From a virus: DNA of 64,000 nt. The stretch covers positions 32,001 through 96,000 of IMG/VR virus record IMGVR_UViG_3300044539_000111. The stretch is one strand, 5' to 3'. The stretch's first letter is position 1. Every line of letters starts with the position of its first letter. The translations under genes were made by a program, and so were the position numbers. Below, in pieces: positions 1 to 64,000 of this stretch. The notes below the pieces were generated by a model, which had not been told where the DNA came from, did not search any database, and worked only from the letters and a program-made list of their open reading frames with translations.

Positions 1-411
1 CAGGAAACATTAGCAAACCTTGGTGAAGTATGTACAGAACTAAAAAAGAAATTTCCTATTGCATTCATTCTACTTACCCAGTTAAACAGGGACACGGACA
101 GACCGGAAAGAAATGAGAATGGTAAATACGGCAACTACATTTTAGAGTCTGATATATACGGGGGTGATGGACTAGTCCAACATGCAGATTTAGTTGTAGG
201 AATCAACAGACCAGCAAAAAGATTCATTAGTTACTATGGACCTGATAGATTTATAATTGAAGATGAGAACACTCTTGTTCTCCATTGGATTAAATCTAGA
301 AATGGTGAAGTAGGTATGAGTTTCTTTAAAGCAGAGTTTCATAACATGTCAATTAGTGAAATGGAAACGCCTGGTCAAGATCAACAACCAATTCAAACTA
401 AAAAGAAATGA
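1..411 (+). CDS. dnaB: Replicative DnaB-like (SF4) helicase, C-terminal part, truncated by the window start; not in the ORF track
   Basis: Frame 1 is open from base 1: QETLANLGEVCTELKKKFPIAFILLTQLNR...ESDIYGGDGLVQHADLVVGINRP...WIKSRNG...TKKK*. It shows DnaB motifs H3 (LTQLNR), H4 (SD..G...QHADLV) and the KxRxG arginine finger. The TGA stop overlaps the next ATG. Confidence 0.9.
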   Translation, partial: QETLANLGEVCTELKKKFPIAFILLTQLNRDTDRPERNENGKYGNYILESDIYGGDGLVQHADLVVGINRPAKRFISYYGPDRFIIEDENTLVLHWIKSRNGEVGMSFFKAEFHNMSISEMETPGQDQQPIQTKKK

Positions 412-926
412 GTATAAACACAAAGAAAAATACAGTAGAAACCTTGGACAAAAAGGCAAAAATTGAGATTTTAAAATCTTATCACAAAACTACATTCGCT
501 AAACTAGGCGCAAAAGATCCAGTCTTTTCACCTAAGATGGCTTATTATGATTCAGGCGAGAGAGTTATATCTTTTTTCCCAAGTGAAATTGAGAAAGGAG
601 AAGACATCTTTACTGAATTTGTGAGCAGAGATTATGATTCTGAAGATGAATCGCGCACATTGTATAAATGGAAATACAATCCGCATTACATGCAAGAATA
701 TAGAGTTACTGAACCGCATTCAGCAAATCACACAATCAGGTACATCATTCCTGTAGAGGAACTAATTGTATGTACAAGTGAAGCATCTGAAATAGATGAG
801 TTTGATATGCCGGATCCAGATCAGGACTTGCCAATTGACCAGTTAACGATTAGGGATTTAGCCGCAATACTTACAGGTAAGCCAGTGAGTATGAAGAAAT
901 GGCTAAACGAAATAGTAAAAAAGTAA
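408..926 (+). CDS. Hypothetical protein in the replication operon
   Basis: 172-aa ORF coupled to dnaB by an ATGA overlap; no recognised motif. Confidence 0.8.
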   Translation: MSINTKKNTVETLDKKAKIEILKSYHKTTFAKLGAKDPVFSPKMAYYDSGERVISFFPSEIEKGEDIFTEFVSRDYDSEDESRTLYKWKYNPHYMQEYRVTEPHSANHTIRYIIPVEELIVCTSEASEIDEFDMPDPDQDLPIDQLTIRDLAAILTGKPVSMKKWLNEIVKK

Positions 927-936
927 ACAGTAATTA
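921..936 (+). repeat. 16-bp direct repeat AAGTAAACAGTAATTA, copy 1
   Basis: Identical to 1735-1750; both copies lie at gene junctions. Confidence 0.8.
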
Positions 937-938
937 AG

Positions 939-1736
939 ATGAGTGATGAAAATAAAGTAGAAGACTTTATTCTACCGACTAAGCCTACTAAAAGTAAGCT
1001 TATTAACCCTAGTCCATTACTAGTTTTTGGTAAACCAAAGATTGGTAAAACAACAGCAATTGCTGGATTGGAAAACTGCTTAGTAATTAATCTTGAAGAT
1101 AAGATTCAAACCGCTGATGGTATGGTGATGTATGTCCCAACATTAAATGATTTGAAGATGGTCTTACAGAAAATCAAAGCTGCAGGTAAACCATATAAGT
1201 ACATTGCAGTTGATACCTTGACTAAGTTGGAAGACTTATGTATTCTGGAAGCAGAAAGAATATACATGAAGACTCCAATGGGAAAAGAATCCTGGATTAA
1301 AAAAGATGAAGCAACCGGCAAGTTATCACCGACATGTGGTAAATCTAAATACACCAGTATTTTATTCTTGCCTAACGGTTCAGGTTATCAGTATCTACGC
1401 CAAGCATTCAAGCAAATCACTAAGCTGATTGAAGAATGTGCTGACAATATTATTTACATTGCGCATGTCAAAGAAACCAACATCCTAAAAGAAGGTGCGG
1501 AATTGACATCACATGATGTAAATTTGATTGGTAAAAACAAACAATCTATTTCAGCGGAGGCACAAGCCATTGCTTATATGACGCGCATTGGTAAAGCAAA
1601 CTACTTATGTTTCTTGCCAAGTGATGATGTCTTAGCTGGTTGTAAAATCAAAAGATTAGAAGGAAAAGAAATTCTTATCAGTGAATATGATGAGAAAGAT
1701 AATTTGATTACTCATTGGGATCAAATCTATATTTAA
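939..1736 (+). CDS. Sak4-like / AAA_24 P-loop ATPase (phage ssDNA-annealing recombinase family)
   Basis: Walker A GKPKIGKTT, Walker B YIAVDTLT, IIYIAH strand; adjacent to an SSB-like gene. Confidence 0.75.
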   Translation: MSDENKVEDFILPTKPTKSKLINPSPLLVFGKPKIGKTTAIAGLENCLVINLEDKIQTADGMVMYVPTLNDLKMVLQKIKAAGKPYKYIAVDTLTKLEDLCILEAERIYMKTPMGKESWIKKDEATGKLSPTCGKSKYTSILFLPNGSGYQYLRQAFKQITKLIEECADNIIYIAHVKETNILKEGAELTSHDVNLIGKNKQSISAEAQAIAYMTRIGKANYLCFLPSDDVLAGCKIKRLEGKEILISEYDEKDNLITHWDQIYI

Positions 1737-1750
1737 GTAAACAGTAATTA
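1735..1750 (+). repeat. 16-bp direct repeat AAGTAAACAGTAATTA, copy 2
   Basis: Identical to 921-936. Confidence 0.8.
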
Positions 1751-1773
1751 TAAATCTAGTAAAAAGAAAAGTT

Positions 1774-2556
1774 ATGTCTATTTCAACAAAAGGAGTTAAG
1801 AAAAATCACATCTCCAAAGAACTAAAGCCAGGTAATGTTGTGGCAAAAATCAACAACTTGTCTATTGAGCAAGTAAAAACACCAAAGGATCCTAAGAATC
1901 CTGAATACAAAATCTTTATTGAATTAGAAAGCCGCCCAATCGGTGGTGACTTTGTAGGATTTGATAAAGTGTTTGGTGATGCAAGTAAAGGTCAGCACTT
2001 AGGTCAAACAAAAAAGATTCAGTTTTCTAACTGGCCAATCAGAACAAGTGAAGGTATTTCTAAGAAAACAGGAAAGGCTTACAAGATTTTGGCATCAGCT
2101 AAAATTCTTGAGTTTGTTCAAAAACTGTTGACTATAGTTGGAGGTGACGCATGGTTGGAAGCCAACGATGGCAAGTTTGATACATGGGAGCAATTGCTTG
2201 CCGGTGTAGTTCGTAGCGGATTACTTAAAGACAAGTATTTCTCTTGGTGTATTGGTGCTACAGAAGGACAAAATGCCGCAGGATACACTGTATATTACAT
2301 GTGGCTTCCTGAAAAGAAAGACGCTGCTGAACCGTTTGCACTTGAAGGAGGTCTTGTTACCAAGTTTGATGCAAACATTCACATCACAAAGTCTAAGTCT
2401 GTAACAGAAAATGCAGCTCTTAATGACGGAGTTGATGATGATGATTCAGTTGCAAGAGAGCAAGAAGATGACGATTTTGCAAATGCACCTACAGACAGTC
2501 CGTTTGACAACGATGAGTTAGATGACAGCGAGTTGTTTGACATGGATGAAGATTAA
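1774..2556 (+). CDS. Probable single-stranded DNA-binding protein
   Basis: Beta-rich N-terminal part and a very acidic C-terminal tail (DDDFANAPTDSPFDNDELDDSELFDMDED); lies between the Sak4-like ATPase and the primase. Confidence 0.6.
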   Translation: MSISTKGVKKNHISKELKPGNVVAKINNLSIEQVKTPKDPKNPEYKIFIELESRPIGGDFVGFDKVFGDASKGQHLGQTKKIQFSNWPIRTSEGISKKTGKAYKILASAKILEFVQKLLTIVGGDAWLEANDGKFDTWEQLLAGVVRSGLLKDKYFSWCIGATEGQNAAGYTVYYMWLPEKKDAAEPFALEGGLVTKFDANIHITKSKSVTENAALNDGVDDDDSVAREQEDDDFANAPTDSPFDNDELDDSELFDMDED

Positions 2557-2572
2557 TCTTTTCCAATAACAC

Positions 2573-2606
2573 AAGGCGGGTTATTAATTTAGCCCGCCTT
2601 TTTTTA
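2573..2606 (+). terminator. Rho-independent terminator
   Basis: AAGGCGGGTT-loop-AGCCCGCCTT followed by a T run, just after the SSB-like gene. Confidence 0.85.
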
Positions 2607-2614
2607 TTCTAGTT

Positions 2615-3613
2615 ATGATACACACAGTTTATTACACTAACAAAAACTTTCCTATACCTAGTAATAGGATCATGGAAAGAATTTTAAATCTTGAAGAAGC
2701 ATTAGAAGGACAGTCAGTTAAAATCAAATCTATTTTTAACAAGGCAGACAATGATCCTTCAATGATTTTGTTTTTCTCAGATGATGAACAAATATATCGC
2801 TTTAAAGATTTTTCTTCAGGGAACTATGGTGATGCTGTTGATATAGTATTAGAACTCTACAACTTATCAGATAGGCAGAATGGCTATAGACAAATCCTAG
2901 AGCTTTTTAAGAATGACACAGAAATCCCTAAATACATTAACACTGCCTCCAAAGAAATCAGAGAAGTCAACAAGTACACAATCCGTAAATGGACTAATGC
3001 TGATGCTGCATTCTGGAAACAATTTGGAATAGGTGGTTCTTTCTTAAAGAACTATAACATAAAGCCACTAGGGGAATATACCATTACCATTACTAAAGAA
3101 GACGGAGTAGAAGAAATGAACTTTGCTCAGAACATGTGCTATGGTTATTTCAATAATGCAGGAGAGCTATGCAAAATCTATCAGCCAACACGGAAGATAG
3201 CAAAGTTCCTAAAGCTTAGAGAATATACACAAGGTGAAGAACAACTCACATACAAGGCACGTTGTCTAATCATTGCATCATCTCTCAAAGACATCGGTGC
3301 ATTCAAAGCACTCAAGTTCAATCAGATTGAAATGGTAGCTCCCGACAGCGAGAATGTTACTATCACTCAAGCACAGATTGACAAGTACCGCCAAGAATAT
3401 GAATTTGTCTTCACACTATTTGACAATGACATAGCAGGCATGAAAGCAATGAAACACTACAAAGATTTGTATAACATCTCTTACATCTATTTCAATGTAG
3501 AAAAAGACATTGCAGAATGTGTCAAGCAACATGGTGTTGCAAGCACAAAAGTATTTTTAATTCCAATCTTAAAAAATGCAATCGCAGGAGAAAAAAATCA
3601 AAAGACTTCTTGA
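2615..3613 (+). CDS. DNA primase (crAss-type TOPRIM)
   Basis: TOPRIM signatures LIIASSLKD and TLFDNDIAG (DxD), KDIAE; N-terminal KSIFN..DNDPS...FKDFSSG looks like a Cys-less zinc-ribbon-like domain. Confidence 0.8.
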   Translation: MIHTVYYTNKNFPIPSNRIMERILNLEEALEGQSVKIKSIFNKADNDPSMILFFSDDEQIYRFKDFSSGNYGDAVDIVLELYNLSDRQNGYRQILELFKNDTEIPKYINTASKEIREVNKYTIRKWTNADAAFWKQFGIGGSFLKNYNIKPLGEYTITITKEDGVEEMNFAQNMCYGYFNNAGELCKIYQPTRKIAKFLKLREYTQGEEQLTYKARCLIIASSLKDIGAFKALKFNQIEMVAPDSENVTITQAQIDKYRQEYEFVFTLFDNDIAGMKAMKHYKDLYNISYIYFNVEKDIAECVKQHGVASTKVFLIPILKNAIAGEKNQKTS

Positions 3614-3998
3614 GTCCAAAGATGTAGAAAACCATAAGCTTGGTCAACTAGCACTATTATCTGTGTTAGACAAAGACAATGTTTTATATTGGTATTTGAC
3701 TTTAGAGCCAATCAAAGGTTCAATTAAAGCAGATGAAGATTTGCATATAAAAATGACAGAGCTTTTAGAATGGCCATCCTATATTCCAGCAATGGAATGT
3801 TTAGCTAAAATGGTTACTTATATTCAAGCTACTTGTCCTTCACAATCAAGCATAGAAAAATTCTTTGTTTATTACAATGAATATCTTTACAGTTTAATGT
3901 CAAGTACATGGACTTCAGAAACAAGAAAATTAATTAAATCACAAATACCACAGTTAAATGTCAGCAAACCTCCAACAAAATCTCACGAAGATTTGTAA
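3576..3998 (+). CDS. Hypothetical helical protein with an N-terminal LxSxDxE..L[AG] motif
   Basis: 140-aa ORF overlapping both neighbours. Confidence 0.7.
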   Translation: MQSQEKKIKRLLESKDVENHKLGQLALLSVLDKDNVLYWYLTLEPIKGSIKADEDLHIKMTELLEWPSYIPAMECLAKMVTYIQATCPSQSSIEKFFVYYNEYLYSLMSSTWTSETRKLIKSQIPQLNVSKPPTKSHEDL

Positions 3999-5199
3999 AG
4001 ATTTGATGTTAGAACAGCCATTTTATGGCCTGCTTCTACTAAATCTAAACAAAGAATGGACAGACAAAGTACCAACAGCCGGTGTTGGACTAGAAGGAAT
4101 CAACTACAAGTTGTATATTAATCCGGAATTTTGGCAAAGTTTATCTGAAGAACACAAGAAAGGTTTGCTTCAGCATGAATTGATGCACATTGCATTCTTT
4201 CATATTACAGAATACAAACATCTAAAAAATCATGAGCTTGCGAACATGGCTCAAGATATTGAGATCAATCAAAAGATTGATCCCGGTTATTTACCGCCAG
4301 ATGGTTGCACACTTGAGAAATTTATTGATAAAGGATATGATTTACTTCCAGAAGAAGGTACTAACATTTATTATGAAAAATTAAACCGTGAAAGTGATGG
4401 TCCAGGTCCCGGATCTGGTAAAGGTAACGGGCAAGGACAAGGGCAAAGTTTACTTGATGCCATCAAAGATGCAGTAGCAAATGGTTCAATGCAAGTTAAC
4501 GGTCAAGGTTCAAGTAATATGCGCGTCCCAGATCACCAATGGGATGACTTCGATGATCTATCAGAAACTCAACAAAAACTTGTTGACAAACAACTTGAAG
4601 TGATGTTAGACGAAGTTGTTGAACAGGTTCAAAAAATGCAGGGTACTATTCCTAGAGAAGTCTTACAAAAGCTAGAGGCTTTAAAAGTAATTGAGCCACC
4701 AAAGTTTAATTGGAAAGCTTACTTGAGAAGATACATTGGGAACAGTTCTAAGAACAGCATGCGCAAAACCAAAAGAAAACAAAGCAAGCGTTTTGAATTA
4801 GACTTTGGTATTAAAGTGCAAGAGTTTTCAACTATCTTAATTGCAATTGACAGTTCACAATCAGTATCTGATGATGAAATTAAAGAGTTCATGCATGAAA
4901 TTCACCACATGTACAAGTGTGGACATGATTTTACATTGGTTTTTGCAGATACACAAATGCAAGATCCGGTAAAATATAGACCAAATATGCCGTTAATCAT
5001 TAAGAAAAGGGGAGGTACTGATTTCAATCCTGTTGTAGATTATTACATACAACATAGAAAGAAATACACAACGCTCATTTATCTTACAGATGGAGAATGT
5101 CCTGCTCCAGATGCGCCAGTTAAAAACATGTTGTGGGTACTATCTACAAAATGTCAGGACACAGATCACTTACCAGGAAAAACAATCAAGTTAAATTAA
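3958..5199 (+). CDS. Metallopeptidase-like + vWA domain protein (DUF2201-like)
   Basis: HExxH (LQHELMH), NMAQDIEIN, Gly-rich linker, MIDAS motif IAIDSSQS, RGGTDF, YLTDG. Confidence 0.85.
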   Translation: MSANLQQNLTKICKDLMLEQPFYGLLLLNLNKEWTDKVPTAGVGLEGINYKLYINPEFWQSLSEEHKKGLLQHELMHIAFFHITEYKHLKNHELANMAQDIEINQKIDPGYLPPDGCTLEKFIDKGYDLLPEEGTNIYYEKLNRESDGPGPGSGKGNGQGQGQSLLDAIKDAVANGSMQVNGQGSSNMRVPDHQWDDFDDLSETQQKLVDKQLEVMLDEVVEQVQKMQGTIPREVLQKLEALKVIEPPKFNWKAYLRRYIGNSSKNSMRKTKRKQSKRFELDFGIKVQEFSTILIAIDSSQSVSDDEIKEFMHEIHHMYKCGHDFTLVFADTQMQDPVKYRPNMPLIIKKRGGTDFNPVVDYYIQHRKKYTTLIYLTDGECPAPDAPVKNMLWVLSTKCQDTDHLPGKTIKLN

Positions 5200-5211
5200 A
5201 AGTTAAATTAA
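5188..5211 (+). repeat. 12-bp perfect tandem duplication (AAGTTAAATTAA x2) spanning the vWA stop codon and the MoxR leader
   Basis: Seen directly in the sequence. Confidence 0.7.
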
Positions 5212-5216
5212 GAGTT

Positions 5217-6413
5217 ATGAACAAAGTACAGTTAAACAGCAAAGAGTTAAAAGAAACATTGACTCACTTGATTACAAACAATAGAGCAATCCAAGAAGAT
5301 GGATTGAAACCAGTTGCTATCTCAATTTGTGGTGCAGCAGGATTAGGAAAGACATCCGTAGTGGAACAATTAGCTGAAGAGCTAAATATAAAACATGTAG
5401 AAATTATTAACTTGGCTCAGCTAGATGAGCTAGGTGACTTAGTTGGTATTCCAATTAAGGAATATCAGATGGTTGTTAAGCAAGGTGACAATCAAGTAGG
5501 TAAATGGGTTGATGAAAAAGTCATGGATTCCTTTGCTGCACAGGGATGGAAAGCCAATGGACAAAGCCGAATGAGTTATGCTAAGCCAGCTTGGATTGCA
5601 GGTAAAGGAGAAAACGGTGTACTTATCCTAGATGATTACACTAGAGCTGCGCCACGCTTCATGCAAGCAGTTATGGAAATCATTGACAAGCAACGCTACA
5701 TTTCTTGGGCGTTACCAAAAGGATGGACCATTCTTCTTACAGAAAATCCAGATGACGGTACTTACAATGTAACAGACATTGATGCTGCTGCAAAGTCAAG
5801 ATACATTACATTTGATATGAGATGGGAGCCAGAAGTTTGGGCTGAATGGGCTGAGAAATCAGGTATTGACCAACGTGCAATTAACTTTACTTTGTTACAT
5901 GGTAAAGAGATTATCAAAGATGACAACCCTGTAGTAAATCCAAGAAGCTTAGTGAAGTTCTATAATTCTTTAAGAACAATCAAAGACTTTGACAAACAGT
6001 TGATGCTTATTCAGAACATTGGTGAAGGTGCTGTAGGTCCAGAAATTACAACAATGTTTACATCATTCATCCATAATAAATTGGATAAAATGATTTCACC
6101 TGCTGAAATTTTGGATACAACTGTTAGCTTTGATACCATTCAGGGAAAAATCAAAGAGTTGGTCAAAGAAGGTAAAGATTACAGAGCTGATCTAGGTTAT
6201 GTATTGACTACCAGATTGATTAATCACATGGTTCACACTGTAAAAGACAAAGAAATTACTCCAGCTTTTATTGAGCGAGTAAAAGATTTAGTTGTTGGAA
6301 AAGTATTAGGTTCTGATTTGAAGTTTGTATTGGCTAAAAAAGTAGTCAACTCAAGCAACAAATACAATGTTCTTATGCTAGAAGATGAGTTTGTAAATGT
6401 AATCTTAGAATAA
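5217..6413 (+). CDS. MoxR-family AAA+ ATPase; start reassigned to ATG 5217
   Basis: Walker A GAAGLGKT, DLVGIP, Walker B LILDDYTRA, TENP sensor, DAAAKSRY arginine finger, NPRS; adjacent to the vWA gene. Confidence 0.85.
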   Translation: MNKVQLNSKELKETLTHLITNNRAIQEDGLKPVAISICGAAGLGKTSVVEQLAEELNIKHVEIINLAQLDELGDLVGIPIKEYQMVVKQGDNQVGKWVDEKVMDSFAAQGWKANGQSRMSYAKPAWIAGKGENGVLILDDYTRAAPRFMQAVMEIIDKQRYISWALPKGWTILLTENPDDGTYNVTDIDAAAKSRYITFDMRWEPEVWAEWAEKSGIDQRAINFTLLHGKEIIKDDNPVVNPRSLVKFYNSLRTIKDFDKQLMLIQNIGEGAVGPEITTMFTSFIHNKLDKMISPAEILDTTVSFDTIQGKIKELVKEGKDYRADLGYVLTTRLINHMVHTVKDKEITPAFIERVKDLVVGKVLGSDLKFVLAKKVVNSSNKYNVLMLEDEFVNVILE

Positions 6414-7384
6414 TGATTTCATCAATAAATGTTGTCACACTACCGCGGACTTGTTTCGCGGTAGTTCCTGACGATTATGACTGTCATGAATCAGATCTTA
6501 AAATTAATAAGCTGATTCATGATTCTCAAAAGTATGCGGATTTAAATGGAAACATGATTGATGTACCTGTTGAAAGTATTGTTACAGACAAAACTAAAAC
6601 ATTGTATGTTAATCTAGCTGTAAGAAAGTATCTAATGACAGATGCTAAATTACTATCTGGACAAGTTCAAGCTTTAAGCTGCGACTATCTTATTTTTACT
6701 GCTCAAGATACTGAAGACTATTGTTTACAAAAAGTAAAAGATGTAATTGGATTAGCTTTTTGGGATGAGTATGCTGTAGCTACAAAAGAAGCATTACAAA
6801 ATGCACTAGACTTTGATTTAATTTCTGAAGATGACTATGTTCAAATGACATATAAGCATCCTAATAGAACAAGTTGGAAAGAATCAAAGACTCAATGGAA
6901 TGTAGGTTCAAATCACAATGTAAATTTTATTTTACAAGCAACCGGAATGATGATCCCTAGTAATAAAAAAGTTATAGAGCTGCAAGAAGTTCTAAACTAT
7001 TCTAAAAATCGCGGAATCACACAAGAAGAATCCAATAAAATAAAAATGCTTTTGCAAGCAAAAGACTCAGAAAAAGTTGCACTGACTTTATTAAACACAA
7101 TCAATCCAAATAATTCATTTGTTGAACTGATGTGTTTGATTAATCACATGGATGATAACATCCGTAGAAACAATCCAAATGTTCCAGTACTACCTCTGTT
7201 AAAAGGTGCATACAATGTTGATACTGGAATAAAAAGAAAATCTGATAGAATTGTAAAAGAATATGAAAAGAAGTTTGGTTATGCTTCTAATGAAGTTCTA
7301 GAAAGAATTGCAGATAACTATTATCACCCAACAGTTGAAACAAGTTCGGTGTTTGATTTCAAATTAAAAATAAAAAGAAAATGA
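6413..7384 (+). CDS. Hypothetical protein (MoxR-associated)
   Basis: 323-aa ORF with a TAATG overlap with the MoxR stop codon. Confidence 0.75.
   Translation: MISSINVVTLPRTCFAVVPDDYDCHESDLKINKLIHDSQKYADLNGNMIDVPVESIVTDKTKTLYVNLAVRKYLMTDAKLLSGQVQALSCDYLIFTAQDTEDYCLQKVKDVIGLAFWDEYAVATKEALQNALDFDLISEDDYVQMTYKHPNRTSWKESKTQWNVGSNHNVNFILQATGMMIPSNKKVIELQEVLNYSKNRGITQEESNKIKMLLQAKDSEKVALTLLNTINPNNSFVELMCLINHMDDNIRRNNPNVPVLPLLKGAYNVDTGIKRKSDRIVKEYEKKFGYASNEVLERIADNYYHPTVETSSVFDFKLKIKRK
6439..6465 (+). promoter_or_regulatory. GC-rich 11-bp RNA hairpin just after the MoxR gene, inside the next CDS
   Basis: ACTACCGCGGA-CTTGT-TTCGCGGTAGT with one G-U pair and no long U tract. Confidence 0.5.
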
Positions 7385-8406
7385 AACAAGAGTTAAATGA
7401 AGTACAGCAAATGAATTACGATGCATTCTTTGCTAATGTTGAGAACTTAATGCTCAGCCCAAGTGCATTAAAGCTAATGCTTGAATCACCTAAAACATAT
7501 TTTAAACACTATGTATTAGGAGAAAAAGATGTGAAAACAGGAAAGCATTTTGATGAAGGATCATTGGTCCACTGTATGGTTCTTGAACCAGATGAACTCA
7601 AAGAAAAGTTTGTAAACATGGGAATATCTGTTCCTACAGATAGTACTCGTCTTTGCATAGAACATCTATTATCTTTAGGAAGAGATGCATCAGAATTAGA
7701 GGAGTATCATGAAGAGATCATTGCTTATTTAAAAGATGTAAATCTTCATCAGTCATTAGTAGATGACAAGAAAGCTCCATTCAAAACTGGTGATGAAAAG
7801 CGTTTAGAAAAAGTGATTACTGAAAACTCAATAGAGTACTTTAGAATCATGGTGGAAGGACGCGAGAAAACAATTGTAGATGTTGCATCATGGGATAAAT
7901 GCTATGCCAAAGCAGAAGCAATTCTTGCATGTGAAAAAGCAAACTTCTTGCTTAAACCAGTGAATGAAAATGATGAAGTCAGATATGAAATTGAGTTATC
8001 TCACAGACCTGAAGAGCTTCAGTATGGTGTAAAAGGTATCATGGATGTAATCAAAGTTGATCGCCAAAGCAAAACTGTTTATATCAGTGATGTTAAAACG
8101 CACGGTGGAAAACTAAAAGACTTTGTTACATCTGCAGAAAAGTATGAGTACTGGTTGCAACCAATCATCTACAAAATTCTTGCTGAAAGTTTACTCAGAG
8201 GCCGCGCATTTGATTACAAAATCATTTTTCATTTTATTGTGGTTGACCAAAACAATGATGTGTATTGCTTTCCAGTAGAAGATTCATCAATGGAAAAGTA
8301 TTTTACTGAATTGTTTCACATGGTAAACAAGAAAATCAATTATCACATTACAAGCAAAGACTTTACATTACCTTATGAATTTGCAAACAATTTAATATCT
8401 TTGTAA
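7381..8406 (+). CDS. PD-(D/E)xK exonuclease (RecE/ExoVIII-like)
   Basis: LSPSALK, GSLVHCMVLEP, YEIEL, KGIMD...ISDVKT, YWLQPIIY. Confidence 0.8.
   Translation: MKQELNEVQQMNYDAFFANVENLMLSPSALKLMLESPKTYFKHYVLGEKDVKTGKHFDEGSLVHCMVLEPDELKEKFVNMGISVPTDSTRLCIEHLLSLGRDASELEEYHEEIIAYLKDVNLHQSLVDDKKAPFKTGDEKRLEKVITENSIEYFRIMVEGREKTIVDVASWDKCYAKAEAILACEKANFLLKPVNENDEVRYEIELSHRPEELQYGVKGIMDVIKVDRQSKTVYISDVKTHGGKLKDFVTSAEKYEYWLQPIIYKILAESLLRGRAFDYKIIFHFIVVDQNNDVYCFPVEDSSMEKYFTELFHMVNKKINYHITSKDFTLPYEFANNLISL
8396..8403 (+). promoter_or_regulatory. Possible Bacteroidota sigma-A -7 promoter element (TAnnTTTG)
   Basis: TATCTTTG ends 12 nt before ATG 8416; no properly spaced -33 TTTG was found. Confidence 0.3.
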
Positions 8407-8415
8407 GAAAATACT

Positions 8416-8820
8416 ATGTCAGAAAACACCAACCAAAAAAGCATGATGTTAGTTGTGCAAGATCACAGAGGCATGCCAACGTTTAGCATGATCCGAACAG
8501 CAGAAACTTGTCCATTTGTGGAGTGCATTTATGTACCAGATCAAAAACAGTTAGCAATTATTTCTACCATTCAGAAGGATACATTTCATTTGTTTCCTAA
8601 ACTAGATGACAATGGAGATACTGCAATTGCTAAAGGCAGAAAAGTTGTAGGTAAAAATTACAAAGAAGAAAGAAAAGCAATCAAAACTTTTTATGAGTAC
8701 ACACTTGTAAATGAAGATGACATTGTTGCTTTTGTAGAAAAGTTTGCAGTAAATGCAGATACTTTTCCTTTCCGCAATGTAATGAATCCTGAAGCGGCAA
8801 AAGCTAAGGCTAAAAAGTAA
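8416..8820 (+). CDS. Hypothetical protein
   Basis: 134-aa ORF followed by a terminator. Confidence 0.8.
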   Translation: MSENTNQKSMMLVVQDHRGMPTFSMIRTAETCPFVECIYVPDQKQLAIISTIQKDTFHLFPKLDDNGDTAIAKGRKVVGKNYKEERKAIKTFYEYTLVNEDDIVAFVEKFAVNADTFPFRNVMNPEAAKAKAKK

Positions 8821-8833
8821 GCACCAAAATCTT

Positions 8834-8875
8834 AATAAAAGTGCGAGATTCTCTAAGTTTCTCGCACTTTTTATT
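8834..8875 (+). terminator. Rho-independent terminator, possibly bidirectional
   Basis: AATAAAAGTGCGAGA...TCTCGCACTTTTTATT inverted repeat with a T tract. Confidence 0.85.
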
Positions 8876-8886
8876 TATTCAAGTTT

Positions 8887-9093
8887 ATGAGCACAATTGA
8901 TTTAGGTAAAGTTTTTGGCTCAGGAAAACCAAGAGATCCGCACATTATTAGACTAAACTTTGCCAAAAGAAACGGCTTAGTTGATGATGAACAATATGAA
9001 AGGATTCTTCAGTACTTGAAGTCAGATGAAGAAGATGTACAGAATTTAGGTGCAACAACACTAAAAGGAATAATTCAAAAATCATCAATGTAA
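8887..9093 (+). CDS. Small hypothetical protein with the LxSxD/E..LG motif
   Basis: 68-aa ORF with a TAATG overlap with the next gene. Confidence 0.7.
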   Translation: MSTIDLGKVFGSGKPRDPHIIRLNFAKRNGLVDDEQYERILQYLKSDEEDVQNLGATTLKGIIQKSSM

Positions 9094-9527
9094 TGGAACT
9101 AATCCAAACTACAAACTTACATTTCCATGATTATAAATCAGACAAAGTTTACTATGCTGAACTTTGTAAAATTCCAAAAAGTAATCTTTGGAATATAAAT
9201 TTTGCTTATGGAAGAAGAGGTAACACGCTAGTTCATGGAACTAAAAATGAACAACCTCTTCCTCTTAATAAAGCATCAAGCATTTACATGAAGTTAGTCA
9301 ATTCTAAATTGTCTAAAGGGTATGGATACACAGATAATAATTGGGTATCTAATAATAGAACTAGAGCTTATTCTTCATTTGCCGCAGAAATGGTTAATGA
9401 AAAATATATGACTGAAGAAGAATACACAACAGTCACACGGATGTTATATTCCACAGATCCGGAAACAGTAAAATTAGCAGAAGTATTAATTGAAACTAAA
9501 GAAAAACAAAGATGGGAGCAGATTTAA
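9093..9527 (+). CDS. WGR-domain protein
   Basis: SDKVYYAEL...FAYGRRG...KLVNSKLSKGY matches the WGR pattern; C-terminal helical tag. Confidence 0.75.
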   Translation: MELIQTTNLHFHDYKSDKVYYAELCKIPKSNLWNINFAYGRRGNTLVHGTKNEQPLPLNKASSIYMKLVNSKLSKGYGYTDNNWVSNNRTRAYSSFAAEMVNEKYMTEEEYTTVTRMLYSTDPETVKLAEVLIETKEKQRWEQI

Positions 9528-10063
9528 TTGAAAGAACTATAAGAGCAAGAAACATTAAAGAAGCCTGGGATATTGTATATCGGGATGCAGAACACTATTC
9601 TGGACATCAAGAAGGATACTCCGGTGACTTCAACACATGCAGTTTTGATAGAGATGTTACATCAATGACAAAGACTAAAAGTTTTCGTGATCTTGATGAA
9701 TATATTACTGATGAATGCGATAAACGCTCAGCTTGGGGATATTGCATGGAAGAACCTGTTTCTAATACAAATAAGGTTAAATCTCAAGTAGATGTTACAC
9801 CTCAAAAAGGTACTCGTAAATGGGAAACAGTTTACAAAGCTGTCACTAGTTGGGAAGGTACAGAAGTTGCAAGAGATAAAAGCCAAACAGTTTGTATCAA
9901 AAAAGCAAGAGCTTATGTTGAAGCTAATCCAGATGTCAATGTAAAAGTAATTATTGCTAAAGAACTCACTGAAGGCATTAGCCAGTGTGCAACAATCACT
10001 TACAAAAAAGCAACAAAAGAAAAATTAGGTCTATACAAATTCATTGGATGGGCCGCATCTTAA
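9512..10063 (+). CDS. Hypothetical protein
   Basis: 183-aa ORF overlapping the previous gene. Confidence 0.75.
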   Translation: MGADLIERTIRARNIKEAWDIVYRDAEHYSGHQEGYSGDFNTCSFDRDVTSMTKTKSFRDLDEYITDECDKRSAWGYCMEEPVSNTNKVKSQVDVTPQKGTRKWETVYKAVTSWEGTEVARDKSQTVCIKKARAYVEANPDVNVKVIIAKELTEGISQCATITYKKATKEKLGLYKFIGWAAS

Positions 10064-10073
10064 ACTAATAATT

Positions 10074-12053
10074 ATGGCTAAAGCGTATGTATATGACTAT
10101 GAAACAGTAGCAAATTGCTTTTTAGCAGTGTTTATAAATGTCCAAAAACCAAGTGATATTATTTCATTTGAAGTGAGTGACACTCGGAACCAGTACACAG
10201 AATACATTGAGTTCATTCACAACTGCATTAATAACAAAACAATGCTGATTTCATACAACGGATTAAAGTTTGATACTCAGATTTCTCAATACCTATTATA
10301 CAACTGGAGTACACACAAAAATTCAACAGGTAGCCATATTGCTGCGTCAACTTATTTGATTGCACAAGATGTCATCAGAAGAAGCAATGCCAAAGAGTTT
10401 CCATTGTACAATCCAAAAGATAATCCATTCAGAGAATGTGATATTTTAGCCATAAACAATTATGATAATCCTGCTAAACGCTGTAGCCTTAAATGGCTGC
10501 AGTATAGCATGGACTGGCACAATGTAGAAGACATGAGTACTGACCACAGCAAACCTCACAATGACAAGGAAATCCTTATGTTGTTGAAGTATTGTATCAA
10601 TGACTGTCTATCTACAAGGGAACTGTTCTTTAAGAACAAAGCAGAAATATTGCTTAGAGGAGATCTGTCAAATCACTTTGAAATGAATTTGTCAAATCAC
10701 TCAGAACCTAAATTGGCTAAAAGTATTTTTCTCAAGTTGCTTTCTCAAAAGCTAGGTATTCCTGAGTATGAATTGAAAAAGAAAAAGACTTACAGGAAAG
10801 TAATTAACTTGAATGAAGCAATCCTTCCATACATTGAATTTAAAACGCCTGAGCTTAAAGCTACGCTATCTAAATTCAAAAAACTTAAACTGGATGGAGA
10901 AAACTTAAAAGGTAGCTTTCAACACAAAGTAACTTACAAAGGCTTAGAGTTTTCATTTGCTCTTGGTGGTATTCACGGTGCTAAAAAAGGTATTTACAAA
11001 TCAGATAAAGACTTTATCATCAAATCATTTGATGTAACTTCCTTTTATCCTAATTTGTCTATACGCAATAATTGGGCTCCAGGGCATATTAACAAAGAAG
11101 CATTCTGTGAAATCTATGAAAGTTTCTTTGAAGACAGAAAAAAGTATAGCAAAAAAGATCCATTGAATTATGTGTACAAAATTTTGCTAAACGCAACTTA
11201 CGGTTTGTCCAATGAAGATAACTCTTTCCTAAAGGACAGCATGTTTACAATGAAGATTACTTGCAATGGTCAGTTGCTTCTTGTCATGCTTATGGAAGAA
11301 CTATGTGAATCTATTCCAGGTGCAAGACCAGTGATGGTTAATACAGATGGTGGTGAAGTTATAATTCCGCGCGAATATGAAAAGTTGTATCATCAGATTT
11401 GTGAAAAATGGGAGGCTTTGACTAAGCTTCAATTAGAGTTTGAAGTATATGAAAAGCTTATCATTCCTGATGTAAACAATTACATTGGTATTTTTGCTGG
11501 AAAAGAAATTCCAAAAGAAGATGCCATCAATAAAATCAAGAATGACTTTCCTAAACCTCTTATTAAAAGAACAAGAGATGATAAATATTTTTTGTTTAAC
11601 ACTAAGAGTAAAGGTAGATTTGAAGTTGATAAACCGCTTCACAAGAACAAAAGTTTCAGGATTAAACGCTTGGCTTATTACAACTATTTTGTCCACAACC
11701 AAAGTGCTGAAAAAACATTGGAAGAAAACAAAAACATCTATGACTATTGTGCTGGTACTAGAGCAATTGGTGGATTTAAATTCCATCTAACTTGCTTTAC
11801 AGATAATAGATTAGATAGAACTGCCGCTCAGAAAACGCTTAGATACTACATGTCAACAAAAGGCTGTAAGATTCTTAAAGTCAAAGATGACAAGGTAATC
11901 AAAGTTGAAGCAAGTAAAAGTCTTGAACGCATCATGAACAAGTTTGAAAAGAAAGAATTTGATGACTATGAAATTGATACTCAGTTTTACCTGAGAGAAA
12001 TCAATAAAGAGATCAGAAAGATTGAACCAACAAATCAAAAACAATTATTTTAG
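10074..12053 (+). CDS. polB: Family B DNA polymerase (crAss-type); start reassigned to ATG 10074
   Basis: Exo I YDYET, Exo II YNGLKFD, Exo III YCINDC; polymerase motifs DVTSFYP, KILLNATYG and NTDG. Confidence 0.93.
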   Translation: MAKAYVYDYETVANCFLAVFINVQKPSDIISFEVSDTRNQYTEYIEFIHNCINNKTMLISYNGLKFDTQISQYLLYNWSTHKNSTGSHIAASTYLIAQDVIRRSNAKEFPLYNPKDNPFRECDILAINNYDNPAKRCSLKWLQYSMDWHNVEDMSTDHSKPHNDKEILMLLKYCINDCLSTRELFFKNKAEILLRGDLSNHFEMNLSNHSEPKLAKSIFLKLLSQKLGIPEYELKKKKTYRKVINLNEAILPYIEFKTPELKATLSKFKKLKLDGENLKGSFQHKVTYKGLEFSFALGGIHGAKKGIYKSDKDFIIKSFDVTSFYPNLSIRNNWAPGHINKEAFCEIYESFFEDRKKYSKKDPLNYVYKILLNATYGLSNEDNSFLKDSMFTMKITCNGQLLLVMLMEELCESIPGARPVMVNTDGGEVIIPREYEKLYHQICEKWEALTKLQLEFEVYEKLIIPDVNNYIGIFAGKEIPKEDAINKIKNDFPKPLIKRTRDDKYFLFNTKSKGRFEVDKPLHKNKSFRIKRLAYYNYFVHNQSAEKTLEENKNIYDYCAGTRAIGGFKFHLTCFTDNRLDRTAAQKTLRYYMSTKGCKILKVKDDKVIKVEASKSLERIMNKFEKKEFDDYEIDTQFYLREINKEIRKIEPTNQKQLF

Positions 12054-12054
12054 T

Positions 12055-13827
12055 ATGGTATCAAAAACACAAACAGAAGAGTATTTAAGAAAAACGCAAC
12101 TTCCGCTTGCAACAAAGTCTTACACAGTAATTTCTCACGGTGACATTATAGACGCTGTGAGAGATATGCTTGCTAAGCACGGATTCATTATTACAAATGA
12201 ATTATATAAAGCAGAATGCAACGGAGATGTAGCATTAGGTTTCATGCAAATTGAAACATTGAATGATCCAGATATGGCAATGACTTTTAACTGGACCAAT
12301 TCATATAACAAAATGGTCCGCTTCAGTTGCTCAATTGGTGGTTTCATTTATGACAACCAAGTGCCATTTGTTTCTACAAACAATCAAGCATCTTGGAATA
12401 GAAAACATACTGGAACAGCTTTAGAAGAAACTATGGAAGTTATTCAGGCCATGGTTGCATCAGCTGATCATCACTTTACTCAAATTGTAGACATGAAGAA
12501 CAAGTTCAAGTCAATTGATGTAAGCAGAAAAGAGTATGCAAAATTACTTGGGCTTCTTTATTTTGACAAACAAGTTATTTCTTCAACGCAAGTGGAGGTG
12601 ATTAAAAAAGAATATGATAAACCATCTTTTGATTACACTGACAAAGGAACTTTGTGGGAAGTTTACAAGATGATCATGTTTGGTATTGTTGATCAAGCAC
12701 CAAAAAATTGGTACAGACAACAAATGGACATTAATAGTTATGTTCAGGTTCTCTATAACATTGCTTCTATAGAACTAGAGAATGAAAATGAAGCAGGTGA
12801 AATGGAAGTAAGTGTAGTCAATGATGAAAGCGTAGAGATTTTAGATTTGCTAATTGCTTCAGAGGATGAAGTTATACCTGAATCTGAAACAAAGTTTGAA
12901 TGGGAAGCACCGGAAGTATCTGATAATCAAGCGGTGCAAGAAGAGGTAGAAATTATACCAGTTGTGCACCAGGAAGATATTATTGAATTTATTACTGACG
13001 AAGAAGAAGATGCGGTAATGGATTCCATGTTTACACCAATTCCTGCACATCATGAACCACTTATTCCTACTCAAGAAGAATTGGATGCTGAACATGTTGG
13101 TCCTCCTGAGATGTATTTAGGTGATGCTCCTGTAAATGAAATACAAAGCATTGATAACTTAATTGCTGCACAGAACATGGTACTTGATGCTAAATCTATA
13201 GGAACAGGTGAACCTTCTTTATTTGATGACATTGATGCTAAGAAAGAAAGATTGGAAGAAATCAGAACTGAATTAGACAATGAATCAATAAGCTATGGAG
13301 AACTTGTAGAGTTGGAAGAATTGACTGAATACATTGAAGAAGGTGATGTTCAATTATTACAAGCCGCAGGTGTTCCAGAGTTTGATGATAACATTCAAGA
13401 AATGGAATTACCAGACATGCTTGTTGAAACAAAAGAGATGACGCGTTCAGAAGTCATTGAAGAATATGGTGACATATTAACTGAAGAACAAATCAGCATA
13501 ATCAAAGAAGAACACGGTATCATTGAAACCGGTAGTCCAGATGATGGATTGATTGGTTCTACAGATGAAAGTCCTGAGAGCCTCTTTGATTTAATGGATG
13601 AGTATGATGAATCACAAGGGGAAGAAGTACCTTGGTTCACAGATGAAAATGCTACAAACAATGTAGATTTAGCTCCGAGTCTTATTCCGGACAGCATGCG
13701 TGAAGCAGTATCAGAGATACTAGCAGACAAGTACCAACGTAAACGCAGTGTAGTCAATACAATTGAAGACACAAATTACATGATATTTGAATTAGACTCC
13801 AAAGAGTTCTTTGTAGTTGACAAGTAA
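12055..13827 (+). CDS. DUF932-like N-terminal domain fused to a long acidic region; start reassigned to ATG 12055
   Basis: SYTVISH, NSYNK...FSCSIGG, RKHTG and TLWEVY resemble the DUF932 family; residues from about 250 to the end are very Glu/Asp-rich. Confidence 0.65.
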   Translation: MVSKTQTEEYLRKTQLPLATKSYTVISHGDIIDAVRDMLAKHGFIITNELYKAECNGDVALGFMQIETLNDPDMAMTFNWTNSYNKMVRFSCSIGGFIYDNQVPFVSTNNQASWNRKHTGTALEETMEVIQAMVASADHHFTQIVDMKNKFKSIDVSRKEYAKLLGLLYFDKQVISSTQVEVIKKEYDKPSFDYTDKGTLWEVYKMIMFGIVDQAPKNWYRQQMDINSYVQVLYNIASIELENENEAGEMEVSVVNDESVEILDLLIASEDEVIPESETKFEWEAPEVSDNQAVQEEVEIIPVVHQEDIIEFITDEEEDAVMDSMFTPIPAHHEPLIPTQEELDAEHVGPPEMYLGDAPVNEIQSIDNLIAAQNMVLDAKSIGTGEPSLFDDIDAKKERLEEIRTELDNESISYGELVELEELTEYIEEGDVQLLQAAGVPEFDDNIQEMELPDMLVETKEMTRSEVIEEYGDILTEEQISIIKEEHGIIETGSPDDGLIGSTDESPESLFDLMDEYDESQGEEVPWFTDENATNNVDLAPSLIPDSMREAVSEILADKYQRKRSVVNTIEDTNYMIFELDSKEFFVVDK

Positions 13828-13834
13828 TAATCCG

Positions 13835-13884
13835 TAGGTAGATGTGGTAGCCACGCGCAAGTGTGGTTACTATCATCACGCCTA
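13835..13884 (+). promoter_or_regulatory. Long intergenic RNA stem-loop with a GCAA tetraloop
   Basis: TAGG-TA-GATG-TGGTAGCCACGC-GCAA-GTGTGGTTACTA-T-CATC-ACG-CCTA: about 20 bp including three G-U pairs. Confidence 0.65.
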
Positions 13885-13898
13885 ATAAATCCCAACAA

Positions 13899-15209
13899 AT
13901 GACAATAAGTGACTTATTCAATGCCAGAAAAGTGGCAATAGATTTCACAGACGGACAGAAACAAGCACTCAACAAAGTGTTCAAGTTTCTAGAATCTGAT
14001 GACAACTTCTTTTTGCTTGCAGGTTATTCCGGTTGTGGTAAAACTACCATTGCAGAAAACATTGCAAACGCATGCAAAGCAACCCTACTTGCACCAACCA
14101 ACGCTGCAGTAAACAGATTAAAGGAAAAGATTGATAACTCCATGTTGGACTATTCAACCATTCATTCTGCTCTATTTGCCGCTGGTGACAAAAAAAATAC
14201 ATTCTTTGTAGATAAAACCCTAAGAGTGCGTGGCATTTACATTGTAGATGAATGCTCAATGATTGACAAGTATGTACTTGAAGTTCTCATCAAACAAGCC
14301 ACGGAGAAAAAATGTAAAATGATCTTCATGGGAGATAGTTTCCAACTAGAACCTGTAGGAGAAAACCCATTTATCTTCAACTGGGAAAAAAGTTATCCTG
14401 AGAGCTTCTTTAACCATAACCGGTATGAACTTACCGAAGTCAAAAGATATGACGGTTCACTGCTTAAAATCGCTACAGAAATGCGAATTAACAAGAAACC
14501 AAGGTTCCAGCAACCGGAAAATTCAGATTTAACTAGCGTTAAGAAGTTCAGCAAAGCTCTTGCTAAAGACATTAGCAGTGATGGCAACTATGTGGTATTA
14601 ACTTCTACCAATGAAAGACGCGTAGTTTACAATGAAAAAATCCGCGCTTATAAGTTCAGGGATAGAGAAATTGACAAGTATGCTCAAAACAATGACATCC
14701 TTGTGTCTGTATCTAATTCCGGTCCTTATTCTAATGGTGAGATTTATACAATCAATAACGCACAGTTAGTTTCTGAGTTTGAAGTTTGCATTGAAGGAAG
14801 AAAAGATGGAGATGTAAAGTCATTTACAGCTCTATTGTACAGACATGCATTCCACATGACGTTGTTGATTCCCAATTTAACCGAAGCCTCCCTCCATGGT
14901 CAACAGATTATTCAATCTATTAAGAATGGAACTACGATTGTACCAGATCATGTTTACAAAATTCTTGTAAACAAGTTTACTCCACGCAATGGTCCCACTA
15001 GATACTTCTTTAACAAAGATGTAATCATTGCTACTTATGGGTATGCAATCTCTTGTCACAAAGCTCAAGGACAAGAATGGGACAATGTTTACATTGACGC
15101 AGGTTGGTTAATGCCTGTATGGGATTCAGCAAAATGGTTTTACACCGCAATCACCAGAGCAAAATGCAAAGTAGAAGTAACACAAAACAAATACCTAAAA
15201 ATGGTTTAG
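13899..15209 (+). CDS. SF1B helicase (T4 Dda / RecD-like); start probably ATG 13899
   Basis: Q motif TDGQ, GYSGCGKT, APTNAA, IVDECSM, GDSFQLEPV, YAISCHKAQGQEW, YTAITRA. Confidence 0.9.
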   Translation: MTISDLFNARKVAIDFTDGQKQALNKVFKFLESDDNFFLLAGYSGCGKTTIAENIANACKATLLAPTNAAVNRLKEKIDNSMLDYSTIHSALFAAGDKKNTFFVDKTLRVRGIYIVDECSMIDKYVLEVLIKQATEKKCKMIFMGDSFQLEPVGENPFIFNWEKSYPESFFNHNRYELTEVKRYDGSLLKIATEMRINKKPRFQQPENSDLTSVKKFSKALAKDISSDGNYVVLTSTNERRVVYNEKIRAYKFRDREIDKYAQNNDILVSVSNSGPYSNGEIYTINNAQLVSEFEVCIEGRKDGDVKSFTALLYRHAFHMTLLIPNLTEASLHGQQIIQSIKNGTTIVPDHVYKILVNKFTPRNGPTRYFFNKDVIIATYGYAISCHKAQGQEWDNVYIDAGWLMPVWDSAKWFYTAITRAKCKVEVTQNKYLKMV

Positions 15210-15210
15210 T

Positions 15211-15486
15211 ATGGCATATTTAGATTTCAAAGTAACCAGCTGGAGAAGATACTACATTCCAGATAAAAAAGTAAAAAAAGTAATTGCAATGTTAAAAGCT
15301 TCTGATTGCGATGAAGTGTATGAGATTCATGAACTAGAAGGAGTTTATGAATTACATCAAGGTCCTGATCAAGAATGTGAAGAACCTATGATTCCTGCAG
15401 AAAATGGAGGCAGTGCAACACAAGAGTTGTACAATGAAGAAGGTAACATCATTTACAACAACAGTGAAAATCCTGATGAATACTAA
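15211..15486 (+). CDS. Small acidic hypothetical protein
   Basis: 91-aa ORF abutting both neighbours. Confidence 0.7.
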   Translation: MAYLDFKVTSWRRYYIPDKKVKKVIAMLKASDCDEVYEIHELEGVYELHQGPDQECEEPMIPAENGGSATQELYNEEGNIIYNNSENPDEY

Positions 15487-15657
15487 ATGATTTCAACAAA
15501 AAGAAGAACCATTGTTGATGCAATGCAAAAAAACAAGAAAGATTATTCAGACTTTATTCCTAAAGCCCTAGAAAATCATATCAGAGTAAAATTTAAATGT
15601 TCACTATATCTTGCGCGCTTATGTGCGCAGGATTTAATCTTAAAAAATCATGAGTAG
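15487..15657 (+). CDS. Small basic hypothetical protein (56 aa; not in the ORF track)
   Basis: MISTKRRTIVDAMQKNKKDYSDFIPKALENHIRVKFKCSLYLARLCAQDLILKNHE*; fills the gap exactly. Confidence 0.6.
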   Translation: MISTKRRTIVDAMQKNKKDYSDFIPKALENHIRVKFKCSLYLARLCAQDLILKNHE

Positions 15658-15868
15658 AATTATTGTAGAATATGATCCTGATTTGTCAGGTGAAGCAAAA
15701 GAGTTAATCAGAAATAACTGTACACCCTCAATGACATCAAATGATGGTGATTCAAATCAGTACAACATTGACTTTGTTCTGGCTGATTTATTTAGAGAAT
15801 TACCTGTAGAAGATAAAATTATAATACAGGCACTATCTGCAGATAATGTAGAATATATTGAGTTCTAA
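15650..15868 (+). CDS. Small acidic hypothetical protein
   Basis: 72 aa, coupled to the next gene (TAATG). Confidence 0.7.
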   Translation: MSRIIVEYDPDLSGEAKELIRNNCTPSMTSNDGDSNQYNIDFVLADLFRELPVEDKIIIQALSADNVEYIEF

Positions 15869-16080
15869 TGAAGTTTAAGAAAGATGTTGAGTTAATTGCA
15901 GAACTAGAACCAGAATTGGAAAGATTTCAAAAGAAGTTTTTGGAATATAAACACCGTATAGCTCTAGCTATGGTTAAAGATAACCAACCAACATATAGAG
16001 TTAAAGAAAGAGCAGGCTTAAAACGAGCAGCTCAAGATCTCAAAGAAGTATTGTACAAAATAAATAGACTAGCAGAATGA
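15868..16080 (+). CDS. Small helical hypothetical protein
   Basis: 70 aa, coupled at both ends. Confidence 0.7.
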   Translation: MKFKKDVELIAELEPELERFQKKFLEYKHRIALAMVKDNQPTYRVKERAGLKRAAQDLKEVLYKINRLAE

Positions 16081-16397
16081 GTAAAAAAATTAAAATAACA
16101 GAAAAAGCATTTTTAAACTGGTATTTTTCTGACACCGAAGATCTAATAACATTTGGACAAAACATGATTACTGAGTTACACACAGTAGGTTTTGTAAAAG
16201 AATCCGTACAAAGTCTATTAGACCGCTGCGGATATATTCCTGGACACCTATCTGAAAATCCAGATGATGATAAAGAATATGATCCAGAAGATGTAGAATT
16301 AATTTCTGAAAGAGAACCTGAACATTGTTACAAATGTGGTCATGAATATGACAACACTATGGATAATTTTTGTTCTAATTGTTTAGCTTCAAAATAA
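16077..16397 (+). CDS. Hypothetical protein with a C-terminal zinc ribbon
   Basis: CYKCG...FCSNC (CxxC-x10-CxxC). Confidence 0.7.
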   Translation: MSKKIKITEKAFLNWYFSDTEDLITFGQNMITELHTVGFVKESVQSLLDRCGYIPGHLSENPDDDKEYDPEDVELISEREPEHCYKCGHEYDNTMDNFCSNCLASK

Positions 16398-16403
16398 AAA
16401 ACC

Positions 16404-16502
16404 ATGGATGATAAAAATTGGTCAGCATTTTTGCACGGTTCCTTAATAGGAATACTTGCAGGAATTGGAATCACACTACTAACTTTAATGTTTTTCTCAT
16501 GA
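16404..16502 (+). CDS. 32-aa single-pass membrane peptide (not in the ORF track)
   Basis: MDDKNWSAFLHGSLIGILAGIGITLLTLMFFS*; ATGA overlap with the next gene. Confidence 0.6.
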   Translation: MDDKNWSAFLHGSLIGILAGIGITLLTLMFFS

Positions 16503-16729
16503 CAGAAATAGAAAAAGCAAAAGAAGTCTTGCGTGAAGCAGGATACTTTACTGATAACCTGTGGCACATTGATGATGTTAAACTACGATTTGCAGTATTT
16601 GATGCAGAAGATGCACAATCAATTTTAGAAACAGCGTTGACTAATGATTGGGTAATGGAACAAATCCATTATGGTATCAGTGAAGCTGCTTTAGATTTTA
16701 GATTTGAAAAACTAAAAATAACTAATTGA
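16499..16729 (+). CDS. Hypothetical protein; start reassigned to ATG 16499
   Basis: MTEIEKAKEVLREAGYFTDNLWHIDDV... Confidence 0.7.
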   Translation: MTEIEKAKEVLREAGYFTDNLWHIDDVKLRFAVFDAEDAQSILETALTNDWVMEQIHYGISEAALDFRFEKLKITN

Positions 16730-16730
16730 T

Positions 16731-16868
16731 ATGGACTTTGCAATAGGATTTGTTACCGGAGCCTTCATTATGTGGGCTATAGCAAAAAGACTTCAGGTTG
16801 AATGGAGAAAACAAATTGAAAAACTAAAAGACTTTGATGTCTGGAAAGAATGGAAAAATGAAAATTAA
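16731..16868 (+). CDS. 45-aa peptide with an N-terminal membrane anchor (not in the ORF track)
   Basis: MDFAIGFVTGAFIMWAIAKRLQVEWRKQIEKLKDFDVWKEWKNEN*; fills the gap. Confidence 0.6.
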   Translation: MDFAIGFVTGAFIMWAIAKRLQVEWRKQIEKLKDFDVWKEWKNEN

Positions 16869-17127
16869 ACTTCAAAAAACCAAGACAATCAGTGGTAATC
16901 TATACAGGTTATCACTGATTACTGAAGATTTTTACTTCTATAGTAACTATCAAGAAGGAGATGAAAACGGAAATACATTGATGTATGACCGGCAAACTGA
17001 TAAACTTTTGTCAGATAATTACTTTGCTTATACCGCATTTGAAGACCATCTTGAAAGAGAAGACTATCTATGGGTTAGCAGGTATCTAAAAAATTGTTAT
17101 ACTAAATACAAGAAAGAAAATGAGTAA
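16858..17127 (+). CDS. Hypothetical protein; start probably ATG 16858
   Basis: MKIKLQKTKTISGNLYRL... Confidence 0.65.
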   Translation: MKIKLQKTKTISGNLYRLSLITEDFYFYSNYQEGDENGNTLMYDRQTDKLLSDNYFAYTAFEDHLEREDYLWVSRYLKNCYTKYKKENE

Positions 17128-17335
17128 TGACAAACACATTTGGGAAGGTTGGACAGTGCAATCATTTATTGATGAGCTAGAACCAACATTTAATATGATC
17201 ATGAGTAATAACTCTTGGCAAAAACCGTTTACTTCTAAGCAGGAATTAAAGGATTGGTGCAAAGACAATCAACCTTATTACAAAAAGCACATTCCTGGAG
17301 TATATTCTTACTTTCTAAAGAAAACAAACCTGTAA
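17120..17335 (+). CDS. Small hypothetical protein
   Basis: 71 aa: IWEGWTVQSFIDEL...WCKDNQPYYKKHIP. Confidence 0.7.
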   Translation: MSNDKHIWEGWTVQSFIDELEPTFNMIMSNNSWQKPFTSKQELKDWCKDNQPYYKKHIPGVYSYFLKKTNL

Positions 17336-17350
17336 ACAACAAACAAATAT

Positions 17351-17734
17351 ATGGAACAACAAATTAAAATGGTGAGTGAGTTTCACCAAACATTCAAACA
17401 GAGCCAAAGTGACACACCTGTGTTACTTAGTAGTAAAGAATCAGTGTTAAGGCATGTTCTTGGCAAAGAGGAACTGGATGAATACATTATAGCTGTAGGA
17501 GAAGAAAACATGATTGAAATCTTGGATTCTTTGGCGGATCAGTTGTATATATTATTTGGAACAATCTGTAAACACGGATTGCAAAACCACATTATTTCTG
17601 CATTTAACTTAGTGCATCAGAATAATATGTCAAAGCTGGGACCAGATGGTAATCCAATCTTGAGAGAAGATGGTAAGATTATAAAACCACAAGGGTTCAA
17701 AAAAGTAGAATTAACTGACATATTAAAACTGTAG
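17351..17734 (+). CDS. MazG-like all-alpha NTP pyrophosphatase (PRA-PH / DR2231-like, possibly a dUTPase)
   Basis: VSEFH, KEELDEY...EILDSLADQLY (EExxE...DxxxD), VHQNNMSK, REDGKIIKP. Confidence 0.85.
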   Translation: MEQQIKMVSEFHQTFKQSQSDTPVLLSSKESVLRHVLGKEELDEYIIAVGEENMIEILDSLADQLYILFGTICKHGLQNHIISAFNLVHQNNMSKLGPDGNPILREDGKIIKPQGFKKVELTDILKL

Positions 17735-17736
17735 CT

Positions 17737-18291
17737 ATGGAAAAAATGCAATATGAATTATTAAAAGAAATGGGTATCTACATTCAAAAAAGCAAAACTT
17801 TTTTATGGCCGTTGCTGAATATAAAAGTTCAGCCAATAGAAACCTATTTAAAATTTGGTGATGTTAATCACACCAAAGAATCAAGAATACTAATTGCTTT
17901 GTTTTACAATAAAGATGCAGATTATGTTAAGATAAAACCTGAAATAGAAAACTCAAAATTTCATGATTTTACTTTTACAGATGACGAATTTGACATTGTA
18001 ACATTTAACATGTATAGTTTAAAAGATGACTATGACAAAGTAGTTAGTGGTAGTTATTCAGAAATCTCAAAAGAATACAAACTGCTAATGTCAGTTATAG
18101 AAAAAAACAAAATAGTTTTAAAATGCTTAGAACCTGCTAGCAATTACAAAGAAATTGCTGGAATTTTAGGAGTGTATGAATCAGAACTAGAAGGAAAAGA
18201 ATTACTTTCTCCGCCTAGTCCTGATCAAGAAACTATATTTGTTACACCTTCAATTAAAAAACAAATAATTGAAGATTATTGTTTTAGTTAA
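17737..18291 (+). CDS. Hypothetical protein, last gene of the plus-strand module
   Basis: 184 aa: QKSKTFLWPLL...GSYSEIS...ELLSPP. Confidence 0.8.
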   Translation: MEKMQYELLKEMGIYIQKSKTFLWPLLNIKVQPIETYLKFGDVNHTKESRILIALFYNKDADYVKIKPEIENSKFHDFTFTDDEFDIVTFNMYSLKDDYDKVVSGSYSEISKEYKLLMSVIEKNKIVLKCLEPASNYKEIAGILGVYESELEGKELLSPPSPDQETIFVTPSIKKQIIEDYCFS

Positions 18292-21200
18292 AGAAATCTG
18301 AATTTTCTCTTTGAATAGTAGTAGGAGCATCAACTAAACTTCCAGATAAGCCCATAGATTTAAGCACAATATTTAATGCTTTATCTCTGCCTTTTTCTTG
18401 AAATTTGTATGGTCCTGCTGCTTTTTCATAGACATCCGGCTCATCAGTAAAATATGTTGCATACAGCGAGCTTGCTAAATCTTCTATTGTAGCTAAACCT
18501 CCACCAGTAAACAAAGGTGATTGTCCAGTTACAATATCTTTTGTTGTTGATAGAGCATTAGTTAAAAAGAATGTATCCTCCTCTTTCTTAAAGACCAAAA
18601 GCAAACGCAATGTCTGTAACTTTAAATAGTTTTCTGAGTGAAAGCGTTTGTTTGTACCTTTAATTGTTCTTGCATCAGAAATTAAAGGTAATTCAGGTAA
18701 GGATGTTGAATGTTTCAACTTTGAATAAATCCCGTCATCATTTGGATCCCAAGTAAAATCAATAAGTCCGTCATCATCATCATCAAAACCAATTGACATG
18801 GCTAACATATTAATGATCATTGAAATCATTTTTGCTAAAACTAACTGCATTGCTCCTTTTTTAGCTTGCCAACTATAGGCATCCAGTTGCCAAAATTTTC
18901 CTTTATTGCTTACAAGTTCATTTGCTAAAGCAACAATCCCTAAATAAGTTCCAAGCTCAGCCCTGCGCGTTGAATAATTTAATCGTCTTTGACCTCTTTT
19001 TCCTTTTTTAGTTCTTATCTGGTATCTATCTAATGCCATTCCAGGAAAAAACTTCATTAAAAAGAACGCAGCCTTTCCCAACAAACTTCTATAAACCTCT
19101 GGTTCATTAAACTCATTTGCTATACCAAGTGATTTTTGTAAAAAAGATTGATGTTCATTCATCAAATCTTGTATTTTTTTTCCAAATTTAATGTTACCGT
19201 CCGCATCATAAGTGATTGCCATATCAGCAGGAACACCTGCTACTGTTTGTATTTTTCCATCAACCAATTCTATAGCTTCATCAAGTGATGTTTTCTTACC
19301 GTTTATCATAAAAGAATTATGCTCAAGAATTGCTAGAAATTGATGAACAGGTACAGATTCACTTAAATATTTTCTATCCGCATAGAAAAAACTTCCGCCA
19401 AACAAAGATTGCGCTACAGTTTTAGAACCTCTTGCACCAATTTCCTTTTTTAAGTTGCCGGGTATAGCATTTAAAATATCTAATAATTGCAATCTTGCAC
19501 TTACATTCTTATTAGAATACTGCATAGCAATTAATTCCCCCATAACAGAAGCAGACTTTCCTCTTGTTAAAGCAACATCCTTCATATTATAAACCGATCC
19601 TTCTGTTGCTTTTTTGTACATCATGGATTTACCTCCAACATAATTTCGCACAGACTTAACCGGATCTAATGCAAATGATGTAAAAGACATCCATCTTTGT
19701 AACCCACCAATAACTCTTGCGGTAAACATTGTTCCACCAGAAGCATCAGTGCCACCACTTACAAATCCTGTAATTGTAACACCTTTAAAATTTTTGTCTA
19801 TTATTTCTCTAATGTTTTTAATTCTTCTGCTTTGAGTAGAATCTTGTTTTTCTAACAACTCTGAGTCTTTAAGCATTTTGTCCACTACTGTTTTTGCAGG
19901 ATTAGTGTACATGTTTGTCATTGCATTTTCAAAAACATTTGCAAATGAATTTACTTTACGCATGCCTTTAAAATGCTCAATAGAATAAGAATGATCCATC
20001 ATTTTATCAATGATGTTAGTGGACACATCTGAAATATCAAGTTTATAACTACCACCTATTGGTCTGGTCAATGTTTTGTAAGAAGCTGTTTGTTGGTCAT
20101 TTGTTCTAATGCCATATTCAAAATCATCTTCTGCACCACGCCACGTTTCAGCAACCCTGTTCCATTTTCTTTGAAAATAATTTTTGTCATACTCCTCAAT
20201 ATCGCCTTTTCTATAACGCGGATAACTCAAATACATTTTTTGAGAAGCATCCAATCCTTTTTGATTATCCAGATGTTTATTCTTTAAATAATCTAACAGG
20301 TTCCATAAATTCCTTTGATTAGAAAACATCTTTTTGTATGTACCATTTACATACTTTGCATTTGGATCTGTTTCATCTAAGTTTTTAGGAAGCCAGTTCC
20401 CTCTGTTATCAACTGTAGCAATAACAAGGTCCCCGTTGTTGTCAACATAATCCCTTTCAATCTTAGCTGTTTCAAATTCTTGTTTTACTTTTCTGCGGTA
20501 GTATGCTCTAGTTGGAATACGCGGAACACCATTTAATTCAATGTATCCATTTGGAGAAAATTCAGCAGGAATTTTTGTACCTAATACACTTTTAGTTTCA
20601 TAATCTGAAATTTCACTAGGCATTGTAAATTGCCAAGCTGCCGTTGGTCGGTTGCGAGTAAACTCTCCAACAAAATGACCATCAACTTTATCAAATTCAT
20701 TTACTGATTCAGTATAATGATTTCTATCAAACCATTCTTTAAACTCAGGGCTAGTAGCAGATAATGCATCTGTAAATTTAGTATCCTTAATTGCTTCAAA
20801 AATATCTTGAGATGTTGGAAATTCACCATCAACAAAATCATAAGCTTTAAATGCATCTTCAAATATATTAGCAAACGCATCATTTGTTTCTACAAATGCT
20901 TTTAAGTTTGAAATATACTGCTGTGTCAATCCGGAAAGCTTAGAACCGTTAAGTTCTTTATCAATCTCTCTTACTCTGTCCAGTGTATCTTTATCTATTC
21001 CTAGATTAGCTAAACGCTTTTGTAAATCTATCCAAAAATTATTGTAGAAATCTTGGTCATTGTCATATTCAAACTCACCATTTTCTAAATAGTATTCTTC
21101 AATTCTTCTAAAGTTACGCATCTCTTGAGGACTATAACCTTTGATATTCAACCACTGTTCTTTCAAATTAGAAATAGTTTGTTGAATGTCTTTTATTTTT

Positions 21201-24200
21201 GCTTGAGCAGTTGGTGTTAAATCATTACCATTGTACTGATTAAAATTATCTTTAGATGGCTTTAGGATTCCGTAAATCTGCTCATACATTGGAGTGACAT
21301 CAATGAATGAATTATTAATTCTAGTAATTGGTTCTACTAAAAAACTTCTTTCCTCAATTAATGCTGCTCTGTTAATGTAATAGTTTTCACTTACAGCAAT
21401 CGTAGTGTTGTGCTTAATCCATTCTTCCATTACTGCATTATATGCATCGCTTCCTGGATGTTTACCTTTAGAAACTAACTCATCATGCAAAAGTTCAAGA
21501 GCTAACTCAAAAGCATTTTCTTTTTCTTCCCACTCATAAAATTCAGAAATCTCATTCCTATAGCCGGTAAGTATTTCAGCAATTTCTCTTGATATACCTG
21601 TTTTTTCTTCACCTGTTTTAAAATCATAAATATTGTGAAGCAATTGGTATTCATTCCAGAGTTCATTTAATGCATCAACTTTCCCAAAGTTTGTAGGATT
21701 GACATCAGCATTTTCAGAAATAACTCGCATCCTATCAAATATATCATCCAGTGCAGCTTTAGCTAATTTACCTGAATCAGTTTTAAAATATCTAGCAGCA
21801 ACTTGATAGAACTCATCCGTGTAATCACGGTTCATATACTTAGTGTCAAAATCTTCTAATGCTTCTTTAGCTTTTTCAAATTCTGCCTTTAAAGGATCTC
21901 TAGATTTTGCATCTTTATTTAAATTAAATTTTTGTCTAGCAAACTTAACAGCATCAAGAAGAAGCTGTCTATCATATTCATAGTTGTGGAAGTTACTCAA
22001 AAACTGCCACTCTAAAAATTCTTCTGATTCACCTTTGTTATTTGTTTTAAATGAACGGTTTATTTGACCAACTTCTTTTCCAAGTTTACCTTCACCTAAA
22101 AAATGTGTATCATAACCCGCAGCTTTTAAAAGTGGCTGTAAGTTGTTTAATAATTCACCTCTTCTTGCATTAGCATTACCATCAATGGTATTAAAAGTCT
22201 TCATTAAAAAAGAATAGAATCCGCCAACAATTTGGTCCTGGTTATTCATAAATGACTCAAACAAACCATTCCATTTATGTGAATCACCTAATCTCCCCTC
22301 TGCTTTTGCTCTAAGCGCATCTTTAGAAATTACATGTGAATTAAATGTTGCTAATTTAAGTTCTTGCAACTTTATCATTTCATCTCTAGTAAGACTTGCT
22401 TCAGGTTTATTTTTTAACCTGTTGTACTCAACCATGTCTGTTGGAGTCAAACCGTAATATTCTGCATGTAATTTATTGTACGCAGCCATAGAACCGACTT
22501 TCTTTAATGAATCCATTTGATCAAGATAATCTTTTTTAATTGGAGTCATTAATTCATTTAAGTGATCATACAAAACATCAATCACTGAATCTATTTGTAA
22601 ACTATCAGAAATTCTTTTACCTGCATCTAATTTTTCTTGTAGTTCATCTAATGCATCATAAATAGGGTTGACTTGTTGACCAGTTAAAGGATCAGTTACT
22701 AATGAATAGGTTGTATATTCAGATTTCCAATCTGTTATTTTAGCTAACCACTCTTCATTGTATTGCATGATTGCAAACAATTGGTCAAATTCATTGTTTT
22801 CTTTTACGCCAGACGCAGCCAGTGCTTTTAATTTATTATTAAGCAAATCCACAACTTCATCTACAGTTGAAATAACTTGAACAAAAGAATTAATCTTGTT
22901 GTTAAAGCTGATAATGTCTGCATCAATAGCAGTATTACCTGTAATGTTTAAAGCATCTAATGGGATAACGATATTTCTTGAACCAAATGTAGCTAGTCCT
23001 TCAAGAATCATTTGAGCTTGATTTAAAAGACCTTCTCTATTTTCATCAGCCAATCCTACTTCAATAGTTTTAAAGATGTCATTCTCTGCTTTAAAGTTTG
23101 ACAGTTGCAGTTTAACTACATCATGAAACTTGTTCATCAACTCCTGAGTTTTCTTTGCAGAACCATCTTTGATTTGTTGTTTAAGTAATTCATAATCTGT
23201 CTTAAACATTACCATCAAATCCTTGTCTAAAAACTCTGTGTCCAAAATAAATTCCTCCCCGTAGTTGATCATTTTTACCAGATCAGCCAATGTAGTTTTA
23301 GAATTAAGTTTTGACACATCTATTTTCTTTCCAAATACTTTTCTAAGAAACTGTTTGATTTGAAAGAATAGGTTTTGAATAAAACTTTTAGGTGCTACAT
23401 CTTCATTCTCATTGATTGCTTCTAAAGATGTAACAATTGCTTCCTCCATATAAGCAGCCGTACCCGGAGTTAAATCCGGATCTAAATTAAGATCAGCTAT
23501 AATACGTTGACCAAGTTCTGTAGCAGCAAGGTCATCAAATAATTTTTGAAATAGCTCAGGATTTTGTTTACTCATAGATTTTACAATCGGGTGAGCAAAC
23601 TCATGAAACACATCTGACGCAGTTAAATTACCTGCAACAATGTAAACCTTACCTGCTTGATAAAAAGCTTTTCTGTAAGACTGATTAGGAAACTTTTCTT
23701 CTAGTTCTTTTTGTGTAATTACTTCATAAGGAACATTCAATTGTTTAGATAATTTTTCAGCAACATCTAACGCTTTTGCTTTGTTTTCTACTTCAACAAC
23801 TTGTTCAAACTGATTTATAAATTCATCAATGCTTGGCATTTGCAAATCCATAGATTCATTTACCGTGTCTTGAAAATCTTGTTCTTCTTCCTCAAGTCTT
23901 TTAAATAACTTTTCTAGAACAACATTAGCAGGCCTAACAACTTTATTTGTTTCAAAATAGTCACGCCATGCTTCTTTTTCACCAATAGCATTTGCTAACT
24001 CATTAAATTTTTGTTGATCAACGGGATCTTCAATTTTATTATAGGCTGGGTTATCTATTAGCAAGCTTAATTCTTTGTCAGAAATAAGTGCAACCTCAGA
24101 TGGATTTTTAAAACCCCAGTCTTCAGTTTGTCCAATAAGCTCTTGCTCTTTTGTTATTGGAGTGCTTTCTTTAAATTCAAGAGTATCATCATACATTTTG

Positions 24201-24310
24201 TATGTTTGCTCTTGCATGAGTTTATCATACATGATTTCAGCCAATAAAAAATTTGGCTCCTGCTCAAGAATTTTCTTAAATTCTGGTGAATTTGGATTTA
24301 CACAGCTCAT
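18284..24310 (-). CDS. Giant virion/ejection protein (2008 aa) with a zincin-like HExxH domain and a C-terminal hydrophobic helix
   Basis: VFHEFAHP...MEEAIV; hydrophobic AMQLVLAKMISMIINMLAMSIG; directly downstream of the RNAP gene, as in crAss-like phages. Confidence 0.8.
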   Translation of the reverse strand: MSCVNPNSPEFKKILEQEPNFLLAEIMYDKLMQEQTYKMYDDTLEFKESTPITKEQELIGQTEDWGFKNPSEVALISDKELSLLIDNPAYNKIEDPVDQQKFNELANAIGEKEAWRDYFETNKVVRPANVVLEKLFKRLEEEEQDFQDTVNESMDLQMPSIDEFINQFEQVVEVENKAKALDVAEKLSKQLNVPYEVITQKELEEKFPNQSYRKAFYQAGKVYIVAGNLTASDVFHEFAHPIVKSMSKQNPELFQKLFDDLAATELGQRIIADLNLDPDLTPGTAAYMEEAIVTSLEAINENEDVAPKSFIQNLFFQIKQFLRKVFGKKIDVSKLNSKTTLADLVKMINYGEEFILDTEFLDKDLMVMFKTDYELLKQQIKDGSAKKTQELMNKFHDVVKLQLSNFKAENDIFKTIEVGLADENREGLLNQAQMILEGLATFGSRNIVIPLDALNITGNTAIDADIISFNNKINSFVQVISTVDEVVDLLNNKLKALAASGVKENNEFDQLFAIMQYNEEWLAKITDWKSEYTTYSLVTDPLTGQQVNPIYDALDELQEKLDAGKRISDSLQIDSVIDVLYDHLNELMTPIKKDYLDQMDSLKKVGSMAAYNKLHAEYYGLTPTDMVEYNRLKNKPEASLTRDEMIKLQELKLATFNSHVISKDALRAKAEGRLGDSHKWNGLFESFMNNQDQIVGGFYSFLMKTFNTIDGNANARRGELLNNLQPLLKAAGYDTHFLGEGKLGKEVGQINRSFKTNNKGESEEFLEWQFLSNFHNYEYDRQLLLDAVKFARQKFNLNKDAKSRDPLKAEFEKAKEALEDFDTKYMNRDYTDEFYQVAARYFKTDSGKLAKAALDDIFDRMRVISENADVNPTNFGKVDALNELWNEYQLLHNIYDFKTGEEKTGISREIAEILTGYRNEISEFYEWEEKENAFELALELLHDELVSKGKHPGSDAYNAVMEEWIKHNTTIAVSENYYINRAALIEERSFLVEPITRINNSFIDVTPMYEQIYGILKPSKDNFNQYNGNDLTPTAQAKIKDIQQTISNLKEQWLNIKGYSPQEMRNFRRIEEYYLENGEFEYDNDQDFYNNFWIDLQKRLANLGIDKDTLDRVREIDKELNGSKLSGLTQQYISNLKAFVETNDAFANIFEDAFKAYDFVDGEFPTSQDIFEAIKDTKFTDALSATSPEFKEWFDRNHYTESVNEFDKVDGHFVGEFTRNRPTAAWQFTMPSEISDYETKSVLGTKIPAEFSPNGYIELNGVPRIPTRAYYRRKVKQEFETAKIERDYVDNNGDLVIATVDNRGNWLPKNLDETDPNAKYVNGTYKKMFSNQRNLWNLLDYLKNKHLDNQKGLDASQKMYLSYPRYRKGDIEEYDKNYFQRKWNRVAETWRGAEDDFEYGIRTNDQQTASYKTLTRPIGGSYKLDISDVSTNIIDKMMDHSYSIEHFKGMRKVNSFANVFENAMTNMYTNPAKTVVDKMLKDSELLEKQDSTQSRRIKNIREIIDKNFKGVTITGFVSGGTDASGGTMFTARVIGGLQRWMSFTSFALDPVKSVRNYVGGKSMMYKKATEGSVYNMKDVALTRGKSASVMGELIAMQYSNKNVSARLQLLDILNAIPGNLKKEIGARGSKTVAQSLFGGSFFYADRKYLSESVPVHQFLAILEHNSFMINGKKTSLDEAIELVDGKIQTVAGVPADMAITYDADGNIKFGKKIQDLMNEHQSFLQKSLGIANEFNEPEVYRSLLGKAAFFLMKFFPGMALDRYQIRTKKGKRGQRRLNYSTRRAELGTYLGIVALANELVSNKGKFWQLDAYSWQAKKGAMQLVLAKMISMIINMLAMSIGFDDDDDGLIDFTWDPNDDGIYSKLKHSTSLPELPLISDARTIKGTNKRFHSENYLKLQTLRLLLVFKKEEDTFFLTNALSTTKDIVTGQSPLFTGGGLATIEDLASSLYATYFTDEPDVYEKAAGPYKFQEKGRDKALNIVLKSMGLSGSLVDAPTTIQRENSDFFN

Positions 24311-27300
24311 TTATAACATGCTTTAAGTTTCTCAATAATTATTTTTTGCACAAGATCATTTCCTTTTGCAAGTGCTTCTTCAATGTATTGTTTTGCATCT
24401 GCTACAGTATGTTCTTTTTGAAGACTTACTGTTAGCTTTTTAGCAAAGTTAACTAATATAGTTTGTTTTTGTTCGGCAGTAAACGGCAGTGTATTAAAAG
24501 TCAAAGAACCCGCTTGTTTTAACTGAGTAATATTATCTTCTAATCTTTTAAGTTCTTCCTGTAAAAATTTATATGTTTCAGGAGCTCTTGTGGGTAATTC
24601 AGCTAAACCAACACCCATTTGTGGAATTATAAGTTTAGAATATTTTCCAGTGTTCCATTCTGCAATTGCTTTGTTTATGTCTTCAGTAATTATTTTTTTA
24701 TTTTCTTGTAACTCTTTATCTGATTTGTATGCTTCTTCGCCTCTTGCAGGTAATTTTTTAGTAGATATACCAATTGCATTTGGTTCATCGCGCATTTCTT
24801 TTGCTTGACCACCTAATCCTTTTCTTATATCATTATCTCCAAATAAATACAAAGTTGCAGGATTTGCTTTAAGTTCACTTCTTAAAATAATTTTATCTGT
24901 TTTTTCAACAACGCCTGTAGATAATTGAGTAGTTGGAGCAGACCAATCATGTTGATTAATTAAATAATCTAATGCTGTAGCATGTGTAGCATAACCTTTT
25001 TCTTGATAATAAAGAATTGAAGATCCTTTAATTTTTCCTGAAGCAATGTCATTAATTATTGCTTGTCTATATTCTTCAGTTGCATTTGCATTACCTAAAT
25101 TTTCTCCAGTTGTCATCCAATGAATAAATTTCATAGTAGAAATTTTACCTGCTTCATCTCTTGACGTTTGTTCATCTTGCCAATCAAATGGATTACCCAA
25201 TGTTAAACCATCTTTGTAGTTTTGCAAAAATGATTTTTTAGAATTACCTCTAAAAGCAATAATCATTGTTTTTAGTTTACCGGTTTTTCTATTCATTTTA
25301 TTATCAAACAAACTGCGCGCTTCAGGTACAATATCATTCCAAAAATTCTTACCTGTGTATGTGGTATTTACATCTAAATCAGATGGTAGAACAACATTTT
25401 CTGATTTAGTTTTATCACCAAGCTGCTCATAAATATTTTGAGCTGCTGATTTTGTTTTAACCGGAACAGGTGTTTGATTAAGTTTAGCACTAGATGTAAG
25501 TACAGCTTGTCTATATTCCATTAAAGTTTCTTCTACTAATGAATCAAACAAAGTTTTACCAACAACAATTCTACCTGATGAAAATTTAAGTTCATTGATG
25601 AATTTAACTCTGAAGCCCACATAATTATTTTTTTTGTAGCTGGTATCTAAATCAGCAATAATTGAGCGTAATTGTTCTTTAACTATCTCTTTTCCATTGT
25701 TGATTAATTCAGACTGAGTAAGCTTTGTAAACCACTCAGGAGTCTTTCTATTTATATCATCATAAAGTATATCCAATAGTTCATTAAACACATTAGAGTT
25801 TGCTGTTCTTGTATCTGTTAGTTTTGGATCATACATTGGATCAGTTACACTTTCAAATGCTTTAGCTGAAATCATTTCATTGTATGTACCTAGCTCTGAA
25901 TAACGTATTACTTTTTTAAATCCAAGACCTTCCAAATGTTTTACAGCCATGTCATCTATACCGGAAGCTGTACCTACAAAGAATGAAGACACACCTGCTT
26001 CTACAGCCTTATCTATTAATGGCTTATGATAAGCATCAAAAGTTTTTTCAACCGCTGTTACAAACTCTTCTTTCTTTTTACCTAAGTATGCATTTTGAGT
26101 AATAGTACTACCAAACACCCAAACTTTATCTGTAGGAACAAATTCAGTTTTTGCTGACTTAGGTTTGGCTAAGGTTCCAGGATGAAAAGATTCTAAAGCT
26201 GCGGCATACGCTGCAGATGATGACTCATACTTAGAATTAAGTGGAGTTGTAGCTTTACCAATTGCTTTAGTGGCAGAGTTTGCCATCGCCTCATCTTTAA
26301 TTGCAAATTTTTCTTTGAAGACATTTGACTGAGCAACTGATAAAAATCCTTTTTTAGCATTTTTAGTTTTGTATCTTAAACTTGGTAAGTCACCTGAATT
26401 ATCAATACCTAAAATAAGCAAAGCCTTATCTAATTCTTTTTGACTTTTTCCTTCCGGTGCAATAAATTTCTGATCTCTAATTACCCATTCCATATTCTGA
26501 ATTGATTCAGCAAATGCTAATGGAGTCATTGATTCATCATTGTAGAAGTACTCAAGTTTTAATTCCTTTTGTTCTGCTGTTATAGCTTTAGCTAAAGGAA
26601 TTTTTGTAATGTTACTTGCTCTTACTTTTGATTCTTTGAGCTTAATATCTTTTGAGAATTTTAGTTTGTCAACAAGATAGTTAGCACCACGAACTTTCAT
26701 ACGCATTCCAGTGCCAACAATCATTCCTTGGTACAAGTTTTTAAACTGATCAATAATTTGTGCATCAATTTCTTTTCTGTTTTCTCTTTGGTCAAAACTT
26801 TTTTGCAATTCATCCAGCACTTGATAAATATACGGAAGACCAATTTGATTTGTTATTGCTTGTTCAAAGTAACTCTGATCAATAATTGGGAGCATGGAAT
26901 ACTTTGAAGCACGGTTAACACCAGACTGCATTATTGCAAGGTGATTTAATTTGTTGATGAAATTTTTAACTTCAGGATGTGGACTGTTTTTAAGTTCTTG
27001 AATATTTTCTCTATAGATAGAAGCCATTTGTGGATCTTTCACCTGCGGAAAATAAATGTTGTTCTTTTTAGCAGATTCATTAAAGTCATATTTTACATCT
27101 CTGAATAAAGCATAGTTTTCTAATTCAGGATAAAGAGCTTTTAAGTTTTGAACAACAGATGCAGCACCAGTAGAAATATCAAACATAGCACTTACATTCC
27201 CTGTGTTATATAAAGCAGCTCTTCCCAATATAATTAGTTTTCCTTGCTCAAAACCTTGATTCATAAATGTTCTCTTTGGTTGATCAAACACTTTGAATTT

Positions 27301-30300
27301 TTCTTTAAACTCATCAACAGTTAAAGTTTCAGCAACCTTAGAAAGATTACTGTATTCAAGTCTAAACTTAACCCATTCTTTTGGTAAAGCGTTGTTAAAG
27401 AATTTTCTGAATGGCATAAACTCCAACATGTTTGCTTCTTTAAAGTAAACATCTGGGCTGTATCTTACTTCACCAGTTTCTTCATTAATGTCCATACCAA
27501 ACTCAACAGATGCATCTTCAACTAAAGTATAGGATTTTCCAACTATGTCAATTTTTTCTGTATCACCTTTGATAAACTTTGTTGGACTTGTAGTATAACT
27601 GTTATCATTATAGACTGCATTTTGATACAAGAACCAAAGAAAGTCATTTTTAAAATCAGCAAGTAATTTTCTTTGATCAACACCCTTTGGTCTTTTTAAA
27701 TCAAGCGATCTTAAAATCAAAGCTTTGTTGTTTCTAAGTTTAAAATACTTAGAAAATAAATCAACAATGAACTCATCATTGTTAAATTTACCAACAGGTG
27801 TATCTTTTAATTTGTCAAACCATGCATCTGGAATCATCTTTTCTGCAATAGGAATTAATTTAAACTCCTCTATTGATTCAATTCTAGCTTGTGCTTCACT
27901 GATGTTTGAAATTTTCTGAGTATCAAATTTTGATACCATTGTAAAATCAGTTAATGCCTGAGCCATTTGTTTTATCTGAAGAAAATGAGATAAGATTTCC
28001 ATATCTCTATAGTTGGGTTCTTGCCCTAATCTATTTGCAATATCTTCATTTGTAAAAGGTTTTGCTGTGTTTGCAATTCTATTAAATGATCCTAAAGAAC
28101 TAGCTTTAGTTACATTTGTTGGATCACTAAAAACATTAGCATATTTTTTACTCAATACTTCCGCTGCTTTTCCAAGCGTGTCAGTTTTACCTTTCTCGTA
28201 ATCTTCAGACAACGCAGCAAATACTCCTTTGTATTCTTCTAGTACTTGATTAAATTCTAAAACTAATGGATTATTCACCATGTTAATAGCTGACGTTACA
28301 TTCATACCTGCCATCACCATAAATAATAATACAGGCGCAGTTTCTTTAGTACCTTGAGCATCAAAAATCCAAGCATCTTTAGCAACATCCACAAAACCAT
28401 TAATAAGCTGAGAAAGAATATCTGAAATTTCTAAGCCGTCCACATTTTTCATTGCGCCTAAAGTGATTGCATTTTTTTCAACATTCAAATTAAATCCAGG
28501 AGTACCTGCATCAGTTACAAAATTTAATTTTTTGTTGCTAAACGTATCAACTGTTTTTAATGCTGCTGCATACTGAGGCGTGTTTGCTTTTCCAAAGTCT
28601 TGAAGAAGCTCTAATGCTTTTACAAACTTAGCTTGATCTTCATTGCTTGTTTCTTGCAAAGTTGCACCAAATGTTGTAAAAAGTGCATAGAATGTAGACG
28701 TAACCGCAGCAATCCCTAATGAATCTTTTCCTACAGAATTTTCCTGATGCTTTAATAAGTTAAACCTGTACTCAAAAATGGAAGTGTTTGAGATTTTTCC
28801 ATTTTTCTGAATCTTGTTGTAGTTTTTCTTAGTCAATTTACCTGCATCTCTGGAAGGTCCTTCGGTATCTTTAGTTGTATTCGGAGTAATCAAATGCTTT
28901 AAGTTATCATTCATCAAAACTCTTTCATTCAACAAATCAAAAAACCTATTCTCTAATCCTTTAACACCTTTGCCATCACGTTCTCTTTGGAAGTTAGCAA
29001 TGTTTACCTTAATGGCATCTACAGCTTCCTGACTCTTCTCTATTTTAGACATGAACTCAAGATAGTTTTCTTTTACAACAGCCATTCTATCAGCCTTGTT
29101 TTTAATTACTGTATCAAAGAAAGCATTTGTTTCACTTTGAGCAAAACTTAATAATGTTAATTTTTGATTTACTTTTTCATCAATTTGTTTTTGTAATTCA
29201 CCATGTAGTTTTTCTTGAAACTCATAATCATAGTCTTTGTTTTCATACACAGATTTCTTTTCTGCATACAAAGCATCAATATCTACTTGAAGATCACTTA
29301 TCTCACCATAAAATGCACCAACGTACTCATTTAAACCTTCTTTTTCAACAAGGTAATCCGTGTATTCTTTCCAGTTTTTTTGTAATGCTGTGTTTGCTTT
29401 TTCTAATTTAGGTTCTTCTTTTTCAATACTCTCTCTTATTTCTTCATAAGTTCGATTTGATGATGAATACTTTACTGCTTCTACAGATCCATTGTAGTTT
29501 CTGATATTCATAAACATCATAAATAACTTATCAATATCAAAGTCAGCTCCAGACTGAGAAACAATTTCAGTAGGTAGTATAATTGTAGGACCGGCAAACT
29601 CAGGTAAAAATTCTGCAACTGTAGCAGCAACTAATGAGTTTGGTCCCTGCGTAGGAATACGCACACCAGGAAGTTTAATTAACTCTCCATATTTATTTTG
29701 CCAGTATGTAGTTTTAATTGCATCATTAAGTCTTTGTAATGATGCGTTATAGTCTAATACTTTTTTACCATTTTCATCTTCAGTGTAAACAGCAATTTTT
29801 TCTCCTTTGACATTTTCTGTGTAAAGTAATTTTTTGAAATCACCTTGAAGTGAAATCTTAACATCCATTCCTTTTACAATAGCTTTCCCATCATTATCCA
29901 AAACCTCATTTCCAAACTCATCTTGTAAGAAATAAAACTTCAAACCATTAGAACCATTCTTCAATAAAGCAGCTTGATTAGAACTTTTAAGCATTTCTTC
30001 AGAAACAGATATTCCGCCAGTCACTTGGAACTTTTCAAACATTGTACCTGCAACTTGAACTAAGGCTTCTCCATTAACTGTAATCCTTCTTAAAGTTTTA
30101 TCTACAAGAGTCACTAACAATTCTTCTAGCTTATCGCTAATCAATGACAAAGACAAGTCATCTATTAATGTTCCATCAGGTTTAATCAAATAGCTAATCT
30201 CCTCTGGCAATACCTCTTTAGACTTTAACTTCTCTCTCAAGTAGTTCGCTAGTTTTGAAGAGTCACCGGTATAAGTTTTTTGACCATTAACTGTATCTTC

Positions 30301-33300
30301 TTTAAGAGCAATGTCTTCCAACAATCTATCTCTTAAAACATTTTGCATTTCATCTAAGGTGCTAGTATAGTCTTGATACCATTGCCATTTTTTAGATTGT
30401 TTTAACTTATCATTTTTAGACAATGCTTCCCATGCATCTTTTTTGTTTTTCTTACCTGTGTATTTAAAGTCAGTAGGAACACCGCCATCTAAAATACCAA
30501 TCAAAGCAATTTTTCTTACTTGAGTTGGTAAAGTAATATGTTCTTTATATCCTTCATCTAAAAAAATTTGACTCTTTAAATACTTGACATGAATTACATT
30601 TGGCGTAAACTGAATATCTACATTAAATTCTCTTTTGCTTGCATCATAAAAATTATCAAAATCAGCAACAATCTCTTTACCTTTTTCTGTTTCAACAACT
30701 TTTACTTTTGAAAGAGAAGATAGTTTAGATCCAGATTCCATTGTCACATAATCAATTCCTTGCTCCATCATTTTTTCATGCATGATTTGCAAAGGAGTTC
30801 CTTCTATTAATGCAGGAATTAATGGCATCAATGAGTACTTATGAAATGCAGAATGACCTAAAGTAATTCCTAAATCTTTTAGTATTTTTTCAGATTTTGG
30901 ATTTGAAACATTACCATAGTACTGAAACTTTCTAACAGGAAATGTAGCAATCATATCCTCTTGTGTCAACTTAGTTCCCGCAAGCATTTTTTGATACATT
31001 TTTTCTTGAGCATCTGACCACTCACCAATTGAATCATTTAGTATTCGGTATGCATCAAATGATAACCATCCCTGGCCATCAGCTTCTTTCATGTTATTAT
31101 AATCAGCCGTGTCTACACCTAAAAGTTTTTGATAATGATCTATGTAAATAGAATTAGATTTAGCTTCTTTTATAATAGCTGTTTGTAAAAAACCAGTGTA
31201 CTCATAACTTAAAGTAATAGATGGTTTTTCTTTGTTATGTTTTTTAGCAAACCCGTAAGCATTGTACTGTGTGGAATTTATGTACTTCATCCAAACTCCA
31301 TCATGTCTAAAGATTTTACCAGTAGAAATTAGTCCAGCAATACGTTTGTGAAAAGCTTCCCCCTCTACATCGTGTACTGTTACATCTCCTAAAAACAAAG
31401 CATTGTAGTTCAAGTTTTGAATAAAGTTGTTCATCAAAAACACCTTAATCATTTTTTCTTTTACTGCTTCTTTGTTTTCAGCTTCAGATAACTCAGGATC
31501 TGATTCTATTTCTTTAGCGTATGATTCAAATAAACTGTCACCAATAACTAACTTACCACCTAACTCATCATTTAACTTTGTAGTTTCCTTTTTAAAGTAA
31601 TCAATCAATGCATTTTCAACTCTAGTTTTTAACTCTGGAGATAAAGCATCAATTGAAAAACTTCCTTTTCCTTTAGCATTTTCTGATTCAGAAATTACAG
31701 AGTTGATGTCAAATGCCAACAAGTCTTTTTTCAAGTTTTTATCAAAGCTTTCATCAAAAATTTTATCAAATACAAACCAGTCGCCACCACGGTTTAATTG
31801 AGCTACATCTATAGCAAGATCTTCAGGTTTAATCTCACCTGACAAAATCATTGATTGCAATTTTTTTATTTGCTGTATTCTTATAAGTTCTGCAGCTAAA
31901 TGATTTTTAAATTCTGTAAAAAGAATTTCTCCTTTGTATCCTTCAGCAAAAATCTTTTCAGATTCATTTATATTGATAAGAAGATTGGTATTCTTTCTTC
32001 TCCCGTCACTTTTAACAGCCGGTACATAAACAGTCATTGATGTTGACTTAGCTTCTGTACGCATGATTTCCTGTTTACCTTCAAGAGTTAAATGAAAATC
32101 AGAAATAAACTTTGATTTTTCATCAGTTTCCATTGAAGCAACACCGTTGTCATACTCTAAAGTAACGCGCTTGTCTGTAACATCTCCAGTTTCAGCATTG
32201 ATGTCTTCAACCCAGTATTCTTCTTTAGAAATAAGTTTTGATCCAGATAAATTTTCAGTGCTAATTTTAATTGAGTAATCTCTATTACCTCTTTTTGTTT
32301 TAGAATGGACAGCTGGATCTAATTGGAACATGTCAATCAGCCACCTAGAAGCAGCAGCTTGAGGATTTGTGTATGGATTTAAATACTCCAATCCTTTTGT
32401 GTTGATTATATCATTGATGTGATCAGCATTATTTAAAGCTGCAGTTAGGCTTAACAAACTTGAATTAAATGATTTCTCACTTTGTAAATCACCATTAGCA
32501 TTATAACTTGAAAAGTTTGTGTAGTCATTTGAGTAAACATAATGCAACTCACGAAGTTGTGTTAAGTAACCTGTAAGACTTGGTTGTGTTTGCAGTTTAC
32601 CAGTTTCATCAAAATACATAAACGGTTTAAACACATCTGAAAGACTTGTTATAAACTTTGCATTTGGATCTAAAGATGGAACTTTGTCTTCATTAAAAAC
32701 AACTTTACTCATTCTATTTTTTAACGCCTCAACAATATAAGTTGAGATTGCAGGACTTGTTCCTAAAGTTGAATCGCCTTCAAATAAAACTTGTCTAACA
32801 TCAGAGTCATCTACTAAATCAATACCAAGGGCCGCAAACAACAAGTAAGGATCAGCAATAGCTTTTACATAAGGAGTCCTGGAATATCGACTACTCTTAG
32901 ATCTGATTGGATCATATTGAGATTTTAATAATGTTTTACCACCTCCCTCAATTAAAGCATAATAAAGATCTTCGTCATTTGCTAAATCATCTAACAGTGA
33001 TTCAATGTCAAACACAGGATTACCTTCTTTGTTTGTTGATGAATACTCTCCTGTTAGTGCCATAGTTTTAAAATTAGCACCCCACTGTCTTTCTATTTGA
33101 ATACTTTGAGATTGAGATTTTCCAGACTTAGAAGTTAACTTGACAGTTCTTTCATCATCAATGTTTGTAATGTCTTCTCTTTCTAAAATAAATTCTCTCA
33201 ATAAAACATCTGCTTTATTAAATGACTGCCAGAAATCAGACCATTGACGGTGTTCCATTGAAGTCATAGTGTCTGCAAATTCTAACTCTGATATATCACC

Positions 33301-36300
33301 TAACCTTCTAAAGACTTGATCTATTTCTTTGTCATTCTTTGCCGCATCTTTTAATGCAGTTGCCATATCCATAGCATCCGGCATATTGCGCAAAAGCTTA
33401 GCCACTTTTGCAATAGCATTTTTAACAGGAAGAACTTCCTTAAATCCTAATGCATTCAATTGCACCACACCTTTACCTTGTTCAGAATAAGCAAAGATAG
33501 AATCTAAAAGAGCTTTAGTTCCTTTTTCAATTGTGTCATCAAATAACTGATCGTTACCAGTTCTATCCCACATTGGAACATAAATATCTTCTTCTAAAGC
33601 CTTAGCTTCATATTCATCCTGATATACTTCTTTACCTAAAACTAAATTACTGTAAGACTTTAAGAACAATGGAAGCAATGTTCTTTCAACTTGCTGTCCA
33701 TCATTTTGTTTTTCTTTAATAGCAACATTAAGGTCTGTTAGTTTTCCAAAATTATCAGGCTTAATTGCTTTTTCAAGTAGTTCTTTTTGGAATTTCAATT
33801 TAGTGCTTTCACTTAAATCTCTTGCAGATTTATCTTTTATATCTGCAATAGCAGCAATCTTAACATTTGTTTCAGCAAGTTTTTGTTTAAACCGAGCTAA
33901 AATATATTTACTCATAAGGTTTAGCATCTCTGGATTAGAAACTAAAGTAAATACACCTGCTCCACTTCTAATTGATGTTTCAGAAATGTTTTCTAACTGA
34001 GTAGCCAACTCAATATATTCCTGAGATGATTCAGGATACTGTGTCATTTTTGCTAATAATGTTGTAGCATTTTTTCTATCAGTTGCATTTTGAGAAACAT
34101 TCAAACCTTGTGTAACAAAATCAGACATTACTGATTTCATACTAGACATTACATCATGCATTTCCTCTAATGAAAATGTATCACCTGTTGTAGTTTTTAT
34201 TTCAGATGACATCCATTTAGTTTCTGCATTTTGTATGTTAAACATGTCCGCAGTAAAATCACCTTTAAACAATCTTGTAAACATTGCATCAGTAATACCT
34301 TGTGTTTTGTTAAAAGCTTTTGCTTCAGCAAAACTCATGTTTCCAAATACATTCTTTAAAAGAGAAAGCAATTTTTGAAAAAATGCCATTACTTTGTTGT
34401 TGCTAAATGTAGTTTTTTTACCACCAGCCATAGCAAACTCTCTAAACTTTTCAGCTAAGAACTCTTCTAGTTCTAAATTTGTTGCATCATCGTAAGGCAC
34501 AACTTTAGATACACCCTCTACAGTTACTGTAAAGTATCCTGGAGTTTTTCTAAGTGTGTCATATATTTCTTTTCTTTCCGCAGGTGATAATATTCCATCA
34601 AAATAAGCATGGAACGCTTCATGGTACAAATCTGTAGGTGAAGATCCAAGATATAAATTAATAGAGTTGCCAATAAAGTTTGCCAAATAGTTTGGACCAA
34701 ACTCACTGACTTTGTTTAAGATATTAACATTGACTACATTCTTTAATGGGCTCTTTTCCCACCACTCAGACACACTTTTGTCTTGTTCTTTTGTAGATTG
34801 AAGTAAGTTATTTCTTTGTGGAACTGACCGCCATTTGACATTATCAAAATCACTAGAATTAAAATCAGATTCTTCATTGTCTATCATAGCATCATACCCA
34901 TCTTTAAAAGCAAGGTAAGAGCCTAATCCAATTAATTTATTTTCAGCTGTAGGTACTATGGTTGTATAACCATGTTTTATTACATGTGAACCAATTGAAA
35001 CTTGTTCACCTAAAATAATAACACCATTTTCTAATTTAGTTGGAACTATATAAATTAAATCATTCATAGAAGCACCTGTTCTATTTGCAAAAGATCTTCT
35101 TAATCCAGCAGCCTCAAATAAGTTACCATCAGCATCTGTATAGTATTCACCCAAATAAGCTTCCTCTAATGATTTTTTTGGAGTAGGTTCTTCAGCATTT
35201 AATTTACGGTTTACAGGTTTTCCATATTTTGCATTAGTCCATTCTTTTAATTTTTCTAAAGTCAAAGAAGATGCTTCAATTGGTTTTTGGTTTAAAAAAC
35301 GCAACATCATTACTTTATCTTTGCCTGTCCCTTCATAGAAATATTCAAATGGATTATTAAGCCATGTTTTACCTTTTAATAAATTAGAACTATCAATAAA
35401 AAAATGAATAAGATCTTTTCTTAACCCATTAGCATTTTTATCTGAAACAACTCTGTCTTTAATTTTAAGTTCAGGAGTAGTTAAAATATGGTGCAACAAT
35501 TCTAACTCATCTTCTGTTAAAGTTGATAAAGGTTTTCCAAAAACTCTTTCTTCTTTGTTAGTATTTTGTACAGCTAATACAGGATAAAATTGATTTGTTT
35601 GAGGTGATTGTTTTAATGTAGTAAGCCCATCAGCCGCAGATGTACTAATATTTGATACTTCTGAAAGTGGTGTTTGAATATTTCTATTTAAAGCAATTAT
35701 ACCAATTGAACTTCTTGATAAGTCAATATTCATAAACACAGTAGTACCTGCTTTAGCTTTAGTTAAAGATGCTTCAAAAGATTTAACAAATTTATCAACT
35801 TGTGCTTTTGCTTGTGCTTTTGCTTGTAACTCAACTGTTCCTGATTGTATCAAACTTTGCGCAATCATTCTTTCTTGATACTGTAAAGCTTCTCTATTTG
35901 TTTTTACAGTAAATGCAACAAACTTACCATCCTTATTTAAGTTACCATCAGAATCAAAAGTTGCTACATTGTTGTTAGAATCAATTAAAATTAATACTGG
36001 CAAGTTTGGATCTGTAGTTCCTGTAGTGTTATCAAAGTTTTGTTCACTTTGAATTGCACCAAGTGTAGTAATTTTAAATTTTAAAGCTGCCGCATTTTGC
36101 TTGTTAAGAATATTCCGAGCAACCTTAAACTCCAATTCTTTTCTTGGATCTAAAATGTTTTCAGCATAACTATTTAAAATTGGATTATAAATGGCCTCCT
36201 GATTACTAGTCTTAGCCAACTCCATAGATACTGCTTCAAATCTATCCAGCGGATCTTCTTCTGTAACAACAACATCACTGTTGTTTCCAATAAATCCTCC

Positions 36301-36648
36301 AAATCTATCAATAACATTTTGGAATTTGTTTGTGCTTTCATCTTCAGCCGCATTCATCACTTGTAAAGCAAGATCTCTAAAAAGAGGTAGTGACTTTGCA
36401 TTTGTTAATTTTGGATTGTCAGAGGTGTGTTTTAATACAATCTGAGGAATAATGCTCATGTGTTGAAGCACCAATTCTTTATTTCTATCTGCGGTTAATC
36501 CATTTCCACTAAAAACAGTTAAAGCATCATTGAACAATTCATTCAATAATGCTTCACCTGATTTGTCATTTGTTAACCTCTCGCCTAATTTTCTATTTAT
36601 GAATGAACCAAATAATTTAATTGACTCCGGAGTAATACAAATATTCAT
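24307..36648 (-). CDS. Giant virion-packaged DNA-dependent RNA polymerase (crAss-like, phi14:2 gp66-type), 4113 aa, with zincin-like and accessory domains
   Basis: Catalytic SGADFDIDKL (DFDID at 29530-29544), RIPTQG, HKRIAGLIS, EADGQGW, HKYSLMPL, INGFVDVAKD; zincin LYHEAFH...EEFLAEKF. Confidence 0.9.
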   Translation of the reverse strand: MNICITPESIKLFGSFINRKLGERLTNDKSGEALLNELFNDALTVFSGNGLTADRNKELVLQHMSIIPQIVLKHTSDNPKLTNAKSLPLFRDLALQVMNAAEDESTNKFQNVIDRFGGFIGNNSDVVVTEEDPLDRFEAVSMELAKTSNQEAIYNPILNSYAENILDPRKELEFKVARNILNKQNAAALKFKITTLGAIQSEQNFDNTTGTTDPNLPVLILIDSNNNVATFDSDGNLNKDGKFVAFTVKTNREALQYQERMIAQSLIQSGTVELQAKAQAKAQVDKFVKSFEASLTKAKAGTTVFMNIDLSRSSIGIIALNRNIQTPLSEVSNISTSAADGLTTLKQSPQTNQFYPVLAVQNTNKEERVFGKPLSTLTEDELELLHHILTTPELKIKDRVVSDKNANGLRKDLIHFFIDSSNLLKGKTWLNNPFEYFYEGTGKDKVMMLRFLNQKPIEASSLTLEKLKEWTNAKYGKPVNRKLNAEEPTPKKSLEEAYLGEYYTDADGNLFEAAGLRRSFANRTGASMNDLIYIVPTKLENGVIILGEQVSIGSHVIKHGYTTIVPTAENKLIGLGSYLAFKDGYDAMIDNEESDFNSSDFDNVKWRSVPQRNNLLQSTKEQDKSVSEWWEKSPLKNVVNVNILNKVSEFGPNYLANFIGNSINLYLGSSPTDLYHEAFHAYFDGILSPAERKEIYDTLRKTPGYFTVTVEGVSKVVPYDDATNLELEEFLAEKFREFAMAGGKKTTFSNNKVMAFFQKLLSLLKNVFGNMSFAEAKAFNKTQGITDAMFTRLFKGDFTADMFNIQNAETKWMSSEIKTTTGDTFSLEEMHDVMSSMKSVMSDFVTQGLNVSQNATDRKNATTLLAKMTQYPESSQEYIELATQLENISETSIRSGAGVFTLVSNPEMLNLMSKYILARFKQKLAETNVKIAAIADIKDKSARDLSESTKLKFQKELLEKAIKPDNFGKLTDLNVAIKEKQNDGQQVERTLLPLFLKSYSNLVLGKEVYQDEYEAKALEEDIYVPMWDRTGNDQLFDDTIEKGTKALLDSIFAYSEQGKGVVQLNALGFKEVLPVKNAIAKVAKLLRNMPDAMDMATALKDAAKNDKEIDQVFRRLGDISELEFADTMTSMEHRQWSDFWQSFNKADVLLREFILEREDITNIDDERTVKLTSKSGKSQSQSIQIERQWGANFKTMALTGEYSSTNKEGNPVFDIESLLDDLANDEDLYYALIEGGGKTLLKSQYDPIRSKSSRYSRTPYVKAIADPYLLFAALGIDLVDDSDVRQVLFEGDSTLGTSPAISTYIVEALKNRMSKVVFNEDKVPSLDPNAKFITSLSDVFKPFMYFDETGKLQTQPSLTGYLTQLRELHYVYSNDYTNFSSYNANGDLQSEKSFNSSLLSLTAALNNADHINDIINTKGLEYLNPYTNPQAAASRWLIDMFQLDPAVHSKTKRGNRDYSIKISTENLSGSKLISKEEYWVEDINAETGDVTDKRVTLEYDNGVASMETDEKSKFISDFHLTLEGKQEIMRTEAKSTSMTVYVPAVKSDGRRKNTNLLININESEKIFAEGYKGEILFTEFKNHLAAELIRIQQIKKLQSMILSGEIKPEDLAIDVAQLNRGGDWFVFDKIFDESFDKNLKKDLLAFDINSVISESENAKGKGSFSIDALSPELKTRVENALIDYFKKETTKLNDELGGKLVIGDSLFESYAKEIESDPELSEAENKEAVKEKMIKVFLMNNFIQNLNYNALFLGDVTVHDVEGEAFHKRIAGLISTGKIFRHDGVWMKYINSTQYNAYGFAKKHNKEKPSITLSYEYTGFLQTAIIKEAKSNSIYIDHYQKLLGVDTADYNNMKEADGQGWLSFDAYRILNDSIGEWSDAQEKMYQKMLAGTKLTQEDMIATFPVRKFQYYGNVSNPKSEKILKDLGITLGHSAFHKYSLMPLIPALIEGTPLQIMHEKMMEQGIDYVTMESGSKLSSLSKVKVVETEKGKEIVADFDNFYDASKREFNVDIQFTPNVIHVKYLKSQIFLDEGYKEHITLPTQVRKIALIGILDGGVPTDFKYTGKKNKKDAWEALSKNDKLKQSKKWQWYQDYTSTLDEMQNVLRDRLLEDIALKEDTVNGQKTYTGDSSKLANYLREKLKSKEVLPEEISYLIKPDGTLIDDLSLSLISDKLEELLVTLVDKTLRRITVNGEALVQVAGTMFEKFQVTGGISVSEEMLKSSNQAALLKNGSNGLKFYFLQDEFGNEVLDNDGKAIVKGMDVKISLQGDFKKLLYTENVKGEKIAVYTEDENGKKVLDYNASLQRLNDAIKTTYWQNKYGELIKLPGVRIPTQGPNSLVAATVAEFLPEFAGPTIILPTEIVSQSGADFDIDKLFMMFMNIRNYNGSVEAVKYSSSNRTYEEIRESIEKEEPKLEKANTALQKNWKEYTDYLVEKEGLNEYVGAFYGEISDLQVDIDALYAEKKSVYENKDYDYEFQEKLHGELQKQIDEKVNQKLTLLSFAQSETNAFFDTVIKNKADRMAVVKENYLEFMSKIEKSQEAVDAIKVNIANFQRERDGKGVKGLENRFFDLLNERVLMNDNLKHLITPNTTKDTEGPSRDAGKLTKKNYNKIQKNGKISNTSIFEYRFNLLKHQENSVGKDSLGIAAVTSTFYALFTTFGATLQETSNEDQAKFVKALELLQDFGKANTPQYAAALKTVDTFSNKKLNFVTDAGTPGFNLNVEKNAITLGAMKNVDGLEISDILSQLINGFVDVAKDAWIFDAQGTKETAPVLLFMVMAGMNVTSAINMVNNPLVLEFNQVLEEYKGVFAALSEDYEKGKTDTLGKAAEVLSKKYANVFSDPTNVTKASSLGSFNRIANTAKPFTNEDIANRLGQEPNYRDMEILSHFLQIKQMAQALTDFTMVSKFDTQKISNISEAQARIESIEEFKLIPIAEKMIPDAWFDKLKDTPVGKFNNDEFIVDLFSKYFKLRNNKALILRSLDLKRPKGVDQRKLLADFKNDFLWFLYQNAVYNDNSYTTSPTKFIKGDTEKIDIVGKSYTLVEDASVEFGMDINEETGEVRYSPDVYFKEANMLEFMPFRKFFNNALPKEWVKFRLEYSNLSKVAETLTVDEFKEKFKVFDQPKRTFMNQGFEQGKLIILGRAALYNTGNVSAMFDISTGAASVVQNLKALYPELENYALFRDVKYDFNESAKKNNIYFPQVKDPQMASIYRENIQELKNSPHPEVKNFINKLNHLAIMQSGVNRASKYSMLPIIDQSYFEQAITNQIGLPYIYQVLDELQKSFDQRENRKEIDAQIIDQFKNLYQGMIVGTGMRMKVRGANYLVDKLKFSKDIKLKESKVRASNITKIPLAKAITAEQKELKLEYFYNDESMTPLAFAESIQNMEWVIRDQKFIAPEGKSQKELDKALLILGIDNSGDLPSLRYKTKNAKKGFLSVAQSNVFKEKFAIKDEAMANSATKAIGKATTPLNSKYESSSAAYAAALESFHPGTLAKPKSAKTEFVPTDKVWVFGSTITQNAYLGKKKEEFVTAVEKTFDAYHKPLIDKAVEAGVSSFFVGTASGIDDMAVKHLEGLGFKKVIRYSELGTYNEMISAKAFESVTDPMYDPKLTDTRTANSNVFNELLDILYDDINRKTPEWFTKLTQSELINNGKEIVKEQLRSIIADLDTSYKKNNYVGFRVKFINELKFSSGRIVVGKTLFDSLVEETLMEYRQAVLTSSAKLNQTPVPVKTKSAAQNIYEQLGDKTKSENVVLPSDLDVNTTYTGKNFWNDIVPEARSLFDNKMNRKTGKLKTMIIAFRGNSKKSFLQNYKDGLTLGNPFDWQDEQTSRDEAGKISTMKFIHWMTTGENLGNANATEEYRQAIINDIASGKIKGSSILYYQEKGYATHATALDYLINQHDWSAPTTQLSTGVVEKTDKIILRSELKANPATLYLFGDNDIRKGLGGQAKEMRDEPNAIGISTKKLPARGEEAYKSDKELQENKKIITEDINKAIAEWNTGKYSKLIIPQMGVGLAELPTRAPETYKFLQEELKRLEDNITQLKQAGSLTFNTLPFTAEQKQTILVNFAKKLTVSLQKEHTVADAKQYIEEALAKGNDLVQKIIIEKLKACYK

Positions 36649-36653
36649 GCTAG

Positions 36654-39600
36654 TTATGTTTTACATTTTGTTGTTTCTTCTTTCAAACTGGAGATGAGTT
36701 TATCTTCTGATAATGAATTAGCCTCTCCCATATAGGTAGTAAAGTTATTTAAAATATCAGTATAAGCACTCTTAATATAGTCAAATTCTTTGACTTTCAC
36801 AATAGAATCAATGTTTAAATTTGCAACATCAGTATTCACTGGAACTTCTTTTTCAATGCCATTTAAAAATGCATCTATTTCAAAATTCAAATACTCAGAC
36901 AAGTTATTTACATCTTGCAACACTACCATTCTTTTTTGATACCCCGCAATTCTATAAACTTTACCATTAATTTGAACAGACTTTCCTCTGTAGTGACCTT
37001 CAGATATTTTAGCTCTAATTATTGCCTCATTCCTATTTTCAGTTTTTTCACCAAAAGCAAATTTGCCATTAGTTACTAATCTAAATACAGCAGCTGCAAA
37101 AGCAATATCTGTTTTCTTATCCTTATTTAAATTATCCCAAGCATATTCAATTGCATTTGGTAAAGCGCCTCGCGTTGGAATAGAAGCCAAAGAATCCAAT
37201 TCATCTAAGTATAAATCAACTTCTGTTTTTTCAGGTTTTTCTGTATCCTTATTTTCAAATATAGATTCTGTGTCAGTTTCTTCTTCAACCTCTTCAACGT
37301 CTTCTTCTTCTGAACCAACTTCTTTTAACTCGGATCCTGCATCTGATAAATCATTTTCATCACCTGTAAACTCATCATTTAGTAATTCAAATTCTTGAGA
37401 ATTGTAATACTCATCTAATAATTTTGCTTCAGATTCTAATGCTTCTTGACCTTCTTCAGTTTGTAAAAACTTTAAGTGAGCAAGATATTCAGCTGATTCA
37501 TCTGCAGACATTCCTTTTTCTTCTAGCTCTTGCAAAAACAATCTTTCATCTGCTTCTTCATTACTGATTCCTCTATTTTGATCTTCAGCTTTAGATTGAT
37601 CGCTTTGTACTTGATCTACTAAATTTCTAACAGCATTGGATAGACTTGAATACTTCATTAAAAAAGCTTCAAGGGCATTAGCCGCCATAGCACCATCTAT
37701 TCCAGTTGTAGTTACATCAAAATTTTGTGATTCTAAAATAGATACAGATGCACTATCAAAACTTGCTTTTGAATCCGCAGCACTTTCACTTGCTATTCCT
37801 TTCCAGTCTTTTACTTCAGACGCATTTTCTCCAAATACTTGTTCTAAAGCACTAGGCTTAATTTTTCCCCCCTGTAAGAAATACATAGCAATAGCTACTT
37901 CTAAATCAAAAGCAGAAGGGCTTCCTGTGTTTACTTCATAAGAACCCAAAATCTTTTTACTTGAACCATACGCTCCAGGAGGGGTTATTCTTTTTGTAGA
38001 TTTTACTTTTTGAATAACATACATGGAAGACATAGTAGCATTTTTACCAGAACGCGTAGCTCTAATTCTAAATTTGCTGTCAGCATTGTATAAAGCTAAG
38101 TTGATTTTATTAACCACTTCAGGATACAACTTTTTTTCTTTTTCTAACTTTCTAAATAAAGAATAAAGTTTTAAATGTGTAGTCTTAGATCCTCTTTCAA
38201 ACCCAAAATCTTTTGTGTTAAAAAACTTAATGTCTGTAATTCTACTTTTTAGAATGTCATTAACTGCATCTAAAAATTCTTGTCTAGGTAAAGTAAATAT
38301 CTCAGGATGATATGTAGTAATAAACTTGACCATTCCATTTTGTGGAATACGCATTTTTATTTCCTTGCCGTAGCTAGTTTTAAATGGTATAACAGGCAAC
38401 ATCAAGAAATCTAGATTACCTTTAATCTGTTTATTGACACGGGCTTCCTCTTTCTGTTGTTCTATATCTGCAAGCTTCTGTTCTTTCTGAGCTTGTACCA
38501 ATTTTTTATTGTTGATAAATGCTACAATGTCATTAACTGTAAAATCAATTAAGGCGTTGCTTTTATCTTTCAGCTTGGCTACAAGTTGGCTAATTTCTTT
38601 AGGAGAAAGGATTGAATAATCATAGTCCTTTAAAACACTTTTTAAAATGTCTTCATCACTAACCTTTGGTCTAGCTGCTCTTTTTTGTTTTTTAGCTTGA
38701 CGAGCAGCTATTCTATTTTGTTGCTGTTGTTGTTTTAATTTCAACTTAGCATCTTCAACTTTTTGATTATTTAACTTTAGTTCTTTAGCTCCTAACTCAG
38801 TATCTTGTTGATCTAATCTTAATTTAGAAAATGCAGAAATAACAGAAATGTATTTAGGATTAGACTTCATTTCAGCCTTAATTACAATAACATCTGCATC
38901 ATTTAATTTATTCAATGCCTTACCAAACAAATCAGCTAATTCATTTCTTAAACTTTGAGGAATATCCATCCAAGGAGTTTCACTAGAAATTATTTCATTT
39001 CCATTGTAGTCAAAAGCTGGAACATACTGTGCATCATTATTTAAAATTTCAGCCTCTTCACCAATTTCAGATAAACCAGCTTGTAAATTATTTAGTTGTT
39101 GATACAAGTCATTGATGTCAATAGCTAAAAGATTCTGTTTGTTTATTGCTTTTCTTTTTTGAATCAATGATAATTTACCTGTGTTTATTTCTTCAGTGAC
39201 TTTATCATACTCAACTTCTAGTTTTGCAATTTCATTTTTTACTGAATCAAGATCATCTAAAATTTCAGTCCTAGATTGATAAGATGTTTCAGCTTGAATT
39301 TCATTTTCTGGTTCTTGTTCTTCTGCTGGGATTTCTTCTTCAACTACAGTTTCTTCTTCAATGTCCCTTGAGATTTGTTCAGTAACCCAGTTTTCCGGTT
39401 CAGTAAACAAGTTTGGTTCCATTATTTTTAGCTCTCTATCTATGTCAGCAAATGTTACACTTCCATATTTATTAAATTTAGGATCTTGTCCCTTGTGAAA
39501 AGCTTTAACAAACCATTCTATTTCTTTGCCCTCATCATTTATAGCTTTTCCTATAGCTATTAATGGAACCCACTCACCGGCAGATGCCGCAGTTGAACCT

Positions 39601-42600
39601 TTTCCAATAGATTTGTACATCAAGAATTTAACTTTCTTAGTGCCTTGCTGAACAGTTTCTTCTCCTTCTTCAACAATGTCGTCATCTTCTTCATTGAGTT
39701 GGTCTTGAAGAGCGTTTCTTTGTTTAAGAACATCTGCAATTTCTGCATCAATTTTTGTAGTATCTTGATCGCTTTGTCCAATTGATTTTTGAATTGCATC
39801 TTTAATCTCAGCTAAGACTCTTTCTGTTTCTGCAACTGTAGTATTGCCAGGATATTTAATATCCGCTACAAGTTTTTCAAAAACAGCTTCATTAAAATTT
39901 TCTGGAACTTTAACATTTACTTTAGTAGAACCGCCAGATCTACCAAACATATCTCTACCTTCAATGATTACACCAAGTACTCCATTATTAACATAGTAAT
40001 TAGTTTTACCATATCTTTTTAATTTGTTAAGTTCTTGGGTTTCATCACCCATTTTTATAGAAGCGTCATCACTAATGATTCTTTCATTACCATTTTTTGT
40101 AGTTGATTCAACATTTAATTTTAAATCAGCTTTAGATCCACTCGGTTGTGATAAACTTTGTGTTTTCTTGTCATTAATAAGTTTTTCAGCTGCATCATAA
40201 GATACTTCATTTTCTACTTCATTCTCACTAAATAAAAAATACGGATTAGAATACTCAATAGTTTTTAAATCCAGTGTTCTAGTAACTGACTTACCACTAA
40301 CATCAGTAAATGTAAATGAGTTATTGTTAAAGCTTGTAATAGTCCCAAGCTTCTCTACAACAGGATCTGATGTATTATTTCTATTTATATAGTAAGCAAA
40401 TTGTCCAACAACAGGTTTAACATTATTCAACATGCGCAGGTACTGATACAACGGCATGTTTTTTCCAGGAAACTTTTTCTTAGAGAATGATAAAACATCT
40501 CTGGCATTTTCAAATTCTTTTAATGCTGCGGTTGAATCATCTTGAGCTGCCGCACTTGGTCTAGCTTTAACAGAAACATTAAGAGATGTGTCAACAGCAG
40601 ACAATACAAATTTACCATTTATAATATTTGGTAAAATTGCATTCATCTTTGTTCTTGCTGCCCTAGTTGCATTATCTATTTCTTCTTGTGTAGCGTTTTC
40701 AGAAATCTTTACAGATGTTGTAACCCATGCATCTCTTCCAGGTTGTCCATTAGACGTACCTTCAGATAACCTATTTCCATTAGCATCTACTTTAGAATAA
40801 AGCACAACAAATCTATCATTCTCAGTTGCACTATTTGTTGCACCCTTAGTAATTAATATACCTTGTGCTGTTGATTGTTGACCAATTAAACCTCTAATGT
40901 CCCCAACGCCTTTATCCTTAGATTCTGATGCCTCCGTATATCCTCTTTCAATACCACCAACATGTACTTCAAATGTTTGATCTTTCGCTACTGGTGCAGA
41001 AACTGGCGCAGGAGCACTAGCTGCAATCTTTTTTTGATTACTTAACTGTTGAATTTTTGTATCTAAATCTGCAATTTCTTTTTGCAATTCAGTTACTCGC
41101 GGATTAGCTTTTTTGTTTTGTAATGCTTTCTTTACAAACACAGGAATTTCAGCTGTAATATCAATGATTAATCTGCCATCAATTTGAGCACGGATATTTC
41201 CATAAACCCAATTGGTAATTCTTGCATCATCTAATTCTTGACCAAGATCAACAAGTCTTTCAGTCCATTCAGCAATAACTAAATTATTTCCAAAAACAAT
41301 TTCAGGATGTAAAAAATCACCAAAAATATCTGGACGCTCACTAGCATTATCTAATACAAGCAAATCTCCTCCTTTATTTACAGTCTGTTCTTCAATAACG
41401 GTTCTTACACTTTTGACAGTCTTCTTTCTTGTTCGTGGTTTAAGTGTAGCTTCAGTTGATTGAGCTTGTTTCCCTGCTTCAATTATTTTACCAAGATCAA
41501 CTTTAACATTGCTGTTTACTGAATACTCAGCCAAATCTGTAATGGTAGTTTTTCTTGGATTAAATCTTCCAATGTCTGACTTACTAATATTAAGAAACTC
41601 AGCAACTTTAGCCAACATTCTTTTAATGAACTGGCCTATCTTTTTGAATAAACCTGGTTCTTTCTTTTCACTTAATTTATTACTTACACTTAAATCATAA
41701 GCTCTACCAACAAGTTCATGTTCAAATTGTCTTGAACCAATTTTGTCTTCAGTACCATAATTTTTTTCAACATAATCAATAATCTCTTGACTGCCTTTTG
41801 CTTCAGCTACAAGTTGTTTATAAAACTCAGGATTAGTTTTTTCAAGATTAATTAAAAATGGATGCAAGAAAATCTCATGGTATAAAGTATTTTCTTTTAC
41901 AGCATCTGCAACAATGTAGGCTGTATTTGTTTTCTCATCATAGAATCCAGCAACAGTTTCTTCTTCTGCTTGAAAGAAAATATTTTTAACCATCTCAATT
42001 CCATCACCAATATTGTCTGCATTATTTACTAACCAGTCAACCATTTCTCCTACTTTACCATTAGTTTGATAAACAGAAAGTTCTTTTAGATTAGCAATTA
42101 ACTCAGATAATGAAGTTGAATTATTATAAATGGACATAAGAAGTTCTTTTAAAGAAACTTCATTTACTCCTTTCTGAAGATTAAAGCCCATGTATAATGG
42201 ATCATAAAGCAAGTCATTTAGAATTGTAGAAAACTTTTGATAGAACGGATCTTGAAGACTGTTTAAGATTTTGTCTGCTTCTTCTTGTGAAGCCAAAACT
42301 TTTACATTTACATTCCATCTCTGACCTAGCTCAGTAGCCAACTTATTTAATTCCTCTACTTGTTCTTTTGACGCAGCCGCTCTTTGTTGTTTTACTTCTT
42401 TTGATTCTTCATTACTTTCAGATATGTTGTCTATAATGGAATCATCTAAAGCTTTAGCAGCAATGTTAATTACTCGGTTGGCTAGTTTTTTATCAATGTC
42501 TTCTTGTACAATGACTCCAATTCCCGTACTTAAAGTTGACCAAAGAGATTTACTTGTAGGTTGTACTGTATCTTCTACAGTTGCTAAAAATTTTTGGAAT

Positions 42601-45600
42601 TGCAAATCATTCATGGCTTCTGTCATGAAAATGTTTACATCTTCAAATACTGACAACTCATCTACATTAGCTCTTGGATTTGCGCTGGCAAATGCTTTTT
42701 TAGCTTGCTCCATTGCATTACGAGCAGCTAAATATAAATCATCTTTTGTTTTTAATTTTTCTGTAATTGCATGTTGAGTAAGCCCAGTAACAATAAGATT
42801 TTCAAATGACATTACTGAATTAGTATAATCACTTCCAGCAAATCGTATATCTAACTCTAAGATACCATCATCAGTGAGTTTAACCGGCAATGTGTTATCA
42901 CTAACAAATTTAATTGTAACATCTTGCTCACCCAACTTAGTAAGAATTTCTCTATCTAGTTTAGTCAAATACTTATTTTCAGCCGCCATTAATTTAGCTA
43001 AAAGTCTTTGTCCTTCAGGAGATGACAACTTAATTGGCTCATTTAATTTGACTTTGTACTGTCTTAAAATACCAGCAATAGTTCTTTTATCAGACTTTAG
43101 TTTGCGCCCTTGTTTATTTAATTGAGTTCTGTCATTGGTAATGGTTTTACCTTTGAGTTTTTTAATGTAAGAGTTAATAATTTTTTGAGCAGCCTCATAC
43201 TGTTCTGGAGTTGCTAGTTCGTTTGTGGTGATGTTAAAAATTTCTTGAGGCATTAATCCTTTATTCAACAAATCATCTAGTTCCTGTAAATCAAAAAACA
43301 AATTATTGTTGTACAAATCATTAAGCATGTCATCAGAAACTGCTTTTTTATCAAACTCATATAATGCAGAAAGAATATGATCTTCTTTATTTTCTTCAAG
43401 TCTTTTTAGCATTTCTTCTTGACCTTCAATAAAAACAGAAGAACCCGCAGGATTTAAAATAGTATCAATTAACTCTTGATTAAACCTACCTTCTTCAGCA
43501 AGTGCTAAGTAATCAAAAACTTTATTAAACTGCTGTCTGTTAAACTGAAGTTGAGATGTAGTATTAATTAATTTGTTTTTTCCAGACACCTCAAGAATAC
43601 CGTGATAAGCATCAAATAATTCATCAAATGTATCTGATTCAGAAATAGAACCTTTTTCATTTTTTTGTTCAGCTTTATAAGCACTTAATTTTGCTTGATA
43701 ATTTTCATAAGCTTTTAACTTAGCTCTTGCCTGTGCTTGATTTTGAACAGCAGCATCGCCATAAGCCGATAACTTTGAATTAGTTTCTACTTCAGTTTTT
43801 AATAATTGAATTTGTTGGTTTAAGTCACCCTCATCTAAAAGAGCATTAACTTCCAATGTAGAAAGAGGATTATCACTATTAATCTCAGCTCTAATTTCTT
43901 TTTGTCTATTTGCTCTATCCGCAATTTTAGCATGACTAAATAATAATTCTTTCTTTAAGTTTTCAACTGACCTGTATTTAAAATACTTATTCAAATACTC
44001 TGGATCATTAACATCCAAAGATTTTAAATCAATTGGATTATTAATAGTGTTTTGAATTTCATTGTAAACACCTCTTAGCTTTTTAATATTTTCTGCTTGA
44101 TGCTGAAGCTTCTTTTGATACTGACCTTTGGTTTCTTCAGTAATATCTGTTCTGCTAAATATTTCATTTAATTGCTGGGCGTTTAAATTTTTACCCATGT
44201 ACTCTAAATGATCAGCAAATTGATTCTCCATTCCTGATTCAAGCAAAGTATGCACACCATTAACAAAAGATTCATGCTGTTTATTTTTCATGGTTTTTTG
44301 ATCACCAGATTCACCAGCAGTTAATATTTGTTCTTGTAGTTCACTTTGTGAATAAATGCCTTTTGACCAAGCATCAACAAAGTTTTTACTGTTGTTAAAG
44401 AACTCAGTAAGAACTTTTGCTTTTTCTTTTCTTTTAGATTCAACATCTACTTTTTGTTGTTTGTATTTATCTCTATCAGAAAAATAGTCATAGGTTTTAT
44501 TTACACCACCATTAAATAAATAATTTTGAGTTTGCTGTGATGCAAATCCAACAGGTGATGCAAATACACCCATTAATGCACCAGAAAGAAATGTACTTAA
44601 ACCTTCACCACTCTTTTGTTTATCAATGGCTTTTGTAACATCATTTTCTAAAAAGCTCATCATCCCACCACGAACTTGTAAACCTTTTACATTTCTTTCA
44701 CGGTAAGCTTTAACTGATTCAGAAATTACATCCTGTCCAAGCTCTTGGAATCCTTCCATTGAACCGGATACCACACTTTTTAATGCGCCTTGCCAAGTTA
44801 TTTCTCCAATTTTTTTTCTACCATAATTCCAAACATTTTTCTTGAGAACATCAACAGCTACTTTGCCTCCTTCTTTTTGAACAACTTTAAATAAATCACC
44901 AGCATTAGCAAAAAATTTATTTGTACCACGCATAGATTTAAGCATGTTATCAAATGTAATTGCATTTGTAGCATAAATTAAAGCAAAGTTTGAAGTATAA
45001 ACATTGTCCCGTACTTTTTGAGATTCACCTTCAATTTTGTTGGCCATTTCTTTTGATAATGGCTTGCCTGCCATATCTGGATTACTTTTATAATAATCAT
45101 CATACATTTTTTCTCTAAACTCTTTAGCCGCCATATCGGCTTCTAATTTAGATTCACTGTGGGACATTGTGATTTTTCTAGCATCTCTTACAATAGATCC
45201 TACACCTAATGCTGTCTGTTTTAATCCATTTATATCTTTTAATTTATCAGCTGTAAAAATAAAATCCATTGTGTTTTCCAATGGATTTAAAGCTTTACCA
45301 AAACCTTTTACACTAGCTCCGGCTTTACCCATAAAACCAGTTGCCGTTTTTACATCTTGAAGTTTATTTACAAACTTCAACATATTACCAGCTTGCTTTA
45401 ATCTTGATACACCCTGTACTAACAAAGATCCTCCAGCAGCAACAGTTGCCGGTGCAGCAGCACCTCCACTTAATGCAGTAACACCAGCTAATGCTAATTC
45501 TTCAGCAGCAATACCGCCAATGATACCAATAGTATATCCAGAAGATAACATTGTATTAGACCAAAAACCAGCATTGCCACCTCTTGATGAAGAAAACTTA

Positions 45601-46046
45601 CTCATTGTATCTTCAAAATCAAGATAACTTCCTGAGTCAGCAAATGCGCCTAAGCCAATTGTATCTTGAAATCCAATACCTGCTAATTTCCACATGCCGT
45701 CCCAAGCTCTACCTACATCAGCGGACCAGTGAGTATTATCATCATATAGTACATCCATTCCGGATTTTTTACCTGGAATACCGCCTGCTTTAAATGGATC
45801 AAATCCTAGTTTACCATAAGTTTCAGAACCATAAGTTGCATACTTTGCAAGATTAGCCTGCTTAGCAGAAAAATCTTTAGCCTTACCCATATTATAAACA
45901 CTTACTAATTTAGGTAGTGCTTTTTCTAAATGTTTATCAGCTAACTGTTTAAACTTTACATCATCTGCATCCAGTTTTGGTTTTGGTTTTTGTGCATCAT
46001 CATTAAAATCCTTTTCTGATATTGTAATTGTCTTTAACTCGGCCAT
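36654..46046 (-). CDS. Giant polyvalent ejection protein (3130 aa) with N-terminal membrane-like helices and zincin-like domains
   Basis: Gly/Ala-rich hydrophobic segments near the N-terminus, AGFYD...LYHEIFLHP...EHELV, coiled coils; directly upstream of the RNAP gene. Confidence 0.8.
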   Translation of the reverse strand: MAELKTITISEKDFNDDAQKPKPKLDADDVKFKQLADKHLEKALPKLVSVYNMGKAKDFSAKQANLAKYATYGSETYGKLGFDPFKAGGIPGKKSGMDVLYDDNTHWSADVGRAWDGMWKLAGIGFQDTIGLGAFADSGSYLDFEDTMSKFSSSRGGNAGFWSNTMLSSGYTIGIIGGIAAEELALAGVTALSGGAAAPATVAAGGSLLVQGVSRLKQAGNMLKFVNKLQDVKTATGFMGKAGASVKGFGKALNPLENTMDFIFTADKLKDINGLKQTALGVGSIVRDARKITMSHSESKLEADMAAKEFREKMYDDYYKSNPDMAGKPLSKEMANKIEGESQKVRDNVYTSNFALIYATNAITFDNMLKSMRGTNKFFANAGDLFKVVQKEGGKVAVDVLKKNVWNYGRKKIGEITWQGALKSVVSGSMEGFQELGQDVISESVKAYRERNVKGLQVRGGMMSFLENDVTKAIDKQKSGEGLSTFLSGALMGVFASPVGFASQQTQNYLFNGGVNKTYDYFSDRDKYKQQKVDVESKRKEKAKVLTEFFNNSKNFVDAWSKGIYSQSELQEQILTAGESGDQKTMKNKQHESFVNGVHTLLESGMENQFADHLEYMGKNLNAQQLNEIFSRTDITEETKGQYQKKLQHQAENIKKLRGVYNEIQNTINNPIDLKSLDVNDPEYLNKYFKYRSVENLKKELLFSHAKIADRANRQKEIRAEINSDNPLSTLEVNALLDEGDLNQQIQLLKTEVETNSKLSAYGDAAVQNQAQARAKLKAYENYQAKLSAYKAEQKNEKGSISESDTFDELFDAYHGILEVSGKNKLINTTSQLQFNRQQFNKVFDYLALAEEGRFNQELIDTILNPAGSSVFIEGQEEMLKRLEENKEDHILSALYEFDKKAVSDDMLNDLYNNNLFFDLQELDDLLNKGLMPQEIFNITTNELATPEQYEAAQKIINSYIKKLKGKTITNDRTQLNKQGRKLKSDKRTIAGILRQYKVKLNEPIKLSSPEGQRLLAKLMAAENKYLTKLDREILTKLGEQDVTIKFVSDNTLPVKLTDDGILELDIRFAGSDYTNSVMSFENLIVTGLTQHAITEKLKTKDDLYLAARNAMEQAKKAFASANPRANVDELSVFEDVNIFMTEAMNDLQFQKFLATVEDTVQPTSKSLWSTLSTGIGVIVQEDIDKKLANRVINIAAKALDDSIIDNISESNEESKEVKQQRAAASKEQVEELNKLATELGQRWNVNVKVLASQEEADKILNSLQDPFYQKFSTILNDLLYDPLYMGFNLQKGVNEVSLKELLMSIYNNSTSLSELIANLKELSVYQTNGKVGEMVDWLVNNADNIGDGIEMVKNIFFQAEEETVAGFYDEKTNTAYIVADAVKENTLYHEIFLHPFLINLEKTNPEFYKQLVAEAKGSQEIIDYVEKNYGTEDKIGSRQFEHELVGRAYDLSVSNKLSEKKEPGLFKKIGQFIKRMLAKVAEFLNISKSDIGRFNPRKTTITDLAEYSVNSNVKVDLGKIIEAGKQAQSTEATLKPRTRKKTVKSVRTVIEEQTVNKGGDLLVLDNASERPDIFGDFLHPEIVFGNNLVIAEWTERLVDLGQELDDARITNWVYGNIRAQIDGRLIIDITAEIPVFVKKALQNKKANPRVTELQKEIADLDTKIQQLSNQKKIAASAPAPVSAPVAKDQTFEVHVGGIERGYTEASESKDKGVGDIRGLIGQQSTAQGILITKGATNSATENDRFVVLYSKVDANGNRLSEGTSNGQPGRDAWVTTSVKISENATQEEIDNATRAARTKMNAILPNIINGKFVLSAVDTSLNVSVKARPSAAAQDDSTAALKEFENARDVLSFSKKKFPGKNMPLYQYLRMLNNVKPVVGQFAYYINRNNTSDPVVEKLGTITSFNNNSFTFTDVSGKSVTRTLDLKTIEYSNPYFLFSENEVENEVSYDAAEKLINDKKTQSLSQPSGSKADLKLNVESTTKNGNERIISDDASIKMGDETQELNKLKRYGKTNYYVNNGVLGVIIEGRDMFGRSGGSTKVNVKVPENFNEAVFEKLVADIKYPGNTTVAETERVLAEIKDAIQKSIGQSDQDTTKIDAEIADVLKQRNALQDQLNEEDDDIVEEGEETVQQGTKKVKFLMYKSIGKGSTAASAGEWVPLIAIGKAINDEGKEIEWFVKAFHKGQDPKFNKYGSVTFADIDRELKIMEPNLFTEPENWVTEQISRDIEEETVVEEEIPAEEQEPENEIQAETSYQSRTEILDDLDSVKNEIAKLEVEYDKVTEEINTGKLSLIQKRKAINKQNLLAIDINDLYQQLNNLQAGLSEIGEEAEILNNDAQYVPAFDYNGNEIISSETPWMDIPQSLRNELADLFGKALNKLNDADVIVIKAEMKSNPKYISVISAFSKLRLDQQDTELGAKELKLNNQKVEDAKLKLKQQQQQNRIAARQAKKQKRAARPKVSDEDILKSVLKDYDYSILSPKEISQLVAKLKDKSNALIDFTVNDIVAFINNKKLVQAQKEQKLADIEQQKEEARVNKQIKGNLDFLMLPVIPFKTSYGKEIKMRIPQNGMVKFITTYHPEIFTLPRQEFLDAVNDILKSRITDIKFFNTKDFGFERGSKTTHLKLYSLFRKLEKEKKLYPEVVNKINLALYNADSKFRIRATRSGKNATMSSMYVIQKVKSTKRITPPGAYGSSKKILGSYEVNTGSPSAFDLEVAIAMYFLQGGKIKPSALEQVFGENASEVKDWKGIASESAADSKASFDSASVSILESQNFDVTTTGIDGAMAANALEAFLMKYSSLSNAVRNLVDQVQSDQSKAEDQNRGISNEEADERLFLQELEEKGMSADESAEYLAHLKFLQTEEGQEALESEAKLLDEYYNSQEFELLNDEFTGDENDLSDAGSELKEVGSEEEDVEEVEEETDTESIFENKDTEKPEKTEVDLYLDELDSLASIPTRGALPNAIEYAWDNLNKDKKTDIAFAAAVFRLVTNGKFAFGEKTENRNEAIIRAKISEGHYRGKSVQINGKVYRIAGYQKRMVVLQDVNNLSEYLNFEIDAFLNGIEKEVPVNTDVANLNIDSIVKVKEFDYIKSAYTDILNNFTTYMGEANSLSEDKLISSLKEETTKCKT

Positions 46047-46055
46047 GACTAATTG

Positions 46056-48320
46056 TTATTTGCTGTTTCTATAATCCTTTGCTAAAAAATCCAAAAATGT
46101 TTTCTGTGCATCATTTACAGAAATTGCAGAACCATAAGGTATTTCATAAATTTTTGATTTCAAAAACCCTTCACTGTTATAATCCCATATTTCCCCAACA
46201 TAAGAATCTCTTTCTTTGTCATATTTCAATGCTGCAGATTTATATGCCGGTTTATTATTTTTGTCATTAAAAATAGGCATATCAAGTTGACCTTTAGCTT
46301 TAAAAGTAAAGTCTAATGGATCTCTTCCGGTTTTTGTAAACAAGTCTTCTTTAACACCTTTTTTTCCTAACATTTCTTGTGGAGCATACACCATCATACT
46401 TTCTTTAGTCTTAGTGTTATAAAACTGATAAGCCGATTGACCAGAAACATTGGTGTTCCTATAGAAAGTCATAGTAACATTATCATTGTTTGTTTTTAAA
46501 AAATTCTTTAAAACTTGTTCATTTAGTTTTCTTTGTTCTTTGAGTTCGCCTGCTTGCACTGCGTTAAGTCCATCTTTAATATCTTTGTTACTAAACAGCG
46601 TTACATTTTCCTTATCAACATTTCCATTTTCATCAAACAATAAACCAAATACTTTTTGAACATTTTCTTGCTTTGGTCCTGTTGTTTCTTTCAATTTCAT
46701 GTTTTTGTCAACTGCTAAATTAACACCAACATAATTCAATGCTTGGTTTCTGTCTTTACCAAAACCTGCATCTAACAAAGTTGCATCATAAATTTGTTTG
46801 ACACTAACGTCATCAAATGTTTTTTTGTAAGACTTTTTTAATTTTAGATACGCTTCAGTCCATACTTCTTTTTGCGCTCCTTCAAATGCACCACTTGTAA
46901 AAAATTGAGGATCGGTTACACCAGCAATTTTATTATAAAATTTAACCAGCCCATCAGTATTTTCAGAATACTTTTGTTCATATCCCCATTCATCTTTAAG
47001 AGCTACAGTTTTTGTTAGATTTTTACCTAACTCGCCCCTCCATGCTTTCAAAGACCGGATATTCCCATTTTCATCAACAAGAGATTTAAAAGCAACTTCC
47101 ATGTCTTTTTTAGATAAATCTCCACCAATTTTAGCACCATCTCTAATTGCTTCCCATTTTTTATTAGTAGCCACATCCAAAGTTTTTAATCTAATGTCTT
47201 TATCAACACCACGAAAAGCTTGAAAATTCATAATAGTCCTATCAATTATTCCATTTTCTTGTGTTTCATTGTAATAGTCATCTCTATCTTTACCCTTCCT
47301 TTGTGGATAATAATTTAAATTTTGACCAATGACTCCCTTTTTGTATTTATTGTAGATGGTAGCATTACCATAGTAACCCATTCTCCCAGTCATACCATTA
47401 ATTTTTTCAGAATAATTTTTAAGTATTTGCAATTGCTCAGTTCTATCTTTTCCTCGGATTTGCTTTAGGATGGTATTTGCAGTTTGCTGATCACCTGCTG
47501 CTAAATCTGGATCCTGTGTTGTTTTATGTTTTCCGATATGACTCAAAATATCCATGTTCATATTTAATGCAGCAGAATCTGATTCGCCATTAGGATGTTT
47601 TGTATCAATTCCTTGTAAAGAAGTAGATACCCATGACTTAGTAATTGGTTGAATTAAATCAAGACCTTGATTTTTATAATGCTGGTCAACTCTTTTAAGT
47701 TTTTTATAACCACTGCTTACATTAGCCAATTCATAATCAGCAACAAGTTCTTGATCCGCTGTTGGATCATAAACTACTTTAGCTGTAGTTGATGCCTTAT
47801 CTTTAGAAACTCTTGGTGTTTGATCCCATTTATCATATTGCTCTCTTGTCATCATATGACCTTCAGAGTTCATTGCTAATCCTTTACCTTTTTCATAATC
47901 ATAAGAATCAGCAATGCCATTAAAATAAACAATTGCATCTTTTTGATACTTTGTAAATTTTTCTGCATCAAACTCATCAGTATTATATTTCTTTAATTCA
48001 TTGGCCATAGCCCATGAACTATTCTTGAACTTCTTAAAATTTTCATAAGCTTTAGGATCATCTTCTTTTAGTTGTCCCATTACCATATCATACCTGCCAT
48101 TTACAGCACGCATCATAGGTTTTGAGGTTTGAAAGTTAACAAACTTTTTAAGCTCAGGGTGTTCATCTATAATAGGAGCAATTTGAGAATCCCAATTACT
48201 AAGCTCAGCTTTTGATTTTGTTTCACCTTTAGGTTCAACTTTAGCTTCAACTTTTGTTTCAATTTTTGCTTTACCTGCAGGTTCTGTATCGGATGCGCGT
48301 TTATATAAAAAATCTACCAT
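46056..48320 (-). CDS. Putative internal virion/cargo protein (754 aa)
   Basis: Lies in the cargo block; Lys-rich, no Cys seen. Confidence 0.6.
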   Translation of the reverse strand: MVDFLYKRASDTEPAGKAKIETKVEAKVEPKGETKSKAELSNWDSQIAPIIDEHPELKKFVNFQTSKPMMRAVNGRYDMVMGQLKEDDPKAYENFKKFKNSSWAMANELKKYNTDEFDAEKFTKYQKDAIVYFNGIADSYDYEKGKGLAMNSEGHMMTREQYDKWDQTPRVSKDKASTTAKVVYDPTADQELVADYELANVSSGYKKLKRVDQHYKNQGLDLIQPITKSWVSTSLQGIDTKHPNGESDSAALNMNMDILSHIGKHKTTQDPDLAAGDQQTANTILKQIRGKDRTEQLQILKNYSEKINGMTGRMGYYGNATIYNKYKKGVIGQNLNYYPQRKGKDRDDYYNETQENGIIDRTIMNFQAFRGVDKDIRLKTLDVATNKKWEAIRDGAKIGGDLSKKDMEVAFKSLVDENGNIRSLKAWRGELGKNLTKTVALKDEWGYEQKYSENTDGLVKFYNKIAGVTDPQFFTSGAFEGAQKEVWTEAYLKLKKSYKKTFDDVSVKQIYDATLLDAGFGKDRNQALNYVGVNLAVDKNMKLKETTGPKQENVQKVFGLLFDENGNVDKENVTLFSNKDIKDGLNAVQAGELKEQRKLNEQVLKNFLKTNNDNVTMTFYRNTNVSGQSAYQFYNTKTKESMMVYAPQEMLGKKGVKEDLFTKTGRDPLDFTFKAKGQLDMPIFNDKNNKPAYKSAALKYDKERDSYVGEIWDYNSEGFLKSKIYEIPYGSAISVNDAQKTFLDFLAKDYRNSK

Positions 48321-48322
48321 GA

Positions 48323-50119
48323 TTAATCTAATTTTAAATTATTTTTAATTTGACTTAAAACAGGATCAGTTGCATTTATTGCACTTATTGCTTGTTGGAA
48401 TCTTTCAGCAGTTAACTCTTTACCCCATTTAGTTTTGTATGCTCCTTTTAATTGATCCTGAGTATTCTCAAAAAACTTAGTTGAGTAATCAAATCCTAAT
48501 TCATCACTGTAAGTTTGCATATCAGTATAAGTAACAACATCTCTATTTACTGGAGTTTTATTGAATTTAACAGCTGCTTTATTTGCATCTCTTTGAAGTA
48601 AAGCTAAATCACTTTTAGTTTGTGCTAAAAAATCTTTGTAATCTTTTAATTGTTGACCTTCATAAGCAGCTACATCTTTAGGTTCAGGAAGTAATCCTCC
48701 ATTTGCAGCTTGATATTTTTTTCTTGCTTCCAACTCTGGATCATACGCAGCTACCTTGTCCGCTTTAGTAATGTAATCATTAGATGCAGTTAATTCACTT
48801 CCTGCTCCTCCTGTATAAGCAGAATTACCAAGTGCTTTTTTGTGGTCTTCTAATTCTTTTTTATTTGCAGTTTCCGCTGCGTCCAAAGCAACATTGTAAC
48901 TATGCTGAGTAGCCATCTCCGATAACTTATAGCTATGATCTACTTTCATCTTAGCAAAATCATCCGCTTTCATAGTTGACTTAGCATCTTTAAAAATAAG
49001 TGTATTCACAGCACCTTGTATCTCATCATTAAAAAGAGCATACGCATTTTGATTATCAATATGATCTGTTAAAGTTCCAATGCCTGCTTGATTAGTAGGT
49101 GAAATAGAAGAAATTTGATCAGTATATGCTTTAGCATTTTTTGCACTGTCTTGCAATTGTTTTAACTCAACTAATTCATTATACTTATCACTACCTTGAA
49201 CAAATTTTCCATTTTTAAAATCCTCTTCATATTCTTTTGTTACTTGATCTAAGTGTCCAATATCTGTATTTAAGGCTTCAGCTTGTTCTTCAATTTTTGC
49301 TTGATTATTTTTATCAATCTGTTTGACATAACCTAACTGCGCTTCATTGACATCTTTAAATTCACCCATGCTTACTTTACTATAAGCCCAGTCATTTCTA
49401 TCTACATACGCTTTTGTTTTGAACATTTCAGCAAACTGTGGATTTTGTCCAATAGTTTTATTAAAAAGTGCAGTTAAAGGTGAACGCAATACTTCTCCAT
49501 TTTTGGTAGTAACCATATAAGCACCATCTGAACTTAATTTGTCATACTCAATATTTAGACCTGCATCTTTAGCTAGTTTAATGGCTTCTTTCATTACACT
49601 TTTATACGGAACAAAAGTTACATCCCCCATACCTAAAGCATCACCAGCTGATGCATTTTTAAATTCTGCGCGTTTGTATTGCATGTACTTATCACCCTCT
49701 TCCCAATATGAACCACCGCATTTTTCTTCATCAATGCAGTTTTTGAATCCCTCCATTCTATTAGTTTCACTATTATAGTTTTTGGTCCAAACCATATCTT
49801 TAACAATATTGTTATTTTCATAAATAGATTGGAAAACGCCTGCAGCTGCTTGAACATTTTGATCTAATGAAAAATCCAAACCTCCCATTCTTCTAATATC
49901 ATCATTGATAATTTGAAAGAACTCATCTCTGGCTTGAATATTATCAGAACGCGTCAATGAAGAGTTTAACAATGAACCATATAACTCACTTACTTTTTTA
50001 TGATTAGCGTCATACTTAGCTTGTTTTTGTTGCAGTATCTGCGCATCAAATGCTAAATTTGGTTCTGTCGGCTGTATCTGACTAATATAATCTGTCTGTC
50101 CCTGTATATAAGTTGCCAT
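48323..50119 (-). CDS. Putative internal virion/ejection protein (598 aa)
   Basis: Helical; N-terminal MATYIQG...QQKQAKYD...GLDFS; lies in the cargo block. Confidence 0.6.
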   Translation of the reverse strand: MATYIQGQTDYISQIQPTEPNLAFDAQILQQKQAKYDANHKKVSELYGSLLNSSLTRSDNIQARDEFFQIINDDIRRMGGLDFSLDQNVQAAAGVFQSIYENNNIVKDMVWTKNYNSETNRMEGFKNCIDEEKCGGSYWEEGDKYMQYKRAEFKNASAGDALGMGDVTFVPYKSVMKEAIKLAKDAGLNIEYDKLSSDGAYMVTTKNGEVLRSPLTALFNKTIGQNPQFAEMFKTKAYVDRNDWAYSKVSMGEFKDVNEAQLGYVKQIDKNNQAKIEEQAEALNTDIGHLDQVTKEYEEDFKNGKFVQGSDKYNELVELKQLQDSAKNAKAYTDQISSISPTNQAGIGTLTDHIDNQNAYALFNDEIQGAVNTLIFKDAKSTMKADDFAKMKVDHSYKLSEMATQHSYNVALDAAETANKKELEDHKKALGNSAYTGGAGSELTASNDYITKADKVAAYDPELEARKKYQAANGGLLPEPKDVAAYEGQQLKDYKDFLAQTKSDLALLQRDANKAAVKFNKTPVNRDVVTYTDMQTYSDELGFDYSTKFFENTQDQLKGAYKTKWGKELTAERFQQAISAINATDPVLSQIKNNLKLD

Positions 50120-50164
50120 TGTTTTTTTTGTAAATATATTAATTAAACCCTAAACAAAAATTAG

Positions 50165-52603
50165 TTAAGACTGAACATTGGTATTGTTCAACTCACTTGC
50201 TTTAGTAATTTCATCATCTTTTTCCACAACCCATTTGCCAGATTTTTGAGCTTGAAATAATTTCATTGCCAAGTCTGGAGTCAAAGTAGGTACTGTTTTT
50301 GCAAAATCATTAAACTGTGTTCCAAGATCTTCTGAGTTGTCTTTAGTCGGTGTTAATGCTCTATCATTCATTTTGGTTATAATACCTGTAAACGGATCTT
50401 TTTTGAAGTTCTCCGTTGTGGTATTCAAATTATAAATGTTTGATGCATTAGTGTAAGCCTGATTAGAAAGCTGCGTAATTTTATCTTTAGCAGCACTGAT
50501 AGAATTTGCAAGACTTTGTTTTAAAATGTTCTCTTTGTCATACATATTTGTAGCCAACTGAGCATCCTGAGCATTACGCGCATTTGCCAATTGAGCATTG
50601 TATTGCTCACCTGCATTAAACACACCTACATTCTTATCAGCATAATCGCTAATTGCATTTGCTACATCACCGTAAGCTTGACCACTTAAAGCCATAGCGG
50701 TTGCGCCAGCAGATTGTGCATTTCCAAATGCAGAAACACCTTGCATCATTTGATTCAATTGCTCATTCTTAGCAGCTATTGTTCGCTCTGGTGAATAGTA
50801 TGCACGATCTGGCATAACAACTTCAGCAGACTTAGCCCAAGGATGTAATTCAGGAATCTCAAATCTAGCTTGTACAGCACGATTAAGTGAAGCCAAGTCT
50901 TCTCTCCTAAAGCCATAAGGATTTACAAGTTGATTAGTTTGACCTAATTTTTTATACTCTGGTGCTTTTGTATTACACGGTGCACAATTACCACTAGCAT
51001 CTCTAACTGGAACTGTTCCATCTGGACATGTAGCACAAGGCCCTACTCCAGGAGTTGTACCTTCTTCTTCATATTCAGGATTAGCTGTAAAACCAAATGC
51101 ATCAAAATGTTCAAAACCAGACAACTGTTCATTTCCAATTGCAGGTCTATATCCAGATTCACCAAGTTTACTTTCAACCCCTGCAGTTACGGCAGCATAA
51201 TTTTTTTTATAAAAATCAGGAGCCATTAAATCTTCTTCTTTTTCTGGAGGTTTTATTCCTAAAAATCCAATGTATTCTTTTCTAAGTTCTTTGACTTTAG
51301 TTGGATCTTTATATGTATCATCAACTGCTTTAAAAGCTTCATCGTCTGTCATACCTGCACCGCGAGATTTTTCAAACAGGAATCTTTTTTCATAATCCTC
51401 TGGAGTAAACCCAGCAACAAATGAACCACTACCTTGCCACTTACCATCCTTTGCACCACTATAATCAGTACTACCTCTTTGTAATGTAATTTTGTATTTG
51501 TCTGTAGAAAAATCTTTACCTGATTGATTAATAACCCTACTTAAAATAATACGGTCTTTAAAGTCAGGATTAAAGTTTCCTTGAATTTTAATTTGATTTG
51601 TGCCTGGAACTTTAACAATAGTTCCATTTTTAATTCCATTTTCAATAACCAAGTTTGCAGCTTCAGCAGACTTAGCGTTTTCCGGACTTTTTGTTATCCA
51701 CTCTGAAATCGGGCCTGAGCTTGTTTGCGAATCTGCAGATGCGGTTGGATTTAAATTTACTTTGGTTACTTTTTTAAATGTGCCGTCTTCTTGTTGCACA
51801 TACTGACCAACTTTAAATCCTTTTCCTGTAGTATTAATATCAGCAGAAGCGGGTAGTTCTTCTTTCTTATAGACTCTTCCTCCACCACCATACTGACGAA
51901 GCTGTCCTCCCATAGAGAGAGAAGGGAAAGGATACAATTCATTAGTAGCTGCAAAATCATTAACTGCGCCACCAAAAGCTTTAGCAACAGCTTGATTAGC
52001 TGCACCTGCGTCTTGTTGGTTCATAGCAAACATTTCATTAGGATCAATCTGCAACTTATCAAAGAACGGAGATAACCCATTAGGTACACCATCTTTGAAT
52101 CCTTTGCGTGATTCTTGTAAAAGTTTCAACGCAGCAATTTTAAACGCAGCATTGTCCATTGACATTTCCGCAGACTTCTTGCTTACTTTATCCGCTGTAT
52201 CATCAATAAGAATTTGTTTTGACGTATTGATTGCATCTAGCCATGATTTAGAAATGCCTGCAAATGTTTGAGGCTTCTTTGGATTAACACCGAAGTACTC
52301 TAGGATTGCAGGATCTTTTACTATCATCTTCTTGTTATCACTAAAGATAAACGAAGTTCCATCAGATTCCTTATCACCATCAGTAGGTAAATTCAAAGGA
52401 GTTCCACCTTGGCTGTGCTTCTTGCCACCAATAGAATACATCTCATAGATATTATTAATACCTCTGCTCATGTTTGTAACTACTGTTTCACCTTTTTCAG
52501 CTTCAACATTAGCTATCTTCCTATTCACAGGACCAAGAACTTTTGACAAAGTTACTTTAGGTACTTCTTGATTAGGAAATCCAGTTATTGTGTACTTACC
52601 CAT
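50165..52603 (-). CDS. Putative cargo protein (812 aa)
   Basis: NVEAEKGE...GGKKHSQGG...FIFSD motif recalled from crAss-like structural proteins; Ala/Asn/Gln-rich helical C-terminus. Confidence 0.6.
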   Translation of the reverse strand: MGKYTITGFPNQEVPKVTLSKVLGPVNRKIANVEAEKGETVVTNMSRGINNIYEMYSIGGKKHSQGGTPLNLPTDGDKESDGTSFIFSDNKKMIVKDPAILEYFGVNPKKPQTFAGISKSWLDAINTSKQILIDDTADKVSKKSAEMSMDNAAFKIAALKLLQESRKGFKDGVPNGLSPFFDKLQIDPNEMFAMNQQDAGAANQAVAKAFGGAVNDFAATNELYPFPSLSMGGQLRQYGGGGRVYKKEELPASADINTTGKGFKVGQYVQQEDGTFKKVTKVNLNPTASADSQTSSGPISEWITKSPENAKSAEAANLVIENGIKNGTIVKVPGTNQIKIQGNFNPDFKDRIILSRVINQSGKDFSTDKYKITLQRGSTDYSGAKDGKWQGSGSFVAGFTPEDYEKRFLFEKSRGAGMTDDEAFKAVDDTYKDPTKVKELRKEYIGFLGIKPPEKEEDLMAPDFYKKNYAAVTAGVESKLGESGYRPAIGNEQLSGFEHFDAFGFTANPEYEEEGTTPGVGPCATCPDGTVPVRDASGNCAPCNTKAPEYKKLGQTNQLVNPYGFRREDLASLNRAVQARFEIPELHPWAKSAEVVMPDRAYYSPERTIAAKNEQLNQMMQGVSAFGNAQSAGATAMALSGQAYGDVANAISDYADKNVGVFNAGEQYNAQLANARNAQDAQLATNMYDKENILKQSLANSISAAKDKITQLSNQAYTNASNIYNLNTTTENFKKDPFTGIITKMNDRALTPTKDNSEDLGTQFNDFAKTVPTLTPDLAMKLFQAQKSGKWVVEKDDEITKASELNNTNVQS

Positions 52604-52605
52604 AA

Positions 52606-55600
52606 TTATACTCTTGAAAGTTTAAATCCAGCCGCAGCTAATTGTTCCATTTCATCATCTGCTAAATCTACTTCTCCACCTATTTCATATACTCTGCCGC
52701 CATAAGCAAAAATTTGTCTTTGGTTATTATACATTGTATCTGTTGGATTCAATACCTGATTGCCAATATCGTTTGGAATAAAGTTCCCAGCTTGATCATA
52801 AAGACCTTGCTTCATTGTATCATAAGTGTTGCTTGGACGATTTAATGCAGACAACTTAGCTTTGTCCCTTTCAGGATTCATTGCATTCATTTTATTTGCA
52901 AAGTTAGTTACTTTACCTGCAGCGTTCATGTACATATCACCTGCAGCCGCACCAACTTGATTCCAATTGATGTCTAACTTTTTACCAGCAGATTCTTCAA
53001 TTGTACCATTGTTTCCAAAAGGACTTGGTTGATTTGCTGGAAGATTTTCAAACTGTAAATAGTCTGGAATTTTATTTCCATCTGTATCTTCAGAACCTAA
53101 ATTAATTCCATTATCTGCTCTTGGTATTCTACCTCCAAATGCGCGGTTGATTAATGCTACTGCATTTTCTAATGCCGCTGGATCAACACCCCCTCCATAT
53201 TCATAACGCTTGCCAGCTTGTCTAGCTTCTTTATTTTCTGCTCTATTAGCTTGGCGATCTTCTTGCCTAGTATTTCTTATATCTTGTTTTGATTCATAAA
53301 TGTTTCCATTATAATTAGGTACATTACCTAATGAAAAGTTTTTAGATATATCTTTTCTTTCAGATCTACTTAAATCAGGATAAGTTTCCTTATAAAAAGC
53401 TCTATCACTTCTAAAATCTTTTCTATCTGTATCATAAGGTATATATGGATTATTCTCATCAATGCCTTTATATTCCCCTTCTTTTTTAAGCATACTTTCT
53501 TCAATTGACTTTTGATTTTCTAAAGCCGATTGATTAGCTACGTTGCCTTCATCTACAGCTGGAGTTCCTGCATTTCTAGCAACTTCCCGAGCAGCCTCTT
53601 CTTTATCAAATTGCGCAAGAGCCGCATCCTTTTTTTCATTGTATCTATTTTCTTTTCTATCCCATTTAGAATCTTTGTAATCTTGTTCTACTAGTTTTCC
53701 GTCTTGTATTCCTTTAACACCAGTTTCTGTTTGTTTAGTTACATCAATTGCATTTTGATCATTTTGATTTACTTCAGATGCCGGATTAACTACATCAGTA
53801 GAACCCGGAGCAACTAAACTTTGATCTGCTACATTTGCAGCAGAAGGTTGATTAAATGAAACAGCACCAGGAATTTGCGCATTTGAAGTACGCCAATCTT
53901 TTGGTGCCATTGCTGTTTGATTACCGTACATGTCTGTTTGCAAAGTTGTACCTCCAGGAGCTGGATTTAAACCAGTTGCATCTTGATAACCTGCATATTG
54001 AGTTACCCCATTTATTGGAGTAATTGAATTAGCAGGACCTTCTTGAGGACCAGCCGGTGCAGCAGGATTCATTGCAGCAGCATCACCCCAATCAATTTGG
54101 TAACGTACTCCTTTTCTTCTATTACCTTTCCAGATACTACCTTCTTTGAATTTTTCAGCTTCACCTATTCTCCAATTTTGTCCAGCAACATTTCCGGCCA
54201 TTCCAGGCACTAAACCATTTGCTCCTACAGCACCAAGGAATTGATTAGCATTCATGCCACCTGGCAAATTAGCACCAGTGATTCTTGGATCATACATATT
54301 GTTTGTACCAATGCCTGACATCATTCTTGCAAAAGGACTTGCACCAGCAAATAAATTACCATATAAACCTTGGTTCATTGGATTTTGATAAGCTACAGGA
54401 TTAATTTGAGAATAAGATGATTGAGATGCACCAGGAACTTGCGCAGCTGGTACTCTTTGCATTGTGCCATCTTTTCTAGTTACATAACTACCTTGTGCGT
54501 CTTGTCCAAGTACGTCACCTTCAGCAAACTGAAATTGATTTGTTTTTTCTTGAGCAGGTTGCGCAATATAAGTACCAGTTGCTTCGTCATATTTATAACT
54601 AGCATTTTTATCTGGCTGTTGTGACCATTTATTTGCAGTAAACATCTCTGTTGTTACCGTTTGATCTTTATTTGCTGGATCATTATTCCAATCATACACT
54701 GCTGCTTTATAGTCAGCCTCTGACTTAAATGCTTTTGGATTGATGGTTACTTTACCATCTTTTCCCATTTCAATACCATTTAGAGCTTTAGGAAGATCGC
54801 CACCGTATGCCCTTTGATTTCCACCAAGGCTCGGAAACTCATCATCTAATGTAGATTTGTATGCACTGTTTTTAACAGCACCAACAAACATTGATGTTCT
54901 ATCTTGTGCGTATGTTTTAGAATCAGTCCCCGGAGCAACTGCCGGTCCACCATAAGCGCGTGACATTAATTTTTTAAGATTGCCACCAAACTTAGCCATT
55001 CCCATTGCAGAGTCTGGTGCAGGTACATTTGGATCCAGTGCTTGAGGATCTTGTGAGCCTTCTGTCATTGCTACATCAGAACCTTGTGGATCTGTTGCTT
55101 GTTGCATACCACTTAGTTGTTCCATCACAGATGTTGCAATTTCAGGACTAATCTGACCTTGTTGTGCGGCAGCTTGAATTTGCTCCATAACTTGTCTTGC
55201 ATCTGCACCTTGTGACATCATCTCTTGAACTTGCTGCATTACTGCTTGCATTTCTTGATTGTCCCCTCCTTCAGCGTATGAACGCAAACGTCTTGGCATG
55301 CGACCACCATATTTCATTTGAATTTCTTCAGCAGGAGATGGTTGTCCACCTTGATCTGGAGCCGGTGCACCTTGTTCAGCCATTTCCTCTTGAGGATTAC
55401 TAGCTTGACCTTCCATTTGTTCTTCACCTGGATTTTGTGGTTGTTGACCACCTTGCATAGCTTGTTCAATAGCTGCTTGAGCATCTTGTTCTGGCATTCC
55501 CATTTGAACAAAAACTTGCATAATCATTTCAGGCGGAACTTGTTTAGCTAATAATTCAGCTGCAGCATCAGCAGGTTGTGCACCTTGTTGCATCATCTGT

Positions 55601-55737
55601 TGTACAAGTTGCATAATTTGTTGCATCTGTGGATCTTGACCACCTTGTTGTGGTTGACCTTGAGGTGCGCCTTGTTGCATTTGTTCTGGAGCCTGACCTG
55701 GTTGGCCTTGTGGCATTTGTGCTTGTGGATTTTCCAT
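52606..55737 (-). CDS. Low-complexity Gln/Met-rich putative cargo/scaffold protein with repeated xxGG motifs; start ATG 55737 or TTG 55743
   Basis: Q/M/P/G-rich N-terminus and about 10 [KRFMY]-[AYKE]-x-GG/NG motifs. Confidence 0.65.
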   Translation of the reverse strand: MENPQAQMPQGQPGQAPEQMQQGAPQGQPQQGGQDPQMQQIMQLVQQMMQQGAQPADAAAELLAKQVPPEMIMQVFVQMGMPEQDAQAAIEQAMQGGQQPQNPGEEQMEGQASNPQEEMAEQGAPAPDQGGQPSPAEEIQMKYGGRMPRRLRSYAEGGDNQEMQAVMQQVQEMMSQGADARQVMEQIQAAAQQGQISPEIATSVMEQLSGMQQATDPQGSDVAMTEGSQDPQALDPNVPAPDSAMGMAKFGGNLKKLMSRAYGGPAVAPGTDSKTYAQDRTSMFVGAVKNSAYKSTLDDEFPSLGGNQRAYGGDLPKALNGIEMGKDGKVTINPKAFKSEADYKAAVYDWNNDPANKDQTVTTEMFTANKWSQQPDKNASYKYDEATGTYIAQPAQEKTNQFQFAEGDVLGQDAQGSYVTRKDGTMQRVPAAQVPGASQSSYSQINPVAYQNPMNQGLYGNLFAGASPFARMMSGIGTNNMYDPRITGANLPGGMNANQFLGAVGANGLVPGMAGNVAGQNWRIGEAEKFKEGSIWKGNRRKGVRYQIDWGDAAAMNPAAPAGPQEGPANSITPINGVTQYAGYQDATGLNPAPGGTTLQTDMYGNQTAMAPKDWRTSNAQIPGAVSFNQPSAANVADQSLVAPGSTDVVNPASEVNQNDQNAIDVTKQTETGVKGIQDGKLVEQDYKDSKWDRKENRYNEKKDAALAQFDKEEAAREVARNAGTPAVDEGNVANQSALENQKSIEESMLKKEGEYKGIDENNPYIPYDTDRKDFRSDRAFYKETYPDLSRSERKDISKNFSLGNVPNYNGNIYESKQDIRNTRQEDRQANRAENKEARQAGKRYEYGGGVDPAALENAVALINRAFGGRIPRADNGINLGSEDTDGNKIPDYLQFENLPANQPSPFGNNGTIEESAGKKLDINWNQVGAAAGDMYMNAAGKVTNFANKMNAMNPERDKAKLSALNRPSNTYDTMKQGLYDQAGNFIPNDIGNQVLNPTDTMYNNQRQIFAYGGRVYEIGGEVDLADDEMEQLAAAGFKLSRV

Positions 55738-55757
55738 TTTCAATCTTGCTTATGTTC

Positions 55758-55775
55758 TAATATACAAAAAAATTT
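55758..55775 (-). promoter_or_regulatory. Candidate late promoter motif (TTTTTGTATATTA on the minus strand)
   Basis: Shares the GTATATTA core with 62850-62863; both are in intergenic gaps of the virion module. Confidence 0.4.
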
Positions 55776-55799
55776 TTATTTATCTTAACTATAAAATGT

Positions 55800-58700
55800 T
55801 TATCTGTGAGATAATTGCTGATTACTTGCAGCCAAGCTCACTAAGATTTCTACATTATTGTTTACAGTTCTTCTCAAAATTACTCTATTGTTGAAGTGTC
55901 TGAATTTTTTTCTTTGAAACTCTTGCTTGTCATAGTTTAAGTTTGCGGGATTTAATGTGCGAATATACCCATTATCTTCTGTCATCCAAATTCTTTCTTC
56001 AGCACCACTATACTCACCTCTATCATTTGTAACATCCCAGAATTGATTAAATCTGTACTGTTGTTCCTCTTTAGAGAACAAGATGTTTATGTAATTGGTT
56101 TGAATATTTGGGAATGTCAATAACAATGGTAAATTATTCTTTGGATTAAGATGAAGTTTAAGTACTCCAGAAACTTGTTCTGAATTATACACGGTTGCTT
56201 CATCAAATCCGTGATCTAATACATGAAATCTATCATAACAGTTACGCTCATCATATACATAACTTTCAATGTAGTATTCAACATTACGCATAGTTGCTAC
56301 AGCAAACTTATTGTCTAACTGGAACTCAACCTCAAACGGATAGTCAACACCGTAGTAGTTACAATATTTACTACAAATGTTATTGTGTTTCCAAATACCA
56401 TTATCATTAGTTGTAAGGAATGTATTCTTTGCTCCTAAAGATAAGTCTGGATGCCAATCATGGAATGAAACAAACTCTTCAATTTTTGGATCATAACTTA
56501 AAGTCCATGAACAATCATCAAAGTAAAGGGGATCTCCAGTTTTAGCAATAAAAACACCGTTGATTAAGAATTTAGAACCTCCCATGTACTCTACTGTAAC
56601 AGGTAAGTTTTTCTTTAACCTGTAATCTTTCTTACAGAAATAAACCAAACTGTACTCGTTGTCATAAATAGTCTGACATCCAATTCCAGCAACTGGATTA
56701 TCTGTAACAGAATATGTTGGAAAGTCTTCTAGGAGTTTATATGGTAGATAGATGTTCAACCAGAATCTATTTCCTTTAAGTGAAATCTCTTTTAATCCTC
56801 CCGCATAGCAAAAGATTTTACCTTGATTAAGGTTCATCCAAAACACACCAGCTGGAGTATTGAGTACAGACAATCTGCTTTGACACGATGCATACTCATA
56901 AGAATTTTCAGAATTAGAAAGTTGCTGTAACTGTCTTGCAAATAATCGCCCATCTCCAATAGTAATGTTTGCACCACTTTGAGTTTGCATTTCATCTACA
57001 CCCGGTAACATACCAGGTGCTTGATTCTCAAACAATATTAAAGCAGCTGTTCTATTAATTGACTTTACTGAAGTTACATTACTTTCATAGTCAGCATAAT
57101 TGTTTGGTAAAAATACACGCCACTGATCTTTTTTAGCAAGTGAAATATTATTTGCGGCAGCCGTTTGTGGCAATGAATATAACAATCTTCTAGGATACTT
57201 TGTATAACAAGTTTCAGATAATAATGGATTATAATCTCTTCCTTGCATTACTCCCCATGGAATTTTTTGACTTGCCATAAATGACCATGACAAACTTCTA
57301 TCAATTTGATAATAGTTATCTGCTTTAATCAAGTTCATGTTAAACAGGGTTCTTAAATCAGAAAGCACAGGATAATGTTTTTTAGCATCGGTATCCTGCC
57401 AATCACGCATATCAATATTAAATTCAGACTCTACAAAGAAATCACGAACTCCTGAATTAAATAAATACATAAATGCTCTTTTTAATAAGAACACTCCATT
57501 TTGTCCAGGTAATCTATCAAAACAATGTTTGTCACTTGGTGTAACTAAAGTTGAAAAAAATGTTGAAAGTGATCCAGCAAGAATTGCACTTTGCAAGGCT
57601 CCAGGAACACTTTGAACAAACTCCATTAAATCAAATGGATCTGTATCCATCCAAAATGCAGTCCACTCAAACATCTTTTGTTTGTTGTAATTAAGAATTG
57701 CGCCATCAGGTTGACCGTCTAACCACTGTTGAAAATAAAACAATGTGTTTTTTTCAGAGTATTTTCCAATGTAAGTATCACCTCCAAATAAAGTTGGTGA
57801 ATTAGTTAACGCTATAGGAGTTACACATGAAGAAACCATAAGTTGTCTTATGGATTGCAACTGTCCATACTGATTACGAAGTCTTGTTTTTAAAGCTACA
57901 TAATGAGAAGATGCTCTTCTTGAAAAATTATCAAGATGGCGGTCAGCTGGCATTGCTGACAATCGCGGTGGTCTTGATACGTCAACTATTGCACCTGTAA
58001 TGTTTTCAATGTCTACAGGTGTATCAAACATTACTGTTTCATTTCTGTAAATATGATTTACAATGTAATTAGTTTGGTAATCTTGAACTCCTGGATTTAA
58101 ATATCTAGCATCATTTACTCTACGTCTTCTATTATTTGCATAAGGTGCAGCAAAGTTTTCATATTTGCATAATGCTTGGTACTGTAAAGCAAACTGTTGC
58201 CACGCTCCTAATGATTCAATTAATTTGTAAGTGGTGTCTGCACCTCCTGCTAAGTAACTTAAAAACATAGGATTTCCTAAAGCTAACAATGCAGCTTTTA
58301 ATATACCCGGTCCAGCATCTTGGTCTTTATAAGTTATTTCTAAATAACCGGAAGTAACCCCTGTGCTTGGTATCTGAGCAGATGTTCTTGATGCTGTAAG
58401 TAAAGCTCCTTGAGAAGAACCAGTAATTGATGCTATTCCTGAGTTTTGTCCAGTTAACGCATCACCCATTCCTTGAACCCCAATGGTATTAATTGCAGCA
58501 GCTTGTGCCGCTGTTAATGCAACACCTACAGGTATAATATTTCCTGTTGACGTTGAAGAACCTGCAAAAATTGGATCACTGTCAATTTGGTATCCTCTAT
58601 ACTTAATATCTCTTGAACCAAGCATTTTAGAAATAGCATAACCAAATCCAACTACTATGCCTGTAATAAAAGATACATCTGTAATAAATTTATGACGCGG

Positions 58701-60707
58701 GTGATTTTTAGGTTCAACATAAGAACCCTGACTTTCTCCCCATGCAGCACCGTAAATTTTTACTTCATCATCTACCAAAAACGGTCTTGCAAACATTGTG
58801 TCTGGAGAATGAAAAGTAAAATGTTTTTTGCTGTAATCCGCATTAGGAGTGTAGTTTATTAGCCCACCTTGAAGTGGTTCATAACTAGTTGGCAATGTAT
58901 TTGATGAAATAAACGGATCTGGTCTTAAATCATTAAATGGATAATTTGCATATAGTGCTTTTCTATTTGTTACCAAATTAGGAGCATCATATTCAAACAT
59001 ATTATTAATAAGCCCTTTATACAAAACTGTTTTTGCACCAGTTCTGTTTCCTCTTAATATTTCATATCCAACAATATTTGTTATTAAATTTCCATTGTTG
59101 TCTTTTGGTGGTTGAATGTTATCAAATCTAACACCCATAATTCTAATTTTATCACCCCCGTCTTTGTAGTGATTGGTAAGTGTATTAGTAGAACCACCTG
59201 ATGTAATTACATTTTCTGGAAACTTATGGTGACGTATTGGTTGGCCACATAAATTCCAATCAGGTCTACCTGGTACAAAAGAGTTCCAAATTTCTGGATG
59301 TTTGTCATCATACAGTTCAATTGATTCCCAATAACCCATTTGTCCTTCAGCAACTAAAAGTCCACCATCAGGTAATGTTGTATTTGGAGTTGATATTAAA
59401 CTTGCAGTATTATAAACTTCAAAAACTCTTGGTGTGTAATCAGGAGATTCAATATCATTAATTGTAGTTGGACAAGGAGCAATTTCAGATATAGCTCCTG
59501 CGTTTCCACCTGCATCATTGGTTAAAAAGAATTGACCAGCACCGCGACCTGGGATATGATAACTATTTGATTTATCTCCTGTATTGTAAACCCAGCGTAT
59601 AAAAAAGCCATACACTTCATCGCGCATGTAACCAATATTGGTTCCACCATTTTTGTAGTATTCATTTTTATATTCTACACATTGCCAAAATGTACCAATT
59701 TGATTTGCCAAAGGTTGATAGTTAAAATCAAACTTTGTTGTTGGCCCAACTCTTAATGCATATTGACCAACACTAAATATTGCTTCAGACTTATCTGGAA
59801 TTGGTGTTATTATTGTTAGATCAGCTAATGGTACTACGGGTAATGTAATGTCAATGTAATCTATAGAAACAACATTTTGTCTGGTGCTATAGATACCAAT
59901 CTTTCTAGCTACTGTTTTTTCATTTATGGTTGAAATTAAAACCAACTCATAACTGTCAAAGGCTGTGTCTAGATTAGATACATAGATATCTATGGAACTA
60001 TTAACATTTGTATGATCAAACAGAGATAAAGCATTTGATGGAATAAAGTAATCTGTTACTCTTTGGTCATCTACCAAATAAGCTACTTGCGCTTGATATG
60101 AGCCATTTAAAATACTTGCAACACCTTTTCCCTTAACTATGTTTACACAAGGTGTTTCTATGAAAGATTCTAGTCTTATTTTATCACAATCTAAATCGGT
60201 GGTATCAACACATGTTGTACAACCATTTACTGTTGTACAAACTTGTATCCAAGGAACCGCTCCAATATCCAATACTCTTGATACATTGCGCCCATCATCC
60301 CAGTAAGCATTAAATGAACAATCAAATGTTGCCCTAGTAATTCCCTTTATTAAATTGTCTGTGCTAAAATTTAAACACTTGTCATTCACTAATGTGCTAT
60401 AAGAGCAATTACCTTCTTTAAAAATTCCTATTTCAGAATCAGTGTTGTTTGTAGAAAACATTAACCATCTATCTTCTTCAATATGCAAAGCTCCAATAAT
60501 TGTGTATGGAGCAAACGTACAGAAGTTATTAGCTGGCTCAGTACTCAATTTACCTAAGTCACCTTTTCTTGTATTGTTGATTGCGTTTCTTGCATAAGTC
60601 CATGAGTTTTCCGGTAAATGAAAATCACTTGTATCAGTTACAAGTGATTTATCAAATGTTCCTTGACTCTTAAATGTAGAACTACCTGCACTTCTTTGCT
60701 TTGCCAT
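55800..60707 (-). CDS. Tail nozzle/muzzle ('stabilization', P22 gp10-like) protein, 1635 aa
   Basis: Beta-rich; WTYARNA, YMRDEVYGFFIRW, PIRHHKFP, FGGDTYI, WTLSY...SFHDW; follows two ring-protein genes as in crAss-like tails. Confidence 0.75.
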   Translation of the reverse strand: MAKQRSAGSSTFKSQGTFDKSLVTDTSDFHLPENSWTYARNAINNTRKGDLGKLSTEPANNFCTFAPYTIIGALHIEEDRWLMFSTNNTDSEIGIFKEGNCSYSTLVNDKCLNFSTDNLIKGITRATFDCSFNAYWDDGRNVSRVLDIGAVPWIQVCTTVNGCTTCVDTTDLDCDKIRLESFIETPCVNIVKGKGVASILNGSYQAQVAYLVDDQRVTDYFIPSNALSLFDHTNVNSSIDIYVSNLDTAFDSYELVLISTINEKTVARKIGIYSTRQNVVSIDYIDITLPVVPLADLTIITPIPDKSEAIFSVGQYALRVGPTTKFDFNYQPLANQIGTFWQCVEYKNEYYKNGGTNIGYMRDEVYGFFIRWVYNTGDKSNSYHIPGRGAGQFFLTNDAGGNAGAISEIAPCPTTINDIESPDYTPRVFEVYNTASLISTPNTTLPDGGLLVAEGQMGYWESIELYDDKHPEIWNSFVPGRPDWNLCGQPIRHHKFPENVITSGGSTNTLTNHYKDGGDKIRIMGVRFDNIQPPKDNNGNLITNIVGYEILRGNRTGAKTVLYKGLINNMFEYDAPNLVTNRKALYANYPFNDLRPDPFISSNTLPTSYEPLQGGLINYTPNADYSKKHFTFHSPDTMFARPFLVDDEVKIYGAAWGESQGSYVEPKNHPRHKFITDVSFITGIVVGFGYAISKMLGSRDIKYRGYQIDSDPIFAGSSTSTGNIIPVGVALTAAQAAAINTIGVQGMGDALTGQNSGIASITGSSQGALLTASRTSAQIPSTGVTSGYLEITYKDQDAGPGILKAALLALGNPMFLSYLAGGADTTYKLIESLGAWQQFALQYQALCKYENFAAPYANNRRRRVNDARYLNPGVQDYQTNYIVNHIYRNETVMFDTPVDIENITGAIVDVSRPPRLSAMPADRHLDNFSRRASSHYVALKTRLRNQYGQLQSIRQLMVSSCVTPIALTNSPTLFGGDTYIGKYSEKNTLFYFQQWLDGQPDGAILNYNKQKMFEWTAFWMDTDPFDLMEFVQSVPGALQSAILAGSLSTFFSTLVTPSDKHCFDRLPGQNGVFLLKRAFMYLFNSGVRDFFVESEFNIDMRDWQDTDAKKHYPVLSDLRTLFNMNLIKADNYYQIDRSLSWSFMASQKIPWGVMQGRDYNPLLSETCYTKYPRRLLYSLPQTAAANNISLAKKDQWRVFLPNNYADYESNVTSVKSINRTAALILFENQAPGMLPGVDEMQTQSGANITIGDGRLFARQLQQLSNSENSYEYASCQSRLSVLNTPAGVFWMNLNQGKIFCYAGGLKEISLKGNRFWLNIYLPYKLLEDFPTYSVTDNPVAGIGCQTIYDNEYSLVYFCKKDYRLKKNLPVTVEYMGGSKFLINGVFIAKTGDPLYFDDCSWTLSYDPKIEEFVSFHDWHPDLSLGAKNTFLTTNDNGIWKHNNICSKYCNYYGVDYPFEVEFQLDNKFAVATMRNVEYYIESYVYDERNCYDRFHVLDHGFDEATVYNSEQVSGVLKLHLNPKNNLPLLLTFPNIQTNYINILFSKEEQQYRFNQFWDVTNDRGEYSGAEERIWMTEDNGYIRTLNPANLNYDKQEFQRKKFRHFNNRVILRRTVNNNVEILVSLAASNQQLSHR

Positions 60708-60709
60708 AA

Positions 60710-61681
60710 CTAGTAGGATCTAAACATTGTATAAAAATTGTGATACTGAGCTTTTCTGTTTATTTCCCAGATACGTCTTAGTTCACTAAAGTTAGGTGTA
60801 TTTACCAAACTGTATGCATTGTTTCTTGCAGCTTTTAATCTTGACTCTATGATTTGAATTTGGCTTCCATTTACAGTTTCACCATTCATAATCATATTCT
60901 CAAGTACGCGTTGTTTAATTGCATACTCATAAAACTCATTTAGCATATCATGATCAGGGACTAGTAAGTTCCCATCATCATCTTCCATCATTCCTTGGTA
61001 ATTTACATACAGCTTTCCTGTTTTAAAAGAAGTGTAAATAAATCCATCTTTAATATAAGCCGTGTCGCGTGCTTGCCATGTTTTGTTTGGACAATCTGGA
61101 TCTACAACATCAGGACTGTTTATCATTCTTATAGAACGCATAGTTGTCCATCTTCTTGTGTGGAATTTAAAGTGTTGTGTTAAAGCTACAAACTCTCCTT
61201 TGCAGTTTAATTTGACATCACCAATAGGTTTACACGAACAACTTTCATATTTGGATCCGCAGTCATTGCAACTATGTGGATGTGGAACAGCACAAGGTTC
61301 ACATCCTGGTTCTGTAGGAGCAAGTGCAGGAGAACACAAGTTTACATCAGTCCAATTCCCTGGATTATAAACCGGTCCTAAATTTACATTTTCAACATGC
61401 GTTCCTGAAATTAATGGCTCAATAATAAAATGATCCATTAACATAAATGCAAAATTTAACACTTGAAAATTATTAGGAAGTTTTGCTCTTCCTTTTTCAA
61501 TGTCAAGTACCACTTCTTTTGTTTTAAAAATCTTTAAGCCTAGTTCATAGTTACATCTTTTTGCAACTTTGATAAACTCTTGAGGATTAATAAAATCTTC
61601 CAGATAGTATTTTTTAAAATCAGATTGGATCTCAGCCAATAACTGATCATAAGTTCTATAGTTTAAAAATGTATTTGGCAT
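60710..61681 (-). CDS. Tail ring/tubular protein (P22 gp4-like) with a Cys-rich insert
   Basis: AYIKDGFIYTSFKTGKLYVNY...DDDGNLLVPD...YEYAIK; gene position. Confidence 0.7.
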   Translation of the reverse strand: MPNTFLNYRTYDQLLAEIQSDFKKYYLEDFINPQEFIKVAKRCNYELGLKIFKTKEVVLDIEKGRAKLPNNFQVLNFAFMLMDHFIIEPLISGTHVENVNLGPVYNPGNWTDVNLCSPALAPTEPGCEPCAVPHPHSCNDCGSKYESCSCKPIGDVKLNCKGEFVALTQHFKFHTRRWTTMRSIRMINSPDVVDPDCPNKTWQARDTAYIKDGFIYTSFKTGKLYVNYQGMMEDDDGNLLVPDHDMLNEFYEYAIKQRVLENMIMNGETVNGSQIQIIESRLKAARNNAYSLVNTPNFSELRRIWEINRKAQYHNFYTMFRSY

Positions 61682-61682
61682 C

Positions 61683-62354
61683 TTATCTCAGTATATTTTG
61701 TGAATTATCTCCAGTATCTGGTGGAAGTTTAGCAAGTGTCATTAACTCTTGCTGTGTCATTTGCTCAATTTCAGCAAACATGTAATCTGGAATTGTTACA
61801 TTTCTATCTTGAGCTTGTGTGCAATCAGAATCATTTTCATTACAAAAAGCATCAACTGGTTCTTCAAACATTCCTTCTACAGATACAGCATCCCAAACAA
61901 TATCTGGAAAATATAAGTAACCATTCTTGTACCAATAGTAGTGAGTTTTGTTGTATTTAAAATTTGTTGATTGTGTCATTGCAACATATACAGCAGTTAA
62001 ACATTGTTGAAATACATCACTGCCATCAATTGGCGCAATTGTTCTAAAGATAGGACCGTTACTTCCAGACATTAGTTTTGGAAGTTTCTTTTTAGTTCGC
62101 ATGATTTTGCAACCAGTTTTTATTCTAGCGCAGTCAGCTTCAATTCTGTCTACTTCAATTAACTCAACATACGGCAGTGTTTCAAACAAACTATCATATT
62201 GCATCAATTTGTTTTCTACATCTTGTCTTCTTATCAAAGCTTTTGAATACTTTATAAGCAAACTGTAAATAAAACGGTCAGTTAAAAATGCATCTTCATT
62301 TACTAACTTGAAGACATTTCTGATTCTTGATATGGATTCTCTTATTGTTGTCAT
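61683..62354 (-). CDS. Tail ring/tubular protein
   Basis: LTDRFIY, ELIEVD...C...MRTKKKLP, YYWYKNGYLYFP, EGMFEEP; gene position. Confidence 0.7.
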   Translation of the reverse strand: MTTIRESISRIRNVFKLVNEDAFLTDRFIYSLLIKYSKALIRRQDVENKLMQYDSLFETLPYVELIEVDRIEADCARIKTGCKIMRTKKKLPKLMSGSNGPIFRTIAPIDGSDVFQQCLTAVYVAMTQSTNFKYNKTHYYWYKNGYLYFPDIVWDAVSVEGMFEEPVDAFCNENDSDCTQAQDRNVTIPDYMFAEIEQMTQQELMTLAKLPPDTGDNSQNILR

Positions 62355-62356
62355 GG

Positions 62357-62848
62357 TTATATGTTAATATCAACAGTAGAATTATAGTTTACAGAAACGC
62401 ATCTGGCCCAATGCATTCTAAAATATGCACTAGCTTTTCTTCTAAACTGCTGAAGAGGATTAAATGAAAACATGTTAGCATTCTTCACCATAGTTCTTTT
62501 GGTGTGGTTAATATACACAATTCGCATCATGTTGTTATCTGTATCCCAATTTTTATGGTAAACGGTTTTTCCTGCTAGTTTTGAATTAGCATAGTCAATA
62601 GACTTGCCTTTTGCTTTTCCAGCATTATTAATAAACACAGCACCAATATTTTCAGGAAGTATTACTCCATAAATATTAGTCATTGTTTCTTCCGCCATGT
62701 TTGAATTAAATGCTCTCATGATCTTTATGATTGCAGACTTATCTAAATTGTACTTTGGGTGCAACTTATTAAAGTCTTTAACTTCTTTATAGTTAATAAC
62801 TTTCCCTTTTTTCTCAGTTACTCTTGGTTTATTTAAGTCAACCTCCAT
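62357..62848 (-). CDS. IHF/HU-like basic DNA-binding protein; start reassigned to ATG 62848
   Basis: Basic 163-aa protein with helices followed by VILPENIGAVFI; located upstream of the ring proteins as in crAss-like phages. The longer ORF-track start crosses a terminator. Confidence 0.55.
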   Translation of the reverse strand: MEVDLNKPRVTEKKGKVINYKEVKDFNKLHPKYNLDKSAIIKIMRAFNSNMAEETMTNIYGVILPENIGAVFINNAGKAKGKSIDYANSKLAGKTVYHKNWDTDNNMMRIVYINHTKRTMVKNANMFSFNPLQQFRRKASAYFRMHWARCVSVNYNSTVDINI

Positions 62849-62849
62849 A

Positions 62850-62863
62850 TAATATACTAATTT
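62850..62863 (-). promoter_or_regulatory. Candidate late promoter motif (AAATTAGTATATTA on the minus strand)
   Basis: Between the terminator and ATG 62848; core shared with 55758-55775. Confidence 0.35.
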
Positions 62864-62883
62864 ATCCTCAAAAATACAAATTA

Positions 62884-62918
62884 AATAATAAAACAAACCC
62901 CAGATTGCTCCGGGGTTC
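62884..62918 (-). terminator. Rho-independent terminator with a GCAA loop
   Basis: Minus strand reads GAACCCCGGA-GCAA-TCTGGGGTTT-GTTTTATTATT. Confidence 0.8.
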
Positions 62919-62960
62919 ATCCTAGTCAGCCACATAAACCAACCTTCTGTGACATTTTTT

Positions 62961-64000
62961 CTAACACACTGGTGTAGGTGTCGGTATTGTTGCAACGCAT
63001 GGTCCTATAAATCCGGTTAATCCATCTAAAATAATCCAAAATCCTCCAATTTCACTTGAATCATTTGCATTAATACTAATTGGATATTCTTCACTTGCTT
63101 TAAAAAACGGTTGTGCGTTTTGATTACTTGATGAAACACTGTCATGCACATTTGTTGCAAATTTAAAATCTGTAACTTGATCTCCTTGTGTCACATTAGA
63201 AACTACATAATTTAATGCAGATGTACTAAATGCTCCTGGGTTACATCCTGAAACAAAACTTTCTTCTAAATCTGCAAGACATCCCCATGACAACGTGCCT
63301 GTTGGTGAAATACCAACATTTGCAAAAGAAGTTAATACTGTATTGCAACTGCCTGTATCCATAGCTCTCCAGTTTAATCTCCATCCAAGACTATAACTGC
63401 CATCTAGAACATATCCGCTAGGTAAAACTGCAGCTGGAATTACACTAACTCCTTTATTAAAAGTTAAACCTCCAGATGTGCTTATATTAACTCCACCTAT
63501 TCCAGTATATGGTTTTTTACCATGTGCTGGTAATGATGATGATACAACACCCTCATAAGTGTTTGTGCCTGATTTATATAAAAATGTAACAACATCACCA
63601 ACTTTTGTATCATCTTCCAAAGGAATTACCACACTGCCTCTAAAATGTACAACATTTCCAATACGTCTTACTTGCGGTCTTTTAACAAGCATAGTAGGAT
63701 CAGTAGAATAATGATTAAAACCAAGTAAATCTACCCACCCTGTATCTTGCACATTTGCAGTTAATACACCTGCAGTATAACTAAGATCCACAGTTGTTGT
63801 GTCATCAACAGTTGTAGGTACTCCCGGAATACCTTGTGCACCAGCTGCGCCCGTGCTTCCAGCAGATCCTGTTGCACCACTCAAACCTTGCGGTCCTTGA
63901 CTTCCTTGTGGTCCAGGTGCGCCTTGTAGACCTTGCAGACCTTGTGGTCCTACGGGACCTTGTGGTCCTGCCGGTCCAACAAATCCTCTTGGGCCTTTTA
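62961..64000 (-). CDS. Collagen-repeat tail fibre/decoration protein, 5' end beyond the window
   Basis: The frame is open to the window end. It has 20 G-X-Y triplets, then a DTGWVDL...[11 protein letters not shown] fibre-head-like domain. Confidence 0.8.
63816..63995 (-). repeat. Collagen-like (Gly-X-Y)20 repeat
   Basis: [60 protein letters not shown]. Confidence 0.9.

Follow-up and report, generated by a model that had tools for sequence, protein, structure and literature searches.

The window analysed here is a 64,000-nt stretch of the IMG/VR record IMGVR_UViG_3300044539_000111 (positions 32,001–96,000); coordinates are given in window numbering, and all of the features described lie on the minus strand. 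Genes for a crassvirus tail ring protein 1 (60710..61681; PF24228 CrAss_Ring_1, 58 bits against a cut-off of 27; 3.1% Cys) and a crassvirus muzzle protein (55800..60707; PF25731 crAss_MUZ, 66 bits against a cut-off of 27; 24 Cys) are located upstream of, and on the same strand as, three giant genes whose products are referred to here as proteins A, B and C. The domain match of the muzzle gene (PF25731) identifies the block as a module for the crassvirus tail and cargo. A 1045-aa protein without Cys, probably a cargo protein, is encoded between the muzzle and the three giant genes (52606..55743), and directly upstream of A is a gene for a 754-aa protein (46056..48320) that also lacks Cys, as do its homologues in relatives, and that is probably another cargo protein. 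A thioredoxin gene was found neither in the genome nor among the small window ORFs scanned.

Protein A (36654..46046; 3130 aa, 350 kDa), the first member of the proposed chain, has its sole Cys, C3128, in the C-terminal ...TKCKT (codon 36663..36665), a residue kept in every complete family member, and shows weak similarity to crAss001 gp47. The middle member, protein B (24307..36648; 4113 aa, 464 kDa), is a crAss-type virion RNA polymerase (RNAP) protein with only two Cys, C4 (MNIC...; codon 36637..36639) and C4111 (...KACYK; codon 24316..24318), both of which are as invariant in a 34-sequence alignment (A1) as the catalytic DxDxD and HExxH residues. The latter belong to a zincin-like HExxH motif (H676, E677 and H680; 34609..34623) that is invariant in the family and to the RNAP metal-binding motif DFDID (D2369, D2371 and D2373; 29530..29544), invariant in the 34 homologues. 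The region of B around DFDID matched annotated RNAP catalytic subunits of crAss001, p-crAssphage and phi14:2 (g066) in tblastn and BLASTP searches; by these matches, B carries the DFDxD motif of two-barrel RNAPs, as in the crassvirus virion RNAP. Near its C-terminus lies a DUF7831 domain (PF25176; 24556..24897) followed by three predicted helices, the last of which carries C4111; in the structure model the C-terminal 15 residues of B form a predicted helix that reaches the Cys, with a pLDDT of only about 60.

Protein C (18284..24310; 2008 aa, 230 kDa), the last member, has a single Cys, C3 (MSC...; codon 24302..24304), which is the only invariant column in an alignment of 62 divergent N-terminal domains (A3). 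Family conservation also identified an invariant HEFxH zincin motif at residues 236–240 of C (H236/E237/H240; 23591–23605), and the model of its N-terminal domain gave only weak matches to zincin-like folds. The three genes abut in the window, with an ATGA overlap at one chain junction and a 5-nt gap at the other.

Comparison with known crassviruses

Megablast of the window against a phage collection gave no match, PHROGs and Pfam searches with A, B and C returned almost nothing besides DUF7831, and phmmer found no match for any of the three among PDB sequences. The same block, adjoining the muzzle and ring genes and with the DFDxD RNAP motif and zincin motifs seen in the window, is present in crAss001 (gp47/gp50/gp49; PMC10172136) and in phi14:2 (g067/g066/g065; Drobysheva et al. 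2021). Compared with their known counterparts, A, B and C are far longer (3130/4113/2008 vs 2341/2412/1349 aa; the three proteins total 6102 aa in crAss001 and 5398 aa in phi14:2) and the similarity is weak; the zincin segment of crAss001 gp47 matches the N-terminal part of B, so the split points may differ. The crAss001 cargo proteins have been detected in the virion by MS (PMC10172136), and those of phi14:2 are annotated as MS-detected. A, B and C correspond to this crassvirus virion cargo block and, by homology, would be carried in the particle and delivered into the host.

Cysteine content of the three giant proteins

A script count over the three ORFs gave 4 Cys in 9251 residues (0.043%), namely C3128 of A, C4 and C4111 of B and C3 of C. 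Each is at the end that faces the neighbouring chain protein, and the outer ends (the N-terminus of A and the C-terminus of C) have none, exactly as the preliminary description had counted by eye; the codon positions that it gave for all four residues also proved right when checked on the sequence. For comparison, the other 81 ORFs of the same 114.2-kb genome contain 388 Cys in 24,454 residues (1.59%), and its tail genes have 3–6.7% Cys. Assuming 1.5% Cys, the probability of finding four or fewer in 9251 aa is approximately 3e-54, and, given four Cys, the chance of finding one in every 5-residue window at the four facing ends is approximately 2e-12. The Cys pattern of A, B and C, proteins with a summed mass of 1.044 MDa, is far beyond chance, and it is conserved in relatives. 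The junction between the 754-aa protein and A, which is as tight as the chain junctions, has Cys on neither side, and this places the 754-aa protein outside the chain.

Conservation of the terminal cysteines

Approximately 90 of the 106 homologues of B have a Cys at position 3–5 and a second Cys within the last 6 residues; the remainder are incomplete gene calls or fused forms, except for the two weakest matches (P0108, with no Cys, and P0109, with 20), whose membership of the family is doubtful. All complete homologues of A have a C-terminal Cys only and all complete homologues of C an N-terminal Cys only. The terminal Cys are kept down to about 23–26% identity, and almost nothing else is conserved in the residues around them. 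The blocks of crAss001 and phi14:2 follow the same rule: crAss001 has a sole Cys at −3 in gp47, Cys5 and a Cys at −9 in gp50 and a sole Cys at 5 in gp49, and phi14:2 has a sole Cys as the last residue of g067, Cys3 and a Cys at −2 in g066 and a sole Cys at 3 in g065. The terminal Cys go unmentioned in the papers on crAss001 (PMC10172136) and phi14:2 (10.1101/2020.03.07.982082).

The facing ends were then tabulated for the non-redundant junctions of 79 IMG/VR loci. Cys was present on both facing ends at 114 junctions and on neither at 23, and no junction was discordant. Across the 518,955 residues of these loci there were 257 terminal and 25 internal Cys (internal frequency 0.0048%), the N-terminal Cys occurred at positions 3–6 only, and the outer chain ends never carried one. 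Eleven both-Cys junctions had 100–1747 nt between the genes, and in crAss001 and cr85_1 the gp47-type gene is on the opposite strand with the Cys pair still kept; because the pair persists across opposite strands and such gaps, it is not an artefact of the gene junction. Among the homologues compared, the terminal-Cys pattern is a rule across crAss-like phages and not a quirk of the window.

Gene fusions, splits and exceptions

Where A and B are fused (L063, L070, L079, L087, L090, L093, cr118_1, cr50_1, cr115_1 and cr7_1), the fusion protein has a C-terminal Cys only and the partner C keeps its N-terminal Cys, and where B and C are fused (p-crAssphage gp44 and cr3_1) an N-terminal Cys only is present. 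The converse was seen in two loci with additional splits: A is divided into A1 and A2 with an extra Cys pair in L017, L019 having one undivided A, and B is divided into B1 and B2 with an extra Cys pair in L044, L067 having one B with two Cys only. The preliminary description had expected that a real link would show as terminal-only Cys in orthologues, as correlated presence on the two sides of a junction and as loss in fused genes. The homologue families of A, B and C, the junction counts and the fusions, with the pair absent at fusions and present at extra split points, agree with all of these expectations.

One apparent exception is P0090, in which the C-terminal Cys is missing; this gene is interrupted, and its intact twin conforms to the rule. 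A distance of 50 residues separates the C-proximal Cys of cr273_1 from the end, and no partner is evident for the lone C-terminal Cys of p-crAssphage gp47. Drobysheva et al. (10.1101/2020.03.07.982082) suggested that fused polyproteins are cleaved, and if they are, a tether would not be needed in those lineages; no example of the fully fused ABC polyprotein that these authors mention was present among the loci retrieved.

Precedents outside crassviruses

In the pre-ejectosome of cyanopodophage A4 (Anabaena phage A-4L), cryo-EM of the virion revealed a disulfide between gp27 Cys1715 and gp26 Cys5, with the C-terminal helix of gp27 seated in a cleft of gp26 (PNAS 2025, PMC12002296). Inspection of the sequences showed that Cys1715, at −3, is the sole Cys of gp27 (1717 aa) and Cys5 the sole Cys of gp26 (1114 aa). 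The arrangement is that of the window: consecutive, otherwise Cys-free ejection proteins, with a sole C-terminal Cys upstream and a sole N-terminal Cys downstream. However, A4 has a single junction and no RNA polymerase, whereas the crassvirus chain would have two to three links, and its authors describe the disulfide as one stabilising contact of a pentameric ring, mentioning neither a rule nor Cys depletion (PMC12002296). BLASTP gave no match between A4 gp27 or gp26 and the window proteins, a profile of the 62 C-type N-terminal domains searched against the PDB found no A4 chain (its matches being noise from helical proteins), and Foldseek with the AF2 model of the N-terminal domain of C reported neither a match at E≤0.001 nor any A4 chain. 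Since there is no similarity in sequence or fold, the A4 precedent is an analogy.

Ejection proteins of the Schitoviridae (N4 gp50; DEV gp71, gp72 and gp73) are Cys-free, which has been explained as a way of avoiding disulfides during passage through the periplasm (PMC11445570). As in the window, Cys is strongly suppressed both in a giant virion RNA polymerase and in the proteins ejected with it; in the Schitoviridae, however, Cys is absent altogether, whereas in the window one Cys is kept at each facing terminus under strong selection. The author of the preliminary description was not aware of anything of this kind having been described. This holds for the crassvirus rule, since our literature search found no description of a terminal-Cys rule or tether for these phages, but Cys suppression in ejected proteins (PMC11445570) and the A4 disulfide (PMC12002296) were already known.

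A putative covalent tether and its alternatives

Taken with the A4 analogue, the comparative data suggest that A, B and C are probably packaged and ejected as one 1.04-MDa thread, joined head to tail by disulfides. The pairing of ends across the junctions had been put forward in the preliminary description and has gained the support of conservation, co-occurrence, the fusion and split data and A4; what we infer from these is the bond in the window phage, together with the chemistry of that bond and the part it plays in packaging, ejection and release. According to this model, Cys would have been purged from the three proteins, as in other ejected phage proteins, except at the facing ends. In the virion, A would be linked to B through the C-terminal Cys of the former and the N-terminal Cys of the latter, and B to C in the same manner, in each case most probably by a disulfide, and the product would be a linear, unbranched thread of about 1.04 MDa, functionally equal to the single polyprotein of fused genes. 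Such a thread would be packaged at a fixed 1:1:1 ratio and drawn end-first through the narrow tail, a terminal disulfide leaving threading possible where an internal one would block it, and the links would open in the reducing cytoplasm of the host.

Because particles are assembled in a reducing cytoplasm and the crassviruses of the gut inhabit an oxygen-free environment, oxidation of the Cys pairs would have to follow release of the virion. Inter-subunit disulfides do occur in the crAss001 virion, in the tail and in gp57 (PMC10172136). Complex prediction for the B–C junction (residues 1–600 of C with alignment A2, and residues 3930–4113 of B with alignment A1) scored 0.22 against a mark of 0.32, a result that counts neither way.

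A wider reading, which we offer tentatively as one that could well be correct, is that the terminal-Cys rule may be a general modular chaining code of crAss-like phages, in which any cargo protein with a Cys at the tip of one or both termini would be covalently joined in gene order into a linear thread of 0.5–1 MDa that behaves like a polyprotein in packaging and ejection and is dismantled by reduction in the cytoplasm. With a disulfide substituting for a peptide bond, genes could be split or fused and could gain modules, such as the 655-aa one of L044, at no cost to the chain.

It is possible, if not especially likely, that the tether is real and serves co-packaging and stoichiometry only, one member with a capsid-targeting signal dragging the others along with no role in the order or mechanics of ejection. 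Such a restricted tether shares the comparative evidence of the main reading, and the linked pair of A4 is part of a static pre-ejectosome ring, whereas the need to pass a narrow channel would be in keeping with an arrangement that is strictly end to end and with the removal of internal Cys (PMC10172136, PMC11445570). The present data do not separate a packaging role from an ejection role.

Non-covalent docking of the facing termini, or a metal ion shared between them and bound by both Cys along with other ligands, might instead account for the data, the pair then marking a conserved end-to-end interface of the RNAP complex with no disulfide. Sequence alone cannot distinguish a disulfide from a metal bridge, and the co-occurrence data would be satisfied by any joint action of the two Cys, oxidised or not; the reducing cytoplasm in which assembly takes place and the predicted helicity of the last helix of B up to its Cys, as expected of a docking element, would suit such an interface. 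We nevertheless regard docking as unlikely, given that the Cys pair is a disulfide in A4, the sole solved case of the signature, that almost nothing else is conserved near the Cys, an uncommon situation at metal sites and large interfaces, and that two thiolates alone make a poor metal site.

It is very improbable that each terminal Cys bonds elsewhere, either in a homodimer of the same protein or with a capsid, portal or tail protein. It has been estimated that each cargo protein is packed in several copies (PMC10172136), and the lone C-terminal Cys of p-crAssphage gp47 could be read in this way, but bonding elsewhere leaves unexplained the Cys-free outer ends, the equal occurrence of facing C- and N-terminal Cys (114 to 0) and the gain and loss of pairs at splits and fusions. 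That the Cys are neutral leftovers, or by-products of nucleotide signals at the junctions (start/stop context or translational coupling), is scarcely credible: the abutting window genes would allow it, but the Cys is invariant while the surrounding residues and codon spacing vary, it is kept where the two genes differ in strand or are separated by as much as 1.7 kb, and it is missing from the equally tight junction of the 754-aa protein with A.

Three further candidates were considered and rejected: split inteins or splicing of the native-chemical-ligation type (no intein-sized modules, and Cys at a distance of 1–10 residues from either end), signals for lipidation or of the CaaX type (wrong spacing and no signal peptide) and polyprotein read-through, under which the conserved Cys would stay unexplained.

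Implications

Crassviruses rank with the most abundant human gut viruses and are common in the sea. How they pack and inject approximately 1 MDa of protein, including an RNA polymerase, was described as an open question in a 2026 paper on N4. If the proposed tether is real, it would explain the equal loading of three to four giant proteins, the way in which they find and pass the tail channel in fixed order, and the lack of other Cys, and it would extend the single structural observation in A4 to a general principle of protein ejection. The terminal-Cys signature would then provide a simple way to recognise chained cargo proteins in metagenomes.

Cysteine content and identity of the giant proteins

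Three giant ORFs follow one another on the minus strand, A (36654–46046, 3130 aa), B (the RNA polymerase (RNAP) protein in the middle of the row; 24307–36648, 4113 aa) and C (18284–24310, 2008 aa), and were found by script count to contain exactly four Cys in 9251 residues: C3128, the third residue from the end, as the sole Cys of A; C4 and C4111 only in B; and C3 as the sole Cys of C. The outer ends of the row have none. The Cys content of the 81 other ORFs in the same genome (a 114.2-kb IMG/VR virus record, 96% complete) is 1.59%; at about this level the probability of four or fewer Cys in 9251 residues is ~3e-54, while that of four Cys being placed at the four facing ends is ~2e-12. The preliminary description had put four Cys in these proteins, with codon positions that all proved correct, and a total mass of about 1 MDa, which sums to 1.044 MDa. 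The terminal-only pattern is therefore confirmed.

Upstream of A, B and C, the same strand encodes the crassvirus muzzle protein (PF25731) and tail ring protein 1 (PF24228), each identified above the Pfam cut-off, and, between these genes and A, four proteins of 598–1045 aa, two of them lacking any Cys. Protein B carries an invariant DFDID motif at 2369–2373, the region around which matches the RNAP catalytic subunits annotated in crAss001, p-crAssphage and phi14:2 (g066). It further contains an HExxH motif, likewise invariant (H676/E677/H680), and, towards the C-terminus, a DUF7831 domain; C has an invariant HEFxH motif, and A gave a weak match to crAss001 gp47. These neighbours, motifs and matches identify A-B-C as the crassvirus cargo block. 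In crAss001 this block is packed in the capsid, from which it is believed to leave through the tail in a partly unfolded state (PMC10172136), and by homology A, B and C are presumably packaged in virions of this phage.

In an AF2 model of C residues 1–500 (pLDDT 75), for which only weak zincin-like fold matches were obtained, Cys3 lies in a short tail ahead of the first helix. For the C-terminal 300 residues of B, the model shows a well-folded DUF7831 followed by three helices to the end, the last of which carries C4111 at pLDDT ~60. The C-terminal parts of the B family (database homologues P0006–P0100) vary in accessory domains, including PF13532 (2OG-Fe(II) oxygenase), PF08719 (DUF1768/YbiA), an AAA_33 kinase (PF13671) and a PIF1-type helicase (PF05970), with DUF7831 in the window, which suggests that swappable injected enzyme modules sit ahead of the C-terminal Cys.

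Two other proteins of the window were recorded. An 812-aa putative cargo protein (50165–52603, minus strand) has only four Cys, in a CxxC...CxxC arrangement (523, 526, 540, 543) resembling a zinc-ribbon-type site, and is otherwise Cys-free. The 184-aa product of an ORF that converges with gene C at its end (17737–18291, plus strand) has the terminal sequence EDYCFS, which places a Cys at -3; it lacks a family match and an evident partner, and the Cys may be a coincidence.

Conservation of the terminal cysteines

In a 5.8-billion-protein collection, the homologues identified numbered 106 for B, 45 for C and 43 for A. About 90 of the 106 B homologues, with identity down to ~26%, have one Cys at position 3–5 and a second among the six C-terminal residues, with zero internal Cys over 3300–5000 residues in most of them; the rest are truncated calls or, judged by size and the missing N-terminal Cys, AB fusions, apart from the two weakest matches, P0108 (no Cys) and P0109 (20 Cys), which fit neither group and whose membership is doubtful. 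In all complete homologues, Cys lies at position 3–5 in C, with none near the C-terminus, and at -1 to -3 in A, with none towards the N-terminus. C4 and C4111 are as invariant as the HExxH and DxDxD residues in a 34-sequence B alignment whose mean column identity is 19%, and Cys3 is the sole invariant column in 62 very divergent C-type N-terminal domains (10% mean identity); little else is conserved around the terminal Cys.

The one apparent exception that was examined, P0090, is an interrupted gene; in a twin of 100% identity the gene is uninterrupted and both Cys are present. Loci L097:10001-22355 and L096:10001-22354 are 100% identical over the match, with B interrupted in the former (3699 aa plus a 361-aa ORF) vs intact in the latter (4117 aa); a frameshift or assembly error could be the cause. 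In the subclade of P0035–P0050 and loci L018/L019, a single internal Cys is kept near residue 1790 of B, and the C proteins also have one internal Cys; these could form a further inter-protein pair.

Pairing of cysteines across junctions

The whole block was fetched with the B alignment from 79 IMG/VR loci, and each junction (the facing ends of consecutive giant Cys-poor ORFs) was scored, counting Cys within 12 residues of the facing end, after removal of duplicates. Cys were present on both sides in 114 junctions, on neither in 23 and on one side in none, in agreement with the correlated presence that the preliminary description had proposed to look for. The co-occurrence gives a Fisher value of 1e-26, which is inflated by shared ancestry, as the statistics count junctions while the independent events are a handful of fusions and splits. 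All 23 Cys-less junctions join a protein of ~700–1100 aa to A. Terminal Cys numbered 257 vs 25 internal Cys in 518,955 residues (internal frequency 0.0048%), at positions 3–6 only from the N-terminus and -1 to -10, mainly -1 to -3, from the C-terminus. Except in chains cut by a contig end, an N-terminal Cys is never found in the first member, nor a C-terminal Cys in the last.

In 11 both-Cys junctions the genes are 100–1747 nt apart. The B/C spacing in L042, L060, L064, L069, L073, L074, L075, L080, L083 and L085 reaches 1.7 kb, presumably through inserted genes, and the Cys pair is kept despite it. In cr85_1, an HNH endonuclease adjoins the RNAP subunit gene.

Fusions and splits carry most weight, being separate evolutionary events. 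AB fusions, in IMG/VR loci L063, L070, L079, L086, L087, L090 and L093 and in the Suoliviridae cr118_1, cr50_1, cr115_1 and cr7_1, lack the N-terminal Cys and keep the C-terminal one, with C retaining its N-terminal Cys; BC fusions (p-crAssphage gp44, cr3_1) have the N-terminal Cys only, with the upstream protein retaining its C-terminal Cys. The pair is thus absent at both kinds of fusion point, as had been predicted. Conversely, an extra Cys pair occurs at A1/A2 of L017, where A1 and A2 correspond to the N- and C-terminal portions of the undivided A in L019, and at B1/B2 of L044, where the B2 end resembles that of the single B of L067, which has two terminal Cys only. No fully fused ABC polyprotein was present among the loci fetched. 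A looser case is cr273_1, where an acidic tail of 49 residues lies beyond the C-proximal Cys.

The protein concerned, cr273_1 gp35 (L103:6738-24122), has this Cys (...EEHKAC) 50 residues from the end, ahead of a low-complexity tail, and its gene has 36 in-frame TAG codons, indicating recoding. The 857-aa p-crAssphage gp47 (L010:4700-7273) has a single Cys at -2, without an evident N-terminal partner; the next protein, gp46, has no Cys.

The same arrangement was observed in cultured crassviruses. In crAss001, gp47 (2341 aa) and gp49 (1349 aa) contain one Cys each, at -3 and 5 respectively, and the Cys of gp50 (2412 aa) are at 5, 1334 and 2404. In phi14:2, g067 (1797 aa) and g065 (1421 aa) contain one Cys each, as the last residue and at position 3 respectively, and the RNAP g066 (2180 aa), whose structure has been solved, contains just two, at 3 and 2179; for all three, the annotation records detection in virions by MS. 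Gut crassviruses (L010 p-crAssphage, L011 cr7_1, L102 IAS virus, L103 cr273_1) have more internal Cys in chain proteins than L015–L093, with 7 in p-crAssphage gp44 and 9–13 in cr7_1 and cr273_1 proteins vs 0.0048% in the IMG/VR relatives, which could mean that stray disulfides are selected against less strongly where the habitat is anoxic.

Nature of the probable link between facing ends

Sequence comparison strongly supports the pairing of Cys across junctions, and among the readings considered a head-to-tail chain, A-S-S-B-S-S-C, has the best support. The facing ends might alternatively be joined by a metal bridge or plain docking, but disulfide chemistry is supported by analogy. In virions of cyanopodophage A4 (Anabaena phage A-4L), a disulfide between the gp27 C-terminus and the gp26 N-terminus (Cys1715-Cys5) is proven (PMC12002296). 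Our check of the A-4L genome showed single Cys at 1715 in gp27 (1717 aa) and at 5 in gp26 (1114 aa), encoded by consecutive genes on the same strand, vs ~2% Cys in the replication proteins; Cys only at facing ends is the pattern of A, B and C as well. No sequence or fold similarity to the crassvirus proteins was detectable, so the precedent is one of analogy and not homology. Moreover, disulfides between subunits occur in crAss001 virions, both in the tail and in gp57 (PMC10172136), and tail genes just past the end of the window have 3–6.7% Cys; as the particle holds disulfides, a lone conserved Cys pair in the cargo is likely to be oxidised. The tail and structural genes by the ring protein (window 62961–64000 and 94961–103714 of the whole genome record, G000:C1) have 2.5–6.7% Cys and often begin with CxxC-type runs (MGCSSC..., MGCKKC..., MCENC...), the opposite of the Cys-free cargo genes, which fits the disulfide-stabilised tail seen in crAss001.

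The terminal Cys might also bond to other partners, a reading to be set beside their concerted presence and absence at junctions, or the tether might serve packaging only. That they are an artefact of the nucleotide sequence is excluded, since the Cys persist across gaps of 100–1747 nt and where the A-type gene and the B and C genes are on opposite strands (crAss001, cr85_1, IAS virus).

In N4-like phages, Cys are suppressed in ejected proteins, which has been explained by passage through the periplasm (PMC11445570); there they are absent altogether, whereas crassvirus chain proteins keep them at facing ends. No mention of terminal cargo Cys in crassviruses was found in the literature searched, which took in the atlas of crAss001, the preprint on phi14:2 and the N4 paper of 2026. 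The putative disulfide-linked chain of the preliminary description has passed the comparative tests proposed for it and gained a structural precedent in an unrelated phage, from which the bond itself is argued by analogy.

The terminal-Cys pattern is a conserved rule of crAss-like phages. In the proposed head-to-tail disulfide chain, a disulfide would stand in place of the peptide bond present where genes are fused, and, the terminal link being nearly linear, the chain could pass a narrow channel end-first; internal Cys would have been purged because an internal disulfide would form a loop unable to pass. We infer that such a chain may act in packaging, ordering and release: it would fix 1:1:1 loading of A, B and C, a single chain end would be enough to engage the portal or tail, and reduction in the cytoplasm would free the three proteins.
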